From positions 58,601 through 122,600 of the forward strand of contig JBAQQB010000197.1 in assembly GCA_049306275.1 (NCBI GenBank): DNA of 64,000 bases. Direction: 5' to 3'. The notes below the pieces were generated by a model. That model was not told where the DNA came from. It worked only from the letters and a program-made list of their open reading frames with translations, and searched no databases. Source of the DNA: Saprospiraceae bacterium. Lineage in GTDB: Bacteria; Bacteroidota; Bacteroidia; Chitinophagales; Saprospiraceae. A program made the translations under genes and the position numbers. Positions 1 through 64,000 of this stretch are shown one piece after another (the first letter of the stretch is position 1; each line of letters opens with the position of its first letter).

Positions 1-336
1 TTTACCAATATCACCAACCCGAGGAGCGCTGTGGTGCGCAAGGGGCAATACGCCGTCACCCATGTGGAAAAAGGCGTTTCGATCGGCGCCAACGCTACGG
101 TCGTCTGCGGCCATCGCATCGGCGCCCATGCTTTTATCGGCGCGGGCTCCGTGGTGACAAAAGACGTTCCTGCCTTCGCCCTCATGATGGGCAACCCCGC
201 ACGGCAGGCCGGATGGATGAGCCGGTATGGCCATCGCCTGGCATTCGACGCCCAGAGCAAAGCGACCTGCCCGGAGAGTGGCGAGGTGTATGTGTTGGAA
301 AAAAATCAGGTAAGAATAGAAACCCCGATCATTTAA
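1..336 (+). CDS. Hexapeptide-repeat sugar N-acetyltransferase (WbpD/WlbB-like), C-terminal part; 5' end outside window
   Basis: Frame 1 is open from base 1; the listed ORF 31..336 only begins at an internal GTG. GVSIGANATVVCGHRIGAHAFIGAGSVVTKDVPAFALMMGNPARQAGWMSRYG is a left-handed beta-helix acyltransferase C-terminus. A UDP-hexosamine dehydrogenase gene follows 13 nt later. Confidence 0.8.
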   Translation, partial: FTNITNPRSAVVRKGQYAVTHVEKGVSIGANATVVCGHRIGAHAFIGAGSVVTKDVPAFALMMGNPARQAGWMSRYGHRLAFDAQSKATCPESGEVYVLEKNQVRIETPII

Positions 337-349
337 TAAACCGAATCCC

Positions 350-1642
350 GTGTACAAGCAACTGACTACCAAGGAAAAAAGAATCGCCGTTATCGGACTG
401 GGCTATGTAGGCCTGCCGCTGGCCCTTGAATTTGCAAAAAAGTTCAGCGTAATCGGCTTCGACATTAGTCCGGAGCGCGTCGAGATGATGAAACAGGGCA
501 TAGACCCCTCCAACGAACTCGCCCCGGAAGCTTTTCTCGACAAAGACATGTTTTATACCGCCGACCCGGCCGACCTGAAAAAGGCCCACTTTTTTATCGT
601 GGCGGTGCCTACGCCGGTCGATGAGCACAAGGTGCCCAATCTCAAACCCCTGTACTCGGCTTCCGAAACGGTGGGCAAGTACCTGAAAAAGGGCGACTAC
701 GTCGTCTACGAATCGACTGTATATCCGGGTTGTACGGAAGAAGATTGCCTCCCAATCCTCGAAGAGTTTTCCGGCTTAAAAGCAGGGATTGATTTCAAAT
801 ACGGCTACTCACCTGAACGAATCAACCCGGGCGACAAAGAGCGCACTGTGGAGAAAATCCTGAAAGTCGTGTCGGGCAACGACAACGAAGCCCTGGAAGA
901 AGTAGCGCAGATTTACGGCGCCATCATCGAGGCTGGGGTATACAAGGCCGCCTCCGTTAAAGTCGCCGAAGCGGCGAAGGTAATCGAGAATACCCAACGC
1001 GACCTGAACATCTCCTTCATGAACGAACTGTCGATTATCTTCGACAGAATGGGCATCGATACCAAAGACGTGCTGGAGGCAGCTTCCACGAAGTGGAACT
1101 TCATGAGGTTTTCGCCCGGCCTGGTGGGCGGCCATTGCATCAGCGTGGATCCATACTACCTGCTGCACAAGTCCAAGCAACTGGGCTACGACCCACAGGT
1201 CATCCTGAGCGGACGCCGGATCAACGACGGTATGCCGGCTTTCATCGCCAAGCGGCTGGTGCAGATGCTCATCCAGAAAGGTAAAGGCCCCGGGCAATCG
1301 AAAGTGCTGGTCATGGGCGTCACCTTCAAGGAAAACGTTTCCGATATCCGGAATTCAAAAGTGGTAGACCTCGTGCAGGAACTGATGCAGTATTCCGTAA
1401 ATGTGCATGTGACCGACGGGCACGCTTCGCCCAACGAAGTGGCTCACGAGTACAAGCTCACGTTGATCGACAATATTTCCAATGATTACGATGCCGTGAT
1501 CGTTGCTGTCAACCACGATGAATACAAAGGAAAAGACCAGCAATTTTTCAGGTCGATCATGCGGGAACAGCCTATATTGATGGATTTGAAAGCCATTTAT
1601 AACTACGAGACGTCCAATGATTTCACGTACTGGAGGTTATGA
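350..1642 (+). CDS. UDP-N-acetylhexosamine 6-dehydrogenase (nucleotide-sugar dehydrogenase, TviB/WbpA/WbpO-like)
   Basis: 430 aa, GTG start. Rossmann motif IAVIGLGYVGLPLA and catalytic-Cys motif GLVGGHCISVDPYYL; full-length UDP-glucose/GDP-mannose dehydrogenase family layout. Confidence 0.88.
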   Translation: MYKQLTTKEKRIAVIGLGYVGLPLALEFAKKFSVIGFDISPERVEMMKQGIDPSNELAPEAFLDKDMFYTADPADLKKAHFFIVAVPTPVDEHKVPNLKPLYSASETVGKYLKKGDYVVYESTVYPGCTEEDCLPILEEFSGLKAGIDFKYGYSPERINPGDKERTVEKILKVVSGNDNEALEEVAQIYGAIIEAGVYKAASVKVAEAAKVIENTQRDLNISFMNELSIIFDRMGIDTKDVLEAASTKWNFMRFSPGLVGGHCISVDPYYLLHKSKQLGYDPQVILSGRRINDGMPAFIAKRLVQMLIQKGKGPGQSKVLVMGVTFKENVSDIRNSKVVDLVQELMQYSVNVHVTDGHASPNEVAHEYKLTLIDNISNDYDAVIVAVNHDEYKGKDQQFFRSIMREQPILMDLKAIYNYETSNDFTYWRL

Positions 1643-2199
1643 GCAAAGCGGAATTTGTGAATCAACTGGATGCCGATGAACCCCGCTGGTTTGCCATCTA
1701 TACCCGCTACAAATGCGAGAAAATGGCTTTCCAGCAGTTGGTCAAGAAAGGCGTTGCGGTATACCTGCCCCTGCAAAAGCACACCCGCAGGTATACGCGC
1801 AAGATCCGCATCGTGGAACTCCCGCTGATCAGCTGTTACCTCTTTGTCAAGATCACCAAGGCCGACTACGTCAAGGTGCTGGAAACAGAGAACGTGCAAG
1901 GCTTCGTGCGATTTTCCCAAAACCTGATCTCCATCCCTGAGCACGAGATCAACATGATGAAGCGAATTTTGGGCGAAGGTTGGGAAGTGCAAGCGGAAAA
2001 AACCACCTTTGTGGCTGGCGACGAAGTGGAAATCGCCGTCGGCAACCTGATGGGCATGAAAGGGGTTCTGGTAGAAGCAGAAGAGAATAAAACCCAGGTG
2101 CTGGTAGAGCTGGAGCGGCTGGGTTACACCCTGAGAATTTCTGTCGACAAGTCAATACTGATGAAGACGGGTATCGTCAGGCAAAAACAAGATCCTTGA
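1639..2199 (+). CDS. UpxY-family (NusG-like) transcription antiterminator
   Basis: 186 aa. NGN-like N-terminus RWFAIYTRYKCEKMAFQQL...YLPL and C-terminal KOW-like GDEVEIAVGNLMGMKGVLVE. Its ATG overlaps the dehydrogenase stop (ATGA). Confidence 0.8.
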   Translation: MSKAEFVNQLDADEPRWFAIYTRYKCEKMAFQQLVKKGVAVYLPLQKHTRRYTRKIRIVELPLISCYLFVKITKADYVKVLETENVQGFVRFSQNLISIPEHEINMMKRILGEGWEVQAEKTTFVAGDEVEIAVGNLMGMKGVLVEAEENKTQVLVELERLGYTLRISVDKSILMKTGIVRQKQDP

Positions 2200-2810
2200 G
2201 CGAAAGGCACATTCATCCTATCTTTGACAAACTCCTTCAAAGGGAGGAGCGTGAACGGCGCCTTGGCCAGCGTAGCAAGGTGGTCTGGCTCACCGGTCTT
2301 TCCGGTTCAGGGAAAAGCACCATCGCCCTTCGCCTGGAGCGTTTGCTTTTCGAAAACGGCTACTTCGCCCAGGTGCTCGACGGCGACAATATCCGCTCGG
2401 GGATCAACAACAACCTGAGCTTCAGTATCGAAGACCGGCAGGAAAACATCCGCCGCATCGCTGAAATCTCGCGTCTTTACCTCCACAGCGGGATCATCAC
2501 CATCAACTGTTTCATCAGCCCGACGCGTGAGATCCGGGAGTTCGCAAAACAGATCATTGGGGCGGATGATTTCCTGGAAGTCTACATCAACGCGCCTCTG
2601 GATGTCTGCGAAAACCGCGATGTCAAAGGGTTATACCAAAAAGCCAGAAGAGGAGAGATCAAGGAGTTTACGGGCATCGACTCGCCTTACGAGCCCCCGC
2701 TGCAACCGGCGCTGGAGATCAGGACCGACCTGCTGGGCATTGAAGAGGCGGCGGAAAGCCTGTACCGCTTTTTGCTCCCCCACATTGCACAGGAACACAC
2801 CATTGTTTGA
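2196..2810 (+). CDS. cysC: Adenylyl-sulfate (APS) kinase
   Basis: 204 aa with P-loop VVWLTGLSGSGKSTIA and APS-kinase core. TTG start overlaps the upxY stop (TTGA). Confidence 0.9.
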   Translation: MSERHIHPIFDKLLQREERERRLGQRSKVVWLTGLSGSGKSTIALRLERLLFENGYFAQVLDGDNIRSGINNNLSFSIEDRQENIRRIAEISRLYLHSGIITINCFISPTREIREFAKQIIGADDFLEVYINAPLDVCENRDVKGLYQKARRGEIKEFTGIDSPYEPPLQPALEIRTDLLGIEEAAESLYRFLLPHIAQEHTIV

Positions 2811-2813
2811 CCT

Positions 2814-3716
2814 ATGAAATACCATTTAAACCACCTGAAGGAACTCGAGGCGGAATCCATTTTCGTCATTCGCGAGGTGGTCGCCCAATTTGAGCGGCCG
2901 GTCCTGCTGTTTTCCGGCGGTAAAGACTCCATCCTGCTGACCTGGCTGGCGCAGAAAGCCTTTCATCCGGCACGAATTCCCTTTCCCCTGCTGCATATCG
3001 ACACAGGACACAACTTCCCCGAAACCCTGACCTACCGCGATCAGCTGGTGGCTAAGCTCGGCGTGAAACTCCTCATCGGCTCCGTCCAGGAAGCGATCGA
3101 CAAGGGCCTTGTCGTCGAAGAAAAGGGCTACAACGCCAGCCGCAACAATATCCAGACCCAAACCTTGCTCGAAGCCCTGGAGCGTGGCAAATTCGACGCC
3201 GCCATGGGAGGCGGCCGCCGCGACGAGGAAAAGGCCCGCGCCAAAGAGCGCTTCTTCTCCCACCGCGACGAATTCGGGCAATGGGACCCCAAAAACCAGC
3301 GGCCCGAACTCTGGAACCTCTTCAACGGAAAAAAACACATCGGCGAGCACTTCCGCGTTTTCCCCATCAGCAACTGGACCGAACTCGACGTCTGGCAGTA
3401 CCTGCTCATGGAAAAAGTCGAGCTCCCGTCCCTCTACTTCACCCACCATCGCGACTGCTTCGTGCGCGACGGTGTCATCTACGCCGACTCCGAATACATC
3501 CGCAAGAAACCCGATGAGCGGGTCCAAAGCATGCAGATCCGCTTCCGCACCATCGGCGACATGACCTGCACCGGCGCCACCCTCTCCGACGCCGACACCC
3601 TCGAAAAGGTCGTGCAGGAAGTAGCCACCTCCCGCTACACCGAGCGCGGCACCCGCGCCGACGACAAGCGCTCCGAAACGGCGATGGAGGACAGGAAGAA
3701 GCAAGGATATTTCTAA
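2814..3716 (+). CDS. cysD: Sulfate adenylyltransferase subunit 2
   Basis: 300 aa with PP-loop LLFSGGKDSILL; CysD-typical C-terminus ...RAKERFFSHRDEFGQWDPKNQRPELW...EDRKKQGYF. Confidence 0.95.
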   Translation: MKYHLNHLKELEAESIFVIREVVAQFERPVLLFSGGKDSILLTWLAQKAFHPARIPFPLLHIDTGHNFPETLTYRDQLVAKLGVKLLIGSVQEAIDKGLVVEEKGYNASRNNIQTQTLLEALERGKFDAAMGGGRRDEEKARAKERFFSHRDEFGQWDPKNQRPELWNLFNGKKHIGEHFRVFPISNWTELDVWQYLLMEKVELPSLYFTHHRDCFVRDGVIYADSEYIRKKPDERVQSMQIRFRTIGDMTCTGATLSDADTLEKVVQEVATSRYTERGTRADDKRSETAMEDRKKQGYF

Positions 3717-3733
3717 GAGTTTATAAGTTTATG

Positions 3734-3767
3734 AGGGTATGAGTTTTTGAAGAAAAACTCATACCCT
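3734..3767 (+). repeat. Perfect 15-bp stem / 4-nt loop hairpin between cysD and cysN
   Basis: AGGGTATGAGTTTTT (3734-3748), loop GAAG, AAAAACTCATACCCT (3753-3767). Flanked by related words (GTTTATAAGTTTATGAG ... AAAAACTCAAAAACT). Confidence 0.85.
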
Positions 3768-3790
3768 TAAAAACTCAAAAACTATTAAAG

Positions 3791-5056
3791 ATGAACGAAA
3801 TCAATTATACCGACATGGAACTCCTGCGCTTCACCACAGCAGGAAGCGTGGACGACGGAAAGAGCACCCTCATCGGAAGGTTGCTGTACGATAGCAAGTC
3901 CATTCTGGAAGACCAATATGAAGCGGTGAAACTGAGCAGTGAGCGCAGGGGCGAAACCGAGGTCAACCTGGCCCTGCTGACCGACGGCCTCAAGGCGGAG
4001 CGTGAGCAGGGCATCACCATCGATGTGGCCTACCGCTATTTTTCCACCCCGAAGCGCAAGTTCATCATCGCAGATACGCCAGGTCATATCCAGTACACCC
4101 GCAATATGGTGACCGGCGCATCCACGGCCAACGTCGCGCTCATTCTGGTGGATGCGCGGCAAGGGGTGGTGGAGCAGACCCGCCGTCACGCCATCATCGC
4201 GTCCCTGCTCCAGATTCCACACATGGTGGTCTGCATCAACAAGATGGACCTGGTGAATTACGACGAGGAGAGATATGAGCAGATCCGCTACGAGTTCGAA
4301 AGCTTTGCTTCCAAGCTCGACGTGCACGACATTTCTTTTGTGCCTATCTCCGCCCTGCGCGGCGACAATGTGGTAGATCGCTCCGCCAACATGACCTGGT
4401 ATCAGGGCCCCACCCTGATGTACTACCTCGAAAACGTGCACATTGCCAGCGACCACAACTTCATCGACTGCCGCTTCCCTGTGCAGCTGGTGATCCGGCC
4501 CAATACCGACGACTACCACGACTACCGGGGTTATTCCGGACGGGTGGCAGGCGGAATTTTCAAGAAGGGCGACAAGGTGATGTTGCTGCCCAGCGGGTTC
4601 GCGTCCACCATTTCCCGCATCGAAACCTACGACGGTGAGGTGATGGAAGCCTTCCCGCCCATGTCGGTGACCATTTTGCTCGAAAACGACATCGACATCA
4701 GCCGTGGCGATATGATCGTCAGGGAAAACAACATCCCCGAAATCACCCAGGATGTGGACGTGATGATCTGCTGGTTCAACGAGCGGCCGCTGCAACTGAA
4801 CGGGAAATACGCCCTTCGCCACACGACCCAGGAAATGCGCTGCGTGGTGAAAGATATTCGCTATAAATTGGACATCAACACATTGCATAGAAATCTGGTG
4901 GACAAGGAGATCAAGATGAACGACATTGCGCGGATTGCTCTCCGTACTACCAAACCCATTTTCGCCGATTCATACCGCAAGAACCGCATAACCGGGAGCC
5001 TGATCCTGGTCGATGAAGGGACGAACGAAACGGTCGGAGCCGGTATGATCATTTAA
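3791..5056 (+). CDS. cysN: Sulfate adenylyltransferase subunit 1 (GTPase)
   Basis: 421 aa. G1 GSVDDGKST, G3 DTPGH, G4 NKMD. No fused APS-kinase domain. Confidence 0.95.
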   Translation: MNEINYTDMELLRFTTAGSVDDGKSTLIGRLLYDSKSILEDQYEAVKLSSERRGETEVNLALLTDGLKAEREQGITIDVAYRYFSTPKRKFIIADTPGHIQYTRNMVTGASTANVALILVDARQGVVEQTRRHAIIASLLQIPHMVVCINKMDLVNYDEERYEQIRYEFESFASKLDVHDISFVPISALRGDNVVDRSANMTWYQGPTLMYYLENVHIASDHNFIDCRFPVQLVIRPNTDDYHDYRGYSGRVAGGIFKKGDKVMLLPSGFASTISRIETYDGEVMEAFPPMSVTILLENDIDISRGDMIVRENNIPEITQDVDVMICWFNERPLQLNGKYALRHTTQEMRCVVKDIRYKLDINTLHRNLVDKEIKMNDIARIALRTTKPIFADSYRKNRITGSLILVDEGTNETVGAGMII

Positions 5057-5065
5057 CAGCCAACT

Positions 5066-6109
5066 ATGAGGATACTGATCACGGGCGCCGCCGGATTCAT
5101 CGGATATCATTTTGCGGAAAAACTCCTCCGGCAAACCGGCTGGGATGTGGTGGGGATCGACAACCTCAACGATTACTACGATCCTGCGCTGAAAGCCGCC
5201 CGCCTGCGCAATCTGGGCATTTCCGATCCGCATCACCGGCAGCTCAGCACGGTGCATCCCCGCTTTCGCTTTTTTCACATGGATGTGGAAAAGGGAGAGG
5301 AAATCGACCAGTTGTTCGCGGAATTCCGTTTCGACGTTTGCGTACATCTCGCCGCCCAGGCCGGGGTACGCTACAGCCTCGACCATCCGAAGCCCTATGT
5401 GCAGACCAACGTCGCAGGTTTCCTGAACATCCTGGAAGCCGCCCGGCGTCGCAGCCTGAAGCATCTGGTCTATGCCAGCAGTTCCAGTGTGTACGGGCAG
5501 AATAAAAAAACGCCCTTCTCGCCTTCCGATGCGGTCGATCACCCCGTGAGTTTGTACGCGGCGACCAAACGTGCCAACGAGCTCATGGCGCATACCTACA
5601 GCCATTTGTTCGGCATACCCACCACCGGCCTGCGGTTTTTTACCGTCTATGGTCCAATGGGCAGGCCGGATATGGCCTACTTCCAGTTCACCAAGAGCAT
5701 TTTGGAAGGGAAGCCCATCAAGGTTTTCAACCATGGGCAGATGCGGCGGGATTTTACCTATATCGACGATATCACCGAAGCGATGTTCCGGCTCGTCGGC
5801 AAGCCGCCCATCGGATTTTACGACCCTTTGGCAGACGGCATGGCGCCCGATCAATCAGACGCGCCTTTCGCCATTTACAACATAGGCAACCACCAGCCCG
5901 TCCGTTTGCTCCACTTCATCCGTATCATTGAGGAGGCTCTCGGGAAAAAGGCGGAGATCGAATTCCAGCCCATGCAGCCCGGCGACCTGGAAGAAACCTA
6001 CGCCGATATCAGCGGATTGCAGGATCTCGTGGGGTTTCATCCATCCACCCCCCTGGAGGAAGGCCTTCCCCGGTTTGTGGAATGGTTCCGCTCGTTTTAT
6101 AACCAGTAA
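5066..6109 (+). CDS. NAD-dependent nucleotide-sugar 4-epimerase (UDP-glucuronate / UDP-GlcNAcA 4-epimerase-like SDR; TviC/Cap1J-like)
   Basis: 347 aa. ILITGAAGFIGYH Rossmann motif, DNLNDYYDPALK, catalytic YAATK (YxxxK). Confidence 0.85.
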   Translation: MRILITGAAGFIGYHFAEKLLRQTGWDVVGIDNLNDYYDPALKAARLRNLGISDPHHRQLSTVHPRFRFFHMDVEKGEEIDQLFAEFRFDVCVHLAAQAGVRYSLDHPKPYVQTNVAGFLNILEAARRRSLKHLVYASSSSVYGQNKKTPFSPSDAVDHPVSLYAATKRANELMAHTYSHLFGIPTTGLRFFTVYGPMGRPDMAYFQFTKSILEGKPIKVFNHGQMRRDFTYIDDITEAMFRLVGKPPIGFYDPLADGMAPDQSDAPFAIYNIGNHQPVRLLHFIRIIEEALGKKAEIEFQPMQPGDLEETYADISGLQDLVGFHPSTPLEEGLPRFVEWFRSFYNQ

Positions 6110-6118
6110 TGCCTGCGC

Positions 6119-7213
6119 ATGAAAATCCTGAATGTGGTTGGCGCCCGTCCCAATTTCATGAAGGTGGCACCCTTGCACAGGGCTTTTTCCAGCCGGAGCG
6201 GCGTGGTCTCAAAAATTGTGCACACAGGGCAGCACTATGATGACCGGATGAGCGACATCTTTTTCAGGCAGTTGGATCTTCCCCAGCCTGATTTTTTTCT
6301 TGGCGTGAGCGGCGGAACACAAACACAGCAAATAGCCAGGATCATGCTGGCCTTTGAGCAGGTGCTGGCACAGGAACGCCCCGACCGCGTGGTGGTGGTG
6401 GGCGATGTGAATTCCACCCTGGCCTGCGCCCTCGCTGCCGCTCAATCCGGCGTGCCGGTGGCCCACGTGGAAGCCGGCCTGCGCAGCGGCGACCCGGAGA
6501 TGCCCGAAGAGATCAACCGCATCCTGACCGACCGCCTTTCCGATCACCTATTCGTCACCGAACAGGCCGGGACGGACAACCTGCTCAAGGAGGGTATTCC
6601 CCAGGAAAGAATACACCTGGTGGGCAATGTCATGATCGATACCCTGGTTTCAAACGTAGAAAAAGCGCGGAGGCTCGGCAACCTGCGGGCGCTGGACCTG
6701 GACCCCGGCCATTACGCGCTCATGACCATGCACCGCCCCTCAAACGTCGACCGCCTGGAAGGTTTGCTGGCGATTACGGCGATCATGGAGAAAGTGGCTG
6801 CGCATCACCCCATTGTCTTTCCAGTTCATCCCCACACCAAAAAGCGTGCTCTGGAGCAGGGGCTTTGGGAGAAATGGCGCAATATCGCAGGACTGACGCT
6901 GCTGGAGCCCCAAGGGTACCTGGAATTCCTCAACCTCTTGCTGCATGCTTTTCTGGTCATTACCGACTCGGGAGGCGTTCAGGAGGAAACCACTTACCTC
7001 GGCGTGCCCTGTTTTACATTTCGAAAAACGACAGAACGCCCGGTCACGGTGACCCTTGGCGCCAACGAGCTGTTCAGGGAACTGGACCCGGAAAAAGTGT
7101 ACGCGCGGTTTCTGGAATTACTCGCCGGCAAGGGCAAACAGAGCGCCATCCCGCCGCTTTGGGACGGAAAGGCCGCTGATCGGATCGCTTCGATTTTGCT
7201 GGGCGAAGAGTGA
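6119..7213 (+). CDS. wecB: UDP-N-acetylglucosamine 2-epimerase (non-hydrolysing; WecB/WbpI-like)
   Basis: 364 aa. KILNVVGARPNFMKVAP, HVEAGLRSGD, ITDSGGVQEE motifs. Confidence 0.9.
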   Translation: MKILNVVGARPNFMKVAPLHRAFSSRSGVVSKIVHTGQHYDDRMSDIFFRQLDLPQPDFFLGVSGGTQTQQIARIMLAFEQVLAQERPDRVVVVGDVNSTLACALAAAQSGVPVAHVEAGLRSGDPEMPEEINRILTDRLSDHLFVTEQAGTDNLLKEGIPQERIHLVGNVMIDTLVSNVEKARRLGNLRALDLDPGHYALMTMHRPSNVDRLEGLLAITAIMEKVAAHHPIVFPVHPHTKKRALEQGLWEKWRNIAGLTLLEPQGYLEFLNLLLHAFLVITDSGGVQEETTYLGVPCFTFRKTTERPVTVTLGANELFRELDPEKVYARFLELLAGKGKQSAIPPLWDGKAADRIASILLGEE

Positions 7214-7231
7214 TACGTACTTTTACCATTT

Positions 7232-7975
7232 ATGAGCATCTCTATCATAACCGTTTCGTTCAACTGCCGCGACACGCTGCGAGACACCATCGAAAGCGTG
7301 CTGGCGCAGTCTGTCGCGGCCGAGCACATCATCATCGATGGGGGGTCGACCGACGGAACGATTGACATGTTGCGCGGATACGGGAACAAGCTGGCCAAGG
7401 TGGTTTCCGAGCCCGACGAAGGTATCTACGACGCGATGAACAAAGGCATCCGTCTTGCCACCGGCGATGTGATCGGCATCCTGAACGCCGACGATTTTTA
7501 CAGCCATGGGGAGGTGTTGCACAAGGTTTTGTCCGTTTTTTCGGAAAAGGGAGTAGATTCGGCTTATGGAGACCTGGAGTACGTGGATCCCGTGCAGACG
7601 AGCAAGGTGGTGCGCAGCTGGAAAGCCGGAACCTATCAACCCGGCGATTTTTTGCTGGGCTGGATGCCGCCGCATCCGACCTTTTTTGTACGGAAAGCGG
7701 TTTATGAAAAATACGGCCTTTACCGGCCGGATTTTTTCAGTGCGGGCGACTACGAAATGATGCTCCGCCTGATGTATAAACACCGCATCTCTGCGGCATA
7801 CATCCCCGAGGTGTTGGTGCGCATGCGGGCAGGGGGGGTAAGCAACAGCAGCATCCGGCGCAGGCTGGAGGCCAACCGGGAAGACCGGCGGGCCTGGAAG
7901 GTCAACGGCATCCGGGCGCCGTTCTATACGACAATACTCAAGCCGCTCCGCAAGGTCGGCCAGTTTATTAAATAA
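7232..7975 (+). CDS. Glycosyltransferase family 2 (WcaE-like)
   Basis: 247 aa. ISIITVSFNCRDTL, IIIDGGSTDGT and NADD (DxD-type) motifs. Confidence 0.85.
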   Translation: MSISIITVSFNCRDTLRDTIESVLAQSVAAEHIIIDGGSTDGTIDMLRGYGNKLAKVVSEPDEGIYDAMNKGIRLATGDVIGILNADDFYSHGEVLHKVLSVFSEKGVDSAYGDLEYVDPVQTSKVVRSWKAGTYQPGDFLLGWMPPHPTFFVRKAVYEKYGLYRPDFFSAGDYEMMLRLMYKHRISAAYIPEVLVRMRAGGVSNSSIRRRLEANREDRRAWKVNGIRAPFYTTILKPLRKVGQFIK

Positions 7976-7981
7976 TTTTCC

Positions 7982-9094
7982 ATGAAAAAAGCGCTCATCA
8001 CAGGCGTAACGGGGCAGGACGGCGCCTATTTATCCGAATTCCTGCTCAAGAAAGGGTACGAGGTGCACGGCATCAAGCGCCGCAGCTCCTTGTTCAATAC
8101 CGAACGGGTCGATGGGATTTACGAAGACCCCCATATCGACAACCGCCATTTCATTCTGCATTACGGCGACCTCACCGACTCTACCAACCTGATCCGCATT
8201 ATTCAGGAGGTGCAGCCCGACGAGATATACAACCTCGGCGCCATGTCGCACGTAAAGGTGAGCTTTGAAATGCCCGAGTACACCGCCGACGTCGACGCGC
8301 TGGGGGCCCTTCGGCTCCTGGAGGCCATCCGCATACTGGGGCTTTCGAAAAAGACCCGCTACTACCAGGCCTCGACCTCCGAGCTGTACGGCCTGGTGCA
8401 GGAAATACCACAGTCGGAGCGCACGCCTTTCTACCCTCGGTCGCCTTACGCCGTGGCCAAGCTCTACGCCTACTGGATCACGGTCAACTACCGGGAGGCC
8501 TACGGCCTTTTTGCGGCCAATGGCATCCTCTTCAACCACGAAAGCCCGCTGAGAGGCGAGACCTTCGTGACCCGGAAGATCACCCGGGCTGTGGCCAAGA
8601 TCGGGCTGGGACTTCAGGACAAGGTCTTCCTGGGCAATCTCAATGCAGAGCGCGACTGGGGGCATACCAGAGACTTCATCGAAGCCATGTGGCTCATGTT
8701 GCAGCGCGACGAACCCGAAGATTTCGTCATCGCCACCGGCACGAAGGTCACTGTCCGGGAATTTGCCATCAAAGCGTTCCGGGAAATCGGCGTCGAGCTG
8801 GAATTCCGCGGGAGCGGCTCGGAGGAGAAGGGCTTTGTGGCGGCCTCCGCCAACCCTGAATTTTCACTCCCGATTGGCAAGGAAGTGCTGGCGGTCGACC
8901 CCCTCTACTACCGCCCCACCGAAGTGGAACTGCTGATCGGCGACCCTACGAAGGCGAAGGAAAAACTGGGCTGGCAGCCCCGGCATACGCTCGACGACCT
9001 GGTGAAGGAAATGGTCGAGTCCGACATAGCATTGTTCCGGCGCAACCAGTATTTAAAGAATGCCGGCTTCAACATCAAAAACGAATTTGAATAG
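7982..9094 (+). CDS. gmd: GDP-mannose 4,6-dehydratase
   Basis: 370 aa. [37 protein letters not shown]; classic Gmd. Confidence 0.95.
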
Positions 9095-9101
9095 ACAAGA
9101 T

Positions 9102-10034
9102 ATGCGGCCAAGCGACAAGATCTATGTAGCAGGACACAACGGCATGGTGGGCTCGGCCATCGTCCGCAAACTGCGGCGCGAAGGGTTCGAAAACCTGGCG
9201 CTGCGCACTTCCCGGGAGCTCGATTTGCGCAACCAGCAGGCGGTAAACGAGTTTTTTGCGGCGGAAAAACCCCAATACGTCTTTCTCGCAGCCGCAAAAG
9301 TAGGGGGCATCCTGGCCAACGACACCTACCGCGGGAATTTCATCTACGAAAACCTCATGATTGAGTGCAATGTGATCCATGCCGCCTACCAGCACGGGGT
9401 CAAAAAGCTGCTTTTCCTGGGGTCTTCCTGTATTTACCCCAAAATGGCTCCCCAGCCCCTGAAGGAAGAATACCTGCTGACGGGCTTGCTGGAGCCCACC
9501 AATCAGCCATATGCCATCGCCAAGATTGCGGGAATCGAGATGTGTAATGCCTACCGGGCACAATACAATTGCGACTTTATCTCCGTGATGCCCACCAATC
9601 TCTACGGTCCTAACGACAACTTCGATCTGGAGACCTCCCATGTGTTGCCGGCTTTGCTGCGCAAATTTCACGAAGCCAAAAAATACCACGAGCCCTCTGT
9701 GACCCTTTGGGGATCGGGCACGCCCCTGAGGGAGTTCCTGCATGTCGACGACCTGGCCGACGCCTGTTTCTACCTCATGCAGACCTACAACGAGCCGGGC
9801 CTGATCAACATAGGAACGGGAGAAGATATTGCCATCAAGGACCTCGCCCTGCTCATCAAGAATATTGTGGGCTACGGAGGCGCCATCGAACACGACCTCT
9901 CCAAGCCCGATGGCACGCCCCGCAAACTGCTGGATGTGAGCAAGCTGGCCAAGGCCGGCTGGAAGGCCAAAATACCACTGAAAGAAGGCATCAGAGGCGT
10001 ATACGAAGGATTGAAAAACGAACCCTGGTACTGA
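9102..10034 (+). CDS. fcl: GDP-L-fucose synthase
   Basis: Start chosen at ATG 9102 ([20 protein letters not shown]); the listed ORF start 9060 lies inside gmd. YAIAKIAG catalytic motif. Confidence 0.93.
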
Positions 10035-11110
10035 TGAACCATACCTATGTAGCTATCATGGCGGGGGGAGTGGGGAGCCGCTTCTGGCCCGCCAGCCGCA
10101 CCGAGCGGCCCAAACAATTCCTGGACATTCTAGGGGTGGGGAAATCCTTGCTGCGCCTCACTTTCGAACGCTTTTTGAACCTGTGTCCCGCCGGCCACAT
10201 TTTTATCGTCACCAACCGCCAATACCGCGATCTGGTGCTGGAGCACCTGCCAGAACTGGATCCCAGCCAGGTGCTCTGCGAGCCTTCGCGCAACAATACC
10301 GCCCCTTGCATCGCCTATGCGGCATTCCGGATCAACGCCATCGATCCCGATGCCAACCTGATCGTCGCTCCCTCCGATCACGTCATTCTCGACCAGGCAA
10401 CTTTTCTCAAGACCGTTCAACAAGGCCTGGATTTTACCGCGAAAGAAGAGGCCCTGCTCACCCTCGGCATCCGTCCCACCCGGCCCGATACGGGGTACGG
10501 ATATATCCGTTATGAGAGCGCGGAGGCGGCGCCTGGCATACACCCGGTGGCGCAGTTTACGGAAAAACCGGGCAAGGAAAAGGCAAGCGCCTTTTTAGCC
10601 AGCGGCGATTACCTCTGGAACGCGGGTATTTTCCTGTGGCGCACAGCAGTTGTACTCCGCGCTTTTCAGCAACACGCTGCAGCGATTCACGAGATATTGG
10701 GGTGTGAACCGGAGGTTTACAACACGCCGGGCGAGCAGGCCTTCATCGACCGGCAGTACCCTTTGACGCCCAACATTTCCGTCGACTTCGCCATCATGGA
10801 AAAGGCTTCGAACGTCTTTGTCATGCCCTCCTCTTTTGGATGGTCGGACCTGGGCACCTGGGCCTCCCTGCACGAAGAATCGCCAAAAGACGAGGACGGG
10901 AATGTGGTGCAGGGAAAAAAAGTAGTGCTGAAGAACGTAGCGGGCTCTCTGATCCGCGTACCGGCTGAAAAAATAGTCGTCATAAAGGGCCTGGAAGACT
11001 ATATCGTCGTAGACGAAGGAGACATCCTCATCATTTACCCCAAATCCGAAGAACAGGAGATCAAGCAAGTGACGGAGGAGATACGCCGCCGTTTTGGAAC
11101 AGCGTACTAA
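10034..11110 (+). CDS. manC: Mannose-1-phosphate guanylyltransferase
   Basis: Start at ATG 10034 overlapping the fcl stop (TGATG). [22 protein letters not shown] nucleotidyltransferase motif. The upstream 109 aa of listed ORF 9707.. lie out of frame inside fcl and are Arg/Pro-rich junk. Confidence 0.88.
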   Translation: MNHTYVAIMAGGVGSRFWPASRTERPKQFLDILGVGKSLLRLTFERFLNLCPAGHIFIVTNRQYRDLVLEHLPELDPSQVLCEPSRNNTAPCIAYAAFRINAIDPDANLIVAPSDHVILDQATFLKTVQQGLDFTAKEEALLTLGIRPTRPDTGYGYIRYESAEAAPGIHPVAQFTEKPGKEKASAFLASGDYLWNAGIFLWRTAVVLRAFQQHAAAIHEILGCEPEVYNTPGEQAFIDRQYPLTPNISVDFAIMEKASNVFVMPSSFGWSDLGTWASLHEESPKDEDGNVVQGKKVVLKNVAGSLIRVPAEKIVVIKGLEDYIVVDEGDILIIYPKSEEQEIKQVTEEIRRRFGTAY

Positions 11111-11119
11111 TAAATCAAA

Positions 11120-12292
11120 TTGTTGAAGCAACTGCCGAAAACAATAGCCCTTGTCGCCAACACGAGTTGGAACCTCGTGCATTTCCGGTACTCCCTGGCA
11201 GAACGGCTTCAGGAGAGAGGCTACCGCGTGCTGGCTATCGCGCCGCCGGGACCTTACTCCCAAAAGCTCCAGACCTTTCCCTTTTCCCGTTATTACCCCT
11301 GGACCCGCCTGAAAGCCCATGGCCGCAATGCCGTGGAAGAATGGCTGGCGATGCGTGAGTTGCGCCAGCTTTACAAGACCCTGGCGCCTGATCTGGCGCT
11401 TCATTTCACCATTAAACCCAATTTGTATGGTTCCTGGGCAGCCCGGCGCCTGGGCATTCCGTCCATCAGCACCATCACCGGCCTGGGTTATCCCTTTTTG
11501 CACCCCGAGGGAAGCAGCAGGGCTGTTCCCTACCTCTACCGCAACGCCCTTCGCGGATCGTCTGCTGTTGTTTTTCAGAACGAAGACGACCATGCCCTGT
11601 TTTTGCAGAGAAAGCTGGTCGACCCCGGGAAGGCCCGCCTGATCCGCGGTTCGGGGGTCGACACCCGTTTTTTTCAACCACAAGAAGGGGCTTTTGCCGG
11701 CGGGCGGCCCTTCACCTTTTTCTTCGCGGGGAGGTTGCTGCGGGACAAGGGCATTCTGGAATACCTGGAAGCAGGGCGCCGATTGGCGGAGTTTTATCCA
11801 ACGATCAATTGCTGGATTGCCGGAGAGCTTGAGCCTGAAAACCCGGCGGCCCTCAGCCAGGCGCAGCTGGAGCCCTACTTCTCTCACCCGGCCTTCCATT
11901 ACTGGGGATTTCAGGAAGACATCCGCCCGCTAATGGCCCGCTCGGATGTCTTCGTGTTGCCATCGTACCGGGAGGGCATCCCCCGGGCGGTGCTGGAAGC
12001 CATGGCGATGGGAAAGCCGGTCATTACCACCGAAGCGGCGGGTTGCAAGGAAACGGTAGCGCATGGAGAGAATGGATTCCTCGTGCCGGTGGGGAATGTC
12101 CAGGCCCTGTTTGGGGCCATGGTGGAAATGATGGAAATGGGAAGACCCGTTTTGAGCAAAATGGGCGAAAGAAGCAGGGAAAGAGCCATTGCCCAATTCG
12201 ACATACAAGCCATCAACCAGCAATTTCTGGACCTGGTAGAACAGTTACTGGCCTATGGGATCGCAGCGCGCGCAAGTTCAATCGTACTTTGA
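11120..12292 (+). CDS. Glycosyltransferase family 4 (GT-B fold)
   Basis: 390 aa, TTG start. N-terminus IALVANTSWNLVHFR and C-terminal YREGIPRAVLEAMAMGKPVITTEAAG (EX7E region). Confidence 0.85.
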   Translation: MLKQLPKTIALVANTSWNLVHFRYSLAERLQERGYRVLAIAPPGPYSQKLQTFPFSRYYPWTRLKAHGRNAVEEWLAMRELRQLYKTLAPDLALHFTIKPNLYGSWAARRLGIPSISTITGLGYPFLHPEGSSRAVPYLYRNALRGSSAVVFQNEDDHALFLQRKLVDPGKARLIRGSGVDTRFFQPQEGAFAGGRPFTFFFAGRLLRDKGILEYLEAGRRLAEFYPTINCWIAGELEPENPAALSQAQLEPYFSHPAFHYWGFQEDIRPLMARSDVFVLPSYREGIPRAVLEAMAMGKPVITTEAAGCKETVAHGENGFLVPVGNVQALFGAMVEMMEMGRPVLSKMGERSRERAIAQFDIQAINQQFLDLVEQLLAYGIAARASSIVL

Positions 12293-12968
12293 CCGGCTGG
12301 CGCCCGGCTACCGGTCGCGCTATGAAGGCGGGCAGGCATTTTTGCAATATCTCTACGAAGACAGGCTGGAAAAAGCCCTGGAGGGCTGGAACCCCCTGGG
12401 CAAAACCGTGCTGGACATCGGAGCCGGCACGGGCATTTTGTACGACCGCCTGCCACAAGGACAGGACTATTACGCCTGCGATATCTCCGGGGCGATGCTG
12501 GAGCAGAGCGCCGTTCCGGAAGAGCGGCGGCGGGTGGGCGCCCCGCAGGAGTGCGATTTTCCAATATCTTCGTTCGACGCCATATTTGTGCTAGGCGTCA
12601 CGACCTATCTGACGGGGCCGGAGTTGGCGGAAATGATAGGTTTCATTGCAGAAAAGCTGAGGCCCGGCGGCAGGGCGGTGCTGAGTTTCACCAACGGGGC
12701 CTCGCTCGATTTCCGGTTGCGGCAATGGGTTTTGCCAAAGCGGTTGGGTAAGGCATTTGCCATTCACGCTTATACGCCAGAGCATGTTGCAGGCATGCTG
12801 CCTGATACACTCCGGATGGAAGAGATCAAATGGCTGAACGCCACGGTTTTTCCTTTCAGCCGTTTGCTGCCGCGTCTGTCTGTATGGTTGTCCCGCAGGT
12901 TACTGGGCTCCCGAATCATAAAACGATGGATGTGCGGCGATTTTCTGGTGATTCTAGCTCTTCAATAA
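12255..12968 (+). CDS. Class I SAM-dependent methyltransferase
   Basis: 237 aa with motif I VLDIGAGTGILYDRL. Overlaps the preceding GT4 gene by 38 nt, so the start is uncertain. Confidence 0.78.
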   Translation: MGSQRAQVQSYFDRLAPGYRSRYEGGQAFLQYLYEDRLEKALEGWNPLGKTVLDIGAGTGILYDRLPQGQDYYACDISGAMLEQSAVPEERRRVGAPQECDFPISSFDAIFVLGVTTYLTGPELAEMIGFIAEKLRPGGRAVLSFTNGASLDFRLRQWVLPKRLGKAFAIHAYTPEHVAGMLPDTLRMEEIKWLNATVFPFSRLLPRLSVWLSRRLLGSRIIKRWMCGDFLVILALQ

Positions 12969-14183
12969 GGCTGCATAGGCATTAGCAATGGACGAAGGAG
13001 AAAACAAGTTTTTCCATTTACTGCCGGTTTGTTGCCTGCGCAGCATATCCAGGTCGGGCAAAGGATTTTGCCCAACAATCGGAATGGAAAGTATGCCGGG
13101 AACATTTTTCACCAATTCCAGACCCGGATCATCCGGCGTTTGCAACAGATGCAGGACGGGCCTTCCCGAAACGAGGTAGTCGGCCCATTTGCTGGGCAGT
13201 TGGAAGCTGGTGGTATTGCCCAGCATGACGAGGATGTCCATCTGGTGCATGGCGTCTATGACCTGTTCCCGGGCTACTGTACCATGAAATCGCAGGTGAG
13301 GTTTCAACTGTGGAAAGCGGTCGAAAACGGGCCAAAAATTTTCAAAAACGGTTCCGAAGATATGCAGTGTCCAGTCTTTCCGTGAATGGCTGACTTGTTC
13401 GAAAAATCGGAGAATAGGCTCCGGTTCGCGGATTTTGGGGAAAAAGCTGCCGAAGTAACCTAGTTGGAGAGGAGAGGCGGTTGTTGTTTTTTCAAATGGA
13501 GCGGATCCTGCGGGTGAGGCGACCGGAGGGATGACGTGTAAAGGGGTTTCGGTGCAGATTAACTGATAGGTCTTTTTGAGTCCTTCGTTGGTCACAGCCA
13601 CCAGATCGGCGGCTTGGAGTACGGCGAGTTCAGCGGCACGGTTTTTCTTATCGTAAAGCCAGGGGTTGTTCAGGGGATGGTCGCTTTGCACAAGCGGGTC
13701 GCCGATATCGGCGAGCCAGCGCAGCTTGGGGTAGCGCTTTTTAATAGACATGGCCACCCAATGCGCGCTGAAGGGGAGCGAAACGCTGACCATGGCGTCG
13801 AAGGGCATTTCATGCAGTAGTTCCCGGGCTTTTTTGCGTGCTGGCCTGATCCAGAGCCAGGCGTCGTCGGGCCAGTACCAGGTCTTGAGGGCATAACGGT
13901 TGACCGCAGCCATAAACAATGAAAATTTTCCTGATCTCCCGGGGGCGTCTCTTCTCGGCGCCGCGGGGAAGAGGCCATAGACCGCTTCTTTAACCGAGTT
14001 AAACCCAGCCGGGTGCAGAAAGATGCCATCCTGGGGTGTACTGCTACGCAGATCAGGATGGTGGGAGCAAACAGCGTGCACCTCCCATCCTTGCGCGGCC
14101 CAGATGTGTGCGATGGCCGTCCAGCGATGCGCTCTGGGATTTTGGTAGGGAAAGAAGTGGGGGGTGAGGAGGAGGAGGCGCAT
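12954..14183 (-). CDS. Glycosyltransferase (GT-B fold, GT4-like)
   Basis: 409 aa. MRLLLLTPHFFPYQNPRAHRW N-terminus and a C-terminal Rossmann half (HIFGTV...ILVMLGN...GRPVLHL). Converges on the methyltransferase gene with a 15-nt overlap. Confidence 0.68.
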   Translation of the reverse strand: MRLLLLTPHFFPYQNPRAHRWTAIAHIWAAQGWEVHAVCSHHPDLRSSTPQDGIFLHPAGFNSVKEAVYGLFPAAPRRDAPGRSGKFSLFMAAVNRYALKTWYWPDDAWLWIRPARKKARELLHEMPFDAMVSVSLPFSAHWVAMSIKKRYPKLRWLADIGDPLVQSDHPLNNPWLYDKKNRAAELAVLQAADLVAVTNEGLKKTYQLICTETPLHVIPPVASPAGSAPFEKTTTASPLQLGYFGSFFPKIREPEPILRFFEQVSHSRKDWTLHIFGTVFENFWPVFDRFPQLKPHLRFHGTVAREQVIDAMHQMDILVMLGNTTSFQLPSKWADYLVSGRPVLHLLQTPDDPGLELVKNVPGILSIPIVGQNPLPDLDMLRRQQTGSKWKNLFSPSSIANAYAALLKS

Positions 14184-14185
14184 GG

Positions 14186-15673
14186 TCAGCGAAACAGATT
14201 GGTGATCAATGATCTGTCAAATAGCCAGATGGTTGGAAGATACACAAATAAGGCGGAAATAAGTCCCATGGCCAGGACAGCCAGTGGTGAGGAAAACCAA
14301 TACAAGCACAACAACAAAGCCAGGGAGAATGGAATACACAAAATCAGCCTGCGCAACAGGACCATCAGCAACTGGCGGATATGGATATTTCCCTGCCTCC
14401 TCAAAAGGTTTGACCAGACGGGGAAAAGAAAGCCCATCGCCACTACTTGAGCCAAAGCTGCCGATTCAATAGAAGGTGATTGGTTCAGGAAAAGAACGAT
14501 AGACAGGAAAATGGCGCCGGTAGAAATGAGGTTCCAGAGCAGATTGTAATCGGCTCTTCCTCTGGCCAAAAAGACTCCCGCCCCTGTGTTGGCGACGACT
14601 TTTTCCAATCCCAAAATACCTAGCAGGGAAAGACAGACGCCGGCGCTTGCCCATTGGAGGCCAAAAAAAGCGATAAGCAACGGCGCAGCCAGCATACTTA
14701 TGGCGATCAGAAGGGGCAGGTTGAAGGCTAATAGTGGACGGGTCATTTCCATAAAATAATGATTCAGACGACCGGGCTGATCCTGCAATTTGGCAAAGAG
14801 CGGGAAAGAGACCTTCGTAAAAACCGGGTTGATTTTGGAAAGCGGGGTCATTGCCAGTTCCCAGGCAATAAAGTAAAGCCCCAGATCGTGAGCGCTCAGG
14901 AAACGACTCAGGATGGCTTTATCGAGCACGCCGTGTAGTGCGTAGACCAGGTTGTTAACGGTTTCAAAAGAGGCGAATTTCAACATGGGTTTGACCTGAC
15001 CGATTTGGAAGGTCAAAGAGGGTGCATGATTTTTCCCCAGCCATCCGGAAGCAATTGTAGTTAGCAGTTGCCGGGCGAAGAAGCCCCAGCAGACAGATAA
15101 GGCTCCCCAGCCACGATACGCCAGCCAAACGGAAGTTATGAGATCAGCCAATGCCCCTGCGACCTGGATGAGCGCAAGTTTATCAAACCTCATCTGCCGG
15201 GTGAAAAGCGCCTGAAAGGCATTGCCGGCGGGAGCGAACGTGAAAGATAGTCCGCAAACAAGCAGCAGTGCGGATATTTCAGGCACGTCAAAAAAAGCGA
15301 CCCAAAGGGGGGTGGAGAGGTAGACGCCCGCAAATGTCAGGACGCCAAGCGCCATCTGTATCCAGAAAAGCGTGGAGAACTGTTCCCGGGAAATCTCCTT
15401 TTGCTGGATGACCGACTGCCCGATGCCTCCCGAAAAAACCGGGACGGCGCAGCGCACCACCACCCAGGCCATGGCCATCCATCCGAAATCAGCAGGCGTC
15501 AGGAGACGGGCCAGCCAGACCATCTGCAGAACCTGTAGAATGGCAGCTATTCCAGAGGAAATGGCATTCCATCTCAGGCTCAGGATCGCCCGGTCATTTA
15601 ACCCCTTCAATTGGTTTTTAGCAGACAATTGACCAACTTTGATGGTGGTTAAGTTATCCAAATTCACCAACAT
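14186..15673 (-). CDS. wzx: Wzx-type oligosaccharide flippase (MOP superfamily)
   Basis: 495 aa, about 12-14 hydrophobic segments, polysaccharide-biosynthesis-protein layout, inside a glycan locus. Exact start uncertain: it shares a CATG with the divergent gene. Confidence 0.8.
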   Translation of the reverse strand: MLVNLDNLTTIKVGQLSAKNQLKGLNDRAILSLRWNAISSGIAAILQVLQMVWLARLLTPADFGWMAMAWVVVRCAVPVFSGGIGQSVIQQKEISREQFSTLFWIQMALGVLTFAGVYLSTPLWVAFFDVPEISALLLVCGLSFTFAPAGNAFQALFTRQMRFDKLALIQVAGALADLITSVWLAYRGWGALSVCWGFFARQLLTTIASGWLGKNHAPSLTFQIGQVKPMLKFASFETVNNLVYALHGVLDKAILSRFLSAHDLGLYFIAWELAMTPLSKINPVFTKVSFPLFAKLQDQPGRLNHYFMEMTRPLLAFNLPLLIAISMLAAPLLIAFFGLQWASAGVCLSLLGILGLEKVVANTGAGVFLARGRADYNLLWNLISTGAIFLSIVLFLNQSPSIESAALAQVVAMGFLFPVWSNLLRRQGNIHIRQLLMVLLRRLILCIPFSLALLLCLYWFSSPLAVLAMGLISALFVYLPTIWLFDRSLITNLFR

Positions 15674-16634
15674 GCCCCCCGCTGATCCAAAAGAAATTTA
15701 CGCCAGCCTGGCTTTGAAGGAGTCTTTCCCCTTCCACGGCCAGCCCTGGTGGCTGGATGCCGTCTGCGGGCCGGAAGGCTGGGGGGCTGCTATCGCCTTT
15801 GATGATGATGGGAGCCCTATCGGGGCATTGCCCTTTGGGAAGACGCTTGGGAAGGGATTTTCCTTAATTAGAATGCCACGTTTTTCTTCCTACCATTATA
15901 TCTGGCTTCAGGATATGAACGCTACCCGGAATGTCAGCAAATACCATTGGGAACACAGGATATTGAACGATCTGATAGGACAAATTCCCAAGTTCTGGAT
16001 AGTCGGCCAGCAATACACCCCTTCCTTCTCAAATGGTTTGCCCTTCGCCAATGCAGGTTTTCGCCTCCTGGTAAGATATACCTACCAGATTGAGCCGAAC
16101 CATGGGATTGACCAGTTGTGGCAGAACATGGAGTCTGCTTCGCGAAACCTCATTAGAAAAGCCAAAGGGTTGGTCAGGATCAGCACTGACGCAACGCCGG
16201 CAGAGTTATTTGGTATTATCGAATTGAGTTATACCCGCAAGGGGAAGAAATGCCCCTTCCGGTTCGAAGATCTTTTGGCGATTGATTCGCTGTTGGAGGC
16301 CCGAAATATGCGCACTATCTATAAAGCTACAGATGAAGAGGGTAAAATACATGCCGCTTCTTATGTTGTATGGGATACCAGTATGGCGCATGGTTTATTA
16401 AGTGGGCTGCACCCTGGCTTTCGCCAAAGCGGCGCCTTGTACCGGATTTATTGGCATGCTATAAAAGATGCCCTGAAGAGAAAAACAGGGTTCGACTTCG
16501 AAGGCTCCATGCACCCGCCCATCGAACGCGTGTTCCGCTCCTTCGGCGCCCGGCGCGTGCCCTACCTGCGGGTCGTCCGCTACCGGAACCGCCTCTTTGA
16601 GGCGATGGCCGTTTTACTCGGCAAAAATCATTGA
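15672..16634 (+). CDS. FemAB/CelD(BcsL)-like GNAT-fold acyltransferase
   Basis: About 320 aa; overall resemblance to the FemAB-like Acetyltransf_6 family found in EPS loci. Alternative starts at 15639 (TTG) and 15642 (ATG) would overlap wzx. Confidence 0.55.
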   Translation: MPPADPKEIYASLALKESFPFHGQPWWLDAVCGPEGWGAAIAFDDDGSPIGALPFGKTLGKGFSLIRMPRFSSYHYIWLQDMNATRNVSKYHWEHRILNDLIGQIPKFWIVGQQYTPSFSNGLPFANAGFRLLVRYTYQIEPNHGIDQLWQNMESASRNLIRKAKGLVRISTDATPAELFGIIELSYTRKGKKCPFRFEDLLAIDSLLEARNMRTIYKATDEEGKIHAASYVVWDTSMAHGLLSGLHPGFRQSGALYRIYWHAIKDALKRKTGFDFEGSMHPPIERVFRSFGARRVPYLRVVRYRNRLFEAMAVLLGKNH

Positions 16635-16636
16635 TC

Positions 16637-17683
16637 ATGGACCCTGCATTTCCCTTCGAACAAAGCGCACGCGCCGCACTCAACTGGATCGCACGAAGTA
16701 TCGACGCCAACGAAGGGCGCGGTTCGTCTGCTCACCTCTTTCTGGGGAAATGGTCGCCTCCCTATCCCGAAACCACGGGCTATCTCATCGAAACGCTGCT
16801 CGACTACTCCGCTTTTCTCGACGAATCCCGCTGGCGGGATTACGCCCTCCACTGCGGCGAATGGCTTCTCTCTGTTCAACACGCAGACGGCAGCTTCCCC
16901 TCGCTTTACGCTAATTCCGGCCAACCCAGCGTCTTCAACACCGGCATGATCCTCTTCGGACTGGCCCGTTTATATGAAATTGAAGTGGAAAAATACTCGG
17001 CGCCCCTCCGCCGCGCCACCGCCTGGATGCTCTCCCAACTGGAAGACGACGGCTCCTGGACGGGCTATTCCTACGTTCCCGGATTCATCCCCTCCTACTA
17101 CACCCGGGCTGTATGGGGCGTCCTGGAAGCCGGCCGCACCCTCGGTGATCCGGCCGCCAGTGCTGCCATGGACAAGGCGCTCTCTTTCTATGCTAACCGG
17201 TTTAAAGAAAACGGCTTCGTCAAGGATTGGGGCTTCCATCCCGGTAAACCGGCATTCACCCACACTATCGCCTATACCTGGCGCGGCTTCTGGGAGGCGG
17301 CAAGCCTGCTGCAACGGCCGGATATTCTGCAAAAGGTTCAAAACGGACTTGCCGTGTTGGGTGACATGGAGCAACTCCCCGGCAGGATCGCCACTGACGG
17401 CTCACCCGATTTTTCCTTCTTCTGCCTCACGGGAAATGCCCAGCTCAGCGTGCTGGCCGCCAGGATTTTTGAACACACCGGCGACGAGCGTTTTTTGAAA
17501 ATGGCGGAACGGTTTTTTCTGGAAACGGCCGCCCATCAGGTGAAAAGAACGAAGAGCGCCTACTACGGCGGCATCGCCGGGTCTCACCCGCTATGGGGTC
17601 CTTACCAGCGGATGCGCTACCCCAACTGGGCCGCGAAATTCTTCCTCGACGCCTGCCTGCTGCTGTGGCGGCGCACTAAATAG
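16637..17683 (+). CDS. Prenyltransferase/terpenoid-cyclase-repeat (alpha/alpha toroid) protein, function unknown
   Basis: About 348 aa. QW-like repeats LSVQHADGSFPS and LSQLEDDGSWTG. The listed TTG start 16631 overlaps the upstream stop (TTGA); the chosen ATG 16637 lies 2 nt past it. Confidence 0.55.
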   Translation: MDPAFPFEQSARAALNWIARSIDANEGRGSSAHLFLGKWSPPYPETTGYLIETLLDYSAFLDESRWRDYALHCGEWLLSVQHADGSFPSLYANSGQPSVFNTGMILFGLARLYEIEVEKYSAPLRRATAWMLSQLEDDGSWTGYSYVPGFIPSYYTRAVWGVLEAGRTLGDPAASAAMDKALSFYANRFKENGFVKDWGFHPGKPAFTHTIAYTWRGFWEAASLLQRPDILQKVQNGLAVLGDMEQLPGRIATDGSPDFSFFCLTGNAQLSVLAARIFEHTGDERFLKMAERFFLETAAHQVKRTKSAYYGGIAGSHPLWGPYQRMRYPNWAAKFFLDACLLLWRRTK

Positions 17684-19949
17684 CCGTGCTTATTTCCTGC
17701 TTCGGCGTTTTCTCCGGCGCCAGCCAGTGCAACAGCGGCGGGATCAGCAACAGGTCGCATACTACCGCGCTGACCAGGGTGGCGCTGATCAGCAAGCCGA
17801 TCGTGACGCTGGGCGGATGGATCGAGAACAACATGACCAGAAAGCCTGCGAACAGCAAGAGCGTGGTCAGCACAATGGCCTTGCCGGTCTCCACGAAAGT
17901 AATGCGGATGGCCTCGTCCTGCGGCAGGCCCTTCGCCAGCGCCAGCCTGTATTTGCTCAGAAAATGAATGGTGTCGTCGACCGCGATGCCGAAAATGACC
18001 GAAAAGACGATCGACACCCCGGCTTCCAGCTCAATGCCGAAATAGCCCAGTATCGCCCCTGCCACCAGCAAGGGAACGAGGTTGGGAATGAGGGAGACGG
18101 CCACCATCCTGATATCGCGGAAGAGCAGGCCCATCATGATGGCTACGATCAGGATGGCGAGTCCCATACCTTGTATCAGGCTGCTTCTGACGTATTCCGA
18201 ATTTTTATCCACAATCAGCCCCGTGCCGGTGATGCGCACCGAAATTTTATCCTGATCCGTGTTGGCAGCTACCCACTGGTTAATGGCCGCATTCATGATC
18301 TTGATGCTGTCGGCGCCCACGTCGAGCAGCCGGGCGGTGATGCGCGCCTTCTGCCCGTCGCGGCTGATGAGCACGTTGGCGCCGGTGCGGGGCATGTCTT
18401 CCACCAGGCGTTTGTAGCGGTTGTACTCCGCCTCGCTTTCGGGAAACCGGTACTCCTTCGCCTGGTTGCCGTGAAATAGCTGATGCATGCTCTTGTAGGC
18501 CGTCGCCATGGAAGCCACGGCCCTGATGGGCTCGTATTGCTTCACATGGTCCTCCACCATGCTGATCTGGCGCATGACTTCGTAATCGGTGGCCTTGTGC
18601 GGGGGCTTCACCGTAATGGCCACCTCCATGGGCCTGAATCCGGTAAATTTTTCTTCGAAAAATTTGAAATCGGCCGTAATCTTCTCCCCTCTGGGCAAAT
18701 TCCGGATCAGGGTGTAGTTTGTGGTGATCTGTGCGATGCCGATCAGGCATACTGTCAGGAATGCCAGGGAAGCCCAACCGATCTGCCGGGGCTTCTCCCT
18801 GGTGAAGCGGAAAAGCTGCTCCATCCGTCTGTTCCAGAAATTGTCGACCGTGCCGATTTTGACAATCTGGTCGGCGTGGAAAAGGGAGAGCAGGGAAGTG
18901 GTGAAAAACAGTACCGTGACATAGGCGATCAGCACGCCCGCCGCCGAGTTGAGGCCGAAGTCGCGAATGGGCTCTATGCGGCTTGTCACCAGGCTGAGGA
19001 ACCCCACCGCCGTCGTGGCCGATGTGAGAAAAGTCGCTAACCCGATTTCCTTGACCGTGGTCTTGATGGCCGTGGGCCTGGGATTCCCCTTCTGCAACTC
19101 GTCGATGTATTTCGACATGATGTGTATGACATCGGATGTGCCAACGATGAGCATCAGCACGGGGTAGAGCGCTGCCATGGCGCTGAGCTCGCGCCCCGTC
19201 GCCGCCAGGAAGCCCATGAAGAGCAATAAGCCCAACCCAATCGAGGCAATGGAGACCACAATGCCCCAAAACCGGCGGAAAATGGCCGCCATGACCAGGC
19301 TGACGAGCAGGCCCGCGATCAGGGACGACACCAGTACTTCCCTTTTTTGCATCTCCACCAGCTCTTTCTGGAAGTAAGCCCGGCCCAGGAAGTGGTAGTC
19401 TTCGAAAGCATACCCTTCGACCTGCCGCTCCAGCGCCTTCATCAGCTCGTCAGATTGGGACAGGGTGATGTTGGGGATGGTCTTGAGGTAGACCACCAGG
19501 GCCGTGCCCTCCGGGTCGATCAGGTTGTAGACCAGGCGGTCGTCGGCGAGCGCCTTTTTGCGGTCGGAGGGAAAGCGGCCGGGGTCGTCGAGGTGAACCG
19601 CCGGAATGGTGGTGAGCCCAAACGGCGTTTTTAGCGGGTAGGAGAACTGGGTGAGCGAAAAACTCTCCTCCACATGTGGCAGTTGCCTCGCCTTCAGGCT
19701 GAAATCGTGGGCACGGGCGAGAAAGGAAGAGTCGAACACGCCTTCCTTCCGCTCCAATGCGACGAGCAAAAAGTTGTCGTCCGTTTCAAACTCCTCGACA
19801 AATTCCCTGAAAAAGGCCAGGTCTTTATCGCCACGGGGAAAAAACTGCTCGAAGTCGAAAGAGAAACGCAGCTGAGGGATCAGGAAGGCGCTGATTAGCG
19901 CGAGGATACCGAAAATGATAAAAGAGGCAATCTGAAACGGGCGACTCAT
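17676..19949 (-). CDS. RND/MMPL-family membrane transporter
   Basis: 757 aa. Two blocks of about 5-6 TM helices, each preceded by a large soluble loop (SSD/MMPL layout). Confidence 0.8.
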   Translation of the reverse strand: MSRPFQIASFIIFGILALISAFLIPQLRFSFDFEQFFPRGDKDLAFFREFVEEFETDDNFLLVALERKEGVFDSSFLARAHDFSLKARQLPHVEESFSLTQFSYPLKTPFGLTTIPAVHLDDPGRFPSDRKKALADDRLVYNLIDPEGTALVVYLKTIPNITLSQSDELMKALERQVEGYAFEDYHFLGRAYFQKELVEMQKREVLVSSLIAGLLVSLVMAAIFRRFWGIVVSIASIGLGLLLFMGFLAATGRELSAMAALYPVLMLIVGTSDVIHIMSKYIDELQKGNPRPTAIKTTVKEIGLATFLTSATTAVGFLSLVTSRIEPIRDFGLNSAAGVLIAYVTVLFFTTSLLSLFHADQIVKIGTVDNFWNRRMEQLFRFTREKPRQIGWASLAFLTVCLIGIAQITTNYTLIRNLPRGEKITADFKFFEEKFTGFRPMEVAITVKPPHKATDYEVMRQISMVEDHVKQYEPIRAVASMATAYKSMHQLFHGNQAKEYRFPESEAEYNRYKRLVEDMPRTGANVLISRDGQKARITARLLDVGADSIKIMNAAINQWVAANTDQDKISVRITGTGLIVDKNSEYVRSSLIQGMGLAILIVAIMMGLLFRDIRMVAVSLIPNLVPLLVAGAILGYFGIELEAGVSIVFSVIFGIAVDDTIHFLSKYRLALAKGLPQDEAIRITFVETGKAIVLTTLLLFAGFLVMLFSIHPPSVTIGLLISATLVSAVVCDLLLIPPLLHWLAPEKTPKQEISTAI

Positions 19950-19956
19950 ATATTTG
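19949..19956 (+). promoter_or_regulatory. Bacteroidota -7 promoter motif TAnnTTTG (TATATTTG) for the RsmI-like gene
   Basis: Exact match to the TAnnTTTG consensus, 58 nt upstream of ATG 20014 in a divergent spacer. Confidence 0.4.
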
Positions 19957-20013
19957 CTGTATATTCTGGCAGTGAAACCAGATTTTATTCAAAAGGTTCT
20001 TACCGATCAGACC

Positions 20014-20727
20014 ATGAAGACAGGTACGCTTTTTCTCCTTCCCTCCCCCTTGGGCGAGGATTCGGCCCAGCCCCTTTCCCCTCAGGTAGCGGAAACTGCC
20101 GGGCGCTTGAAATATTTTGTCGTGGAAAGGGCAAGGACGGCCAGAAAGGTCCTGAAAGACCTCGGCTACTCCCTCCCGCTCCGCGAAGCGGAGATGATCG
20201 AGCTCGACGACCGCACGCCGGAGGGGGAACTGGAGGTATTTCTGAAAGTCTTGCTTCAGGGCCACTCTGTTGGGGTGTTTTCAGAAGCTGGCTGTCCGGG
20301 CGTAGCCGATCCCGGGGCCCGGGCTGTGAGTTGGGCGCACCGGCACGGCATCCGGGTGGTACCGCTAGTCGGGCCTTCCAGCCTGCTGCTTGCCCTGATG
20401 GCATCGGGGCTCAACGGTCAGTCTTTTTGTTTTCACGGCTATCTCCCGCAGAACAGGGGTGACCTGTCTCACCAATTGCACAAATTGGAACGCCAGTCCT
20501 CAGCACTGGGGCAGACCCAGCTTTTCATCGAAACCCCTTACCGAAACGAAGCGCTTTTGGAAACCCTCCTCCAAAGCCTCCATCCAACTACCCGTCTCTG
20601 TATCGCCGCCGATCTGACCCTGGCGACCGAATACATCGCCACCAAAACGGTGAAGGAGTGGAAAAGCGATCCGCCCCCGCCTTTGAGCAAGCGGCCGGCT
20701 GTATTTCTTTTCCTGGCGACCACTTAG
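20014..20727 (+). CDS. SAM-dependent methyltransferase, tetrapyrrole-methylase (RsmI/YraL-like) fold
   Basis: Start at ATG 20014 (MKTGTLFLLPSPLGE), downstream of a TAnnTTTG motif at 19949. GCPGVADPG motif. Confidence 0.75.
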   Translation: MKTGTLFLLPSPLGEDSAQPLSPQVAETAGRLKYFVVERARTARKVLKDLGYSLPLREAEMIELDDRTPEGELEVFLKVLLQGHSVGVFSEAGCPGVADPGARAVSWAHRHGIRVVPLVGPSSLLLALMASGLNGQSFCFHGYLPQNRGDLSHQLHKLERQSSALGQTQLFIETPYRNEALLETLLQSLHPTTRLCIAADLTLATEYIATKTVKEWKSDPPPPLSKRPAVFLFLATT

Positions 20728-20745
20728 TTTTATTTTCAAACTAAG
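20723..20745 (+). terminator. Weak AT-rich hairpin overlapping the methyltransferase stop codon
   Basis: CTTAGTTT (20723-20730) / AAACTAAG (20738-20745) with 7-nt loop. Confidence 0.35.
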
Positions 20746-20759
20746 TAAACTATTTTTAC

Positions 20760-20767
20760 TATCTTTG
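20760..20767 (+). promoter_or_regulatory. TAnnTTTG motif (TATCTTTG) upstream of nadA
   Basis: Exact consensus match 29 nt upstream of ATG 20796. Confidence 0.45.
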
Positions 20768-20795
20768 CGTTAAAGCAGTAAACAACACAGACCAT

Positions 20796-21806
20796 ATGAA
20801 CACGATAACAGACCTGGCAGCCCTTGAATTGGAGACCAAAGGTTACCTCGACATCCAGGTAGACCCCACCCTTGACCTGTTTGAGGAGATCAACCGCCTG
20901 AAGAAGGAGAAAAATGCCATCATTCTGGCCCACTACTATCAGGAGTCGGACATACAGGACATCGCCGACTACATCGGCGACAGCCTGGGCTTGTCGCAAC
21001 AGGCTGCCAGGACCGATGCCGACATCATCGTCTTTGCCGGCGTGCACTTCATGGCGGAGACGGCCAAGATGCTCAGCCCGCATAAAAAGGTGCTATTGCC
21101 CGACCTCAAGGCCGGTTGCTCGCTGGCCGATTCCTGCCCGGCGCCGGTGTTCCGGAAGTTCAGGGAGCAACACCCCGACCATGTGGTGGTGAGTTATATC
21201 AACTGCACCGCCGAGCTCAAGACCCTGACCGACATCTGCTGCACCTCGACCAATGCCATGCAGGTGATCAACAGTATTCCGCCGGAGCAGCCCATCATTT
21301 TTGCGCCCGACATCAACCTGGGTAAGTATTTGCAAAAGAAAACCGGCCGTCAGAATATGATCCTCTGGAACGGCGCTTGTATCGTGCACGAGATTTTTTC
21401 CCACGAAAAAATCGTCAAACTGCGTCAGCGGCACCCCGATGCGAAGTTTATCGCCCACCCGGAATGCGAGCCCCATATCCTGGAGATGGCTGATTTCATT
21501 GGCTCTACCACGGGGCTGCTCAAATACACCGTGAATGATCCGGCTACGGAGTTCATCGTAGCTACGGAGGTGGGTATTATCCACCAGATGGAGAAGAAGT
21601 CGCCGCACAAGACCTTCATTCCTGCGCCGCCCAACAACGCCTGCGCCTGCAACGAGTGCCCGCACATGAAGCGCAACACCTTGGAAAAGCTATACATCTG
21701 CATGAAACACGAGCTGCCCGAGATTACCTTGCCCGGCTGGATCATCGAGCAGGGGCGCAAGTCGATCGATCGCATGCTGGAAATATCGGCAAAGGCCGGT
21801 TTGTAA
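20796..21806 (+). CDS. nadA: Quinolinate synthase
   Basis: 336 aa. [27 protein letters not shown], cluster-Cys region [11 protein letters not shown]. Confidence 0.93.
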
Positions 21807-21845
21807 AATGAAAAGCCGCATTTGAACGTTACAAAACAGTTTCAC

Positions 21846-21853
21846 TAACTTTG
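21846..21853 (+). promoter_or_regulatory. TAnnTTTG motif (TAACTTTG) upstream of the DUF6089-like gene
   Basis: Exact consensus match 19 nt upstream of ATG 21872. It argues against the listed TTG start at 21851. Confidence 0.45.
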
Positions 21854-21871
21854 CGGCTCAAAAACAAACCC

Positions 21872-22699
21872 ATGCGTATCCGACTATTTTCCATTGTGTT
21901 GTTCCAGTTTTTGATGATCGGCCTTCACGGGCAGCAGGGATGGGAGGCCGGCGGATGGCTGGGCGTGTCCCACTATTTTGGCGATCTCAACACTAACCTG
22001 CGCCTTACAGACCCGGGTTATGCGGGTGGACTGGTGGCCCGTTACAATTTCAACAAGCGGGTGTGCATCAAATTTTCCGGCAACTACGGCAATGTCAGCG
22101 CCCAGGATGCCGATTCTGAGAACCTCTTCGAGCGGGCCCGCAACCTGAGCTTCCGCTCGGTGGTCGTCGACGGGGCGGCACAGATGGAGTTCAACTTCCT
22201 CACCTATACGCACGGCAGCAAAGACGAGTTTTTCTCGCCTTACCTGTTTGCGGGTTTCAACGTCTTTTACTTCAACCCCCAGGCCGAGTACAACGGGCAG
22301 TGGGTCGACCTGCGGCCTTTGGGCACCGAAGGTCAATTCCGCGGCGAGGAGTACTACACCACGCAATTTGGCCTGGTTTATGGCATGGGCTTGAAGATCG
22401 ACCTGAGCTACCGCCTGAGCCTCAACCTCGAGCTCAGCGGACGCAGGCTTTTTACCGACTATCTGGACGATGTCAGCACGGTTTATGCAGACAAGGACGA
22501 CCTTGAAAAGCTCCGGGGCGAAGTGGCCGTAGCGCTTTCCGACCGTTCGCTCCTGCTGCAAGGCGTGAACGAAGATGGCCGGCTCAGCCAGCCGGGCCGT
22601 CAGCGCGGCAACTCCGTCACCAAAGACGCTTATGCTATGCTCGGACTGGGGCTGGTGTATTATTTCGGCGACCTGAAATGCCCGGAATACAGCCGCTGA
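21872..22699 (+). CDS. Outer-membrane beta-barrel protein (DUF6089-like)
   Basis: Start at ATG 21872 (MRIRLFSIVLFQFLM signal peptide), placed after the TAACTTTG motif at 21846. GWLGVSHYFGDLN and alternating beta-strand pattern. Confidence 0.6.
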   Translation: MRIRLFSIVLFQFLMIGLHGQQGWEAGGWLGVSHYFGDLNTNLRLTDPGYAGGLVARYNFNKRVCIKFSGNYGNVSAQDADSENLFERARNLSFRSVVVDGAAQMEFNFLTYTHGSKDEFFSPYLFAGFNVFYFNPQAEYNGQWVDLRPLGTEGQFRGEEYYTTQFGLVYGMGLKIDLSYRLSLNLELSGRRLFTDYLDDVSTVYADKDDLEKLRGEVAVALSDRSLLLQGVNEDGRLSQPGRQRGNSVTKDAYAMLGLGLVYYFGDLKCPEYSR

Positions 22700-24121
22700 T
22701 CAATACCTGATCCGCACCAGCTTCAGCGTGTTCCTCCTTTCGCTGGGCACGATCAATTCGCTGGAAGAGACTTGCACTGCGTCGCGGAAGCGCAGCTTCA
22801 GCCGCTGGCGGTCGGTATTCATGACGCTGAACCGGTCTGTTTGGCCGATGGGCGATACCACGTATTCGCTCACCGTGTTCTCGTGCTTGATTTCGTCGTT
22901 GAAGAACATGCGGAGGTTGGCAGGCGTCTTGAGCAGGAAGTAGGATGAATATACTGCATCGTCGTCCTGTGAGTATTGCTTTTTATGCAGTATTTGCTGC
23001 CAGTGCAGGCTCCCGTCGGGGTTGAAGGAAATGATGAACAGGTCGTCGAGGTAGTAATCGACGATAAATCTCCCGCCGGCCATATCAAAGCGGCCTCCTG
23101 GCAAATTCCGTTCGTAGATCCGCTCTCGTTCGCCGATGAGAAGGATTCCGCCGTCTTTTCTCAGCACGATTTCCCTGGCCGTGGTCTCGGTAATGCCGCG
23201 ATTTTTTGCGTTGAAGTTTTTCCCCATAAAAGTGGAGACAAACTTATCGTCGAGTTCATGGAATTCCAGGACGCCGTTTTCCTGGTCGGCCAGTGGCAGA
23301 CGGAGGTAGAAAGGGCCGGAAGCGCGGGCCAGATTATCCTCCGAAAAAAGTCCTCCTGCGATGAGTTGGCGGTTGAGGTTGTCGAAGGCGAATTGCACGT
23401 CGAAGCACAGCTTATCGCCCATGAGAATATCCAGGCGCTGCACAATAAGGTCGGAGGAAGGGCCGTACACAAATACTTCAAAGCGGTTTTTACCCGCATT
23501 CCTGCCGTCCCTGTTCAGGATGCAAAACATATTGCCTTCGTTGTCGACGACCATTTGCTGGAACTCGTTGAAGTAGTCCAAACCGTCAGGAGCGAGTTGT
23601 ACCTCCCACATGAGCGACAAAGAGTCGAGATCGATGGCGAAGGCGTGGATAGACTTGAAATCTTCCACTTTGTAGACGAGCAATTTGCTCCTGTTTTCGG
23701 AGAGGACTGAGTGCAAGGTGATGGGAAACAGTTCCTGGCCCAGATTGAAAAGGGTAACCGAGTCAGTGAGGTTGGCGGCGGGGTCGTAGCGGTGGATTTT
23801 GAAGAATAGGTTGAGTTCCTGGCGGTAGGTGTAAGCGATGGCAAAACCTCTTTTTTCATTGATGACGTCGGCGATCTGGGGGCGCCGGCGGTCGAGGTCG
23901 ATATCTTTTTCCCAGACCTGTTCCATTTTCTGGTTGAAGCCCGTTACTTTCCAGGCGACGGCCTGGTCGCGCAGCAGCAGGAGTTGCCCCGACCATTCGC
24001 CCAGGATATCATAAGCGATTTCTTCACGCAGGGCTATCCCATCCGATACGGTGACTTGCTGCGCGGAGGCAGCATACAGGGTGGCGATACAGACGCCGAT
24101 GCTGAGGAAAATCCGTTTCAT
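22700..24121 (-). CDS. Secreted hypothetical protein
   Basis: 473 aa. Signal peptide MKRIFLSIGVCIATLYAASAQ and clean coding frame; no family recognised. Confidence 0.65.
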   Translation of the reverse strand: MKRIFLSIGVCIATLYAASAQQVTVSDGIALREEIAYDILGEWSGQLLLLRDQAVAWKVTGFNQKMEQVWEKDIDLDRRRPQIADVINEKRGFAIAYTYRQELNLFFKIHRYDPAANLTDSVTLFNLGQELFPITLHSVLSENRSKLLVYKVEDFKSIHAFAIDLDSLSLMWEVQLAPDGLDYFNEFQQMVVDNEGNMFCILNRDGRNAGKNRFEVFVYGPSSDLIVQRLDILMGDKLCFDVQFAFDNLNRQLIAGGLFSEDNLARASGPFYLRLPLADQENGVLEFHELDDKFVSTFMGKNFNAKNRGITETTAREIVLRKDGGILLIGERERIYERNLPGGRFDMAGGRFIVDYYLDDLFIISFNPDGSLHWQQILHKKQYSQDDDAVYSSYFLLKTPANLRMFFNDEIKHENTVSEYVVSPIGQTDRFSVMNTDRQRLKLRFRDAVQVSSSELIVPSERRNTLKLVRIRY

Positions 24122-24186
24122 AGCTGTTTATTGAGCCTGTCTAAAATAAACGAATTTTCCGGCGGAAGGATGAAAAATGCGGCGAC

Positions 24187-24429
24187 TTATTGATATCGGG
24201 CCCAGACGCGCTCGATAGCGGCTGCGAGTTTGCGGTCTTTTTCAGTAACCGTATTGCCTGCGTCGTGTGTGCTGAGATGGATGTCGACGCGGTTCCAGAC
24301 ATTGCTCCAGTTGGGATGGTGGTTTTGCTTCTCCGCGAGCATAGCCACTTCGGTCATAAAAGCGAAGGCCTGGGAGAAGTCCTTGAACTGAAAGTATGCT
24401 TTCAGCATGTTATCTTCTTCTTTCCACAT
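24187..24429 (-). CDS. phhB: 4a-hydroxytetrahydrobiopterin (pterin-4a-carbinolamine) dehydratase
   Basis: 80 aa. FKDFSQAFAFMTEVAMLAEKQNHHPNWSNVWNRVDIHLSTHD is the PCD signature. Confidence 0.88.
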   Translation of the reverse strand: MWKEEDNMLKAYFQFKDFSQAFAFMTEVAMLAEKQNHHPNWSNVWNRVDIHLSTHDAGNTVTEKDRKLAAAIERVWARYQ

Positions 24430-24444
24430 GGGCGAAAAATTTGG

Positions 24445-25494
24445 TTATTTGAATGACCAGTCGTATTCGTGCAGCTGACAGACGCCGGCCTTGAGCAGGT
24501 CGATGCAGGCGCGGATATCGCTTTTATTGGCCATTTCGATGACTTGGTGGACATGCCGGAGCGGGATGGAGATGGCCCCCGCGATGGCGCCGCTTTTCCC
24601 GGAGCGCTGGATGCCTGCGGTGTCGGTGCCGCCGCCGGTCAGTATCTCGGGTTGCCAGGGTATATCGTGTTGCCCTGCGAGTTGTTTGAGGTAGTTCACC
24701 ATGCGGTAGTCACAGATGGTGCTGCTGTCCATGATCTTGATGGCGGCGCCTTTGCCCAGTTTGGTGACCATCTCGTGCGGCTGTGCGCCCGGCACGTCGA
24801 ATGCGATGGTCACGTCGAGGCCGAAGCCGAAATGGGGGTCGATCAGGTGGGCGGTTTTCTGGGCGCCACGTATACCTACTTCTTCCTGTACGGTGAAGAC
24901 GCTGTAAAGGTCGTAGGGAATCTCCTTGTCTTTCAATTCGCGCAGGGTTTCCAGCAGGATGAAGACGGAAACCCGGTTGTCGAGCGATTTGCTGTTGATG
25001 CAATGGCCCATTTCGATGAGTTCGCGCTCGCGGGTGATGGGGTCGCCAACGGCGATCAGCTCTTTAACTTCCTCCTTCGGCAGGCCCAGGTCGATGAAGA
25101 AGTCCTGGATTTGAGGCGCTTTGTTGCGCTCCTCCGGTTTCATGATGTGAATGGGTTTGGAGCCCATTACCCCGATCACATCCTTGCGCCCGTGTACGAT
25201 GACGCGCTGGGAGGTCAGTGTTTTGGGGTCGAAACCGCCCAGCGGGTGGAAGCGCAGGAAGCCGTCGTCGTCGATATGGGTAACCATGAAGCTGATCTCG
25301 TCCATATGAGCGGCGACCATCACCCTTTTGGGCTCTTTTCCCTTCTTCACGGCGATCACGTTGCCCATGGGGTCGACCTCCACGTGGTCGGCATAGGGTT
25401 TGACTTCTTCCAGGACAAAGGAGCGGATTCGCTGCTCAAAGCCGGGGGCGCCGGGCGTTTCGCAGATCTTCTTCAACAGTTCGATGTTGATCAT
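24445..25494 (-). CDS. M42 family metallopeptidase (glutamyl aminopeptidase/CelM-like)
   Basis: Start at ATG 25494 (MINIELLKKICETPGAPGFEQRIR). M42 layout with GNVIAVKKG and AHMDEI motifs. Confidence 0.85.
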   Translation of the reverse strand: MINIELLKKICETPGAPGFEQRIRSFVLEEVKPYADHVEVDPMGNVIAVKKGKEPKRVMVAAHMDEISFMVTHIDDDGFLRFHPLGGFDPKTLTSQRVIVHGRKDVIGVMGSKPIHIMKPEERNKAPQIQDFFIDLGLPKEEVKELIAVGDPITRERELIEMGHCINSKSLDNRVSVFILLETLRELKDKEIPYDLYSVFTVQEEVGIRGAQKTAHLIDPHFGFGLDVTIAFDVPGAQPHEMVTKLGKGAAIKIMDSSTICDYRMVNYLKQLAGQHDIPWQPEILTGGGTDTAGIQRSGKSGAIAGAISIPLRHVHQVIEMANKSDIRACIDLLKAGVCQLHEYDWSFK

Positions 25495-25628
25495 GCGGGT
25501 GGAATTGGATAGGTAATAATTAGCCCACAAAGTTACGGTTTTTCGGGGTGCGAATTCATTTGAATGAAAAATATGCTCCCCGACATGCCCGGAAATTGTG
25601 TAACATTGCGGGAATTCAGCCCAATCAG

Positions 25629-27110
25629 ATGTCCCTTCTCCGGAAACTGGCCAGCGATACAGCCATTTATGGCGTGAGCAGCATCCTCAGCCGCTTGCTC
25701 AACTACCTCATTCTCACCCCTTACCTGACCCGCGTATTCCTGGAGGGCGAGTATGGCGAGATCTCCATTCTCTTCACCTATGCAGGCATCCTGACGGTGC
25801 TCTTCACTTACCGGATGGAGACGGCCTTTTTCAGGTACGGCAGCCGGCAGGAAGACACCGGGCGGGCTTTTTCCACGGGCTCCATTTCCCTGTTGGCCAC
25901 CACCGCGGTTTTTTCTGCCCTGATCCTGATCGGGCTGGAGCCCCTTTCTGCCATGATCAATTACCCCGGCCAGCCGCAGTACCTGCTATTGTTGCTGGGC
26001 ATCATCGTCTTCGACGCGCTGATGGCGCTGCCTTTTGCCAAACTGCGGCTGGAAGGCCGCCCGATCCTGTTCGCGGCGCTGAAAACCGCCCATATCCTGC
26101 TCAACGTCGTCTTTCTGTTTTTCCTGCTCGAAGCGTTGCCCCTCCTGTCGCGTGGAGGGATTGCATGGGCGGGCAATCTATTTAATGAAGAATTCCGGGT
26201 GGGCTATGTTTTCGTGGCCAATTTATTGGCCAGCCTGTGCATCCTCCTCTTCTTCGTGCCCAAATACCTGAAGATGCGATGGACCTTCGACCGGCCCCTG
26301 TTGCGCCGGATGATCGTCTACGCCATGCCCCTGGTCGTGGTAGGCCTTGCCGCCGTCATCAACCAGCTGATCGCTTTGCCGATGCTGGAAAACCTCTTGC
26401 CGGGCACTTTGGAAGAGAACCGTGCCCAGACGGGTATTTTCAGCGCCGCCTCCAAGCTGGCGATCCTGATGAACCTCTTCACCCAGGCTTTTAACTACGC
26501 TGCGGAGCCTTTCTTCTTCCACCATGCCGCCCGCTCCGATTCAAAAGACATCTACGCCCAGACAGGACAGGCCTTTGCCTTGGTGGGGAGTTTTGTATTC
26601 CTGGGCATCATGCTCTACCTTGACCTGATCCAGTATTTCATCGGCGCACACCTGCGAGCCGGGCTTGGCGTAGTGCCCATTTTGCTTATCGCCTATTATT
26701 TCCTCGGCTTGTACTACAATTTTTCCATCTGGTACAAACTAGCCGACAAAACCATAATGGGGGCCATCATCTCGATTGGCGGGGTGCTGATCACACTAGG
26801 GCTCAATTTCTGGCTGGTGCCCAACCCGGCAGTTGGCTATTACGGCGCGGCATGGGCCGCCCTCGGGTGCTATGGCTTCATGGCCCTTGCCAGCTACCTG
26901 ACGGGCAGGAGGTATTTCCCCATTCCCTATCCGATGGGGAAAATGGGCTTGTACATTGGCCTGGCGCTTGGCCTTTATGCGCTCAGCGCCCTTTTAGCCT
27001 CCATCCCCCTTGGCCTCCGCTTGCTGGCCAATACCGGGCTGTTGCTCGTTTTTGTCATCGTCATTTACCGCGTCGACGGCGCCGCCTTGCGGGCAATGAT
27101 CCGCCGTTGA
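25629..27110 (+). CDS. MOP-superfamily polysaccharide/lipid-linked oligosaccharide flippase
   Basis: Start at ATG 25629 (MSLLRKLASDTAIYGVSSILSRLLNY); about 14 hydrophobic segments. Confidence 0.8.
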   Translation: MSLLRKLASDTAIYGVSSILSRLLNYLILTPYLTRVFLEGEYGEISILFTYAGILTVLFTYRMETAFFRYGSRQEDTGRAFSTGSISLLATTAVFSALILIGLEPLSAMINYPGQPQYLLLLLGIIVFDALMALPFAKLRLEGRPILFAALKTAHILLNVVFLFFLLEALPLLSRGGIAWAGNLFNEEFRVGYVFVANLLASLCILLFFVPKYLKMRWTFDRPLLRRMIVYAMPLVVVGLAAVINQLIALPMLENLLPGTLEENRAQTGIFSAASKLAILMNLFTQAFNYAAEPFFFHHAARSDSKDIYAQTGQAFALVGSFVFLGIMLYLDLIQYFIGAHLRAGLGVVPILLIAYYFLGLYYNFSIWYKLADKTIMGAIISIGGVLITLGLNFWLVPNPAVGYYGAAWAALGCYGFMALASYLTGRRYFPIPYPMGKMGLYIGLALGLYALSALLASIPLGLRLLANTGLLLVFVIVIYRVDGAALRAMIRR

Positions 27111-27122
27111 TGCAAATTTTTC

Positions 27123-27130
27123 TACATTTG
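27123..27130 (+). promoter_or_regulatory. TAnnTTTG motif (TACATTTG) upstream of the TPR/DUF6624-like gene
   Basis: Exact consensus match 18 nt upstream of ATG 27148. Confidence 0.4.
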
Positions 27131-27147
27131 TAAAAATGCAGGTAGGT

Positions 27148-27993
27148 ATGGACAAGGTTTTCACCCTGTTGCTCATCGCGTATTTAACTTCAATGCCAGG
27201 GCTTCTCTGTGGCCAGGCAGTTCCATGGGAAAACCAGGCCCCCGCTGATTCGCTGTACGATGCAAAGCAGTATCAGGCGGCTTTGGACTTGTACAAGCCC
27301 CTTCTCGTATTTTACGAAGAAAAAAGAACCCTGCTCAAGGGCGCCCGTTGCGCCGCCCAAGCCGGCGATACCAAGCTGGCGCTGAAATACCTCGACCGGC
27401 TGGTCAAGTTGGGCTGGAATAGCTCGCGGTCGCTCCGGAACGACAAAGAACTGGCGCCGATCCACCAGGAAGCCAAATTCAATGCGCTGCTGAAAAAGGT
27501 GGAAAAACTGGAAGCCCGTTCGGCCGAGCTCAAAACGGGAACGGTGATGGCAGAACTCGACTCCCTCAGCGCCTACGATAAGAAGTACCGGAAGCGTCCG
27601 GATATGAAAGCCGAACAGGCCCGGCTCGATTCCCTCAACGGCGTGCGCCTGGAAAAACTGATCGACCAGTACGGCTGGCTGGGCAGCAACCTGCTGGGCG
27701 GCCGCAACTATTGCTGGCTGGCTTTGTTGAGACAACCGCTCGCGTTTCAGAAAAAGTACATCGGCATCATGCGGAAAGCCGTGAAAAAAGGGGAAGAAGA
27801 GCGCGCTTTCCTGGCTTTCCTGGAAGACCAGATGCTGGTGGCCCAAGGCAAAAAACAGAAGTACGGCACGCAGATCGATACAGAAAAGAAAGAAGTGTAT
27901 CCGATCGAGGAGCCCGAAAAAGTCGATCTCTACCGGGCTGGCGCGGGCCTGGGCTCCCACAAAGGCTTTTTGAAGATCTGGAACATAGAATAA
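27148..27993 (+). CDS. Secreted TPR-like / DUF6624-like protein
   Basis: Signal peptide FTLLLIAYLTSMPGLLCG and C-terminal GWLGSNLLGG...QKYGTQ block. ATG 27136 is only 5 nt after a TACATTTG promoter motif, so 27148 is preferred. Confidence 0.5.
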   Translation: MDKVFTLLLIAYLTSMPGLLCGQAVPWENQAPADSLYDAKQYQAALDLYKPLLVFYEEKRTLLKGARCAAQAGDTKLALKYLDRLVKLGWNSSRSLRNDKELAPIHQEAKFNALLKKVEKLEARSAELKTGTVMAELDSLSAYDKKYRKRPDMKAEQARLDSLNGVRLEKLIDQYGWLGSNLLGGRNYCWLALLRQPLAFQKKYIGIMRKAVKKGEEERAFLAFLEDQMLVAQGKKQKYGTQIDTEKKEVYPIEEPEKVDLYRAGAGLGSHKGFLKIWNIE

Positions 27994-28003
27994 CCTGTAC
28001 GCA

Positions 28004-30997
28004 ATGAACAGACTGTACCTTTTCCCTTTGGCTGTCCTGCTTCTCTGGGCAGCCAATGGCGGCGTTTTCGCTCAGGAAACCTTTCCCTACAACGGGGTTT
28101 CCGACCAGCGCGAAGGGCTGTATGCCTTCACCGGCGCTACCATCTACACCACTTACAACCAGCAGCTGAATAACGCTACCCTGGTGATCCGCGATGGCAA
28201 AGTGGAAGCTGTCGGCACGGGTATCCCGGTTCCAGCCGGCGCCGTGGAGGTTCCCTGCGGCGGGAAAACGATCTACCCCTCCTTCATCGACCTCTACACG
28301 GATTACGGACTACCGGAACTGAAAACGGAAGGGCAGCCGGGCGGCCGCCGCACGCAGCTGCTATCAGATAAAAAGGGAGCCTATTCCTGGAACCAGGCGC
28401 TCAGGTCCGAGTTTCAGGCGTATGAAGTTTTTGCCCCGAACGAAAAAGCAGCCGAAGAACTACGCAAGACGGGCTTCGGCGCGGTGCTTTCCCACCAGAT
28501 GGACGGTATCTCCAGGGGCTCGGGCGCCTTGGTATTTACGGGAAATGACAACGCTCATACCCAGATCCTGACAGAAAAAGCTGCTCACCACCTATCCTTC
28601 AGCAAGGGGCGCTCTACCCAAAACTACCCCAGCTCGCTCATGGGCAGCATCGCCCTGCTGCGACAGACTTATTACGACGGGAAATGGTATGCCGCCCAGG
28701 GCCGCCAGGAAGAGGTCAACCTCTCCCTGCAGGCCTGGAACGAGCTGCAGTCCCTGCCCCAGGTATTCGAAGTGGGCGATGCGCTGGATGCGCTGCGGGC
28801 CGGCAAACTGGGCAAGGAATTCGGCGTGCAGTACATCCTCCGGGATGGCGGAAAGGCCTATCAGCGGCTCGACGAGATTAAAAAAACGGGCTCCCCGCTC
28901 ATCGTGCCCCTCAACTTCCCCGAAGCCTACGACGTGGAAGATCCCTTCGACGCCCTGCGCGTCGACCTGGCCGATATGAAGCATTGGGAACTGGCGCCCT
29001 CCAACCCCGCTCGGATCGCAGCCGCCGGCATTCCCTTCGCCCTCACGACGCATGGCCTGAAGAACAAGTCCGACTTCCGGGCAGCCCTCCGCAAGGCCAT
29101 CAAACACGGCCTATCGGAAGAAGATGCACTCAAAGCTCTGACCTACACCCCCGCCAATTTATTGGGAGCCTACGACCGGATCGGCAGCCTGGAGAAAGGC
29201 AAAGCCGCCAGCTTCCTCATCGCTTCGGGCAACATTTTCGAAGAAAATGAAGTGATCTACCAGCATTGGGTCAAAGGCCAGCCCTTCGTCCTCCAATCGA
29301 TGGAAACCCCGGAGTGGCTGGGCGAATTTGATTTGGAGGCCGGCGATCTGAAAATGCGCTGGGTTGTATCCAATGACATTTACAAACCCGATATGAAGCT
29401 GCTGGTGAATGACACCACCGAACTCAAGGTCAATTACAAATACGAGCAGGGCATCCTCACCCTGACTTTCGCCCGCGAAGAAGGAAAAGGCTTGGTGCGG
29501 CTGAGTGGCACGGGTTCCTCAAAAGGCTGGTTGGGTCGCGGGCAGCTGGAAGACGGAACCTGGGTGGACTGGAGGGCGACTCCTCCCGCAGAACAGCAAT
29601 TCAGCCTGAAGGGGAAAGGAGTGTATCAGGAAATGCCGGAAGTAATTGGCGAAGTGACCTATCCCTTCATGGCCTACGGCTGGACGAACCGGCCTCAGGC
29701 GGAGTCCATACTCATCCGCAATGCCACCGTCTGGACCAATGAAGCGGCTGGCATACAGGAAAAGACCGATATCCTGATCGAAAACGGCAAAATCGCCCAG
29801 GTGAGCCAGAACCTGCCCTTGAAAAGGGGCGTTTGGGAAATCGACGCCACCGGTAAGCACGTCACGCCCGGCATTATCGACGAGCACTCGCACATCGCCA
29901 TTACCCGCGGCGTCAATGAAGGCACGCAGGCCAGCTCGGCGGAGGTGCGCATCGGCGACGTGGTCAACTCGGAAGATATCAACATTTACCGGCAATTGTC
30001 GGGCGGGGTCACCATCTCCCAACTCCTGCATGGCTCAGCCAACCCCATCGGCGGGCAATCGGCCATCATCAAACTGCGCTGGGGCTTTACGCCGGAGGAA
30101 ATGATCTTCGACGCGGCGGCCCCCTTCATCAAATTCGCGCTCGGGGAAAACGTGAAGCAGAGCAACTCCAGCGACCCCAACCCCGTGCGCTACCCGCAGA
30201 CGCGCATGGGCGTGGAGCAGATCTACGAAGACTATTTCACCCGCGCCCGCGAATACGGCGCCCTGAAAAAGTCGGGCAAACCCTACCGGGTCGACCTGGA
30301 ACTGGAAGCCCTGCTCGAAATCCTGGAGAGCAAGCGCTTCATCACCTGCCACTCCTACGTGCAGAGCGAGATCAACATGCTCATGAAGGTGGCCGAGCGC
30401 CATGGTTTCCGCGTCAACACCTTCACGCACATTCTGGAAGGATACAAGGTGGCCGACAAAATGGCCAAACACGGCGCCGGCGGTTCCAGCTTTTCCGATT
30501 GGTGGGCCTACAAGTTCGAGGTGTACGAAGCCATTCCGCAAAACGGCGCCATCATGCACGAGCAAGGCGTGACCGTAGCTTTCAACTCCGACGACGCCGA
30601 AATGGCCCGGCGCCTCAACCAGGAAGCGGCCAAGGCCGTGAAATACGGCGGGGTGCCGGAAGAAGAAGCCCTGAAATTCGTGACCCTCAACCCCGCCAAA
30701 CTCCTGCACATCGATCACCGCGTGGGCAGCATCAAGCCCGGGAAAGACGCCGACCTCGTCATCTGGTCCGGCCACCCGCTTTCGGTCTATGCCAAAGCGG
30801 AAAAGACCTTCATCGATGGCATCAAGTTTTTCGACATTGAGGAAGATGCGGCGATGCGGGAGGCCGTGGAGCAAGAGCGAGCCCGGCTCGTGCAAAAAAT
30901 GCTGGCAGAAAAGAAAAAGGGCGGAAAGACACAACCAGGGACAGGACGCTACCGGCATTTGTACCATTGTGATCATGTGGAGGACGAGGGCAGGTAG
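28004..30997 (+). CDS. Large amidohydrolase-family protein (two amidohydrolase-like modules)
   Basis: 997 aa with signal peptide. C-terminal module has canonical GKHVTPGIIDEHSHIA. The N-terminal module has a degenerate site, GKTIYPSFIDLYTDYG. Confidence 0.85.
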   Translation: MNRLYLFPLAVLLLWAANGGVFAQETFPYNGVSDQREGLYAFTGATIYTTYNQQLNNATLVIRDGKVEAVGTGIPVPAGAVEVPCGGKTIYPSFIDLYTDYGLPELKTEGQPGGRRTQLLSDKKGAYSWNQALRSEFQAYEVFAPNEKAAEELRKTGFGAVLSHQMDGISRGSGALVFTGNDNAHTQILTEKAAHHLSFSKGRSTQNYPSSLMGSIALLRQTYYDGKWYAAQGRQEEVNLSLQAWNELQSLPQVFEVGDALDALRAGKLGKEFGVQYILRDGGKAYQRLDEIKKTGSPLIVPLNFPEAYDVEDPFDALRVDLADMKHWELAPSNPARIAAAGIPFALTTHGLKNKSDFRAALRKAIKHGLSEEDALKALTYTPANLLGAYDRIGSLEKGKAASFLIASGNIFEENEVIYQHWVKGQPFVLQSMETPEWLGEFDLEAGDLKMRWVVSNDIYKPDMKLLVNDTTELKVNYKYEQGILTLTFAREEGKGLVRLSGTGSSKGWLGRGQLEDGTWVDWRATPPAEQQFSLKGKGVYQEMPEVIGEVTYPFMAYGWTNRPQAESILIRNATVWTNEAAGIQEKTDILIENGKIAQVSQNLPLKRGVWEIDATGKHVTPGIIDEHSHIAITRGVNEGTQASSAEVRIGDVVNSEDINIYRQLSGGVTISQLLHGSANPIGGQSAIIKLRWGFTPEEMIFDAAAPFIKFALGENVKQSNSSDPNPVRYPQTRMGVEQIYEDYFTRAREYGALKKSGKPYRVDLELEALLEILESKRFITCHSYVQSEINMLMKVAERHGFRVNTFTHILEGYKVADKMAKHGAGGSSFSDWWAYKFEVYEAIPQNGAIMHEQGVTVAFNSDDAEMARRLNQEAAKAVKYGGVPEEEALKFVTLNPAKLLHIDHRVGSIKPGKDADLVIWSGHPLSVYAKAEKTFIDGIKFFDIEEDAAMREAVEQERARLVQKMLAEKKKGGKTQPGTGRYRHLYHCDHVEDEGR

Positions 30998-30999
30998 TT

Positions 31000-31024
31000 T
31001 TCAGTTTTTAATGTTCAGTTTTTA
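31000..31024 (+). repeat. Two direct copies of TTCAGTTTTTA between the two amidohydrolase genes
   Basis: 31000-31010 and 31014-31024 are identical 11-mers. Their reverse complement (AAAACTGAA) matches the CTGAA words at 44087-44114. Confidence 0.75.
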
Positions 31025-31041
31025 GTTATAATTATTTGATT

Positions 31042-32322
31042 ATGAGATTTTTTAATATAGTAGTCCTGGTTTTTCTTCTGGCATTTTCAGCGCATGCGCA
31101 GCTGACGGTGCCGGCGCCGGCGCAGAAGGAGGCGGTGGTGATCGTACATGCCAATGCGCATTTGGGGAATGGGCAGGTCATTGTAGACGCGGCGGTGGCT
31201 TTCGACAAGGGCGTGATCACCTTTGTGGGGGCGTTCAGGGATTGGCCGGGGTATGACAGCTATGCGGTGGTAGATGCTACGGGAAAACAACTCTACCCCG
31301 GTTTTATCGCGACCAATTCGACCTTGGGCCTCAATGAGATCAGCGCGGTGCGCGCTACGCTCGACGAGCGTGAGGTCGGCGAGCTGAACCCCAACGTGCG
31401 GGCGCTGATCGCCTATAACACCGATTCGGAGATCATCAATACGGTGCGTTCCAACGGTGTGCTGATGGCGCAGATCGTGCCACAGGGCGGTCCGGTGGCC
31501 GGGCAGTCGAGCGTCGTGCAACTCGATGCCTGGAACTGGGAGGATGCCGCTTACCTGATCGACGGGGGCGTACACATTTACTGGCCCCGTTCTACGAGGT
31601 TCAGTTTCCGGGAATTCCGCATGGAGGCCAATGAGCGCTATGCGGAAGAACTGAGGCAGCTGGAGCAGTTGCTGAAAGAGGCAGAGGCCTATTCCCGCCT
31701 GGAAAAGCACGACCCTGTGAACCTGAAGCTGGAATCCATGCGAGGCCTGTTCACCGGAGAAAAAAAGCTGTTTGTGCACGCCAACGAGGCCAAGGACATG
31801 CAGCGGGCCGTGCTGATGGGTGAAACCTATGGGGTGAAAACCGTCATCGTAGGCGGCCGGGATGCCTGGATGATAACCGGATTTCTCCGCGACAAAAAGA
31901 CCCCGGTGATATTCCAGCAGACGCAGAGTTTGCCCGGCTATGAAGACGAGGCGGTCGACCAGCCCTTCCGCACGCCTGCCTTGCTAAAAGAAGCCGGCGT
32001 ACTTTTCTGCCTGAGCGGGGAGAGCAGCTGGCAGCAGCGCAACCTGCCCTTCCAGGCCGGACAGGCGGTAGGCCATGGTCTCGCCCCGGAAGCGGCCGTG
32101 CAGGCCATTACCCTGGATGCGGCGCGCATTTTGGGCATAGACAAGACGACGGGGTCGATTGAAAAAGGCAAGGACGCCACCCTGTTCATCTCCTCCGGCG
32201 ATGCCCTCGACATGCGCAGCTCTCTGGTGGAACGGGCATTCATCCAGGGCCGCGAGATCGATCTGGACGACAAGCACAAGGCCCTTTACCGGAAGTACCA
32301 GGAAAAATACCGAAATTTTTAA
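31042..32322 (+). CDS. Amidohydrolase-family protein with degenerate metal site
   Basis: Start at ATG 31042 (MRFFNIVVLVFLLAFSAHAQ signal). GKQLYPGFIATNSTLG occupies the place of GFIDxHxH. Confidence 0.8.
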   Translation: MRFFNIVVLVFLLAFSAHAQLTVPAPAQKEAVVIVHANAHLGNGQVIVDAAVAFDKGVITFVGAFRDWPGYDSYAVVDATGKQLYPGFIATNSTLGLNEISAVRATLDEREVGELNPNVRALIAYNTDSEIINTVRSNGVLMAQIVPQGGPVAGQSSVVQLDAWNWEDAAYLIDGGVHIYWPRSTRFSFREFRMEANERYAEELRQLEQLLKEAEAYSRLEKHDPVNLKLESMRGLFTGEKKLFVHANEAKDMQRAVLMGETYGVKTVIVGGRDAWMITGFLRDKKTPVIFQQTQSLPGYEDEAVDQPFRTPALLKEAGVLFCLSGESSWQQRNLPFQAGQAVGHGLAPEAAVQAITLDAARILGIDKTTGSIEKGKDATLFISSGDALDMRSSLVERAFIQGREIDLDDKHKALYRKYQEKYRNF

Positions 32323-32375
32323 CGAGACTTTAAGCAACTTCCCGGGGCTGTTTTGCGTACAAAGGAGGAATTGAA

Positions 32376-32999
32376 ATGCATCATATGAAAAGTTATTTGC
32401 TGGTTATTGCGGGTTTGTTGGTTGCGGCGGGCATGAATGCCCAGGGAGGCGCACCGAAAGAACGGCGGCAGACCGTCGTGATAGAGGGGAATATTCTGGA
32501 ACAGATCATAACGGAAAAAGGAGATACGCTCCTGATCGCCAATCTAGACGACATTTCCGTATCCTCTCCCCGGTCGTTTAAAAACCGGGATGAATACCTG
32601 CTCTACATGAAATACCGGCGCTATGCGCTGATCGTATACCCCTACGCCAAGGAGGCCATCCGCATTTTCCGGGAAACCGAGCGGGCCACCAATGAAATGA
32701 AGGAGCGGGAGCGCAAGCGCTACATCCGCAAGCTGCAGCGCGAGCTGGAGACGGAATTTGAGGAACCGCTCAAAAACCTCACCCGTACCCAGGGGTACGT
32801 TCTGGTAAAAATGGTGGAGCGCGAGCTCGACACCAATATGTACGAACTGATTAAAAGCCTCAGGGGCAGCGTTACGGCCTCTTATTGGGGTACGTTCAGC
32901 CGGTTTTACGGTTTCCGCTTGAAGGACGGCTATGTGGTTGGAAACGACCCCATTCTCGATGTGGTGTTACAGGATTTCGACATTTCCTACAAGTTTTAG
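32376..32999 (+). CDS. DUF4294-like protein
   Basis: 207 aa with signal peptide. VYPYAKEA...LKNLTRTQGYVLVKMVERELDTNMYELIKSLRG pattern recalled from DUF4294. Confidence 0.6.
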   Translation: MHHMKSYLLVIAGLLVAAGMNAQGGAPKERRQTVVIEGNILEQIITEKGDTLLIANLDDISVSSPRSFKNRDEYLLYMKYRRYALIVYPYAKEAIRIFRETERATNEMKERERKRYIRKLQRELETEFEEPLKNLTRTQGYVLVKMVERELDTNMYELIKSLRGSVTASYWGTFSRFYGFRLKDGYVVGNDPILDVVLQDFDISYKF

Positions 33000-33035
33000 A
33001 CAGGATTTGCAGGATGAATAACGAAAAGACAGGAT
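33000..33035 (+). repeat. Stuttered (A/G)CAGGAT words in the DUF4294|DinB spacer
   Basis: ACAGGAT at 33000, GCAGGAT at 33009 and ACAGGAT at 33029. GATTTGCA recurs at 33003 and 33040. Confidence 0.6.
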
Positions 33036-33036
33036 A

Positions 33037-33894
33037 ATGAGATTTGCACGCCCCGCGCCGAATGAATATGCCCCATACTACCAGCCTTACATCGACAAGG
33101 TTCCCGACGGGGATATCCTGCGGATGCTCCATTTGCAGAAGATCGCCTTTTCGGAGTTCCTCGCTGCCGTTCCCGATGACAAGTGGGCCTATCGCTATGC
33201 TCCCGGCAAGTTTTCATTAGCGGAGGTGCTATCCCATGTCATCGACGCAGAGCGGATATTCGCCTATCGGGCGCTGCGTTTTGCCCGCAACGACCGCACG
33301 GGGCTGCCCGGATTCGATCAGGACGATTATGCGCCATACAGCGGCGCAGATCGGCGCAGCAAGGCTTCCATAGAGACAGAATACCTCACGGTGCGCAATG
33401 CCAGCATTGAGTTGTTTCGCACTTTTGACGCCGGCTCCTGGAGCCGGGTGGGGATAGCCAATAACTTCGAAATGTCGGTCAGGGCGGTACCCTATGTGAT
33501 CATAGGCCACGAGTTGCACCACCTGCAAATTTTAAGGGAGCGCTATATCAAAGGAGCGAGTGCGAAGGCCCCGGAGCTTCCCTGGCGTTTTTCCATGGCC
33601 CGGGCTGTTCAGGCGCTGGAACAGCACCCCTCAGGCGCGCCTTTCGTGCAGCTCATGAATGAGCAACAATTTACGGTGGAGTGGTATGCGCCCCAGGGAA
33701 CAGACGCTCAGACCCCACATTTGGAAGACGAGCTCTACATCGTGGCAAGCGGTAGCGGCATTTTTCAAAACGGCGGGCAGACCGTGCCTTTTTCGGCCGG
33801 CGATGTTTTATTTGTGCCAGCAGGCCAGGAGCATCGTTTCGTTGAGTTTACCGACGACTTTGCAACTTGGGTGGTATTTTTCAAGCAGGATTAG
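33037..33894 (+). CDS. DinB-family domain fused to a C-terminal cupin domain
   Basis: 285 aa. DinB_2-like N-terminal half (LSHVIDAERIFAYR...IIGHELHHLQIL) and cupin-like C-terminus (GDVLFVPAGQEHRFVEF). Confidence 0.7.
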   Translation: MRFARPAPNEYAPYYQPYIDKVPDGDILRMLHLQKIAFSEFLAAVPDDKWAYRYAPGKFSLAEVLSHVIDAERIFAYRALRFARNDRTGLPGFDQDDYAPYSGADRRSKASIETEYLTVRNASIELFRTFDAGSWSRVGIANNFEMSVRAVPYVIIGHELHHLQILRERYIKGASAKAPELPWRFSMARAVQALEQHPSGAPFVQLMNEQQFTVEWYAPQGTDAQTPHLEDELYIVASGSGIFQNGGQTVPFSAGDVLFVPAGQEHRFVEFTDDFATWVVFFKQD

Positions 33895-33901
33895 AAGATA
33901 C

Positions 33902-34393
33902 TCATTTCAACTCCCGCAGGTACCAGGCATCGCAGCCTCCGTGGCCGGTAGCGCCGAGGGCGCCATTGAGGGGGAAGAATCCCATTTTCTGATAAAGGGC
34001 GTTGGCCGCCTGCATGGAGCAGAGGGTTTCGAGATAGCATTGGGTATAGCCTGCATGACGGGCTTCTTCCAGTACCAGGTTCACGAGTTTTTTGCCCATT
34101 CCGTTTCCGCGCAGTTCGGGGAGGAAGTACATTTTTTTCAGTTCGCAGATATGGGCTTCGCCGCCGGCGAGGGGGCCGAAGCCCCCGCAGCCCAGCAGGC
34201 GGCCGCCTTTTTCGACGACGTACATGGCGTGCCGGGGGGCTCGGTAGGCTTCGTACATGTGATCCACTTCGGGGTCCATGATGGAAAAACCATGTCCCAC
34301 TGCGCCGAACTCCGTCATGACCGTCCGGATGATGCGGGCGACCTGCTCGTTATCGGAGGGCTGGATGGGACGGAGGAGGAACTCACTACGCAT
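33902..34393 (-). CDS. GNAT family N-acetyltransferase
   Basis: 163 aa with acetyl-CoA motif LPELRGNGMGKKLV. Confidence 0.85.
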   Translation of the reverse strand: MRSEFLLRPIQPSDNEQVARIIRTVMTEFGAVGHGFSIMDPEVDHMYEAYRAPRHAMYVVEKGGRLLGCGGFGPLAGGEAHICELKKMYFLPELRGNGMGKKLVNLVLEEARHAGYTQCYLETLCSMQAANALYQKMGFFPLNGALGATGHGGCDAWYLRELK

Positions 34394-35207
34394 GGGCGGG
34401 GTCTTGTTGGAAAATTTCGGAAAAAGCGGCGTAAAGATCGGGCCTTACAGCTTTGAACCTTGCCGGGTGAGTAAAGAAATAGGCGATACAGACCGGCAGG
34501 GCGGGTAGTTCGGGCAGGCCCATATACTTCAAAAGACGGTCTTTCTCCACCCCGCTGATCTGGCGGATGTCTTCCCAGACCTGGGGTCCTGGTTCCGGCC
34601 AGGGCTTGCCGGGGTATTTGTGGATAAAGGCCTGTGCCAATTCATGCAAGCCCGTCGGGTAGTACTGTGCGGGTTGCAAAAAGCCCTTTAGCAGGTGCGG
34701 GACGCTGAACAGCAGTACGCCGTCTTCTTCGAAGGTTTCGGAAATATGCCATTGTGGGTACTGGGGAGAAGGAAAGGGGCCTGCATAGAGCACCACGTTT
34801 TCGAATGGCTCCAGCAGGAACTCGTCGTAAGCAAGGGAAAGCTGCACCGCGTGGTAGCTGACGGCGGCCTTGACGTCTTCGGGTACCGTTTCCATGGCCT
34901 GGGGTTTGAAGTCGGTAGCGAGGGCGAAGAGCGCCATCCTTTCGCGGAAGCGGTTTTTCTGTTCGGCGCTCAGGTTGTTGTAATAAGCGCTGCGGGTATT
35001 GAGGATCTGCCGGATGGCGGGATCGATTTCCGGCGGGTTGCGGCGATGCCACCACCAGTCGATTTGCGGCCCCAGGGAGTAGAGCACTGCGATGAGCACG
35101 ATGGGAGGAACGATGTAAATGGCGTATTTTTCATCCACCTCCCAGGTCATGTAGAGGAAGACAAGAGCAACGATCAACAGGGGAACAGCGAGCCATCTCC
35201 AGAACAT
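34386..35207 (-). CDS. Membrane-anchored MtfA/M90-like putative peptidase with variant zinc motif
   Basis: Start at ATG 35207 (MFWRWLAVPLLIVAL). YYNNLSAEQKNRFRERMALF...AVQLS...GLHELAQAFIH resembles M90 proteins but reads HELAQ instead of HExxH. Confidence 0.45.
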   Translation of the reverse strand: MFWRWLAVPLLIVALVFLYMTWEVDEKYAIYIVPPIVLIAVLYSLGPQIDWWWHRRNPPEIDPAIRQILNTRSAYYNNLSAEQKNRFRERMALFALATDFKPQAMETVPEDVKAAVSYHAVQLSLAYDEFLLEPFENVVLYAGPFPSPQYPQWHISETFEEDGVLLFSVPHLLKGFLQPAQYYPTGLHELAQAFIHKYPGKPWPEPGPQVWEDIRQISGVEKDRLLKYMGLPELPALPVCIAYFFTHPARFKAVRPDLYAAFSEIFQQDPAHA

Positions 35208-35312
35208 AATCACATATTTCGTCGAAATGGAAACAATTTGGTACAAAAATCCGTACTTTATGGTAACAAGTTGCATCTGATAAATAGTTTTTCATCGATA
35301 AATAAGCAAGCG

Positions 35313-35633
35313 ATGTCATTCATGCGATTTTTCAAAACGCCGGGCCACCTGCGCTATGAGTACAAGCCGCGGTTTTGGGACCCCGAGAAGGAGGAACTGA
35401 AAGAGCGGATCGACCGGGCGGCAGGAGAGCAGAAAGGAGATGCGGATTCCATGAAGACGCGGATTTCCGAGCACTTTGCCCGCCGGTATACAAGAGGCAG
35501 CGCAGGCAGCGATTACCGGCGTGCGCAGGAGAAGCAGTCAAATTTTCGCCTGCTGATCATTCTGGCAATCATACTTCTGTTGGGCTATTTTTTCCTGATC
35601 GCGCTTCCCGATTTCATTCAATATTTCGAATAA
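35313..35633 (+). CDS. Small membrane protein upstream of mutL (hypothetical)
   Basis: 106 aa from ATG 35313, with C-terminal TM LLIILAIILLLGYFFLIAL. The upstream part of listed ORF 34695.. is antisense to the M90-like gene. Confidence 0.5.
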   Translation: MSFMRFFKTPGHLRYEYKPRFWDPEKEELKERIDRAAGEQKGDADSMKTRISEHFARRYTRGSAGSDYRRAQEKQSNFRLLIILAIILLLGYFFLIALPDFIQYFE

Positions 35634-35651
35634 ACCAAAGGAGGACCATAC

Positions 35652-37487
35652 ATGGCTGATATCATTCAGCTTTTACCTGATTCGATCGCCAATCAGATCG
35701 CCGCGGGGGAAGTCATACAGCGCCCGGCATCTGTGGTGAAGGAATTGGTGGAGAATTCGATCGATGCAGGAGCGACTACTGTCAAATTGATTCTCAAGGA
35801 CGCCGGCAAGACCCTGATTCAGGTAGTCGACGATGGCTGCGGCATGTCGGAGACGGATGCGCGGATGAGTTTTGAGCGGCATGCCACCTCCAAAATCCGG
35901 CAGGCGGCCGATCTTTTCTCGATCCGCACCATGGGTTTCCGGGGAGAAGCGCTGGCCTCGATCGCGGCTATCGCGCAGGTGGAAATGCGCACCCGCAGGC
36001 ACTCCGAGGAGCATGGCACGCGCCTCATCGTGGAAGGATCGGAGATCAAGGTGCAGGAGCCTTTCTCCACCTCGGCAGGTACGAGTATTTCGGTGAAAAA
36101 CCTTTTCTACAACGTGCCCGCCCGCCGCAACTTCCTCAAGAGCAACCCTGTGGAATACCGCCATGTGCTCGACGAGTTCCAGCGCATTGCCATCGCCAAT
36201 CCCGATATTTTCTTCTCCCTTCACCACGATGGGCGGGAGGAGTACCATCTTCCTGGCTCCAACCTCCGGCAGCGCCTGGTGGGCGTATTTGGTGGCAACG
36301 CCAACAAGAAGCTGGTGCCGCTCAATGAGGAGACCGACATCCTGACCTTGTACGGGTTTGTAGGCAAGCCCGAATTCGCCAAGAAAACCAGGGGAGAGCA
36401 GTATTTTTTCGTCAACAAGCGCTACATCAAGAGCAGCTATCTCAACCACGCGGTGGTGATGGCTTATGAGGAGTTGCTGCCGAAGGAAACTTATCCGCTG
36501 TATGCCGTGTTTATCGATATCGACCCGGCGCGCATCGACGTCAACGTGCATCCGACCAAGCAGGAGATCAAGTTCGAGGATGAGCGGCTGGTGTACAACT
36601 ATCTGAAGGTTGCCATACGGCATGCCCTGGGCCGGCACAGCATCACCCCGACGCTCGATTTCGACCAGGAGCCGAGCATTACCAGGGCTTCCGCGATGAA
36701 GCCCAACCTGTTTCCGGAGCACAATCCCCGTCCACCTGCCCCTCCTTCTTCCTCCTCCAATTTGATGAACTGGCAGAAGCTATACCAGGGGCTGGAGCGG
36801 CCCAGGGAAGATGCGCCCCTGCCCCACGGCGCCGAAACAGAACCGGAGGGACCCATCACCATCGAGAGCGCCTGGGCCGGACAGCAGGAGATCGACGATG
36901 GGGCGGGCAGTTTTCAAAAACAACAGCGGGAGCCCTATCAATTGCACACATCCTATATTGTGAGCCCCATCAAGTCGGGATTTTTGCTCATCGACCAGCA
37001 GGCGGCCCATGAGCGCATTTTGTATGAAAAATTCCTGATGGCCTTGGAGGAGGACATCATTCACACGCAGCAGGAGCTTTTTCCGCGCAATATCGAATTG
37101 TCGCCAGCCGATGCGAGCCTGCTCAAGCAGATACTACCGGAGATCCACCAATTGGGCTTCGACATACAGGAATTCGGGCAAACGAGCTTTGTAATCCACG
37201 GCCTGCCTGCCGATTTTCCGCCAGGGCAGGATGAGCAGGCCATCATCGAATCGCTGCTGGAGCAGTTCAAGCAGAATGTGGAGCTCAAGCTGCACCTGCG
37301 CGACAACCTGGCCAGGGTGATGGCCCGCAGCGCCGCCATCAAGCGGGGGCAGCCGCTGACCGTGCAGGAGATGCAGTCGCTCATCGACCAGCTCTTCGCC
37401 TGCGCGGCGCCGTTTCATAGCCCTTCGGGGCGGCAGTGCTTTTTGACTTATTCGCTTGAGGAAATCGAGAAAAAACTATCTTCATAA
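35652..37487 (+). CDS. mutL: DNA mismatch repair protein MutL
   Basis: 611 aa. GHKL ATPase N-terminus LPDSIANQIAAGEVIQRPASVVKELVENSIDAGAT. C-terminal DQQAAHERILYE. Confidence 0.95.
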   Translation: MADIIQLLPDSIANQIAAGEVIQRPASVVKELVENSIDAGATTVKLILKDAGKTLIQVVDDGCGMSETDARMSFERHATSKIRQAADLFSIRTMGFRGEALASIAAIAQVEMRTRRHSEEHGTRLIVEGSEIKVQEPFSTSAGTSISVKNLFYNVPARRNFLKSNPVEYRHVLDEFQRIAIANPDIFFSLHHDGREEYHLPGSNLRQRLVGVFGGNANKKLVPLNEETDILTLYGFVGKPEFAKKTRGEQYFFVNKRYIKSSYLNHAVVMAYEELLPKETYPLYAVFIDIDPARIDVNVHPTKQEIKFEDERLVYNYLKVAIRHALGRHSITPTLDFDQEPSITRASAMKPNLFPEHNPRPPAPPSSSSNLMNWQKLYQGLERPREDAPLPHGAETEPEGPITIESAWAGQQEIDDGAGSFQKQQREPYQLHTSYIVSPIKSGFLLIDQQAAHERILYEKFLMALEEDIIHTQQELFPRNIELSPADASLLKQILPEIHQLGFDIQEFGQTSFVIHGLPADFPPGQDEQAIIESLLEQFKQNVELKLHLRDNLARVMARSAAIKRGQPLTVQEMQSLIDQLFACAAPFHSPSGRQCFLTYSLEEIEKKLSS

Positions 37488-37489
37488 AA

Positions 37490-37553
37490 GTTTATGAGTT
37501 TACAGGGTCAGGAGTTTATTCATCACAACTCCTACCCCTATAAACTCATAAAC
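37490..37553 (+). repeat. 26-bp imperfect hairpin between mutL and the first rhomboid gene
   Basis: GTTTATGAGTTTACAGGGTCAGGAGT (37490-37515) pairs with ACTCCTACCCCTATAAACTCATAAAC (37528-37553) at 23 of 26 positions; 12-nt loop. Starts 2 nt after the mutL stop. Shares GTTTATGAG / AAACTCATA words with the 3734 hairpin. Confidence 0.8.
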
Positions 37554-37573
37554 ATATAAACTTCAAAAGAAGT

Positions 37574-38236
37574 ATGTATCGCATCACCGACACGGTCAAA
37601 CATCTGCTGATCATCAATGTGCTGGTATTTTTGGGCTCCATGTTGCTGGGGTCGCCGGGGGAAGACGTCATGATGTCGCTCATCAACGAGCGGAGCAATT
37701 TGTTTGCCGACTGGGGCCGCTACCGGCTTGCGATGTTCTTTCCGACATCCGACTACTTCCATCCATACCAGATCGTGACCCACATGTTCATGCACGCCGA
37801 TGTGGGGCATTTGTTCTTCAATATGTTCGGCCTTTTCATGTTTGGGCCTCCGCTGGAGTCAGTTTGGGGGCCGAAGCGGTTTTTGAGTTACTACCTGATC
37901 ACGGGATTCGGCGCCCTGGGCTTGCACCTGGTCGCCACCTACATGGAAATCCAGATGATGGGCGGATCGTCTTACCTGGTCAACGTGCCGATGCTGGGGG
38001 CGTCGGGGGCCATATTCGGTTTGCTGGCCGGTTTCGGGATGTTGTTCCCCAATGCGACCATCATGCTGTTGTTTCCCCCTATCCCGCTCAAGGCGAAGTA
38101 TTTCGTGTTGATCTATGCGGTGATCGAGTTATTTTTGGGGGTCAGCAACTTCACGGCCGGGGTTGCGCACTTCGCGCACGTGGGCGGGGCCTTGTTCGGG
38201 GTGCTGCTCATTCTGTATTGGAGGTACAAGCGTTGA
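37574..38236 (+). CDS. Rhomboid family intramembrane serine protease
   Basis: 220 aa. GASGAIFG (GxSG) and HFAHVGGALFG motifs; six TM segments. Confidence 0.88.
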   Translation: MYRITDTVKHLLIINVLVFLGSMLLGSPGEDVMMSLINERSNLFADWGRYRLAMFFPTSDYFHPYQIVTHMFMHADVGHLFFNMFGLFMFGPPLESVWGPKRFLSYYLITGFGALGLHLVATYMEIQMMGGSSYLVNVPMLGASGAIFGLLAGFGMLFPNATIMLLFPPIPLKAKYFVLIYAVIELFLGVSNFTAGVAHFAHVGGALFGVLLILYWRYKR

Positions 38237-38302
38237 GCGAGGCGGTTGAATTTGAGCGCATAAGGTATTAATTTTGGGCCACGGAGGTTCCCGGTAAAAA
38301 AG

Positions 38303-39268
38303 TTGCACATGTTTCAATCGATTTGGGCTGATGTCAAGCAAGCATTCCGCCAGGGGAATATGGTGACCCGGCTGATGCTGGTCAACGTTGCGATATTCGT
38401 AGCGGTGAACCTGGTCAAGCTGTTCATGACGGTTTTCGGAGGGTTTCAGGCAGGCGCGCACGAGCGGTTCGTCGAGTTCATGAAGCTGTTTTCCCTTTCG
38501 AGCAGCCTGACCTACAACCTGACGCACCCCTGGGTCATTTTCACCAGCATGTTTTTGCATGAAAACATCTTTCATGCCCTTTTCAACGTCCTCTTCCTGA
38601 TGTGGTTTGGCCGGATTGTGGGCGACCTGATCGGCGACCGGCGTATCCTGCCGCTCTATTTGCTGGCCGGTTTGGCCGGCGCCTTCCTGTACATCGCCAC
38701 GGCACGCTGGATCTATCCGGGCGAAAGTTATGCTTATGGCGCTTCCGGTGCGGTAATGGGCATCGTGCTCGCCGCAGGGGTGCTGGCGCCCGACTACATC
38801 ATGCGCCTTATCATCATCGGAGATGTGAAGTTGAAATACATCGTCATATTCCTCCTTCTTCTCGACATTATAGGCCTGGCGAACATGAGCAATACCGGCG
38901 GCCATCTGGTGCACCTGGGCGGCGCAGCTATGGGATTTTTCTTTATCCGCCAAATGCAGGAAGGGCGCGATTGGTCGAAGCCAGTCAACCAATTGCTCGA
39001 CAACATTGCCGACTTCATCAAACGCCTGTTTAGCGGAACCAGATCCCGGCCCAAGGTCGTTTACAGAAGCCCGAACCTGAAAAAAGAAAAGGTCGAAAGC
39101 CAGGGCGGAAGCAAAACCAAGGCCTCCCGGAAAGGCAGTAATGCCAGCGATCTGTCGCACCAGGAACAGCTCGACGCCATTCTCGACAAGATCAAACAAT
39201 CGGGCTATGAAAGCCTGACGGCGGAAGAAAAGGAATTCCTCTTCAACGCCAGCAAGAAGCGCGAGTAA
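38303..39268 (+). CDS. Rhomboid family intramembrane serine protease with basic C-terminal tail
   Basis: 321 aa. GASGAVMG and HLVHLGGAAMG motifs, plus an extra soluble C-terminal region. Confidence 0.85.
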   Translation: MHMFQSIWADVKQAFRQGNMVTRLMLVNVAIFVAVNLVKLFMTVFGGFQAGAHERFVEFMKLFSLSSSLTYNLTHPWVIFTSMFLHENIFHALFNVLFLMWFGRIVGDLIGDRRILPLYLLAGLAGAFLYIATARWIYPGESYAYGASGAVMGIVLAAGVLAPDYIMRLIIIGDVKLKYIVIFLLLLDIIGLANMSNTGGHLVHLGGAAMGFFFIRQMQEGRDWSKPVNQLLDNIADFIKRLFSGTRSRPKVVYRSPNLKKEKVESQGGSKTKASRKGSNASDLSHQEQLDAILDKIKQSGYESLTAEEKEFLFNASKKRE

Positions 39269-39269
39269 C

Positions 39270-40340
39270 ATGCAGAAATCCCTGCTGAACAAACTTTTCC
39301 GCTGGGGTAACGTCGTTTTGATCCTTTTTACCTTGCTGGTCTACCTCGTTCCCCAGGTGCATCCCAAGACCTTCTGGCCCATGGCCCTGCTTGGTCCTTC
39401 CTATCCTTGGCTCTTGCTCGCCCACGCCGTCTTCATCGGCTTCTGGATCGTGGCCCGCAAAGCCTACTTCCTGATGTCGCTGACCTGTGTGGCGCTGGGC
39501 TGGGCCTTTTTCTCCGCCACTTTCTCCTTCAAACTGCCGCGATCTGGAGAGGATGCCGATTTCAGGGCGATGAGCTACAACGTCAACATGCTCCAGATGA
39601 TCATGGGCAACGACGAAGAGTTGGCGGCGAAGAAACAGGCGGCTTTTTCCAGCTTCATGGCTTCAGTTGAGCCGCTGGATGTGCTGTGCACCCAGGATTG
39701 CTCGAAAAAGTTCTCCAACTGGCTGGAAAGGCGGCTCAAATTTCCCCATTCCTATAATGTACTGGGCACATCCATCCTGAGCCGGCACCCCTTCCTGGCC
39801 ACAGGCGTCATCGAATTCGAGGAGTCGACCAATTCGGTCGTATGGGCAGATATTGAGGTAAAGGGACAAAGACTCCGGGTCTTCAGCGTGCACCTGCAAT
39901 CCAACAGCATTACGACAGATGCGGCACGGCTCAAGAATAGCGGCGACCTGCAGGATCGCGAAACCTGGGTTGGAGTCAAGGGTATTTTGCGCAAATACCG
40001 GAATGCCACCAAAAAGCGGTCGGATCAGGTGGAGCTGCTTGCCGGCCATATCAGCCAAAGTCCTTACCCGGTTGTGGTATGCGGCGATTTCAACGACACG
40101 CCGGTCTCGTTCGTTTACCGCTACATGATGGAAACGGTCAAGCTGAAAGACAGTTTCAAAGAGGCGGGCTCAGGGGCCGGCTTTACATACGGAGGCATCC
40201 TTCCCGCTCTCCGCATCGACTACATATTCACCGACCCCGGGCTGACCGTGCTCAACCACGACCGGTTCAAAAAGCCCTATTCCGACCATTTTCCCGTGCT
40301 TTGTGAAATCGATATCTTACCTTTGCGGCCTGAAAAATGA
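39270..40340 (+). CDS. Membrane-anchored endonuclease/exonuclease/phosphatase (EEP) family protein
   Basis: 356 aa. N-terminal TM segments, EEP C-terminal motif YSDHFPVLCEI. Begins 1 nt after the rhomboid stop. Confidence 0.8.
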   Translation: MQKSLLNKLFRWGNVVLILFTLLVYLVPQVHPKTFWPMALLGPSYPWLLLAHAVFIGFWIVARKAYFLMSLTCVALGWAFFSATFSFKLPRSGEDADFRAMSYNVNMLQMIMGNDEELAAKKQAAFSSFMASVEPLDVLCTQDCSKKFSNWLERRLKFPHSYNVLGTSILSRHPFLATGVIEFEESTNSVVWADIEVKGQRLRVFSVHLQSNSITTDAARLKNSGDLQDRETWVGVKGILRKYRNATKKRSDQVELLAGHISQSPYPVVVCGDFNDTPVSFVYRYMMETVKLKDSFKEAGSGAGFTYGGILPALRIDYIFTDPGLTVLNHDRFKKPYSDHFPVLCEIDILPLRPEK

Positions 40341-41851
40341 ACTTGATGAGAACAGAACTTCGCGTTTTCAACACCCTGACTGATCAGAAGGAACTTTTCG
40401 AGCCCCTGCACGAAGGCCACGTGGGTATGTACGTGTGCGGGCCCACCGTATACAGCGATGTGCATCTGGGCAATTGCCGCACATTCATCAGCTTCGACAT
40501 CATCTTCCGCTACCTGACGCACCTGGGCTACAAAGTGCGCTACGTGCGCAACATCACCGACGTGGGCCACCTGGAAGGCGATGCCGACACCGACGCGGAG
40601 GACAAGATTGCCAAGAAGGCCCGCTTGGAGGAACTGGAGCCTATGGAGATCGTGCAGCGGTATTCCAACGGCTTTCACGACATGATGCGCCTGTTCAACG
40701 TGTTGCCGCCCAGCATAGAGCCGCGCGCTACGGGGCATATCATCGAGCAGATCGAAATGGTGCAGGCCATCCTCGACAACGGCTATGCCTATGTGGAGAA
40801 CGGCTCGGTCTATTTCGATACCGTGAAGCTACTCAACGAGCGGCAGGGGGTGTATGGAAAATTGTCGGGAAAAAAGCCGGAAGATCTTTTGTCTGATACT
40901 CGCGACAACCTGAAGAAGCAGGACGAAAAACACAGTCCCATAGACTTTGCCATCTGGATCAAGGCCGATCCCTCCCACCTGATGCGCTGGAACTCGCCCT
41001 GGTCGGTCGGTTTTCCGGGCTGGCACCTGGAGTGCTCGGCGATGAGCACCAAATACCTCGGGAAGACCTTCGACATCCACGGCGGGGGCTACGACCTGAA
41101 GTTTCCGCACCACGAAAACGAGATCGCCCAGAGCCACGGGGCTTGCAGTTGCTCCCCTGCCCGCTACTGGCTGCACGGCAATATGCTCATGCTCAACGGC
41201 AGCAAGATGTCGAAGAGCACGGGCAATACCATTACGCCGGTGCAATTGCTCACGGGCGACAGTCCGCACGTCAGCAAGGGGTACAGCCCGATGGTGGTGC
41301 GTTTCTTCATGTTGCAATCTCACTACCGCAGTACGCTCGACATGACCGATGAGGCGCTACAGGCGGCCGAAAAAGGCTATCGCCGGATGATGGAGGCCCA
41401 TGCGACGCTTCAGGCCTTGCAGCACCCGGGCGGGGGCAAGTCGGGGGCTCTCGACCAGGAGATCAAGGATCTGATCGATGCGGTCTATGACGAGATGAAC
41501 GACGATTTCAACACGCCCCGTGCGCTGGCGCGCCTGTTCGAGCTCGTCACGAAGATCAACGCGCTCAAGGGCGGGCAGCTATCCTTTGCCGAGGTGCTGC
41601 CGGAGACCCTGGAGCAGCTGAAGCATACCTTCCACACGTTCCTTTTCGATGTATTCGGCCTCAGGGACGAAGCGGCTTCCGACAGCAATACCGAGCTGCT
41701 CGACGGCCTGATGCAGCTCATCATCGAAATGCGCAAGGAAGCGCGGGAGCGCAAGGACTGGCCGACCTCCGACAAGATCCGCGATGCCCTGAAGGAGTTG
41801 CATGTACAGCTGAAGGATGGGAAGGAAGGGACTACGTGGGGTGTGGAGTAG
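40337..41851 (+). CDS. cysS: Cysteine--tRNA ligase
   Basis: 504 aa. YVCGPTVYSDVHLGNCRT (HIGH-type) and GSKMSKSTGN (KMSKS). ATGA overlap with the EEP gene. Confidence 0.95.
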   Translation: MNLMRTELRVFNTLTDQKELFEPLHEGHVGMYVCGPTVYSDVHLGNCRTFISFDIIFRYLTHLGYKVRYVRNITDVGHLEGDADTDAEDKIAKKARLEELEPMEIVQRYSNGFHDMMRLFNVLPPSIEPRATGHIIEQIEMVQAILDNGYAYVENGSVYFDTVKLLNERQGVYGKLSGKKPEDLLSDTRDNLKKQDEKHSPIDFAIWIKADPSHLMRWNSPWSVGFPGWHLECSAMSTKYLGKTFDIHGGGYDLKFPHHENEIAQSHGACSCSPARYWLHGNMLMLNGSKMSKSTGNTITPVQLLTGDSPHVSKGYSPMVVRFFMLQSHYRSTLDMTDEALQAAEKGYRRMMEAHATLQALQHPGGGKSGALDQEIKDLIDAVYDEMNDDFNTPRALARLFELVTKINALKGGQLSFAEVLPETLEQLKHTFHTFLFDVFGLRDEAASDSNTELLDGLMQLIIEMRKEARERKDWPTSDKIRDALKELHVQLKDGKEGTTWGVE

Positions 41852-41976
41852 CAAGCATTAAATTGTTGGTTGTCAACAGGCTAGTTTTTTCTCTTTGGGA
41901 GCAAGGGGGAGATGTTCTTTGTTTTTGTTGGAGGAAATATGCACTTTGACAAGGTTCTTACCGCAGTTATTTTTGG

Positions 41977-42010
41977 GACGCGGATGACGCGGGTGCTTCG
42001 CAACGCGGAT
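41977..42010. repeat. Left arm of the 34-bp inverted repeat flanking the GxxExxY gene
   Basis: GACGCGGATGACGCGGGTGCTTCGCAACGCGGAT. Reverse-complementary to 42427-42460 at 31 of 34 positions; the inner 17 bp are perfect. Confidence 0.9.
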
Positions 42011-42036
42011 TTTGAATTGGAAAAGCTGTGAGGAGA

Positions 42037-42426
42037 ATGGATTTGCTACATAGAGATTTGACGGAAGGGATACTGAAGGCCTTTTTTGCGGTTTACAATG
42101 AACTCGGTTTTGGCTTTCTGGAAAGGGTATACCAAAATGCCTTATTCCTGGAATTAAAGGCTAGAGGATATGAGGTTGAGGTTCAAAAACCTATTCGTGT
42201 CATATATAAAGGCGTGCATGTTGGAGAGTACTATGCAGATATGGTTGTGAATGGACAGGTAATTCTGGAACTCAAGGCTGCATCTGCCATTATTCCGGAA
42301 TTTGAAAACCAGTTAGTGAACTACCACAGAGGAACGGAAATAGAAGTTGGATTGCTCCTGAATTTTGGGAAGAGCCCGCAGTTTAAAAGGAGAGTATTCG
42401 AAAATATAAGGAAAAGCCTTCGGTAG
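42037..42426 (+). CDS. GxxExxY protein (PD-(D/E)XK nuclease-like superfamily)
   Basis: 129 aa from ATG 42037. GFLERVY matches GxxExxY, followed by a YYADMVV...ILELK core. Visibly lower GC than its neighbours. Confidence 0.85.
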   Translation: MDLLHRDLTEGILKAFFAVYNELGFGFLERVYQNALFLELKARGYEVEVQKPIRVIYKGVHVGEYYADMVVNGQVILELKAASAIIPEFENQLVNYHRGTEIEVGLLLNFGKSPQFKRRVFENIRKSLR

Positions 42427-42460
42427 ATCCGCGTTGCGAAGCATCCGCGTTATCCGCGTG
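42427..42460. repeat. Right arm of the 34-bp inverted repeat flanking the GxxExxY gene
   Basis: ATCCGCGTTGCGAAGCATCCGCGTTATCCGCGTG begins on the base after the TAG stop (42424-42426). Confidence 0.9.
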
Positions 42461-42469
42461 CAAAAAATA

Positions 42470-43000
42470 TCAAGTTCTGTATAACATCCACTGCCAGATA
42501 TCCCCGTCGTCGGGGTCGAAGAGTTCGGCGGTTTTATGCAGGCCGCATTTTCGCAGTACACTGCAGGACGGGTTTAAGTGCGCCAGGGTGTGAGCCTTGA
42601 TGGCTTTCACCTCCGCAAACCCGAAAGCGTAGTCGATGAGGCCTTGGGCGAGCTCGGTAGCAAGCCCCAGGCCCCGGAATTCGCTCGTGATCTCATAACC
42701 GATCTCCACGATGCCATCCTTGTCGGGCGGACCCTTGTAGCCACAACTGCCGATGAGCACTTTTTCCTGTTTCAGGATGGGAAGGTAGGTCCACCAAATC
42801 ACCTCATCCGGGTTTTCTCTTACTCTTTCAAGAGAGAAGCGGAAAATAGGGTCGCCATATTCTGTCCAGAGGAGTGGCACCCTGACGCCGAGCAACTTCC
42901 CCAGAGATTTGTCGCCCCGCAAAACGGCTTCCAGCACGGGCTGGGTACCGAGCACCAGGAACATCCGCGACGTTTCGATAAAAGGGAATTCCATCCGCAT
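42470..43000 (-). CDS. GNAT family N-acetyltransferase (RimJ/RimL-like)
   Basis: Start placed at ATG 43000 (MRMEFPFIETSRMFL); the ORF is open to 43063. FRGLGLATELAQGLIDYAF acetyl-CoA motif. Confidence 0.75.
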   Translation of the reverse strand: MRMEFPFIETSRMFLVLGTQPVLEAVLRGDKSLGKLLGVRVPLLWTEYGDPIFRFSLERVRENPDEVIWWTYLPILKQEKVLIGSCGYKGPPDKDGIVEIGYEITSEFRGLGLATELAQGLIDYAFGFAEVKAIKAHTLAHLNPSCSVLRKCGLHKTAELFDPDDGDIWQWMLYRT

Positions 43001-43073
43001 GCGATTTTTGAGATCAGTGCTTTCAACCCCAAATATAACATTCGGCAAACGGCTCCCAAGCATTTTAGAAAAT

Positions 43074-44024
43074 TTAAAAATCGCCGCCGGCGTATATTTT
43101 TCGCACCTTGTAAGGCCTTTTTTGTTGTGACTCGTAATACGTTCGCATCTGGATTTCTATGACGAATCCGATGGTGATGAGTTGTATGCCGGCAATGACG
43201 AGCATGAGCCCCAGTATCAGCAGAGGTTTGCCCCAGATATCCTGTCCCAGCACAATTTTCAGGAAGCCGAGGTAGAGGTTGATCAGGGCGCCGAAGGCGA
43301 AGAGCAGCAGGCCCGCGTTGCCAAAGAGGTGCATGGGCTTTTGGAGGTATTTTTTTAGAAAAAGCATGAAGAGCAGGTCGCTCATCACCTTGAAGGTCCG
43401 GCTCAGGCCGTATTTCGATTGGCCGTGCTCGCGGGGGTGGTGCCGCACATCAACCTGCGCGATGCGCGCGCCTTCGAGCGAGGCGAGCACGGGAATGAAG
43501 CGGTGCAGTTCGCCATAGAGCCCCAGGTCTTTTGCGAGTTCGGCGCGGAAGACCTTCAGAGCGCAGCCGTAATCTTTGAGGTAGACGCCGGAAGCTTTGC
43601 GGATCATGCGGTTGGCGATGCGGCTGGGCAACTTTCGCAGCAAAAAGCCGTCTTTGCGGTTGGCTCGGTTGCCGGCTACCATGTCCCAGCCTTCCGATTC
43701 AGCTTTTTCAAGCATGAGGGGGATATCGGCGGGGTCGTTTTGGAGGTCGCCGTCCATGGTGGCGATATACTCTCCCCTGGCGTGGTCGATACCTGCCATG
43801 AGGGCCAGGCTCTGGCCATAGTTTTTCCGGAATTCGATGATGCTGAGGCGCTCGTTCCGGATGGCGCGGAGGTTTTTGAGGGTATCGTCGCGTGAACCGT
43901 CGTCGACGTAGATCAGTTCATACTCAATACCCGCCATGGCCGCTTCGATGCGGGAAACGAGCGGGGCGATGTTATCGGCTTCGTTGTATACGGTTACGAC
44001 GACAGATATTTTTGGCATTTTCAT
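43074..44024 (-). CDS. Polyprenol-phosphate glycosyltransferase, GT2 (GtrB/ArnC-like)
   Basis: Start at ATG 44024 (MKMPKISVVVTVYNE). YVDDGSRDDT and MDGDLQNDP motifs; two C-terminal TM helices. Confidence 0.85.
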   Translation of the reverse strand: MKMPKISVVVTVYNEADNIAPLVSRIEAAMAGIEYELIYVDDGSRDDTLKNLRAIRNERLSIIEFRKNYGQSLALMAGIDHARGEYIATMDGDLQNDPADIPLMLEKAESEGWDMVAGNRANRKDGFLLRKLPSRIANRMIRKASGVYLKDYGCALKVFRAELAKDLGLYGELHRFIPVLASLEGARIAQVDVRHHPREHGQSKYGLSRTFKVMSDLLFMLFLKKYLQKPMHLFGNAGLLLFAFGALINLYLGFLKIVLGQDIWGKPLLILGLMLVIAGIQLITIGFVIEIQMRTYYESQQKRPYKVRKIYAGGDF

Positions 44025-44067
44025 GGGCACAAAGGTAAGCGATTGACAGGAGCTGGGAAACAAACCT

Positions 44068-44075
44068 TATATTTG
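44068..44075 (+). promoter_or_regulatory. TAnnTTTG motif (TATATTTG) upstream of moxR
   Basis: Exact consensus match 54 nt upstream of ATG 44129 in the divergent spacer with the GT2 gene. Confidence 0.45.
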
Positions 44076-44086
44076 CGCGTTCAAAA

Positions 44087-44114
44087 CTGAAGACTGAACA
44101 CTGAAATCTGAAAA
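44087..44114 (+). repeat. Four tandem heptamers CTGAAGA/CTGAACA/CTGAAAT/CTGAAAA in the moxR leader
   Basis: CTGAA recurs at 44087, 44094, 44101 and 44108 (period 7), between the TATATTTG motif (44068) and ATG 44129. No complementary arm is present. Confidence 0.8.
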
Positions 44115-44128
44115 CTCATAATAGTCTC

Positions 44129-45094
44129 ATGTCCCAATTTTCATCCGACGTACAAGCAGTAGACGCACTGGCGCAATCGTATCGCGACCTCAAGAGCGAG
44201 ATCGGCAAAGTCATCGTAGGCCAGCACGACGTTGTGCAGGCCGTTATCATATCCTTGTTCAGCAATGGGCATAGCCTGCTTGTGGGCGTGCCCGGCCTGG
44301 CGAAGACGCTGTTGGTGAGCACCATTGCCGAGGTGTTGGATCTCGACTTCAAGCGCATCCAGTTTACGCCCGACCTGATGCCTTCCGACATCACCGGATC
44401 GGAGGTGTTGGGCGAGGATCGCAGGTTCAAGTTCAACAAAGGCCCGCTGTTTGCCAATATCGTGCTGGCCGACGAGATCAACCGTACGCCGCCCAAAACC
44501 CAGGCCGCACTGCTGGAGGCCATGCAGGAGCGCTCCGTGACGGTAGCCGGCATGCGGCATATACTGCCGACTCCTTTTTTCGTGCTGGCTACGCAGAACC
44601 CTATCGAACAGGAAGGCACTTATCCGCTTCCGGAAGCCCAGCTCGACCGTTTCATGTTCAACATCCCGCTCGACTATCCCTCGTATGATGAAGAAATCGC
44701 CGTGGTAAAGGGCACGACCGGGGCAATTCAATACGAGCTCAAGCACGTACTCACCGGTGAGCAGATCCTCGCCTTCCAGCAACTCGTGCGCCGCATTCCC
44801 ATTGCTGATAATGTGCTCGAATACGCCGTCAACCTGGCCACCCGCACGCGTCCCAACACGGCGCGAGCTACCGATATGGTCAATCAATACCTCTCCTGGG
44901 GCGCCGGCCCCCGCGCTTCTCAGTATCTGGTGCTGGGCGCCAAGTGCCATGCCGCTATCCAGGGAAAATACTCTCCCGACATTGAGGATGTGCAGGCCAT
45001 TGCCAAGTACGTGCTCCGCCACCGCATCGTGCGCAACTACAAGGCGGAAGCGGAGGGTATTACCGAGGAGAAGGTGATCGACAGCCTGGTTTAG
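44129..45094 (+). CDS. MoxR-family AAA+ ATPase
   Basis: 321 aa. Walker A GVPGLAKT, Walker B VLADEINR, ATQNPIEQEGTYPLPEAQLDRF. Confidence 0.9.
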   Translation: MSQFSSDVQAVDALAQSYRDLKSEIGKVIVGQHDVVQAVIISLFSNGHSLLVGVPGLAKTLLVSTIAEVLDLDFKRIQFTPDLMPSDITGSEVLGEDRRFKFNKGPLFANIVLADEINRTPPKTQAALLEAMQERSVTVAGMRHILPTPFFVLATQNPIEQEGTYPLPEAQLDRFMFNIPLDYPSYDEEIAVVKGTTGAIQYELKHVLTGEQILAFQQLVRRIPIADNVLEYAVNLATRTRPNTARATDMVNQYLSWGAGPRASQYLVLGAKCHAAIQGKYSPDIEDVQAIAKYVLRHRIVRNYKAEAEGITEEKVIDSLV

Positions 45095-46008
45095 CGCCTC
45101 TTTACAAAAGCGATATTGTCCGACTCAATACCCTGCTCGCGGAGATAGGCGGAGGCGCTGCCGATTGGCAGTAGCATGCCTTCATCATCGATGAGGTGAG
45201 GGGTGTAATGGAGTGTGTTGAGGAATGCTTCGGCTTTGACGTGCGCGGCGTTTCCTCTTTGTTCTGGCAGGTATTCCATGATTACGACCGGGGAATGGTT
45301 TTCCAGGAAGTTCTTCGCTCCGCTCACCACTTGAAATTCAGCCCCTTCTACATCTATTTTAATAATTGAGGGAATGGCTTCCTGTTCGGTCAGGAGGTTG
45401 TCCAGGGTATCGGCCTGTATCCTGATTTCTGTTGGCCGGTATTTTTCCAGCCAGGGCTTATCCCTGAATTGCGAGACGTCGATCGTATTGTACTCCGAAT
45501 AGAGGTTGGGGAATTCAAAGAAGGACAATTCGGTTGTTTGATCGGAAACGGCTTTGTTGATGGCCGTGATATTCGGTGTCCGGGAAGTATTTTTTTTCAG
45601 TACCTGGAAGGTCGACGGCGAAGCTTCAAAGGCCGTGACCCGGCCATTGCTGCCTACCAGCTGAGCAGCAAGGAGCGAAAAGTATCCGTAATGGGCGCCA
45701 ATGTCGAGGAAACTGTCATTGTGCCGCAAGTTTTGTATCAGGTACTTTGCAAGTCTGATCTCCGAGGGGTGCGACTTTCCACCTGTGAGGCAGATATCGG
45801 TGGCGGAAGGCAGCAGGATGCGCATCGGGAATCCAAAAAAGGTCGTGGCCTGCACCTCCTGGCTTTTCCTGGTTCTTCGGTAAATGATTTCCCTGAAAAA
45901 AATGGCCCGGAAGTATTTGACAGGATTGGCCAGCATTCTTTCCAATTTGGATGCTGAGGCGATTTTTTGCACCTTTTCAATGCCGGAAAGAAGTTCTTGT
46001 TGTGTCAT
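45091..46008 (-). CDS. FkbM family methyltransferase
   Basis: 305 aa. FLDIGAHYGYFS and IKIDVEGAE motifs. Confidence 0.8.
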   Translation of the reverse strand: MTQQELLSGIEKVQKIASASKLERMLANPVKYFRAIFFREIIYRRTRKSQEVQATTFFGFPMRILLPSATDICLTGGKSHPSEIRLAKYLIQNLRHNDSFLDIGAHYGYFSLLAAQLVGSNGRVTAFEASPSTFQVLKKNTSRTPNITAINKAVSDQTTELSFFEFPNLYSEYNTIDVSQFRDKPWLEKYRPTEIRIQADTLDNLLTEQEAIPSIIKIDVEGAEFQVVSGAKNFLENHSPVVIMEYLPEQRGNAAHVKAEAFLNTLHYTPHLIDDEGMLLPIGSASAYLREQGIESDNIAFVKRR

Positions 46009-46013
46009 GAGCG

Positions 46014-47459
46014 CTATATTTTCTCCTCCTGGTCTTCCAGGTCCATTCGCACGAGCATGGCCATGAAGAAGAAAAAGAAGCTGCCGACCTTATCCGTTTC
46101 CACCATATCATTGATGAGCAGGAGTGCGTCGATGACGATGGCGCCGAGTGTAAGTGCCATCGTCCATTGCTTGCGGAAGGGGTCGGTCGTGCGGTGGTAG
46201 ATCCGTTCGCCCAGGAGGAGCACGGCAAAGCACAGCCCGATGAAGATGAGCATGCCGGGTATGCCCTGCTCCACGGCCGTCATGAGGTAGTAGCTGTGGA
46301 TGCCGGATTTATCGGGGTTGTCGCTCACGTATGTTTCGAAGCTGGACACCGTATAGGACCGGTAGTAGTTATAGAAATTGCCGGGACCGAAACCGGTCAG
46401 CGGTTTGTCTTCGATCATGTTTTTACCCGCCACCCAGCGGTACACCCGCTCCATGGTGGAGATGTCTTCGCCTTTGGCGGTAGCCTCCAAAAGGTTGTCG
46501 AACTGGTAGTGGGTGACGGTCTTTTCAAAATCGGGCGCGTATTCCAGGTACTTTTCCTGGCGAAGCAGGTACCCCGTTCCGATGATAGCGATGGCCACTG
46601 TGAGCAGAAGGGCCGGAAGCGTGAGCTTGTAGCGGATGATGAACCAGGCGCCCAGCGCAATGATCAGGGCCACATATGCCGCACGGGTGTAGGCAAACTG
46701 AATGCCGATGAGCAAGAGTATCCCGCCTCCTATCAGCAGAATCCACTGCCCGCTCCAGGGCCTGTACCATTTCCGGGCGAACCATACGAGCGGGAAGACC
46801 AGCGCCAGCAGGCAGGCATAGCTCACGTGGTTGCGGTAAAAAGGCCACATAGCGCGGTTGACGTCTTTGAAGGTAAAGCCGTAGCCGGCATGGCGTATCA
46901 GCACATATATCACCGTGATCAGCAGGGGAATGAACACCCACCAGAGCCATTGTTTTTTATCCTTTTCTCCCTTCATCAAAATGCCGGCCATGAAATAGAA
47001 AGAGACCACAAACCAGGTCTTGGCCAGCAGGAATTTGACCGATACAAGGGGAGTGCTGGACGTGATGGCTGCGACGGTCATCCAGGCAAGGTGGAGAAAT
47101 AGGAGCAGGCTGAGAGGATGCACAAAAAAACGCTTGTCTAACTCCCGGCCGTGACGTATCAGATAGATGAAAAATATACCCGTAACGAGTAGCATAAAAG
47201 GTTCGTCGGGCAGGTCGGTTCCGAACCCTCCCGGCAAATAGACCTCCACGGAAAAGGGGATCAGCGCCCAGAGCAGGAAGTAGACTTTTTTAAAGTCGAC
47301 GACAGCCAGGTAAGTGATGAGCAGGGCGGCGGGGACGCCGAAGAGGAAATAAAAATCAAAGGCTGCTCCCGCAAAAAAACTCAACAGGGAGAGTCCGGCG
47401 AAAACCAGGAATATCCATTTGGCGGATGCCGGTGTGCTTATGTTATCGCTAACGGCCAT
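46014..47459 (-). CDS. O-antigen ligase/polymerase family membrane protein (Wzy-like)
   Basis: 481 aa, more than 10 TM segments with one large periplasmic loop; sits between FkbM and Wzz-like genes. Confidence 0.72.
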   Translation of the reverse strand: MAVSDNISTPASAKWIFLVFAGLSLLSFFAGAAFDFYFLFGVPAALLITYLAVVDFKKVYFLLWALIPFSVEVYLPGGFGTDLPDEPFMLLVTGIFFIYLIRHGRELDKRFFVHPLSLLLFLHLAWMTVAAITSSTPLVSVKFLLAKTWFVVSFYFMAGILMKGEKDKKQWLWWVFIPLLITVIYVLIRHAGYGFTFKDVNRAMWPFYRNHVSYACLLALVFPLVWFARKWYRPWSGQWILLIGGGILLLIGIQFAYTRAAYVALIIALGAWFIIRYKLTLPALLLTVAIAIIGTGYLLRQEKYLEYAPDFEKTVTHYQFDNLLEATAKGEDISTMERVYRWVAGKNMIEDKPLTGFGPGNFYNYYRSYTVSSFETYVSDNPDKSGIHSYYLMTAVEQGIPGMLIFIGLCFAVLLLGERIYHRTTDPFRKQWTMALTLGAIVIDALLLINDMVETDKVGSFFFFFMAMLVRMDLEDQEEKI

Positions 47460-48552
47460 CGATAACCGACTTCCAGTTGACGTCTTTATAGGTATCGAAA
47501 ACCAGCGCGCCTATGGCGCTAAACAGGAAGGACAGCGCTGTGATGGCCACGACGATAATACTGCGCTTGGGGCGGGATTTGATGATAGGCGTGGGGGCTT
47601 CCTCGACGAGGTGAATGGCGGGGAAGGGCGAACCCTGTGCGCTTTTGATCTGCTTGTAACGCTCCTTGTCTTCCCCGAGCTGCTTGCTGGCCTGTGCGTG
47701 CTCCTGTACCAGCACCTGTACGGTAGCAAGACCCTGGTTGAATTTGTCAAGCCGTTCCTGGAGTCCTTCAACCTCTTTCCGAGCGCCCTGCACGGAGGCC
47801 TTCAGGTTGGAAATGGTGTCGCGGGGCACACCGGGCGTGTTTTGGAAAACCTCCAGCCTGGCGCTCGAATTGGTCAGTTTGGCCTCTGCTTCAGCCAGCA
47901 GCGTGGCCAGCAATTCACTCTGGGTTTCGGTGTTGTATACGCCATAGGTAGAGCGAAGCGTCATGAGGCTATCGTTCAACTTCCTAAGCTGGCTCTCCTT
48001 TTCCTGGATGTTGGACTCGTAAGTCGAGAGCAGTTCTGTCTGGCTGGCCTTGATCAGCCGTTGAGCGATTTCATCGATTTTCAGACGGGCGGCATTGGCC
48101 ATGGCGGCTGCTTTTTCCTTGTCCTTGTCTTCGACAGCAAGCTGGATGGCGTCGAATTTCGTTTTCTGGACCTGGTAGAGTTTGCTGAGCTTCAGCCGCA
48201 CATAATACGGGGCTTTGGCATTGGTCGAATCGATATCGTAGTGTTCGTAGAGGTTGAAAGTGCTGATCAGGTAGTCGGCCAGTTCGTTCGAATTGGCGAT
48301 TGTCATGATCCTGTCGATATCAGCGTCTTCGCCGTAGTATTCCATCGCCTCGTTGGTGGCGCCGAACATGCGCTCGGGCATCGCCAGGTCGGGGCTGGCT
48401 GCGTAGAAGGTAGTGACCGATTCGTAGTATACAGGCAGCAGTAAAGAGACCACGATGCTGCCCACCGCGCCGATCGCGGTTGTGATGAGGATGGGCTTTT
48501 TCCATTTAAAAAGTGTCTGTAAGACGCCCAGCAAGCTTTCCTTGTACTCCAT
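47449..48552 (-). CDS. Wzz-like polysaccharide chain-length determinant protein (no kinase domain)
   Basis: 367 aa. N-terminal TM (ILITTAIGAVGSIVVSLLLPVYYES), long coiled-coil periplasmic region, C-terminal TM. Confidence 0.7.
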   Translation of the reverse strand: MEYKESLLGVLQTLFKWKKPILITTAIGAVGSIVVSLLLPVYYESVTTFYAASPDLAMPERMFGATNEAMEYYGEDADIDRIMTIANSNELADYLISTFNLYEHYDIDSTNAKAPYYVRLKLSKLYQVQKTKFDAIQLAVEDKDKEKAAAMANAARLKIDEIAQRLIKASQTELLSTYESNIQEKESQLRKLNDSLMTLRSTYGVYNTETQSELLATLLAEAEAKLTNSSARLEVFQNTPGVPRDTISNLKASVQGARKEVEGLQERLDKFNQGLATVQVLVQEHAQASKQLGEDKERYKQIKSAQGSPFPAIHLVEEAPTPIIKSRPKRSIIVVAITALSFLFSAIGALVFDTYKDVNWKSVIDGR

Positions 48553-48605
48553 TCCAGTATTTTTTAAAGAAAGCGGGAAAGCCCCGCTTCGCTTTTGATA
48601 TTTCG

Positions 48606-48613
48606 CAAAAGTA
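48606..48613 (-). promoter_or_regulatory. TAnnTTTG motif (TACTTTTG on the minus strand) upstream of the wzz-like gene
   Basis: The reverse complement of CAAAAGTA matches the consensus. A 7-bp hairpin (48571-48589) lies between it and ATG 48552. Confidence 0.35.
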
Positions 48614-48624
48614 GGAAAATGCCC

Positions 48625-50085
48625 CTAATTTTCAGGAAAGCCCTTTTCTTTTCGGAGCATCCGGAGTGCGCGGGCGGGCTCTATCATTCTGAAGGCAATG
48701 GCCAGCGAAACACTCAGCAGCATCCCTGTCAGAAAACGAATTTGCCAGACAAATGGCTCCCAGACCGAGAGGATGAAAAATACCAGGCCCACAGCCAGGG
48801 CGAATACTGCATGAAGGATCATCGAGCGGCCCGAAGGCAGGGCTTTCATTTGGCGATGTGACATGGCCATTTCCGATAGCCAGATAACCAGTTGGGTCAG
48901 CAAGGTGGCCAAAGCGGCGCCCCAGGCCTTGTAAACGGGGATGAGCAGGAGGTTGAGGCTGGCGTTCAGGACAATGCCCAGTGCGAAAAGCCGGTTCAAA
49001 GGCTTCATCTTGCCATTGGCGAGTAGCAGGGTTCCGAAAATATACGTTCCGCTGACGGCTATGAAACTCAGCATCAAATAACCCAGCACTTCGCCCCAGT
49101 AGGGGGTGGCATCGTGGTAAAGCCAATAGGCAATTTCCTCCCGGAAAAAAAATACCCCAAGGCTCAGGGTCCACGCACCCGTCATGATGAGTTTGAAACT
49201 GGTCTCCACCAGCGGCCGGATGGGCTCCCGGGCTGCCAATAACCTTGCAAACATGGGCAATAGCAGTGTGGCAAACAAATATCCGATCATATTGCTCGCG
49301 TCGAGCAAGCGGTAGGCGGAGGCATATACGCCGGCTTCGTGCTCGCCGTCGGGCAGCAGCCGCTCCAGCATGACTGCGTCCATCCGCGTGTAAAGGGTCG
49401 TGAGCAGAATGACCAGTGCAAAGGGGGCGCTGCTGCGCAAGAACCACACGACCAACGGCGTCTTCCAGCGCAGGCGCAGTTGGGGAAGATGCTCCCGCAG
49501 TACCCAAAAAGCAACCAGGGCCGTGATACCCATCGATGCGGCCTGGGCATATACCAGCCATTCTATCTGAAAATCGCCCAGCCACCCCTGAAACAACAGC
49601 AAAAACCCGGCGATCCCGATTAGCAGAAAGCGATCGAGAGCGGAAATCAGGCTGTCGGTTCGGTAGAAACCCAGGCCCGAAATATTGGAGCGGAGAAATA
49701 ATACGAATGAACTGAGCACCTGCACGATCAACACCCATCCCAACAGCGGCCATAACAGGAGCGGATATCCCAGCAACGCCGCCACGACAAGGGCCAGGAA
49801 CAGGTAGACCCAACTGAGCAAGAGCTTGAGCATCAGCAAATTGGGAAAATATTTCCCGATCAGCTGCCGGTGCTGCGAAATGGCCCTGTTGTTGAAGTTC
49901 TGGATGCCGAAGTCGTTGAGGATCTGCAACAGCAAGGCCAGGTTGAAAAAGGTGAAATAAAGCCCGTACGCCTCCGTGCCCACCGTGTTCTGCACCGTGC
50001 GGTCGATCCCAAAGATGTAAAAGGGCTTGACCAGCAGGTTGAGCGCCAGGAGGAGGGCTATGTTGAGGAGGAATTCGCGCTTCAT
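48625..50085 (-). CDS. wzx: Wzx-type oligosaccharide flippase (MOP superfamily)
   Basis: Start at ATG 50085 (MKREFLLNIALLLALNLL). The 16 upstream codons of the listed ORF translate a hairpin arm (FTLHPSPFT). Confidence 0.8.
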   Translation of the reverse strand: MKREFLLNIALLLALNLLVKPFYIFGIDRTVQNTVGTEAYGLYFTFFNLALLLQILNDFGIQNFNNRAISQHRQLIGKYFPNLLMLKLLLSWVYLFLALVVAALLGYPLLLWPLLGWVLIVQVLSSFVLFLRSNISGLGFYRTDSLISALDRFLLIGIAGFLLLFQGWLGDFQIEWLVYAQAASMGITALVAFWVLREHLPQLRLRWKTPLVVWFLRSSAPFALVILLTTLYTRMDAVMLERLLPDGEHEAGVYASAYRLLDASNMIGYLFATLLLPMFARLLAAREPIRPLVETSFKLIMTGAWTLSLGVFFFREEIAYWLYHDATPYWGEVLGYLMLSFIAVSGTYIFGTLLLANGKMKPLNRLFALGIVLNASLNLLLIPVYKAWGAALATLLTQLVIWLSEMAMSHRQMKALPSGRSMILHAVFALAVGLVFFILSVWEPFVWQIRFLTGMLLSVSLAIAFRMIEPARALRMLRKEKGFPEN

Positions 50086-50091
50086 GTATTC

Positions 50092-50155
50092 AGTGAAGGG
50101 TGAAGGGTGAAGGGTGAAGGGATTTCTCTTCACCCTTCACCCTTCACTCTTCACT
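50092..50155 (-). repeat. 28-bp hairpin of four GTGAAGG heptamers and their complement, between mnmG and wzx
   Basis: 50092-50119 pairs with 50128-50155 (27 Watson-Crick pairs plus 1 G-U), with an 8-nt loop GGATTTCT. It lies 2 nt from the mnmG stop and 6 nt from the wzx ATG. No T-tract. Confidence 0.9.
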
Positions 50156-50157
50156 AA

Positions 50158-52023
50158 TTATCGTCCCATATGCACCAGCAAAATAGAAATATCCGCCGGT
50201 GAGACGCCGCTGATGCGGCTGGCCTGGCCGATGGTGCGGGGGCGCACTTTGGAGAGCTTCTCGCGGGCCTCTTTCGACAGGGAACCCAGTTGGCGGTAGT
50301 CGAAGTCGTCGAAGATACGCACCTCTTCGAGGCGGTTCATCTTGTCGACCATCTCCTGCTCTTTTTTGATGTAGCCCTCGTACTTGATGTTGATCTCCGC
50401 CAGCTCGGCAAATTCGGGCTCGTACTGCCCCAGGAATTCGTCGAGTGCGGGCAGGGCTTCGCGAAGGTCCTGAATGCCGATATTAGGGCGCAGCAGCACG
50501 GGCAGGAGCTTGACCTTCTGCTTGAGCAGGGCTGATTCCTTTGCTTCGAGCACGGGGTTGAGGTCTTCGGGATTGACGCTCGTTTCCTGGAAATATTTTT
50601 CAATGGCCACCGCGGCTTCCTGCTTGGCGCGCACGCGGTCCATGCGCTCTTCCAGTCCTTGCATGCCGATCTTTTCGGCCAGGGGGGTGAGGCGCAGGTC
50701 GGCATTGTCCTGGCGCAGCAGAATGCGGTATTCGGCGCGGGAGGTGAACATGCGGTAGGGTTCCTGGGTGCCTTTGTTGACCAGGTCGTCGATCAGCACG
50801 CCGATGTAGGCTTCCGAGCGTTTGAGGATGAAGGGTTCCTGCTCGTTGACGGCCAGGTGGGCGTTGATGCCGGCCATGAGGCCCTGGCAGCCCGCTTCTT
50901 CATAACCCGTGGTGCCGTTGATCTGCCCTGCGAAAAACAGGTTCTTCACCCGGTGGGTCTCCAGGGAGAGGCTCAGCTGGTCGGGCGGGAAAAAGTCGTA
51001 TTCGATGGCGTAGCCGGGGCGGAACATTTTGGCGTTCTCCAGCCCCGGGATCATGCGCAGGGCTTTGTATTGCACGTCTTCCGGCAACGAGGAGGAGAAG
51101 CCGTTGATGTAGATCTCGCAAGTATCCCAGCCCTCGGGTTCGATGAAGAGCTGGTGCCTGTCGCGGTCGGCGAATCGGTCGATCTTGTCTTCGATGGAGG
51201 GGCAATAGCGCGGGCCCAGGCCCTGGATTCGGCCGTTGAACATGGGCGAGCGGTCGAAGCCGGTGCGCAGCATGTCGTGCACTTCCTGGTTGGTGTAGGT
51301 GATATAGCAGGGCAGTTGCTTGGTGATCTTCGGCGTGTCGGTGTAAGAAAATTTTCCGCCTTCCGGATCGCCATCCTGCACCTCCATGCGGCTGTAGTCG
51401 ATGGTGCGGCCGTCGATGCGGGGTGGGGTGCCGGTCTTCATGCGCCCTGATTCAAAGCCCAGTTCGATGAGTTGCTCGGTGATACCTTTGGCGGCTTTTT
51501 CGCCGGCGCGCCCGCCCCCGAGTTGCTTCTCGCCGATGTGGATAATGCCGTTGAGGAAGGTGCCGTTGGTGAGGACCACTGCCTTTCCTGGTATCTCCAG
51601 CCCCATGCCCGTGCGCACGCCGCGCACCACGCCGTCTTTGACGACCAGCCCGCTGACCATCTCCTGCCAGAAGTCGATGTTGGGGTGGGCTTCCAGCATC
51701 TGCCGCCACTTGGCGGCAAAGCGCATGCGGTCGCTCTGGGCGCGCGGGCTCCACATGGCCGGCCCTTTCGAGCGGTTGAGCATGCGGAACTGCACCATGG
51801 TATGGTCGGTGACAATGCCGGAATAGCCGCCCAAGGCGTCGATCTCGCGCACGATCTGGCCTTTGGCCACGCCGCCCATGGCGGGGTTGCACGACATCTG
51901 CGCGATGGTCTGCATGTTCATCGTCACGAGCAACACCTTCGAGCCCATGTTGGCGGCCGCGGCGGCAGCTTCACAGCCGGCATGACCGGCCCCCACTACA
52001 ATCACATCGTATTCCGGGAACAT
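50158..52023 (-). CDS. mnmG: tRNA uridine 5-carboxymethylaminomethyl modification enzyme
   Basis: 621 aa. YDVIVVGAGHAGCEAA FAD motif and full-length GidA layout. Confidence 0.96.
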   Translation of the reverse strand: MFPEYDVIVVGAGHAGCEAAAAAANMGSKVLLVTMNMQTIAQMSCNPAMGGVAKGQIVREIDALGGYSGIVTDHTMVQFRMLNRSKGPAMWSPRAQSDRMRFAAKWRQMLEAHPNIDFWQEMVSGLVVKDGVVRGVRTGMGLEIPGKAVVLTNGTFLNGIIHIGEKQLGGGRAGEKAAKGITEQLIELGFESGRMKTGTPPRIDGRTIDYSRMEVQDGDPEGGKFSYTDTPKITKQLPCYITYTNQEVHDMLRTGFDRSPMFNGRIQGLGPRYCPSIEDKIDRFADRDRHQLFIEPEGWDTCEIYINGFSSSLPEDVQYKALRMIPGLENAKMFRPGYAIEYDFFPPDQLSLSLETHRVKNLFFAGQINGTTGYEEAGCQGLMAGINAHLAVNEQEPFILKRSEAYIGVLIDDLVNKGTQEPYRMFTSRAEYRILLRQDNADLRLTPLAEKIGMQGLEERMDRVRAKQEAAVAIEKYFQETSVNPEDLNPVLEAKESALLKQKVKLLPVLLRPNIGIQDLREALPALDEFLGQYEPEFAELAEINIKYEGYIKKEQEMVDKMNRLEEVRIFDDFDYRQLGSLSKEAREKLSKVRPRTIGQASRISGVSPADISILLVHMGR

Positions 52024-52070
52024 TGATTTCTATTTCCTTGTTTTTTTTGTACACTGATCGATTAAGATTT

Positions 52071-52111
52071 GTTTATGATCAGCACTGATCAAATCATAAT
52101 TGATCATAAAC
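52071..52111. repeat. 11-bp perfect palindrome arms (GTTTATGATCA / TGATCATAAAC) in the mnmG | M15 divergent spacer
   Basis: Arms at 52071-52081 and 52101-52111. Four GATC sites fall within 52056-52105, and CACTGATC is duplicated at 52052 and 52083. Confidence 0.7.
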
Positions 52112-52155
52112 CATCCTAATTAATCTGCGTACCTCTAAAATGCTTGCAAAGTTAA

Positions 52156-52163
52156 TACATTTG
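52156..52163 (+). promoter_or_regulatory. TAnnTTTG motif (TACATTTG) upstream of the M15 peptidase gene
   Basis: Exact consensus match ending 5 nt before ATG 52169, implying a near-leaderless mRNA. Confidence 0.4.
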
Positions 52164-52168
52164 GCGCT

Positions 52169-52936
52169 ATGAAAATATGGACCCTCTCATTCCTGGCCCT
52201 CCTGTCGTGCACGCCTGTTTCTACAGAACAAAAATCTGCGGCTGCGGTTCCCTTCGATGTAAAAACGGATTTCCCCACTGTCGATTATCTGATGGGCAAA
52301 TTTGATCCGGCGAAACACCCGGATTTCATTCTCATTCCCACACAATATGGCAGCAAGGCGGACATGTATCTGCGGAAAGATGTATTTGAGGCCTACCTGA
52401 AAATGCACGCCGCCGCCAAAGCCGATGGCGTTAATCTGCTGATCATTTCCGCCACCCGACCTTTCAACTACCAGAAAGGCATCTGGGAAGCCAAGTGGAA
52501 CGGCAGCCGGCCGGTAGATGGGAAAGACCTTTCCAAAACCATTCCCGACCCCAAAACGCGGGCGCTGAAGATCCTCGAATACAGCTCGATGCCCGGAACC
52601 TCCCGCCATCACTGGGGCACCGACTTCGACCTCAACGATTTGGAGGACGCCTATTTTCAGTCAGGCACTGGCAAGAAGGTCTATGAATGGCTGTCGGCAA
52701 ATGCGGCTGAATACGGCTTTTGCCAGGTGTACACCCCAAAGGGTCCGGAAAGGCCTTATGGCTACAACGAAGAAAAGTGGCACTGGTCTTACGTACCGGT
52801 AGCCCGGCAGCTCACCGGTTTTGCGGCCGAGCACCTGAAAGACGGGATGATCACGGGCTTTCAGGGCGCCGAAGCGGCAAAAGCCATTGGCGTGGTGGAG
52901 AAGTATGTGCTGGGCGTCAATCCGGATTGCAAATGA
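52169..52936 (+). CDS. M15-family D-Ala-D-Ala carboxypeptidase-like metallopeptidase
   Basis: 255 aa with signal peptide. SRHHWGTDFD (SxHxxGxxxD) and EKWHWSY motifs. Confidence 0.8.
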   Translation: MKIWTLSFLALLSCTPVSTEQKSAAAVPFDVKTDFPTVDYLMGKFDPAKHPDFILIPTQYGSKADMYLRKDVFEAYLKMHAAAKADGVNLLIISATRPFNYQKGIWEAKWNGSRPVDGKDLSKTIPDPKTRALKILEYSSMPGTSRHHWGTDFDLNDLEDAYFQSGTGKKVYEWLSANAAEYGFCQVYTPKGPERPYGYNEEKWHWSYVPVARQLTGFAAEHLKDGMITGFQGAEAAKAIGVVEKYVLGVNPDCK

Positions 52937-52954
52937 CACCAAACCTTTACCCAT

Positions 52955-53389
52955 ATGAAAACCTACCTGATTCCGTTTTTGCTGGCAAGCCTGTTTCTGG
53001 CGCAAAATCCAGCACCTGCCGCGGTGCAACTGGTGCGGGGGGAGGAGTATACGATTGAGTATAAAGCTGATTTTAAAAAACACCCGGAAAAGGCGAAGCT
53101 GCGCTCCAAAAGCGACATGGCCTTCAAGAGCGGTCTGTATGCCGCAGCTTCGGTGGCCTTGCTCATCGGGATGATGGCCACGGCGTCTATTGCCGCGGAA
53201 GGACTGGCTACCCTTCTTTATATTCTTGCACTGGTTTTGATCGCGGTGGCGCCTTTTCTTGCATTCAGCGCCCTTGTCTATGGCCTGGAGGGGATAGGGG
53301 AAAGAAAATGGTGGAAATGGCTGATCGGCATTATACTTGGGTTTCTGGTGCTGGTATTTTTTGTCTACGAAGCTAAAATAATCGAGTAA
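52955..53389 (+). CDS. Hypothetical membrane protein
   Basis: 144 aa; signal peptide plus 3 TM segments; no family recognised. Confidence 0.5.
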   Translation: MKTYLIPFLLASLFLAQNPAPAAVQLVRGEEYTIEYKADFKKHPEKAKLRSKSDMAFKSGLYAAASVALLIGMMATASIAAEGLATLLYILALVLIAVAPFLAFSALVYGLEGIGERKWWKWLIGIILGFLVLVFFVYEAKIIE

Positions 53390-53398
53390 ATCAAGGTT

Positions 53399-53791
53399 AT
53401 GAAACAGTTGATTTTTGCCATATGGGGCATGACGGCCAGTTTGGCGCCGTATGTGGCCGGGGCAGCTGTTCATGTTGAGGCCACGGCCCTCCAAATCGAG
53501 GAAAAAAGCGCCTGGCCCAATGAAGCTTCCTGGGCTTTAAGCATCGTATCTTTTGGGCCATTTTTTCTGGGTTTAGGTATGTTTGCCATTGAGAGCCTTT
53601 TTTATTTCATCACCGGGTATTCCCTGTTGGTAGCCTCCCAGATCGTGGTTTTTTTGGCAATTGGAATGGCCATTACCGCAATAATATTTGGCCTTTTGGG
53701 ACTAAAAAGGCCAAGGCGGGAAATTGGACGCAATGGAATCATCCTGGGTCTTATTGTTATAGCCCTGTCGGCCTTGTTACTGATTCTGTGA
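53399..53791 (+). CDS. Hypothetical membrane protein
   Basis: 130 aa; signal-like N-terminus plus 3 TM segments. Same layout as the preceding gene. Confidence 0.5.
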   Translation: MKQLIFAIWGMTASLAPYVAGAAVHVEATALQIEEKSAWPNEASWALSIVSFGPFFLGLGMFAIESLFYFITGYSLLVASQIVVFLAIGMAITAIIFGLLGLKRPRREIGRNGIILGLIVIALSALLLIL

Positions 53792-54466
53792 AGACAGGAT
53801 CAGCGGCTCGTAGTTGGCCAGCATGTGGTTGAACATGGCCTGAATGCCGTTGTTGGTGACCGTCGACCCCGATGCCCCGTCGAGCTTGACGCCGCCGAAG
53901 GTGTAGACCTCGCGCTTGGGGTTGTCCATCAGGTTGAGTTGGCCGCCGCTGGCCAGTTTGGCGCCGGCATACTGTTCCTGGTACCAGTCCTTCCTGATTT
54001 CGTCGCCGTAGCTCAACGTCTCTTTTTTGTGGAAAAACCGGATATCCATGACGGTCTGGTCCGTTTCATTGAAAAGAATGTAAGCCCAGACTGGGCCTGC
54101 GTAACCATAGCCCTCCATGAACAGGATGTCGACGTTGGGGGCGCTCTTGATTTTCCAGAAAGGCACGAAATCCAGCTTGTTCATGCGCCACTGCTGGTGC
54201 AGCGCGTTGTCGAACTGGATGAACTGCGGCATGGCGTGCGCTTTTCCATTGACCAGCACATAGGGCTGCAGCTCCTGCTCGATGTTGGAGGCGCTGATCT
54301 TGGGGAAAGAAGGAAAGAGCAAGGAGAGCAATTCCTCTTTTTGAACAGGGTCGAGCGCGGCGGATTGCGGGTAGTTTTGGGCCTTGGCCAGTTTAGGAGA
54401 GCAGGAGAGTTCGAGGAAAACGACCGCAAGCATCATCAGGCTTGCAAACAATGGCAGGTGGCGCAT
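53777..54466 (-). CDS. Secreted FMN-binding-domain-like protein
   Basis: 229 aa, lipoprotein-like signal (FLELSCS). GYGYAGPVWAYILF and LDGASGSTVT resemble the FMN_bind fold and the [ST]GA[TS] flavinylation motif. Confidence 0.5.
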   Translation of the reverse strand: MRHLPLFASLMMLAVVFLELSCSPKLAKAQNYPQSAALDPVQKEELLSLLFPSFPKISASNIEQELQPYVLVNGKAHAMPQFIQFDNALHQQWRMNKLDFVPFWKIKSAPNVDILFMEGYGYAGPVWAYILFNETDQTVMDIRFFHKKETLSYGDEIRKDWYQEQYAGAKLASGGQLNLMDNPKREVYTFGGVKLDGASGSTVTNNGIQAMFNHMLANYEPLILSSQNQ

Positions 54467-54549
54467 GGAGATTCGATTTGTCAGGTGATAAATGTACTTT
54501 TTAAAAACCTTTTCCTCCTTTGCAAAGTTGCTTTTAAAACGAAAAAACC

Positions 54550-55107
54550 ATGGCTTTTACAGAATCCACCATGCTTCCTTTGGGCACCTCCGCCCCTAAT
54601 TTTTCCCTCCCCGATACCGTCTCCGGCCGGATGGTTTCCCTTTCGGAGGTGAAAACGGATAAAGGGCTGGTCGTCATATTTTTATGCAACCATTGCCCCT
54701 ACGTCATCCACGTCAACCCCGAGATTGTGCGGGTGGCGAAGGAGTATATGGCCAGGGGGCTTGGTTTTGTGGGCATCAGTTCCAACGATGTGGAAAATTA
54801 TCCGGACGATGCGCCGGATAAGATGAAGCAGGTTGCGGAGCAACTGGGCTATCCTTTTCCCTACCTCTACGACGAGAGCCAGGAGGTGGCCCGCGCATAC
54901 GATGCCGCCTGCACGCCCGATTTCTACGTTTTCGGCAAGGACCTGAAATTGGCTTACCGCGGCCGCCTCGACGATTCGCGTCCAAAGAACGACAACCCGC
55001 TCACCGGCAAGGACCTGCGCGCTGCGCTGGATGCCGTGCTGGAGGGAAAGCCGGTTACGGAAGCGCAGTATCCGAGCGGGGGGTGTAATATTAAGTGGAA
55101 GCGGTAA
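54550..55107 (+). CDS. Thioredoxin-fold thiol-disulfide oxidoreductase / peroxiredoxin-like protein
   Basis: 185 aa with CxxC VIFLCNHCPYV. AhpC/TSA-like layout. Confidence 0.8.
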   Translation: MAFTESTMLPLGTSAPNFSLPDTVSGRMVSLSEVKTDKGLVVIFLCNHCPYVIHVNPEIVRVAKEYMARGLGFVGISSNDVENYPDDAPDKMKQVAEQLGYPFPYLYDESQEVARAYDAACTPDFYVFGKDLKLAYRGRLDDSRPKNDNPLTGKDLRAALDAVLEGKPVTEAQYPSGGCNIKWKR

Positions 55108-55166
55108 GTAGGGCGTCTTCGCATCATCCACCCGAAAACAGTCAATCCTCGTACGAATAAAACTTT

Positions 55167-55206
55167 GCTATAAACGATTGATTTATAGCTACTTTTTATT
55201 TTTTTC
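55167..55206 (+). terminator. Rho-independent terminator after the thioredoxin-like gene
   Basis: Stem GCTATAAA / TTTATAGC (55167-55174 and 55182-55189), 7-nt loop, followed by TACTTTTTATTTTTTT. Confidence 0.6.
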
Positions 55207-55337
55207 AAAAAAACTTTACTACTGCTGAAGGGCGCTTCCTTCCGAAACCCCGAAAAATGTGTACTGGCAGAAAGGCGCCAATCATCGCAATCTTGTGTGA
55301 GAAAATCATTCTCACTAATCAGACAAAAGATTTTGCG

Positions 55338-56111
55338 ATGAAAACAAAGATCATTCCTTACCCTGGGGCGGCTCTCCTACTTGTCACCTTATTATTCGCC
55401 TGCGGAAAAGAAGCAACTCCGCCTGTAGAACAGATCGCGCTGCCCGGCTGGGAAGTAAACCAGCCGCGAACGCTCTTGTATCAGATTGATGGCAGAAGTT
55501 ATTCCAATGGCGAGGTCGTGGAACGGAACACATTCCTGGAAATCGAATTCCTCGGCGGCGGCGCCGTGAGAACGCGTTTTGCCGACGAGTCAAAGGATTA
55601 CTTCTTCATGATGGATTCCACTGGCTTGTTATCCTTTGCCGAGCCAGACCAGAACTACTCCCCGATCCTCGACGTGCTTCACATGTTTCCAGCCCAGGGG
55701 CTGTCAAATGCCAAACCTGGCAGCGAATGGAAGGTATTCACGCCTTCTGAACAATACGTCCAGGATTCCCAAGACGAAATCATCGTACAGGCGCAACGCA
55801 ACTTCCGCATAGTGGAGGCAGATCACGACAACGCTCGCATCAAACAGGACGGATACCTTCGCATTGTGGACAATGAAGCCGCCAAAACAGGGTTTCTGGA
55901 GGTCTTCGGCAATGTCAAGGGGCATCTGGTCAGAGCGGCCTGGACGAAGTGGCGCTATTTCCAAACGGGGGAAACGGAATATTCCTCAAGTTGTGGATGC
56001 ATCGTAAAAGCGGATTACACAGGGGTCATTCTTCCCATCGAAAACCTGGACGAAAATAGCCTGTATATTTCACCTGAAAGAGAAGAGCTCACCATCAGAA
56101 GGCGCCCTTGA
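55338..56111 (+). CDS. Hypothetical lipoprotein
   Basis: Start at ATG 55338 (MKTKIIPYPGAALLLVTLLFACGKE lipobox). Lower GC than surroundings. Confidence 0.55.
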   Translation: MKTKIIPYPGAALLLVTLLFACGKEATPPVEQIALPGWEVNQPRTLLYQIDGRSYSNGEVVERNTFLEIEFLGGGAVRTRFADESKDYFFMMDSTGLLSFAEPDQNYSPILDVLHMFPAQGLSNAKPGSEWKVFTPSEQYVQDSQDEIIVQAQRNFRIVEADHDNARIKQDGYLRIVDNEAAKTGFLEVFGNVKGHLVRAAWTKWRYFQTGETEYSSSCGCIVKADYTGVILPIENLDENSLYISPEREELTIRRRP

Positions 56112-56159
56112 GGTGGCCGGCCTCCTTATCATTTCGCATCACCATAAAAAATTCAGAAA

Positions 56160-56687
56160 ATGAAAAATACGCTATTGATTTCGATCGCTTTTCTCGTATT
56201 CGGCCTGAGCAGTTGCACCGTGACCGATACGCACATCCAGGAAGAAATTGAGAATTTTTTAAAGCAATGTAACGTTCCCGATCTGGAATGCGACGGTCAG
56301 ATTGGCGCAGGCTTGAATTGCGGGCATACAGATTTTTTAATAGGCCCTTCCTGCCATCGATCCCTGGAACGCTCCAGCCGTTTTTCCATTAATTTACCGG
56401 GCATTGTAAGTTTCCGGGGAAACGGGAAAGCGTCGGTAAAGGTTAAGACGGAGTCGGTGGTTGCCAACCATATTCATCAGCCCTTTAGCGAAGATTCCGG
56501 GCTCTGCTCCCCCACCTATATCTATTACAAGGCAAGCTACGAGGCGGTTGGAGAGCTTGAATCGGAAGCCGGCGCCTCGATTATCAATTTTGCGACCGGA
56601 ACCTACGAAGACAGGCTGAAAAGGCTCAGCAGCGGAGAAAGATGCGCGAAGGCCGCGCATGCGGAGCCGCTACATTGTGGAGGATAG
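56160..56687 (+). CDS. Hypothetical Cys-rich lipoprotein
   Basis: 175 aa with lipobox FGLSSC and seven further Cys. No family recognised. Confidence 0.5.
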   Translation: MKNTLLISIAFLVFGLSSCTVTDTHIQEEIENFLKQCNVPDLECDGQIGAGLNCGHTDFLIGPSCHRSLERSSRFSINLPGIVSFRGNGKASVKVKTESVVANHIHQPFSEDSGLCSPTYIYYKASYEAVGELESEAGASIINFATGTYEDRLKRLSSGERCAKAAHAEPLHCGG

Positions 56688-56695
56688 TACGGGTT

Positions 56696-56727
56696 GAAAA
56701 GTGGGCGCCTTCTGACGCCCACTTTTC
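56696..56727. terminator. Bidirectional hairpin terminator between the convergent lipoprotein gene and lpxD
   Basis: Perfect 12-bp stem GAAAAGTGGGCG / CGCCCACTTTTC with 8-nt loop. The lpxD stop codon overlaps the right arm. Confidence 0.65.
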
Positions 56728-57658
56728 ATTTATAAAAGTTCTTGATAAGCTCCGGCAAATGCCTCAAAGCAGCCAGTTCGCGGTAGCGGATGCCCGACTC
56801 GTCGGCTGGCGCGCCGAAGTAGGTTTTGCCGCCTTCGAGGTCTTTTGACACGCCGGCGCCTGCCAGCACTACGGCGCCCTTGCCGATGCGCACGGCCTGG
56901 ATGACGCCTACCTGGCCGTAGAGCACTACTTCATCTTCGATGATCGTCTTTCCGCCGATGCCCACCTGTCCGGCGATGAGGCATCGTTTGCCGATGACGG
57001 CGCCGTGGCCTACGTGCACCTGCGAGTCGAGTTTGGTGCCTTCGCCGATGAAGGTGTCGCCCGAAACGCCCTTATTGATGGTGCAGCCCGCCCCGATCTC
57101 CACGTGGTCTTCGATGACGACGCGGCCGCCGGAGCGCCACTTGGTGTAGCCTTTTTCCGACTTTTTGTAATAGAACGCATCCGTGCCGATGATAGCGCCG
57201 GCCTGTATGGTTACGTGGTCGCCGATCACCGTGTGCTCGCCGATGTAAACGTTGGCCTGTATGTAGCAGTGGGCGCCGATGCGCACGTCGTGCGCGATCA
57301 CCACGTTGGGCTCGATGATGGCTGTGGGGTGGATATGCGCCTCCGGGCTGATATTGGCCGTCAGGGGCCGGAAGGGCCGGAACTCCCGCACCAGGCTGTC
57401 GTAGGCCTGGAAGGGTTGGTCACAGACCAGAATCGCCTTCCCCTCCGGGCAGATCGTCACATCGCTCAGGATGACGATCGTGGCTTCCGAATCGAGGGCT
57501 CTTTGAAAATATTTGGCCACGTCGGCAAACGTCACATCCCCCGGCTCCACTTTGTGGATCTCGTTGACGCCGGTGGCGTAAAGCGTTTCATCGCCGATCA
57601 GCTTTGCGCCGAGTTTATGCGCCAGCTCTTTTACAGGTATTGGTTCAGGAAATTTCAT
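56726..57658 (-). CDS. lpxD: UDP-3-O-acylglucosamine N-acyltransferase
   Basis: Start at ATG 57658 (MKFPEPIPVKELAHKLGAKLIGD). Long hexapeptide-repeat core. Upstream codons of the listed ORF translate a hairpin arm. Confidence 0.9.
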   Translation of the reverse strand: MKFPEPIPVKELAHKLGAKLIGDETLYATGVNEIHKVEPGDVTFADVAKYFQRALDSEATIVILSDVTICPEGKAILVCDQPFQAYDSLVREFRPFRPLTANISPEAHIHPTAIIEPNVVIAHDVRIGAHCYIQANVYIGEHTVIGDHVTIQAGAIIGTDAFYYKKSEKGYTKWRSGGRVVIEDHVEIGAGCTINKGVSGDTFIGEGTKLDSQVHVGHGAVIGKRCLIAGQVGIGGKTIIEDEVVLYGQVGVIQAVRIGKGAVVLAGAGVSKDLEGGKTYFGAPADESGIRYRELAALRHLPELIKNFYK

Positions 57659-57666
57659 TATTAAAA

Positions 57667-57721
57667 GATGAGAAGATGAGAAGGTGAGAAGGTGAAAATC
57701 CACTTTTCACCTTCTCACCTT
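57667..57721 (-). repeat. Four tandem octamers (GATGAGAA x2, GGTGAGAA, GGTGAAAA) forming an 18-bp perfect hairpin between polA and lpxD
   Basis: AAGGTGAGAAGGTGAAAA (57681-57698), loop TCCAC, TTTTCACCTTCTCACCTT (57704-57721). It lies 7 nt from the polA stop and 8 nt from the lpxD ATG. Confidence 0.9.
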
Positions 57722-57728
57722 AATTAAT

Positions 57729-60536
57729 TTAATGCGCTTCAAGCCAATTTTCCCCGACTCCCATTTCAACCACGATAGGTACCCTCAGGTTCGGCATGGC
57801 GTGCTTCATTTTATCTTCAATGAGGGGTTTGAGGGTGTCGATCTCGTTCTTGTGGGCGTCGAAGATAAGTTCGTCGTGCACCTGGAGGATCATTTTGGTC
57901 TGGTAGTTGCCTTTCGTTAGCAGTTCGTGGATATCGATCATGGCCAGTTTGATGAGGTCTGCCGCTGTGCCCTGGATGGGGGTGTTGATGGCGTTGCGTT
58001 CGGCATGGCTGCGCATGACGCCGTTGCGGCTGTCGATGTCGCGCAGGTAGCGGCGGCGGCCCATGAGGGTATTGACGAAGCCTTTCTTTCGTGCTTCGTC
58101 GACGGTTTTTTCCATGTAGTTTTTCAGGCCGCTGTATTGTTTGAAATAGTTGTCGATGAGGTCTTTGGCCTCCGAGCGGCTGATGTCGAGCTGGCGAGAG
58201 AGGTTAAGGGCTCCGGCGCCGTAGATGATGCTGAAGTTGACGGTTTTGGCGCGGTAGCGCTGCTCTTTGGTCACCTGATCGAATGGCACTCCGAAGACGC
58301 GGGCGGCGGTGGCGCTATGGATATCCTGTCCTGCCTGGAAGGCTTCCAGCATGGCTTCGTCGCCGCTGATCTCGGCGATGAGGCGCAGTTCGATCTGGGA
58401 GTAGTCGGCGGAGAGGATGAGATAGTCGTCATTCTCCGGCACGAAGGCTTCGCGCACTTTGGCGCCTTCGGGAGTGCGGATGGGGATGTTTTGCAGGTTG
58501 GGGTTGTTGGAGCTCAGGCGGCCGGTAGCGGCGAGCGCCTGGTTGAAGGAGCTGTGGATGCGGCCGGTGCGCGGGTTGACCATCTTGGGCAGGGCGTCGA
58601 CGTATGTCGATTTGAGCTTGGTGAGCCCGCGGTGGCTGAGGATGAGCTCGATGACGGGGTGCTCGTGGCTGAGCTCGCTCATCTTGTCTTCGTCGGTGGA
58701 GTACTGGCCGGTCTTGGTTTTTTGCCAGCGGTAGGGAATTTTGAGGCGGTCGAAGAGCACCTCTCCTACCTGTTTGGGCGAGGCGATGTTGAAGCGGGTA
58801 CCGGCCGATTCGTAGATTTTTTTCTCCAGTTCAATGATCTCTTTATCCAGTTCGAGGGAATAGCGGTTGAGGTAATCTGAGTCGACCTTCACCCCGTGGT
58901 ATTCCATATCAGCCAGTACGCGGATGAGGGGCTCTTCCATTTTGCGATAGAGGTCGTTGAGGCCTTCCTTTTCGAGGCGGGGGGCGAGATAGTCTTTGAG
59001 TTGGAGGGTGATGTCGGCGTCTTCACAGGCGTATTCGGAGACCTGGTCGACGGGTACGTCGCGCATGGTTCTTTGCTGGGCGCCCTTTTTGCCGATCAGT
59101 TGGTCGATGTGGATAGTCTGGTACTTGAGGTAAGTTTCCGCCATGTAGTCCATGTTGTGGCGAAGTTCGGGCTCCAGCAGGTAGTGGGCGAGCATGGTGT
59201 CGAAAACGGGCCCTTTGACCTCGATGCCATACCATTTGAGCACGATGGCGTCGTATTTGAGGTTTTGGCCGATCTTCTGGATATCGGGGTTTTCGAGCAC
59301 GGTTTTGAATTCGTGCACGACCTTCTTGGCTTCGTCCTGATTGGCGGGTACGGGCACATAAAAGGCCTCGTGGGGTTTTACGGAGAAAGAGAGTCCGACG
59401 AGTTCTGCCAGGTTGGGATCGATGCCGGTCGTTTCGGTATCCATGCAAAAGGCGAATTGCTCTGAGAGCATGCCGATGAGTTTGGCCCGTTTTTCCGGGG
59501 TATCGGTGAGATGGTAGGCATGGGTTACGTCGGCGATGGTTTTCTCCGCCACCGAGTGCGCGGGGGGCGGACTGGCGTGACGTTGCTGCTGCACGGGTTC
59601 TTCGGGAAAGAGCGAGCCCTGCATGCCGGGGGGGCTACTGGGGCCTGGCACAGGGTTTTCCTCTTCACCCAGTATCTGCCGGGCGAGGGTGCGGAATTCC
59701 AGTTCTTTAAAAATTTCCGCCAGGCGGTCTTTGTCGTAGGGTTCGATCTCGAAAGCGTGGGGATCGAACTGGATGGGCGCTTCGATATCGATGGTGGCGA
59801 GTTTTTTGGAGAGAAGGGCTTGTTCGGCGAAGGTTTCGACGCTTTCCTTTTGTTTGCCCTTCAGTTTGTTGGCGTTAGCCAGGAGGTTTTCGACCGAATC
59901 GTATTCTTCCAGCAGTTTGGCGGCTGTTTTGGGGCCGATGCCCGGGATACCGGGGATGTTGTCGACCGAATCGCCCTGCAGGCCGAGGATGTCGATCACC
60001 TGTTCGGGGCGTTTGATGCCCCAGTTTTCGCAGACCTCCTTGATTCCCCAGACCTCGATGCCGTTGCCGGAGCGGGAGGGTTTGTAGATGAGCACATTAT
60101 CGGTGACAAGTTGGGCGTAGTCTTTGTCGGGCGTTACCATATAAACGGTATAGCCGTCTTTTTCGGCCTGTTTGGCCAGGGTGCCGATCACATCGTCGGC
60201 CTCATAGCCGTCGAGTGTGACGACGGGAATTTTGAACCCTTCGAGGATAGCCTGGATGTAGGGGATGGCGAAGGTGATGTCTTCGGGCTGTTCTTCGCGG
60301 TTGGCTTTGTATTCCGGGAACATTTCGTGCCGGAAGGTAGGCGTGGGAAGGTCGAACGAAACAGCCAGATGGGTGGGGTGTTCGTTGCGGATGAGGTCCC
60401 ACAGCGTGCGCACGAAGCCGGCGACTGCCGAGGTGTTCATGCCCTTGGAGTTGATCAGCGGACGGCCGATGAAAGCGTAGTGGGCGCGGTAGACGAGCGC
60501 GTGGCCGTCGAGGAGGAAAAGTTTTTTGTGGTTCAT
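57729..60536 (-). CDS. polA: DNA polymerase I
   Basis: Start at ATG 60536 (MNHKKLFLLDGHALVYRAHYAF). 5'-nuclease, 3'-5' exo and pol domains; DYSQIELR and QVHDEL motifs. Confidence 0.96.
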   Translation of the reverse strand: MNHKKLFLLDGHALVYRAHYAFIGRPLINSKGMNTSAVAGFVRTLWDLIRNEHPTHLAVSFDLPTPTFRHEMFPEYKANREEQPEDITFAIPYIQAILEGFKIPVVTLDGYEADDVIGTLAKQAEKDGYTVYMVTPDKDYAQLVTDNVLIYKPSRSGNGIEVWGIKEVCENWGIKRPEQVIDILGLQGDSVDNIPGIPGIGPKTAAKLLEEYDSVENLLANANKLKGKQKESVETFAEQALLSKKLATIDIEAPIQFDPHAFEIEPYDKDRLAEIFKELEFRTLARQILGEEENPVPGPSSPPGMQGSLFPEEPVQQQRHASPPPAHSVAEKTIADVTHAYHLTDTPEKRAKLIGMLSEQFAFCMDTETTGIDPNLAELVGLSFSVKPHEAFYVPVPANQDEAKKVVHEFKTVLENPDIQKIGQNLKYDAIVLKWYGIEVKGPVFDTMLAHYLLEPELRHNMDYMAETYLKYQTIHIDQLIGKKGAQQRTMRDVPVDQVSEYACEDADITLQLKDYLAPRLEKEGLNDLYRKMEEPLIRVLADMEYHGVKVDSDYLNRYSLELDKEIIELEKKIYESAGTRFNIASPKQVGEVLFDRLKIPYRWQKTKTGQYSTDEDKMSELSHEHPVIELILSHRGLTKLKSTYVDALPKMVNPRTGRIHSSFNQALAATGRLSSNNPNLQNIPIRTPEGAKVREAFVPENDDYLILSADYSQIELRLIAEISGDEAMLEAFQAGQDIHSATAARVFGVPFDQVTKEQRYRAKTVNFSIIYGAGALNLSRQLDISRSEAKDLIDNYFKQYSGLKNYMEKTVDEARKKGFVNTLMGRRRYLRDIDSRNGVMRSHAERNAINTPIQGTAADLIKLAMIDIHELLTKGNYQTKMILQVHDELIFDAHKNEIDTLKPLIEDKMKHAMPNLRVPIVVEMGVGENWLEAH

Positions 60537-60577
60537 TTCCGGGAGAATGCGGTTTCCCGGCAAGATAAGGAAATAAT

Positions 60578-60667
60578 AGTGGAGAGTGGAGAGTTGAGAG
60601 TGGAGTGGAAAGCTTTTTGGCTTTGCCAAAAAGGCTTCACTTCACACTCAACTCTCACCTCTCCACT
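60578..60667 (-). repeat. About 90-nt imperfect hairpin of GTGGAGA/GTTGAGA words between the DUF3078 gene and polA
   Basis: Left arm 60578-60612 and right arm 60635-60667 are largely complementary. A perfect inner 8-bp stem CTTTTTGG / CCAAAAAG (60613-60620 / 60626-60633) tops the structure. The right arm abuts the DUF3078 stop codon. Confidence 0.8.
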
Positions 60668-61658
60668 AAAAAATAAGATTGTACTTAATAAACAACCCTT
60701 GCATAAAGCTGACCGCCGGCATCAGTTCCGCGCGTTGTTCGCCGGGGGGGAGGTTGACGTCGGCGGCGGCTTCGCCGTAGATACCGTCGTCGTCGAGGTC
60801 GGTTTGTACGTTGACGTCGTCGTCGTAGAAGAGGTTGGTGACGAGGTTAATCGACAGGTTTTTGACGATCTGCACACTGAGGTCGTTGGTCCAGAGCACG
60901 TCGATATTCTGGGGGTTTTCGAGGTAGTTGGAGAAGAGATCGAGGGCGCTGGCCCAGCTGATCCGGTCTTTGAGGAACTTGTTGGCGTAGGCGGCCTTGA
61001 GGTTGGAGCCCAGCATAAGGAAGCTGTTTTCGCCCGGTTTGTTGCCATGTACGTTGAGGGCTGCGATGGAGTCGTTGCCCACGTAGATCAGCTTGAGGGA
61101 AACGGGCGAGTAGAGGAAGGTGAGGTGCTCGTTCAATTTATATTCCAAACCCGGCGACACGATGACCTGTACCGGAGAGAAGAACCTGGCGATGGGCTGG
61201 ACGTTTTCCTCTGCCGGTTTGAGGATATTGCCCGGATAGGTGGGGAGCAGCAGGGTAATGGCGTCTGCTTCCACTGCGCCGTATAGTTTGCCCTGGCCGG
61301 GGCGGAAGCTGGCTCGGGAGGTGAGGCGGAGCACGTCGATGTTTTTCTCAAAGGGTTTATTTCTGCCGCCGATCCGCTGGGTGCCCAATTGCAGGGAGCC
61401 GGTGTTGTTCCAGGCGAATTTTTCCTTTTTGTAGTTGGCGGCAAAATTGGCCAGGCCTGCGAAGCCGATGCGGTTGGCGCCGGCGCCTACGCGGGGGTTG
61501 ATGAGGGCCATCTGAGCGAAGTCGAGGCCCAGGCCGCCGACGTAGGTCCAGGGCTTTTCCGGCTCAGCCTGTTCTGCGGCTGCGGCATCCTGGCTAAAGA
61601 CCGGGTTCCAGAGCGTGGCGAAGATGATTGCGCAAAAGAGGAGTAGTCCTTTTTTCAT
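60666..61658 (-). CDS. DUF3078-like outer-membrane beta-barrel protein
   Basis: 330 aa with signal peptide. PWTYVGGLGLDFAQ...FAWNNTGSLQLG pattern. Confidence 0.55.
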   Translation of the reverse strand: MKKGLLLFCAIIFATLWNPVFSQDAAAAEQAEPEKPWTYVGGLGLDFAQMALINPRVGAGANRIGFAGLANFAANYKKEKFAWNNTGSLQLGTQRIGGRNKPFEKNIDVLRLTSRASFRPGQGKLYGAVEADAITLLLPTYPGNILKPAEENVQPIARFFSPVQVIVSPGLEYKLNEHLTFLYSPVSLKLIYVGNDSIAALNVHGNKPGENSFLMLGSNLKAAYANKFLKDRISWASALDLFSNYLENPQNIDVLWTNDLSVQIVKNLSINLVTNLFYDDDVNVQTDLDDDGIYGEAAADVNLPPGEQRAELMPAVSFMQGLFIKYNLIF

Positions 61659-61673
61659 GTGATTTTGGTTTTG

Positions 61674-62516
61674 TTATGAATTGGATGTTTCCTGAGATGG
61701 GGAGGCCTGTTTGAGGATCTCCACCTTCTCGGTGGTGAGCTTGCTGAGGGGCAGGATGATGATCTGTTTTTCCTCTCCCTCCAGGGTAATGGAGGTATTG
61801 TCCATGACTTTGACCGTGCCGGTCACTTCGCCAACCTTGATCACATCGCCGGGGGCGACTTTTTTGCTGCTGTAGAAAGAGGCGATGAAGTTGGCCATCA
61901 CGTCGCGCGAAGCCAGGCCGTAGCCAATGGCGAAGGCGGCGACGCCGCCGGCGATGATGATGGTGAGGTTGGTTGCAAGGAATTCGGTATCGATCCGGGC
62001 CTGGCCCAGGGCGCTCATGGCCACGGCGATGAGGAGGAAATAGAACAGGAAATTGGCGATCAGGTTGGCCGAGGGGATGCCCAGCGATTTGGCGGTAGAG
62101 AGCACGATGCCCTTGATGAAGTCGGCGAAGAGCAGGCCGATGAACAGGACGATTACTGCCGTGAGCAGGTTGGGGATGTAGTTGATGATGTCGACCATGA
62201 GGTCAGACACGGCCTGTATGCCCAGGATGTCGGTAGCAGCCAGCGCGACGACCAGCATGAGGATGTAATAGAGAATCTTGGAGAGCAGCACGCTGGGCAC
62301 GATGCGGATGCGCGCCTTTTCCATGATCTCGATCTGGTTGAGCCGCTCTGCGAGTTGGTCGATGCCGGTGCGGGAGAGGAGGGTTTTCACCAGTTTTCTT
62401 AGGCCTCTGCTGATCAGCCAGCCGATCAGCAAAACGGCGAGGGCGCCGGCCAGGTTAGGGAGAACGGCGGCGAATTGGCCCAGCACGTCGTAGAATATGT
62501 CTTTAATAGGAGTCAT
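61674..62516 (-). CDS. Membrane protein with conserved-TM-helix repeats and MscS-like beta domain (mechanosensitive-channel-like)
   Basis: 280 aa, 4-5 TM segments, C-terminal GDVIKVGEVTGTVKVMDNTSITLEG. Confidence 0.6.
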   Translation of the reverse strand: MTPIKDIFYDVLGQFAAVLPNLAGALAVLLIGWLISRGLRKLVKTLLSRTGIDQLAERLNQIEIMEKARIRIVPSVLLSKILYYILMLVVALAATDILGIQAVSDLMVDIINYIPNLLTAVIVLFIGLLFADFIKGIVLSTAKSLGIPSANLIANFLFYFLLIAVAMSALGQARIDTEFLATNLTIIIAGGVAAFAIGYGLASRDVMANFIASFYSSKKVAPGDVIKVGEVTGTVKVMDNTSITLEGEEKQIIILPLSKLTTEKVEILKQASPSQETSNS

Positions 62517-62552
62517 TTTCTGCCTTTTATGGTAAAAAATCAGGCTGGCGCG

Positions 62553-62825
62553 TTACGCGGCAGTATCGTCGGGGGTATTTTCTTCGAAAGAATGGGAGGA
62601 AGGGTTTTCAGATTCTCCGCCGTTGATGGCGATCAGCACGGTGTCGAGGGCGTTAGGCACATAGAGTTCGAGGGCTTTGCCCAGGAACTGCACAAATCCC
62701 ATGCTACGCTGCACGTTCTGCTTTATTTGTGGGGGCAATGGGGGCGCCCCGTTCAACTCTTCGTCGAGGAGACGATGAAAGTTGTTGTTTGTATTTTCCA
62801 TAATCCCGTCATTGAGCATGGTCAT
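62553..62825 (-). CDS. Small hypothetical protein coupled to the ECF sigma factor gene
   Basis: 90 aa. Its ATG lies 1 nt after the sigma-factor stop (TGAGATG). No clear TM helix or zinc-finger anti-sigma motif. Confidence 0.45.
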   Translation of the reverse strand: MTMLNDGIMENTNNNFHRLLDEELNGAPPLPPQIKQNVQRSMGFVQFLGKALELYVPNALDTVLIAINGGESENPSSHSFEENTPDDTAA

Positions 62826-62826
62826 C

Positions 62827-63402
62827 TCACTCTCCCGTTTCCGGGAAGAGGGAGGTATAAACTGAGTGGGCTTTGTGTTTGGCCCTTTTTAACTGCATTT
62901 TTACGGCGCTCTCCGTTTTGTCGAGCACTGCGGCGATATCCTTGATCTGCATATCGTCGTGGTACTTCATCAACAGGATCGCCTTGTCGCCTACCGGAAT
63001 ACCGTCCAGCACGTCTTTGAGGCGGTCGACGGCAATAGTCAGCAACTCGTCGTCCTGTCCGTCGTCGGCGATATCGGGTGTTTTCTCCATGTCGTCGGTA
63101 AACAACGACTGTTGTTTCTGTTTGCGCCTGATGAGGTCGATGCAAAAGTTGTAGGTGATGGAGTACACCCAGGTGGAGAATTGCGACCGCTCGTTGAATT
63201 TCGAGAGGTTGAGGAAAATTTTCACAAAAATCTCCTGGGTGGCATCCTGTGCCAGCGCAACATCTTTGAGCAAGGAAATACAGCGGCTGTAGACCTTGTT
63301 GGAATACTTGTCGTACAGCAGGCTGAAATACGCCGACTCCTGTGTGGCGAGAAAGCGCTGCACCAGTTCGGAGTCGGAGAGTTTCGTTTTTCCTTGTGTC
63401 AT
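62827..63402 (-). CDS. ECF-type RNA polymerase sigma-70 factor
   Basis: 191 aa. Region 2 ATQEIFVKIFLNLSKFNERSQFSTWVYSITYNFCIDLIRR and region 4 IKDIAAVLDKTESAVKMQLKRAK. Confidence 0.85.
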   Translation of the reverse strand: MTQGKTKLSDSELVQRFLATQESAYFSLLYDKYSNKVYSRCISLLKDVALAQDATQEIFVKIFLNLSKFNERSQFSTWVYSITYNFCIDLIRRKQKQQSLFTDDMEKTPDIADDGQDDELLTIAVDRLKDVLDGIPVGDKAILLMKYHDDMQIKDIAAVLDKTESAVKMQLKRAKHKAHSVYTSLFPETGE

Positions 63403-63497
63403 CAGGAGATACGGCCTGTTTAAAGTTGGTTTTACAAAAAGCAGGCCGGAATCTCTGCCCTTTTGACGGGGAAAGTGTGAAAGGGGTACAAAGTGGG

Positions 63498-63505
63498 CAA
63501 AAATA
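63498..63505 (-). promoter_or_regulatory. TAnnTTTG motif (TATTTTTG on the minus strand) upstream of the ECF sigma gene
   Basis: The reverse complement of CAAAAATA matches the consensus, about 95 nt upstream of ATG 63402. Confidence 0.3.
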
Positions 63506-63630
63506 ATTTTATCCCCCGTCTACCTGCTTCACATTCAGGCCTTTTCAGATGCGGGCTAAAGTACTATTATTACCGAATTTTTCCCAACTTCGGCCCTCCA
63601 AAAGACCGCATTCCCAGTTAACTATTTCAC

Positions 63631-64000
63631 ATGCCCAAAACCATCAAGGCTCATACCGCCCTTTTCCTGGTTGCGCTGATCTACGGCGGCAACTACTCTA
63701 TTGCCAAGGTCGTGCTCGACGACGGCTATATTGGTCCTTTGGGGTTCATTCTGATTCGGGTGGCCACGGGCGTTTTTCTCTTCACGCTGTTGCACCGGTT
63801 CTGGATACGGGAAAAGGTGGAGCGCAAGGACCTTTGGTTGCTGGCGCTGTGCGGCCTGTTTGGGGTGGCGATCAACCAGATGTTTTTCTTCATGGGCCTC
63901 AAGCTGACCCAGCCCATCCACGCCTCTCTGCTGATGACCACCACGCCCATTCTGGTGCTGGTCATCTCCTCCCTCCTGCTCGGCGAGCGGATCACCACCA
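63631..64000 (+). CDS. EamA/DMT-family transporter, N-terminal part (3' end outside window)
   Basis: Open from ATG 63631 to the window end. MPKTIKAHTALFLVALIYGGNYSIAKVVL...LCGLFGVAINQMFFFMGL is a typical EamA domain. Confidence 0.8.
   Translation, partial: MPKTIKAHTALFLVALIYGGNYSIAKVVLDDGYIGPLGFILIRVATGVFLFTLLHRFWIREKVERKDLWLLALCGLFGVAINQMFFFMGLKLTQPIHASLLMTTTPILVLVISSLLLGERITT

Follow-up and report, generated by a model that had tools for sequence, protein, structure and literature searches.

The window analysed here, a 64-kb stretch of Saprospiraceae DNA, contains five same-strand gene junctions filled by hairpins: cysD–cysN, mutL–rhomboid, mnmG–flippase, polA–lpxD and DUF3078–polA. The hairpins are real and far above chance. 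An inverted-repeat scan of the window (score ≥12, loop ≤40) returned six hairpins, all of them intergenic, whereas 30 dinucleotide shuffles gave 0.2 on average; this confirmed both the five hairpins proposed in the first-pass annotation and their excess over shuffled sequence. Their first base lies 0-7 nt past the upstream stop and their last base 6-40 nt ahead of the next ATG.

The cysD–cysN hairpin (3714-3787, plus strand) fills its spacer with 35-nt arms at 3714-3748 and 3753-3787 that match at 30 positions around a GAAG loop (MFE -31.4); the arm words are GTTTATAA, GTTTATGAG and GGTATGAG, and the base of the hairpin includes the TAA stop at 3714-3716. The mutL–rhomboid spacer, also on the plus strand, is filled by a hairpin at 37490-37553 with arms at 37490-37516 and 37527-37553. 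The remaining three are on the minus strand. The mnmG–flippase spacer is filled at 50092-50155 by (GTGAAGG)x4, a loop and (CTTCACC)x4. The polA–lpxD element (57665-57721) has a perfect 18-bp stem (57681-57698 with 57704-57721) and two extra AAGATGAG words, which are unpaired, at 57665-57680. The DUF3078–polA hairpin (60577-60668) has 31-nt arms of GTGGAGA and GTTGAGA words; the stem base contains the upstream gene's TAG stop, and there is an inner palindrome at 60613-60633.

Repetition within the arms was assessed with TRF and with a period score, for which values of at least 0.75 were attained by 0.2% of random segments. Tandem words, which had been claimed for all five hairpins, were clear at 50.1 kb (GTGAAGG x4.1, 100%), 57.7 kb (AAGATGAG x3.9) and 60.6 kb (AGTGGAG x4), moderate by period score at 3.7 kb (0.70) and weak at 37.5 kb (0.53). 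Among long-arm hairpins from Saprospiraceae loci, 6 of 20 had tandem arms, versus the 0.2% of random segments. The earlier description of the hairpins as mostly unrelated in sequence was not upheld. AAACTCATA occurs five times (0.16 expected) and connects 3.7, 37.5 and 44.1 kb; the 3.7- and 37.5-kb hairpins both contain AGTTTATGAG and AAACTCATA, and a GTGARGR core is common to the 50.1-, 57.7- and 60.6-kb hairpins. By their words the window hairpins can be sorted into a GTGARGR and a GTTTATGAG family.

The class was surveyed in 2.2 Mb of loci. Period and skew were calculated from 37 stuttered hairpins chosen independently of their word. The repeat period was 7 in 28 of them, 8 in six, 9 in two and 11 in one, and periods of 3-6, 10 and 12 did not occur among the 37. 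The 5' arm, with about four units per arm in the surveyed class, was G-rich and C-poor: its GC skew was +0.71, and positive in 35/37, versus +0.10 in ordinary hairpins. We describe these elements as palindromic simple-sequence repeats, in which a purine- or G-rich, almost C-free array of about four units of 7 (sometimes 8) nt is followed by its inverted complement. The array starts at the stop codon or a few nucleotides away and is separated from the complement by a short loop, and either strand can fold into an 18-31-bp stem-loop that lacks a U-tract and occupies the spacer.

Of all 136 stuttered hairpins, 43 were in convergent, 51 in co-directional and 10 in divergent spacers. Expressed as a share of the available spacers, this placed the enrichment in convergent spacers (16%) and the depletion in divergent ones (4.1%), with 5.3% for the co-directional class. 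The distribution had the same shape as that of ordinary hairpins. At co-directional junctions the median distance was 3 nt from the stop to the hairpin and 22 nt from the hairpin to the next start; 38 hairpins lay nearer the stop and 13 nearer the start. The distribution among spacer classes fits 3'-end elements.

The class is not private to this lineage. The exact GTGAAGG hairpin was detected in no fewer than 117 different metagenome contigs, whose GC contents span 35-72% and which include Acidobacteriota (one contig was so assigned from its protein names). The mode of the unit number in these 117 arrays was 4. The same contigs also carry many hairpins built from other words, and such hairpins occupy the spacers of an 18-tRNA array. 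Other words seen were AATGTTG, AAATGAT and GTGACAA, and TAACTGA words form hairpins in L159. The window examples are part of a widespread class and not a system peculiar to this genome.

Comparison of strains and relatives revealed changes at the level of single words. Next to lpxD, the 57.7-kb hairpin has two AAGGTGAG words in the window and in two other assemblies, and three words in eight assemblies; in those eight the LpxD protein is identical and the difference is exactly one 8-nt word. At cysD–cysN, the 5' arm of the window lineage is longer by two words (15 nt), and this added stretch pairs with a tandem array on the 3' side that is already there, unpaired, in L209 and L212. Variant words, GTTGAGA and GTGAGGC among them, are mirrored in opposite arms, and the same G/A change was found in several words of both arms when the window was compared with L003. 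Among orthologous spacers, word changes common to both arms were observed, and covariation was not significant (one compensatory pair in the single alignable set of four sequences). Together, the lpxD polymorphism, the arm extension and the mirrored variants support the suggestion of a local generating mechanism, in which slippage and arm-to-arm copying generate the hairpins.

Whole hairpins also come and go. In the window and L003, a 72-nt spacer with the hairpin separates mnmG from the flippase gene; in L002 the hairpin is absent, the spacer is 0 nt long, and stop and start overlap as ATGA. Because L002 has no spacer at all, the hairpin is dispensable. At DUF3078–polA, L003 has an orthologous GTGAAGR hairpin and L002 one that is unrelated. 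L211 likewise has a hairpin of unrelated sequence at cysD–cysN, and the hairpin between the flippase and the next gene is unrelated in sequence between the window and L002/L003. In L206 (97% CysD identity) and L213, cysD–cysN has a one-armed array and no stem (MFE -3.6 and -3.3), which in L213 is (GATGAAA)x8 ahead of cysN. One word can recur at several loci of a genome, at two in L003 and at several per metagenome contig.

In the mechanism drawn from these comparisons, slipped-strand mispairing adds and removes whole words, and template switching or gene conversion copies words and their variants into the opposite arm, thereby creating, extending and homogenising the stem. Template switching is able to create and maintain hairpins (PMC8794818). 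Slippage combined with arm-to-arm copying thus gives fast sequence turnover with a persistent architecture. The likeliest role of the products is in the transcript, as stem-loops at 3' ends or between cistrons; they may be weak or conditional transcription stops, and barriers to 3' exonucleases, that separate adjacent cistrons, and may be retained at sites that expose nothing but gene 3' ends. Stem-loops accompany Rho-independent and Rho-dependent transcript 3' ends alike (PMC13613805). An efficient terminator was rejected at four of the five window junctions: only 6-20 nt lie between hairpin and next ATG, so that transcription of the downstream gene has to pass through the hairpin. We give an even chance to the overall explanation, namely palindromic repeats made by slippage and copying that serve as 3'-end or intercistronic stem-loops, the function being its inferred part.

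The close rival, possible but less probable, is that the hairpins are functionless mutational by-products that arise by slippage in dispensable spacers and are then palindromised by template switching. They would accumulate near stops and in convergent spacers where they are harmless, and be purged from promoters, from the ~20 nt before starts and from coding sequence; the spacer distribution and the proximity to stops would also be expected from such mere tolerance. Turnover is fast, word number is polymorphic inside one species, and the hairpin can be missing (L002) or one-armed (L206, L213). At mnmG–flippase the spacer is more or less the hairpin itself, as the 72 versus 0 nt indicate. The mismatches had no sense-strand G-U bias (18 G-U, 19 A-C), and in only 2/5 window hairpins did the sense fold exceed the antisense fold in stability. 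A strand-specific RNA signature was therefore not seen; this, like the missing and one-armed hairpins, also counts against the stem-loop role, and it leaves selection for structure alone, the other possibility raised in the first-pass annotation, a weak one. Against the by-product explanation, unrelated hairpins recur independently at the same three junctions, whereas only ~5% of co-directional spacers have a stuttered hairpin. Nor are the G-rich 5' arm, the period of 7 and the mode of four units obviously predicted by pure neutrality, and the same word is found in Bacteroidota and Acidobacteriota.

Three further explanations are unlikely. Phased arrays might bind a single-strand nucleic-acid-binding protein (cold-shock-domain or S1-like, with a footprint of ~7 nt) and so control downstream translation, with the hairpin masking the array. 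Sense one-armed arrays do stand just before starts, at 44083-44116 and ahead of cysN in L213, and such binding was proposed for TAACTGA repeats by MacGregor 2015 (PMC4679880), words that also form the L159 hairpins. The words are nevertheless too diverse for a single specificity, most hairpins adjoin stops and are commonest in convergent spacers, which lack a downstream start, and Shine-Dalgarno-like 5-mers were not enriched in the arms (18/36, versus 15.6 ± 2.5 in shuffles). It is quite unlikely that four G-tracts of the G-rich arm form a G-quadruplex, or another non-B structure of DNA or RNA, that regulates transcription or translation in competition with the hairpin. At 50.1 kb the arm matches G3N4G3N4G3N4G3 perfectly and is the sole intergenic G3N4 x4 motif in the window, and the mode of four units agrees with Rehm et al. 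2015 (PMC4692102); yet four or more GGG tracts were found in only 1/5 window hairpins, 16/117 GTGAAGG arrays and 9/53 four-unit arrays, and many words have no G-tract (AAGATGAG, AATGTTG, AAATGAT, GTGACAA, GTTTATGAG). Very unlikely is insertion into intergenic DNA by a mobile family, be it MITEs or REP/REPIN elements mobilised by a RAYT transposase. Discrete presence and absence at mnmG–flippase and the recurrence of one word within a genome would suit insertion, but comparison of the occupied and empty sites gave no target-site duplication >1-2 nt. Copies have only the word in common, with loops, word numbers and ends varying, the conserved GTAG or CGTC head given for REPs in PMC3733652 is absent, and both the one-word polymorphism and the lengthening of the arm happened locally.

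The hairpin architecture is partly known already from the GGGAATC repeats of Xanthomonas (Rehm et al. 2015, PLoS One, PMC4692102), a precedent absent from the first-pass annotation. That study describes GGGNATC heptamers in Xanthomonas and Nostoc that are intergenic and transcribed, with a mode of four units; the G-rich array is on the coding strand, ≤50 bp from the stop or overlapping it, and arrays are depleted between divergent ORFs. Xanthomonas has 70-75 inverted array pairs per genome that are capable of forming stem-loops. The repeats are not linked to mobile elements, and the authors read them mainly as quadruplex formers. The present hairpins share the 7-nt unit, mode of four, intergenic position near stops, G-rich coding strand, depletion in divergent spacers, inverted pairing and the absence of a link to mobile elements. 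They differ in their words (GTGAAGG, AAGATGAG, GTGGAGA and GTTTATGAG in the window), in their lineage (Bacteroidota) and in that a G3 quadruplex is impossible in 4/5 window hairpins; strain-level word gain and loss and arm copying are documented here in addition.

Mrazek et al. 2007 is cited for long simple-sequence repeats in which heptamers are in excess. The TAACTGA repeats of Beggiatoaceae, Cyanobacteria and some Bacteroidetes (MacGregor 2015, PMC4679880) are direct intergenic heptamers in 2-6 or more copies, in sense orientation a few nucleotides before starts, with only one inverted case; the hairpin form in L159 is not described there. Enterobacterial REP/BIME elements and REPINs resemble the present hairpins as extragenic palindromes at gene 3' ends or between co-transcribed genes, enriched in convergent and co-directional spacers and proposed to stabilise mRNA and to act in termination. 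REPs (PMC3733652) form families of conserved sequence that have a RAYT transposase and a head of GTAG or CGTC, whereas window-type hairpins share a short word only and have internally tandem arms attributable to local slippage and copying. Like Rho-independent terminators and the U-tract-less 3' stem-loops of Rho-dependent ends, the hairpins lie just past stops, are commonest in convergent spacers and are symmetric and bidirectionally usable. They differ in having much longer stems (median 24 versus 15 bp), larger loops and at least five U in the 9-nt tail in only 18%, and four of the five window cases leave the next gene no room for a promoter. Hairpins attributed to template switching (Monttinen and Loytynoja, PMC8794818; inverted-repeat expansion in yeast promoters, PMC13100816) are likewise created, extended and homogenised by one-step reverse-complement copying, which mimics compensatory change. 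Those cases concern rRNA, miRNA and promoter inverted repeats, whereas here the arms are tandem-word arrays and copying is combined with slippage.

Several other elements had been listed in the window. The word stutter at 33000-33035 was not recognised as an array by TRF, and that at 52052-52111 is of another kind, with TGATCA palindromes clustered in a divergent spacer. The suggestion of weak canonical terminators was not upheld, since such terminators do occur in this lineage, among them a classical A-tract/stem/T-tract one at 56695-56728. The two one-armed arrays fared differently. The T-rich stutter at 30996-31027, between two same-strand amidohydrolase genes, is weak (AGTTTTC-like, 72% matches by TRF), and the heptamer array at 44083-44116 (plus strand) is real (period 7, 4.9 copies, 81%). 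The units of the latter are AAACTGA, AGACTGA, ACACTGA, AATCTGA and AAACTCA, identical across 8 strain contigs. As NNACTGA x5 in sense orientation, with the ATG at 44129 beginning 12 nt past its end, it resembles the TAACTGA repeats, although the exact TAACTGA unit is absent from the window. The arms reported around the GxxExxY gene are a genuine 41-nt inverted repeat, with ACGCGGAT words in the left arm (41970-42010), which pairs with the right arm (42427-42467) at 37/41 positions (duplex -72.5 kcal/mol). The GxxExxY/PDDEXK_3 ORF (42037-42426, plus strand) forms its 'loop' in the convergent cysS–GNAT spacer, and the left arm is invariant among strains.

The window is a housekeeping stretch of a Lewinellaceae/Saprospiraceae (Bacteroidota) chromosome. 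Its PolA shares 85% and 84% identity with those of two metagenome-assembled genomes (MAGs), L002 (JACJYD01) and L003 (JADJTT01) respectively, and both MAGs are syntenic with the window across the polA-mnmG region. The first-pass annotation had described five gene junctions filled by long hairpins, and a reading of the sequence and three independent scans agree that these are present, at 3714-3787 (cysD|cysN junction), 37490-37553 (mutL|rhomboid), 50092-50155 (mnmG|Wzx-like flippase), 57681-57721 (polA|lpxD) and 60577-60668 (DUF3078|polA). Because a sliding-window MFE scan was too noisy at 55% GC, a strict DNA-level inverted-repeat score (matches minus 2.5 per mismatch of at least 12, loop of at most 40) was used in its place. 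Six hairpins were found in the window by this score versus a mean of 0.2 in 30 dinucleotide shuffles. All six are intergenic, and five of them are the hairpins first described. The window hairpins are real and statistically solid. No Rfam match was obtained in the window at the gathering score, and 12 loci searched against Rfam gave only sub-threshold matches to generic miRNA precursors, which are spurious.

The arms had been read as tandem copies of 7-8-nt words. This holds strongly at 50.1 kb (GTGAAGG x4.1, 100%), 57.7 kb (AAGATGAG x3.9) and 60.6 kb (AGTGGAG x4), but only moderately at 3.7 kb and weakly at 37.5 kb; a period score of 0.75 or more is reached by 0.2% of random segments. The 50.1- and 60.6-kb arrays repeat every 7 nt and the 57.7- and 3.7-kb arrays every 8 nt, each array has about four units, and the 5' arm is C-free or C-poor in all five hairpins. 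They start 0-7 nt from the upstream stop (the TAG lies within the stem at 60.6 kb) and end 6-40 nt before the next ATG. A U-tract after the stem (at least 5 U within about 9 nt) is absent or marginal at all five. The loop at 60.6 kb carries a small palindrome of its own at 60613-60633 (CTTTTTGGC TTT GCCAAAAAG), so the stuttered arms enclose an inner hairpin.

The view that these elements are mostly unrelated in sequence had to be abandoned. The word AAACTCATA occurs five times in the window versus 0.16 expected, confined to the spacers at 3.7, 37.5 and 44.1 kb, and a GTGARGR core is common to the hairpins at 50.1, 57.7 and 60.6 kb. In L003, the orthologues of the DUF3078|polA and mnmG|flippase junctions also hold GTGAAGR hairpins. 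The suggestion that the lineage has weak canonical terminators fared no better, since the sixth strict-score hairpin, at 56695-56728 between convergent genes, is a textbook bidirectional terminator (A-tract, TGAAAAGTGGGCG, loop, CGCCCACTTTTCA, T-tract).

On how the arms arise, relatives of the window are the most informative source. Identical LpxD proteins were found in eleven assemblies, whose polA|lpxD 5' arms differ solely by one 8-nt word: AAGGTGAG is present twice in the window and two others and three times in eight. At cysD|cysN, a short GGGTATAAGTTTTT/AAAAACTTATACCC hairpin in the comparison loci L209 and L212 precedes a AAAAACTC-like tandem array that lies unpaired on its 3' side, whereas in the window and L207 the 5' arm is longer by 15 nt (two words), and this extra stretch pairs with the 3' array. 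Such an extension pairing with a pre-existing array is the footprint expected from reverse-complement copying. The same spacer holds one-armed arrays with no stem in L206 (CysD 97% identical; (RAGKTTTAG)x4 at 10904-10957) and L213 ((GATGAAA)x8 at 6904-6975), both of them purine-rich, and an unrelated GGATGGATG hairpin in L211. It measures 50-74 nt in every relative examined, versus 3-15 nt at the other junctions of the operon. The mnmG|flippase spacer is 72 nt, all hairpin, in the window and L003, and is replaced by a stop/start overlap (ATGA) in L002. At DUF3078|polA the window has GTGGAGA where L003 has GTGAAGA or GTGAAGG, in several words and in both arms, and odd words (GTTGAGA; GTGAGGC) occupy mirrored positions in the two arms. 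These mirrored words make independent point mutation with compensation implausible; slippage with arm-to-arm copying is the economical account. Covariation in the four alignable cysD|cysN hairpin sequences came to one compensatory pair, which is not above shuffles and not significant.

The gain and loss of an 8-nt word, the 15-nt arm extension and the mirrored word changes thus lend good support to the local generating mechanism originally proposed. Slippage would add or remove words, and arm-to-arm copying would keep both arms alike (concerted evolution). Template switching is established elsewhere as an origin of perfect stems (PMC8794818, PMC13100816).

Public metagenomes were scanned with the pattern GTGAAGGGTGAAG-N(4-34)-CTTCACCCTTCAC, covering the word GTGAAGG, and at least 120 contigs matched. 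These hairpins represent at least 117 distinct contexts, whose GC ranges between 35% and 72%; one contig is Acidobacteriota (Thermoanaerobaculia) by its protein names and another is labelled Eremiobacterota. The word alone is common to the copies, while loops, unit numbers and flanks all vary. Viral contigs, scanned as a control for word specificity, gave a single match. A literature search on the exact words returned unrelated primer sequences only and no paper using them in this sense. The contigs fetched for GTGAAGG contain 101 further hairpins, many built from other words, including AAGGATG, AGTGAGG, GTTGAGC, GTGACAA, AATGTTG, AAATGAT and TAACTGA itself, the period-8 words AGTGGATC and GTTGTTTT, and CGCGGAGN, which resembles the ACGCGGAT of the window.

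Class properties were measured in a pool of the window, 80 genome loci and 120 metagenome loci (about 2.2 Mb), with genes called by a GC-frame rule checked on the window. Stuttered arms were present in 136 of 325 non-redundant strong hairpins. The word played no part in the selection of 37 of the stuttered hairpins; of these, 28 have period 7, 6 have period 8, 2 have period 9 and 1 has period 11, and none has a period of 3-6, 10 or 12. The 5' arm is G-rich and C-poor (positive GC skew) in 35/37, with a mean skew of +0.71 versus +0.10 in ordinary hairpins, and this G-first polarity is identical whichever strand is read. Units number four most often in the GTGAAGG arrays (53/117 among the matches listed). 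Period 7, four units and fixed polarity are striking properties that can be put to the test. By spacer class, stuttered hairpins are present in 16% of the convergent, 5.3% of the co-directional and 4.1% of the divergent spacers, and the distribution of ordinary hairpins has the same shape. In co-directional spacers the stuttered hairpins start a median of 3 nt past the stop and leave 22 nt to the next start. The median stem is 24 bp versus 15 bp in ordinary hairpins, and a U-rich tail follows 18% versus 30%.

The closest precedent is the GGGAATC heptamers of Xanthomonas (Rehm et al. 2015, PMC4692102), which have a mode of four units on the coding strand, lie within 50 bp of stop codons or overlap them, and show depletion between divergent ORFs. 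Each genome has 70-75 cases in which two arrays face each other convergently and could fold into a stem-loop; their authors took a quadruplex viewpoint and left the function open (PMC4692102). The architecture is as here, down to polarity: a 7-nt unit (28/37), inverted arrays of about four units with a G-rich 5' arm, proximity to stops (median 3 nt) and the same spacer bias (16%, 5.3% and 4.1%). The G3-4 tract of every Xanthomonas unit, however, is found among the window hairpins only at 50.1 kb. Unlike canonical intrinsic terminators, the five window hairpins have an absent or marginal U-tract, and only 18% of the stuttered class has one. An excess of heptamers among long SSRs (Mrazek 2007, as cited by others) and the TAACTGA direct repeats (MacGregor 2015, PMC4679880) belong to the same picture. 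TAACTGA-type repeats are tandem heptamers with a start codon 1-43 nt downstream, and the one-armed array at 44083-44116, which was confirmed (period 7, 4.9 copies), is likewise in sense orientation and ends 12 nt before the ATG at 44129; its units differ, being AAACTGA, AGACTGA, ACACTGA, AATCTGA and AAACTCA. What is new here is the words, the lineage and, for the most part, the lack of quadruplex capacity; the kind of element itself has already been described.

The most likely function, to which we give an even chance, is that of leaky stem-loops, at 3' ends or between cistrons, that serve as attenuators or hold back exonucleases. A 3'-end role is favoured by the spacer-class distribution, by closeness to stops and by a symmetric architecture usable from both sides. 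It is also favoured by the repeated appearance of unrelated hairpins at a given junction (L002 at DUF3078|polA, L211 at cysD|cysN, and the window versus L002/L003 after the flippase gene), against a baseline of a stuttered hairpin in about 5% of co-directional spacers, and by a recent survey that found stem-loops, in various phyla, at transcript ends of both the Rho-independent and the Rho-dependent kind (PMC13613805). Other results weigh against a strong or RNA-specific role. A sense-strand G-U excess, the mark of RNA function, was not found (18 G-U versus 19 A-C mismatches), and sense and antisense MFE are without bias, so this line of proof was rejected. The sense fold is more stable than the antisense in only two of the five window hairpins. 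At four of the five junctions there is no promoter room ahead of the next gene, so transcription must cross the hairpin. Close relatives without a hairpin and the non-significant covariation point the same way. The main rival, that the hairpins are a tolerated by-product, is given a lower but substantial chance.

Mobility of the REP or MITE kind fails on three points: the copies have only the word in common, with no conserved full-length sequence bearing a GTAG or CGTC head as in REP/REPIN, their ends are not shared, and the occupied mnmG|flippase site of the window and L003 has no target-site duplication longer than 1-2 nt when set against the empty site of L002. Quadruplex formation by the G-rich arm would agree with the prevalence of four units and with the arm at 50.1 kb, but the 50.1-kb hairpin is the only one of the five in the window with four GGG tracts, and at least four such tracts occur in just 16/117 GTGAAGG arrays among the matches listed. 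Arrays binding a protein would be a good fit for one-armed cases that precede a start codon (cf. MacGregor 2015, PMC4679880), but do not suit hairpins between convergent genes, nor are SD-like motifs enriched in the arms. In a bolder reading, which we consider unlikely, heptamer-phased palindromes would form a general gene-end class in several phyla, a distinct and tunable factor-independent terminator or attenuator. A purine- and G-rich 5' arm and a pyrimidine-rich, G-free 3' arm and tail would make the fixed polarity do mechanistic work, the combination of a long stem and, after it, a weak r(pyrimidine):d(purine) hybrid standing in for the U-tract. Word number would set strength, slippage and template switching would keep re-setting it, and GTGAAGR would recur in Bacteroidota and Acidobacteriota because the transcription machinery had selected for it convergently, and not by common descent.

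If the stuttered hairpins act on RNA, they would be an overlooked gene-end signal, long, without a U-tract and built of repeated words, that terminator predictors requiring a U-tract model poorly; single slippage events could then shift strength and so tune operon polarity from strain to strain. Should they prove neutral, they still offer a clean natural system in which to watch slippage and template switching make and keep perfect stems, which bears on the origin of RNA hairpins. The hairpin spacers vary among otherwise identical strains and so could serve as typing markers, and they may complicate short-read assembly. Three scattered observations, the heptamer SSR excess, the Xanthomonas GGGAATC pairs and the TAACTGA repeats, are joined in one architecture.

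Two candidate explanations of the words were set aside. Shine-Dalgarno or anti-SD mimicry was rejected (SD-like 5-mers in 18 of 36 arms versus 15.6 ± 2.5 shuffled). Stop codons in all three frames were considered as the reason for period 7. Stops fall in at least two frames in 25/37 arms, but on a rough estimate a stop would be expected by chance in about 56% of C-free heptamers, and composition alone probably accounts for the pattern.

The remaining elements of the first-pass annotation were of mixed quality. The one-armed array at 31.0 kb is present but weak, and at 33.0 kb no array was reported by TRF. The supposed word stutter at 52052-52111 consists instead of clustered TGATCA palindromes, and its spacer is a divergent one. 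This AT-rich spacer (52024-52168) lies upstream of mnmG and has four TGATCA (GATC) sites within about 60 nt and an inverted repeat, TTTATGATCA...TGATCATAAA, that is not a stuttered hairpin; it could be an operator or methylation-site cluster. The inverted repeat formed by the arms on either side of the GxxExxY gene is genuine (41970-42467, 41-nt arms, 37/41 complementary). The GxxExxY / PDDEXK_3 ORF (42037-42426) sits in its loop, in the spacer where cysS and a GNAT acetyltransferase gene converge, a nested arrangement reminiscent of intervening sequences that carry an ORF. Ten strain contigs have it in identical form, and no empty site was found; no GxxExxY homologue was found in any fetched locus. 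An exact look-up of the GxxExxY protein returned the same context in strains only, and that of the GNAT protein gave no match.

A NusG-family paralogue (PF02357) is encoded at 1639-2199, within a polysaccharide-biosynthesis operon (UDP-glucose dehydrogenase, cysC, cysD, cysN, epimerases, glycosyltransferases) that contains the 3.7-kb hairpin, and it is conserved in all relatives fetched. By analogy it could be an UpxY/RfaH-like operon-specific antiterminator; antiterminators of this type are one conceivable way to read through a hairpin such as that at cysD|cysN. Past the flippase gene (window 48553-48624; L002 ~19442-19518; L003 ~19665-19749), a conserved TACTTTTG resembling the Bacteroidetes -7 box is followed by a hairpin that differs, GCGGGGCTTTCCCGC in the window versus GATAGGAGATAGC... 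in L002 and L003. This could be a 5'-UTR hairpin undergoing turnover.

In the metagenome contig L164 (1421-4207; also L097), 18 tRNA genes lie on one strand in 2.7 kb with a long hairpin in nearly every spacer, many of them heptamer-stuttered, and the words differ from spacer to spacer (AAGGATG, AGTGAGG, AAATGAT and others). The contig L159, also filed as viral (L202 in IMG/VR), carries TAACTGA heptamers, known from the literature as direct repeats, as inverted, hairpin-forming arrays at 5299-5372 and 5588-5656. In L011, a different Bacteroidota MAG, a short palindrome, CGACATGACATGTCG...CGACATGTCATGTCG, occurs three times within 9 kb (9128-9159, 9908-9939 and 17952-17983) and looks like a conventional repeat family of conserved sequence.

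Follow-up and report, generated by a model that had tools for sequence, protein, structure and literature searches.

A GxxExxY nuclease gene between word-built inverted arms is present or absent as a unit at a cysS-GNAT gene junction in a Saprospiraceae bacterium and its relatives

A GxxExxY gene located between cysS and a convergent GNAT acetyltransferase gene is enclosed by inverted repeat arms that are part of the gene's own unit rather than of the site in the host. We analyzed a 64-kb stretch of DNA from a Saprospiraceae bacterium (the window), together with GxxExxY loci from other genomes, and found that the cassette of arms and gene is present or absent as a unit at this junction and that the arm-gene design is conserved across phyla. 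Arms and gene are very probably one unit, and the cassette was likely gained or lost as a block. Inverted repeats flanking GxxExxY genes are not mentioned in the literature that could be searched, which took in few subscription journals, and this apparently self-contained cassette seems not to have been described previously.

The arms are the longest and the top-scoring inverted repeat found in a repeat search of the whole window. The sequence-only reading had described arms of 34 nt (41977-42010 and 42427-42460) that match at 31 of 34 positions and have a perfect inner 17 nt, with the right arm starting directly after the TAG stop codon (42424-42426) and the left arm ending 26 nt before the ATG. 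All of this was confirmed, and the repeat was found to extend to 43 nt on each side (39 of 43 positions complementary, 91%), with 416 nt enclosed. Exact copies of CGCGGAT number two in the left arm, which also has one CGCGGGT, and three in the right arm. The probability of a 17-nt perfect match arising by chance in the cassette flanks is ~1e-6. The ORF is AT-rich, as had been judged by eye, with a GC content of 41.0%, whereas the window as a whole has 55.2%, cysS 58.2%, and the GNAT gene 54.2%; at third codon positions, the ORF has 42% GC and cysS 81%. The features of the locus are summarized in Table 1.

Table 1. Cassette and neighboring genes at the cysS-GNAT junction, in window coordinates.
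Feature	Coordinates	Strand	Description
cysS (cysteine--tRNA ligase)	40337..41851	+	Pfam tRNA-synt_1e, E 1.5e-98; co-oriented with and upstream of the cassette
Whole insert, 618 nt	41852..42469	+	Comprises the leader, both arms, the spacer, and the ORF; not present in the empty allele (L095)
AT-rich leader, 116 nt, 40.5% GC	41852..41967	+	Inside the indel, outside the conserved element; locus-specific
Terminator-like hairpin, then T-rich tail	41887..41912	+	Within the leader; consensus scan only
Promoter-like site, TTGACA-16-TATTTT	41945..41975	+	Consensus scan, 10/12 match
Left arm	41968..42010	+	TATTTTTGG-GACGCGGAT-GACGCGGGT-GCTTCGCA-ACGCGGAT; word spacing 9-10 nt
Spacer, 26 nt	42011..42036	+	Shine-Dalgarno-like GAGGAGA right before the ATG
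GxxExxY (PDDEXK_3) gene, 390 nt, 129 aa	42037..42426	+	Pfam and NCBIfam profiles
Right arm	42427..42469	+	ATCCGCGT-TGCGAAGC-ATCCGCGTT-ATCCGCGTG-CAAAAAATA; last base 1 before the GNAT stop codon
GNAT acetyltransferase gene	42470..43063	-	Pfam Acetyltransf_3 and Acetyltransf_1; convergent with the cassette; the indel ends on the right at its stop codon

Candidate transcription signals were predicted upstream of the ORF. The hairpin in the leader is possibly a terminator for cysS. The promoter-like site also fits the Bacteroidota type (TTTG, 19 nt, TATTTTTG), and its -7 box would be the outer 8 nt of the left arm. Sequence comparison of GxxExxY loci revealed no homologue of the spacer in other elements, and there was no match to Rfam at the window locus.

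Other hairpins in the window are also built of stuttered words (at 3709, 37485, 50087, 57673, and 60577), and all of them adjoin stop codons. The claim that the cassette arms have the same construction held for the stuttering but not for the words, which are GTGAAGG, GAGAAGGT, GTGGAGA, and GTTTATGA in these hairpins, none with CGCGGAT. There was no ORF-less hairpin copy with CGCGGAT within the 64 kb, and no REP-like population is thus apparent in the source genome, at least locally.

The enclosed gene encodes a protein of the GxxExxY family with a predicted PD-(D/E)XK nuclease fold. This assignment, and the placement of the gene between cysS (+) and the GNAT gene (-), had been proposed from the sequence and were verified with profiles PF13366 (PDDEXK_3; 129.2 bits, cut-off 22, E 1e-37) and TIGR04256 (GxxExxY; 126 bits, cut-off 35, E 9e-37). 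PDDEXK_3 was the sole Pfam match, and there was no transposase domain in the ORF. Without exception, 25 homologues share the defining residues of the motif G26-x-x-E29-x-x-Y32 and those of the nuclease triad (D68, E78, K80). An AF2 model (pLDDT ~74; 73.8) has elements in the order alpha-alpha-beta-beta-beta-alpha-beta, and its best Foldseek matches, which were weak (E ~3e-3, TM ~0.5), were to Cas4 SSO0001, Hjc resolvases, and AdnAB nuclease domains. A search of PDB sequences gave a chance match only and no relative, and the protein has no specific sequence or structural similarity to I-Ssp6803I. The dN/dS values between orthologues are 0.09-0.13; the protein is under purifying selection. There are fused two-domain versions, suggesting that the enzyme works as a dimer on symmetric sites, and the small encoded nuclease is probably dimeric. 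There was no match to the window protein in PADLOC, PHROGs, or GenBank phages, and a search of plasmids yielded 8 records only, all of them non-mobilizable chromid-like replicons. The family is large (13,036 clusters at 50% identity match the window protein), and PDDEXK_3/GxxExxY was entered as 'unknown' in a survey of PD-(D/E)XK proteins (PMC3424549).

Comparison with relatives revealed an empty allele and a second filled allele at the same junction. In L095 (96.6% amino acid identity in CysS and 92% in GNAT), cysS and the GNAT gene are 6 nt apart, with neither arms nor gene between them, and the junction reads cysS-TAG, ACTATT, and TCAAGTTCTG (the GNAT stop codon). The cysS genes are 92.6% identical (nucleotides) as far as the stop codon, which is the left border of the indel; the blastn alignment of the window to L095 ends at 41851 and restarts at 42467. 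An empty site, which the sequence-only reading had proposed to look for in related strains, is thus found at exactly this junction, but in L095 it has neither arms nor a hairpin. The proposal that the gene had inserted into a pre-existing hairpin therefore finds no support at this site. The second filled allele, in L103 (CysS 86% identical), is a diverged cassette with a protein that is 77% identical, an ORF that is ~70% identical, and near-identical arms: the left arm is 81% identical over the full 43 nt, and a 33-nt arm core has 91-97% identity to the two L103 arms (blastn). Synonymous sites between the window and L103 are saturated (pS 0.92), and the dN of 0.18 fits vertical descent and double gain alike. 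Other Saprospirales (L091-L094, L096, L265-L267) have other genes 3' of cysS and are therefore uninformative for this junction.

The borders of the indel do not coincide with the arms on the left. The 116-nt leader is inside the indel, so the left arm is not its exact end. We rejected the leader as a part of the element; it has no detectable similarity to any other GxxExxY locus, and the leader in L103 is 44 nt and unlike it. The suggestion that the repeats are the termini of a small mobile unit is thus upheld in that arms and gene form one unit, but not in that the left arm would be a terminus of the inserted DNA. No target-site duplication was found at the indel borders of this one filled/empty pair. 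CAAG is at both borders, yet the 6 nt of the empty site are unlike the product of a simple excision. Among contigs with the exact protein or a 99%-identical variant, context and orientation were the same in 22 of 22 sampled, and there is thus no sign of recent transposition in the window lineage.

Arms like those in the window flank most of the other GxxExxY genes sampled. Looser scoring detected flanking inverted arms at 58 of 80 loci from other genomes, and in at least 27 of 40 independent genomic contexts. With a stricter cut-off (up/down inverted-repeat score of at least 13), 53 of 79 loci had arms compared to 0 of 79 shuffled controls, and the window scored 33-35. The right arm begins no more than 6 nt from the stop codon in 34 of the 58 elements. 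The words belong to the family RCRCRGAT, with copies 9 nt (75 times) or 10 nt (32 times) apart. A common consensus at the outer ends is T-G-GAAC-RCGGAT-GA-CRCGGAT, so that an arm pair opens with T-G-GAAC... and closes with ...GTTC-C-A. The same arm sequence is found beside GxxExxY genes in unrelated contexts and phyla, and the design recurs around this gene family in many phyla. When metagenomes were sampled from the arm side, 7 arm pairs had 250 nt or more between them, and 6 of these held a GxxExxY gene. In Flavobacterium, many cassettes are at orthologous sites across species, indicating long vertical residence rather than active movement. L089 has two 93%-identical paralogues that are 1.3 kb apart; in this locus and in L149 and L268, the gene is between hairpins or direct arm copies and not within one hairpin. 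There was no recombinase gene adjoining the window cassette or the sampled loci, and none in the 20-kb window locus.

The type of word in the arms follows the GxxExxY protein subgroup. Members of subgroup A (the window, Gemmatirosa copy 1, Treponema, and Fusobacteria; 41-54% identity) have GGAT words, and members of subgroup B (B. finegoldii, Bernardetia, and Gemmatirosa copy 2; 50-56% identity) have CAGAG words. The two subgroups occur together on one Gemmatirosa replicon, where each copy has the words of its subgroup.

Arms of this kind are more numerous without an ORF than with one, and then form solo hairpins, single arms, or arrays. In the metagenome sample, solo hairpins and single arms accounted for 53 and 69 arm hits, compared to 7 pairs. 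ORF-less copies are found beside ORF-bearing ones in L050 (3407-3525), L012 (2800-2917), and L061, and are also present in L269; tandem arrays are found in L048 and L074. The same arms surround an AbiJ_NTD4 gene in L116 (1078-2423), and an AbiH gene is beside an arm on the contig of L122. The arms around the AbiJ-like gene and the many single arms indicate that arms can occur without a GxxExxY nuclease nearby. Rfam searches with solo hairpins gave sub-threshold matches only, to eukaryotic miRNA precursors. Separately, a gene for another small nuclease, DUF559, is inside an unrelated 44-nt inverted repeat (L076, 239-752).

We tentatively favor, at slightly less than even confidence, a reading in which 41852-42469 is an inserted cassette with a PD-(D/E)XK nuclease gene between its own arms, similar to REP/RAYT systems or to homing genes. 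The arms, each with 2-4 phased copies of RCRCRGAT 9-10 nt apart, would be the site in cis on which the encoded nuclease acts, with the enzyme binding the phased words of both arms, or a hairpin or cruciform formed by the arms, and then cutting there. Repair or copying after the cut would spread or maintain hairpins, and occasionally the ORF-bearing version. The logic would be that of REP/REPIN sequences with a RAYT gene, or that of a free-standing homing endonuclease that uses the arms as repair homology. The specific step in which the nuclease acts on its own arms is possible but doubtful. In favor of this reading are the family-wide design, the predominance of GxxExxY in arm pairs from metagenomes, the match of word type to subgroup, the filled and empty alleles at the junction, the ORF-less copies beside ORF-bearing ones, the invariant catalytic residues and purifying selection, the fused versions, the low GC at third codon positions, and the close paralogues in L089. 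The lack of a target-site duplication or exact ends, the leader outside the arms, the fixed context, the lack of other CGCGGAT hairpins in the window, the orthologous sites in Flavobacterium, the arms without this nuclease nearby, the arm arrangement in L089, L149, and L268, and the co-orientation with neighboring genes count against it. A more general proposal, which we consider somewhat unlikely, is that GxxExxY nucleases would be the dedicated enzymes of an unrecognized cross-phylum class of hairpin-borne elements with subgroup-specific words of 9-10 nt, in which the ORF-bearing hairpin would be autonomous, the ORF-less palindromes would be non-autonomous derivatives or homing targets, and the arms would provide homology for copying.

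An unlikely, but not negligible, explanation is that the arms function in RNA. The cassettes are located just 3' of the stop codon of a co-oriented gene: the upstream neighbor has the same orientation in 54 of 56 cases and the downstream neighbor in 47 of 51, with a median of 30 nt between the upstream stop codon and the left arm. Such strong co-orientation is no less compatible with a function in the transcript than with one at the level of DNA. If so, the gene would be expressed by read-through from the upstream gene, and a stem of ~40 bp formed by the arms would loop out the ORF for processing (for example, by RNase III), insulation of the host operon, or control of translation of the nuclease. 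The target of the nuclease would be elsewhere, and the arms would make the insertion tolerated. In ~10 of the 58 elements, the left arm ends 2-6 nt 5' of the ATG, leaving no room for an internal promoter. We rejected a conserved internal promoter as a family feature, as a TAnnTTTG box was present upstream in 12 of the 58 elements, at no fixed position, and absent in 46. In addition, the right arm adjoins the stop codon in most elements, and the minimum-energy RNA fold of 41960-42478 includes the long-range arm stem (z = -6.9). However, the mismatches between arms do not have the spectrum expected for pairing of the sense strand: there was no excess of G-U over A-C (96 versus 100 overall; 41 versus 37 for isolated mismatches), and more than half of the mismatches are unable to pair. 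In the window, the outer end of the left arm is shared with the promoter-like site, and the direct or outward arms in L089, L149, and L268 could not close a loop around the ORF. The tandem phased words and the match between word type and subgroup would also be left unexplained.

Less probable still, the arms might be moved in trans by another enzyme (a recombinase or transposase) or by host recombination, with GxxExxY as the commonest passenger, perhaps a defense or toxin gene. The Abi genes in or beside the same arms, the DUF559 gene in its own type of repeat, and the large excess of solo hairpins and single arms over ORF-bearing pairs are consistent with this. It is difficult to reconcile with the predominance of GxxExxY in the unbiased metagenome sample of arm pairs, the switch of word type with subgroup within one replicon, the lack of an adjoining recombinase gene in the window or at the sampled loci, and the lack of matches to the window protein in the defense and phage collections searched. 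We consider it very improbable that the repeat flips the gene relative to outside promoters as a phase-variable switch. Bacteroidota are known for invertible regions, and a 43-nt inverted repeat around a 416-nt segment could serve this purpose, but a single orientation was found in the 22 contigs of the lineage and in L103, the orientation relative to neighbors is constant in 54 of 56 elements, and there is no recombinase gene in the vicinity. We therefore rejected inversion, as none of the sampled contigs had the opposite orientation. The chance that cysS and the GNAT gene each have one of the arms as a separate terminator, or that the repeat is a fortuitous match, is negligible. The arms are at the 3' ends of two convergent genes, and the window's other stuttered hairpins adjoin stop codons, but neither arm has a substantial hairpin within it (a scan found only a 5-bp stem, at 41997-42009), both arms are missing from L095, and in other phyla and contexts the gene is accompanied by the same arm sequence. 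The shuffled controls and the low probability of the 17-nt perfect match argue against chance. The sequence-only reading had named a lack of flanking repeats around other paralogues, a lack of empty alleles, and independent terminators as outcomes that would count against it; we examined all three, and none held.

The cassette resembles several known systems in part. The properties of REPINs and RAYTs used here are partly from PMC3116915 and PMC3337134. As in those systems, short palindromic repeats stand in inverted orientation on either side of one small gene of nuclease type; the repeats appear to be commoner without the gene (as hairpins or pairs) and match the gene lineage in type; and residence at orthologous sites is long and mostly vertical, with purifying selection. 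In contrast to RAYTs, the cassette enzyme has a predicted PD-(D/E)XK fold and is not a Y1 HUH (IS200/IS605-like) transposase, and unlike REP sequences, the arms are 20-60 nt of tandem phased words of 9-10 nt with no GTAG or CGTC tag. There is no local population of matching hairpins in the window, and the GxxExxY family is multi-copy and found across phyla at 55-77% identity, implying horizontal transfer.

Free-standing homing endonucleases include those encoded by the seg and mob genes of T-even phages, and I-Ssp6803I is a PD-(D/E)XK homing enzyme. Like such genes, the cassette has a small nuclease gene set between conserved host genes and following their orientation (at fabD|fabG, radA|next gene, and proB|next gene in other genomes, and at cysS|GNAT here), a clean empty allele in a close relative (L095), and a composition foreign to the host. 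We know of no homing genes with long word-built inverted arms or ORF-less hairpin copies, both of which are found here, and cleavage of the empty site by the cassette enzyme is putative.

Intervening sequences in 23S rRNA can contain an ORF of the S23p (four-helix-bundle) family, a multi-copy orphan family abundant in Bacteroidota and cyanobacteria. They share with the cassette an ORF within a long inverted-repeat stem, insertion in the sense orientation in a transcribed region, sporadic distribution, and a multi-copy orphan protein family abundant in those two groups. The cassette differs in that it is in an intergenic mRNA spacer between protein-coding genes and not in an rRNA helix, encodes a nuclease and not a four-helix bundle, and has a mismatch spectrum without an RNA signal. 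With MITEs and insertion sequences, the cassette shares terminal inverted repeats, short ORF-less derivatives, and presence or absence as a block, but it has no DDE or other known transposase and no detected target-site duplication, its arms are internally repetitive, and its orientation relative to host genes is extremely biased. We also rejected an integron cassette. The attC consensus is RYYYAAC ... GTTRRRY, which the outer ends of the arms, (A/T)TGGAAC and GTTCCA(T/A), do not fit, and the neighbors are cysS, GNAT, glycosyltransferase, and MoxR genes.

The link between arms and gene provides an orphan family with a concrete cis-partner, consisting of a defined DNA word and an arm architecture, and it comes with a second word type, which could be used for specificity swaps, and a natural filled/empty pair. 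Should the nuclease act on the arms, the cassette would offer a second, mechanistically unrelated route to the life style of REP/RAYT systems, or else a novel type of homing element, and its enzyme, at just 125 residues, would be specific for a structure or a word. Should the stem instead work at the RNA level, the cassette would be to mRNA what the intervening sequences are to rRNA. If there is indeed a class of hairpin-borne elements, an orphan family of ~13,000 sequence clusters would gain a function, and the origin of the long palindromes of repeated words found next to stop codons in Bacteroidota genomes might be explained. Whichever reading is correct, the arms are overlooked by present genome annotation and yield spurious small ORFs.

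The gene for the 129-aa GxxExxY nuclease lies between two inverted arms that are the top inverted repeat of the entire 64 kb. Sequence reading and a repeat finder agreed on the arms (43 nt each, 39/43 positions matching, separation 416 nt). The 34-nt core reported in the sequence-only reading was confirmed (31/34 matches, inner 17 nt perfect), with the right arm starting on the base after the TAG stop and a 26-nt gap separating the left arm from the ATG at 42037. That reading had also called the ORF an AT-richer GxxExxY gene between cysS (+) and a GNAT gene (-), and all of this held: GC was 41.0% in the ORF versus 55.2% in the window, GC3 was 42% versus 81% in cysS, and the ORF matched the profiles TIGR04256 GxxExxY (E 9e-37) and PF13366 PDDEXK_3 (E 1e-37). 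The observation is real. A Shine-Dalgarno-like GAGGAGA is 2 nt ahead of the ATG (window 42013-42036), which is unusual since, to our knowledge, such sites are mostly absent from Bacteroidota.

Features of the cassette and other intergenic palindromes in the window
Feature	Position	Strand	Basis or remark
Insert relative to L095	41852-42469	+	618 nt
AT-rich leader		+	116 nt, outside left arm, part of indel; comparison with L095
Terminator-like hairpin in leader	41887-41912	+	motif scan
Promoter-like site, leader region	41945-41975	+	motif scan
Left arm	41968-42010	+	sequence reading and repeat finder
Right arm	42427-42469	+	sequence reading and repeat finder
Other intergenic palindromes	3709-3792, 37485-37558, 50087-50160, 57673-57721, 60577-60668		arms 18-40 nt

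The cassette block behaves as a discrete unit. The window comes from a Saprospirales/Saprospiraceae MAG, and 25 contigs carried its protein, either unchanged or as a 99%-identical variant, with the same context and orientation in all those inspected. A metagenome contig, L095 (CysS 96.6% and GNAT 92% aa identity to the window), reads cysS-TAG, ACTATT, GNAT stop at this junction, with no arms, gene or hairpin. L103, from a more distant relative (CysS 86%), carries a cassette at the same junction in the same orientation (protein 77%, ORF ~70% nt and arm cores 91-97% identical), and in further relatives different genes follow cysS. Given the tree ((window +, L095 -), L103 +), either L095 lost the cassette or there were two gains at one spot; synonymous sites are saturated between the window and L103, so these are not separable, and the block behaves as a unit under both. 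The empty L095 allele, which has no hairpin, argues against a pre-existing hairpin at this junction, into which, under one mechanism, the gene would have inserted before homing. The central idea of the sequence-only reading, a cassette of selfish appearance with repeats of its own at either end, survived all three tests set for it (repeats at other GxxExxY loci, an empty allele in relatives, and arms that are not terminators of the two neighbors). No homologue of the 116-nt leader was found among other GxxExxY elements.

Similar arms flanked GxxExxY genes elsewhere. We compared 200 nt upstream with 150 nt downstream of each ORF in 80 GxxExxY loci on contigs from one genome per species. Scores for inverted repeats reached 13 or more at 53/79 loci and, after shuffling, at 0/79; looser scoring gave arms in 58 elements, which covered no fewer than 27 of the 40 independent flank contexts. 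Beyond being inverted repeats of each other, the arms drew on one word family throughout (CGCGGAT, CACGGAT, CACAGAT, CGCTGAT, AACGGAT), at a spacing of 9 nt in 75 cases and 10 nt in 32, with a common consensus, T-G-GAAC, at the outer arm end. In 34/58 elements, the right arm had its inner end no more than 6 nt from the stop codon. Hosts included all major Bacteroidota classes, Ignavibacteriota, and three gammaproteobacterial MAGs. Judged from these flanks, the arms belong to the gene. In Sphingomonas parapaucimobilis (L272, 1450-1878), a GxxExxY gene lies between fabD and fabG of a conserved fatty-acid operon, with CGCGAAGG words upstream and 3 nt from its stop codon to the fabG start.

More distant members, taken from PLSDB replicons, extended the pattern. 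A Treponema locus had a perfect 11-bp ACACGGATTCG repeat, a Fusobacteria locus had ATCCGTGT copies at either side of the gene, and Gemmatirosa copy 1 had a GACGCGGAT hairpin downstream. A second subgroup (Bacteroides finegoldii, Bernardetia, and Gemmatirosa copy 2; 50-56% identity internally, 36-42% to the first) had arms of 28-32 nt made of CAGAG words. Because one Gemmatirosa replicon holds both subgroups, each with its own word, word type tracks the protein and not the host in this small sample of seven loci, in which Gemmatirosa copy 2 is frameshifted.

The window protein was 64-77% identical to 25 homologues from several Bacteroidota classes and Ignavibacteriota, and G26, E29, Y32, D68, E78 and K80, which make up the GxxExxY motif and the classical D...ExK nuclease triad, were invariant among them. 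An AlphaFold model (pLDDT 74) arranged the helices and strands in the order expected; the model's top structural matches, Cas4 SSO0001 and archaeal Hjc resolvases, were weak (E ~3e-3, TM ~0.5). The protein had no sequence relatives among solved structures and no match in PADLOC, PHROG or GenBank phages. Its family is very large, as 13,036 clusters (50% identity) matched at E <= 1e-3. The existence of tandem two-domain GxxExxY proteins of 250-270 aa (P0241-P0245, P0265 and others) suggests a dimeric enzyme. Purifying selection (dN/dS 0.09-0.13) and cassettes at orthologous positions in Flavobacterium species show that the protein serves some purpose that is retained, which places it closer to RAYT genes than to a decaying selfish remnant.

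Arms were also sampled without reference to the gene. Scanning metagenome contigs for the pattern GAACRCRGATRACRCRGAT gave 120 loci with 146 arm hits: 53 in ORF-less hairpins, 69 single arms, 7 in pairs enclosing at least 250 nt, and 17 too near a contig end. A GxxExxY gene was inside 6/7 of the enclosing pairs; at one further locus, L149, it lay between two complete hairpins. At L089, two paralogues (93% identity, 1.3 kb apart) were each flanked by hairpins, neither of them inside one. ORF-less hairpins or tandem arrays of the same words adjoined ORF-bearing ones at five loci (L012, L048, L050, L061, L074), including arrays of at least 8 hairpin units with a period of ~95-110 nt directly adjoining the gene (L048 2240-2997, L074 3547-4408). 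On viral contigs, GxxExxY was never alongside the same pattern. One IMG/VR contig had arms of the ACGCGGAT word family around a 277-aa AbiJ_NTD4 gene (L116 1078-2423) and an AbiH gene beginning 134 nt past another such arm (L122 682-2040). A phage-like contig family carried a single four-word arm, TAGAACGCAGATGACGCAGATAGAACGGATTTACACAGAT, without a partner (L110 1719-1756; also L113, L115, L117, L119, L125, L127, L132, L134, L137, L138, L140 and L142); the arm precedes, by ~70 nt, a conserved gene (162 aa) with no Pfam match. Composite intergenic islands (L126 260-810, L141 6860-7900, L120 1500-1640) had GGAT-word arms around nested palindromic modules, e.g., tcccgatagctatcggga and cattgcgagggaggcacgaccgcggcaatc. 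On an unrelated metagenome contig (L161 155-330), a single three-word arm (MLKIYNTLTRKKEEF...) was ~170 nt upstream of cysS, possibly a coincidence with the context in the window.

Weighing the transcript-side, protein-DNA, and selection and orthology findings together, we tentatively favor a cognate nuclease that would act on its own arms in a REP/RAYT-like or homing-like manner. The tandem words spaced by about one helical turn, the symmetrical arms, the co-variation of word type with protein subgroup, the fused-dimer forms, and the many ORF-less copies all point to such a protein-DNA link. Action of the stem at the RNA level seems rather unlikely. In its favor, cassettes were co-oriented with the upstream gene in 54/56 cases (p = 6.5e-7 versus an assumed 70% baseline), the median distance from the upstream stop codon was 30 nt, and the long-range stem dominated the predicted RNA fold (z = -6.9); against it, arm mismatches had no sense-strand G-U preference (96 versus 100; isolated mismatches 41 versus 37) and arm orientations of some members could not close a loop. 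We consider it improbable that the arms are a generic vehicle with GxxExxY as a passenger, highly improbable that the cassette is an invertible switch, and scarcely credible that the arms are independent terminators or due to chance.

Among known systems, REP/REPIN-RAYT is the closest match to the geometry of the cassette, which nevertheless lacks the defining Y1 HUH transposase and GTAG/CGTC tag. Like free-standing homing endonuclease genes, the cassette shows filled/empty polymorphism and sits between conserved genes; like ORF-bearing rRNA intervening sequences, it has its ORF within a stem. It failed the tests for integron attC sites and for an invertible segment, and had neither the transposase nor the target duplication of IS/MITE elements. 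No Rfam family covers the hairpins. A 2012 survey of PD-(D/E)XK proteins (PMC3424549) entered the GxxExxY family as 'unknown', and it was mentioned elsewhere in passing only. We did not find its association with inverted repeats described in the literature covered, which was incomplete, and an earlier description is possible.

The sequence-only reading had likened the arms to the other intergenic hairpins of the window. Stuttered words are indeed common to them, but each of the five palindromes has its own 7-8-nt word (GTTTATGA-like, GTGAAGG, GAGAAGGT, GTGGAGA) and CGCGGAT is in none. All five begin a few bases at most from a stop codon, with stems far exceeding ordinary terminator length, and hairpins like these with yet other words were seen at L020, L029, L049, L050 and L082. 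At another locus (L076 239-752), a DUF559 nuclease gene (125 aa, E 4e-28) is within an unrelated 44-nt inverted repeat of CCCCAGCCCCTCC-type sequence, and from this case a small nuclease gene within a hairpin may be a wider pattern.
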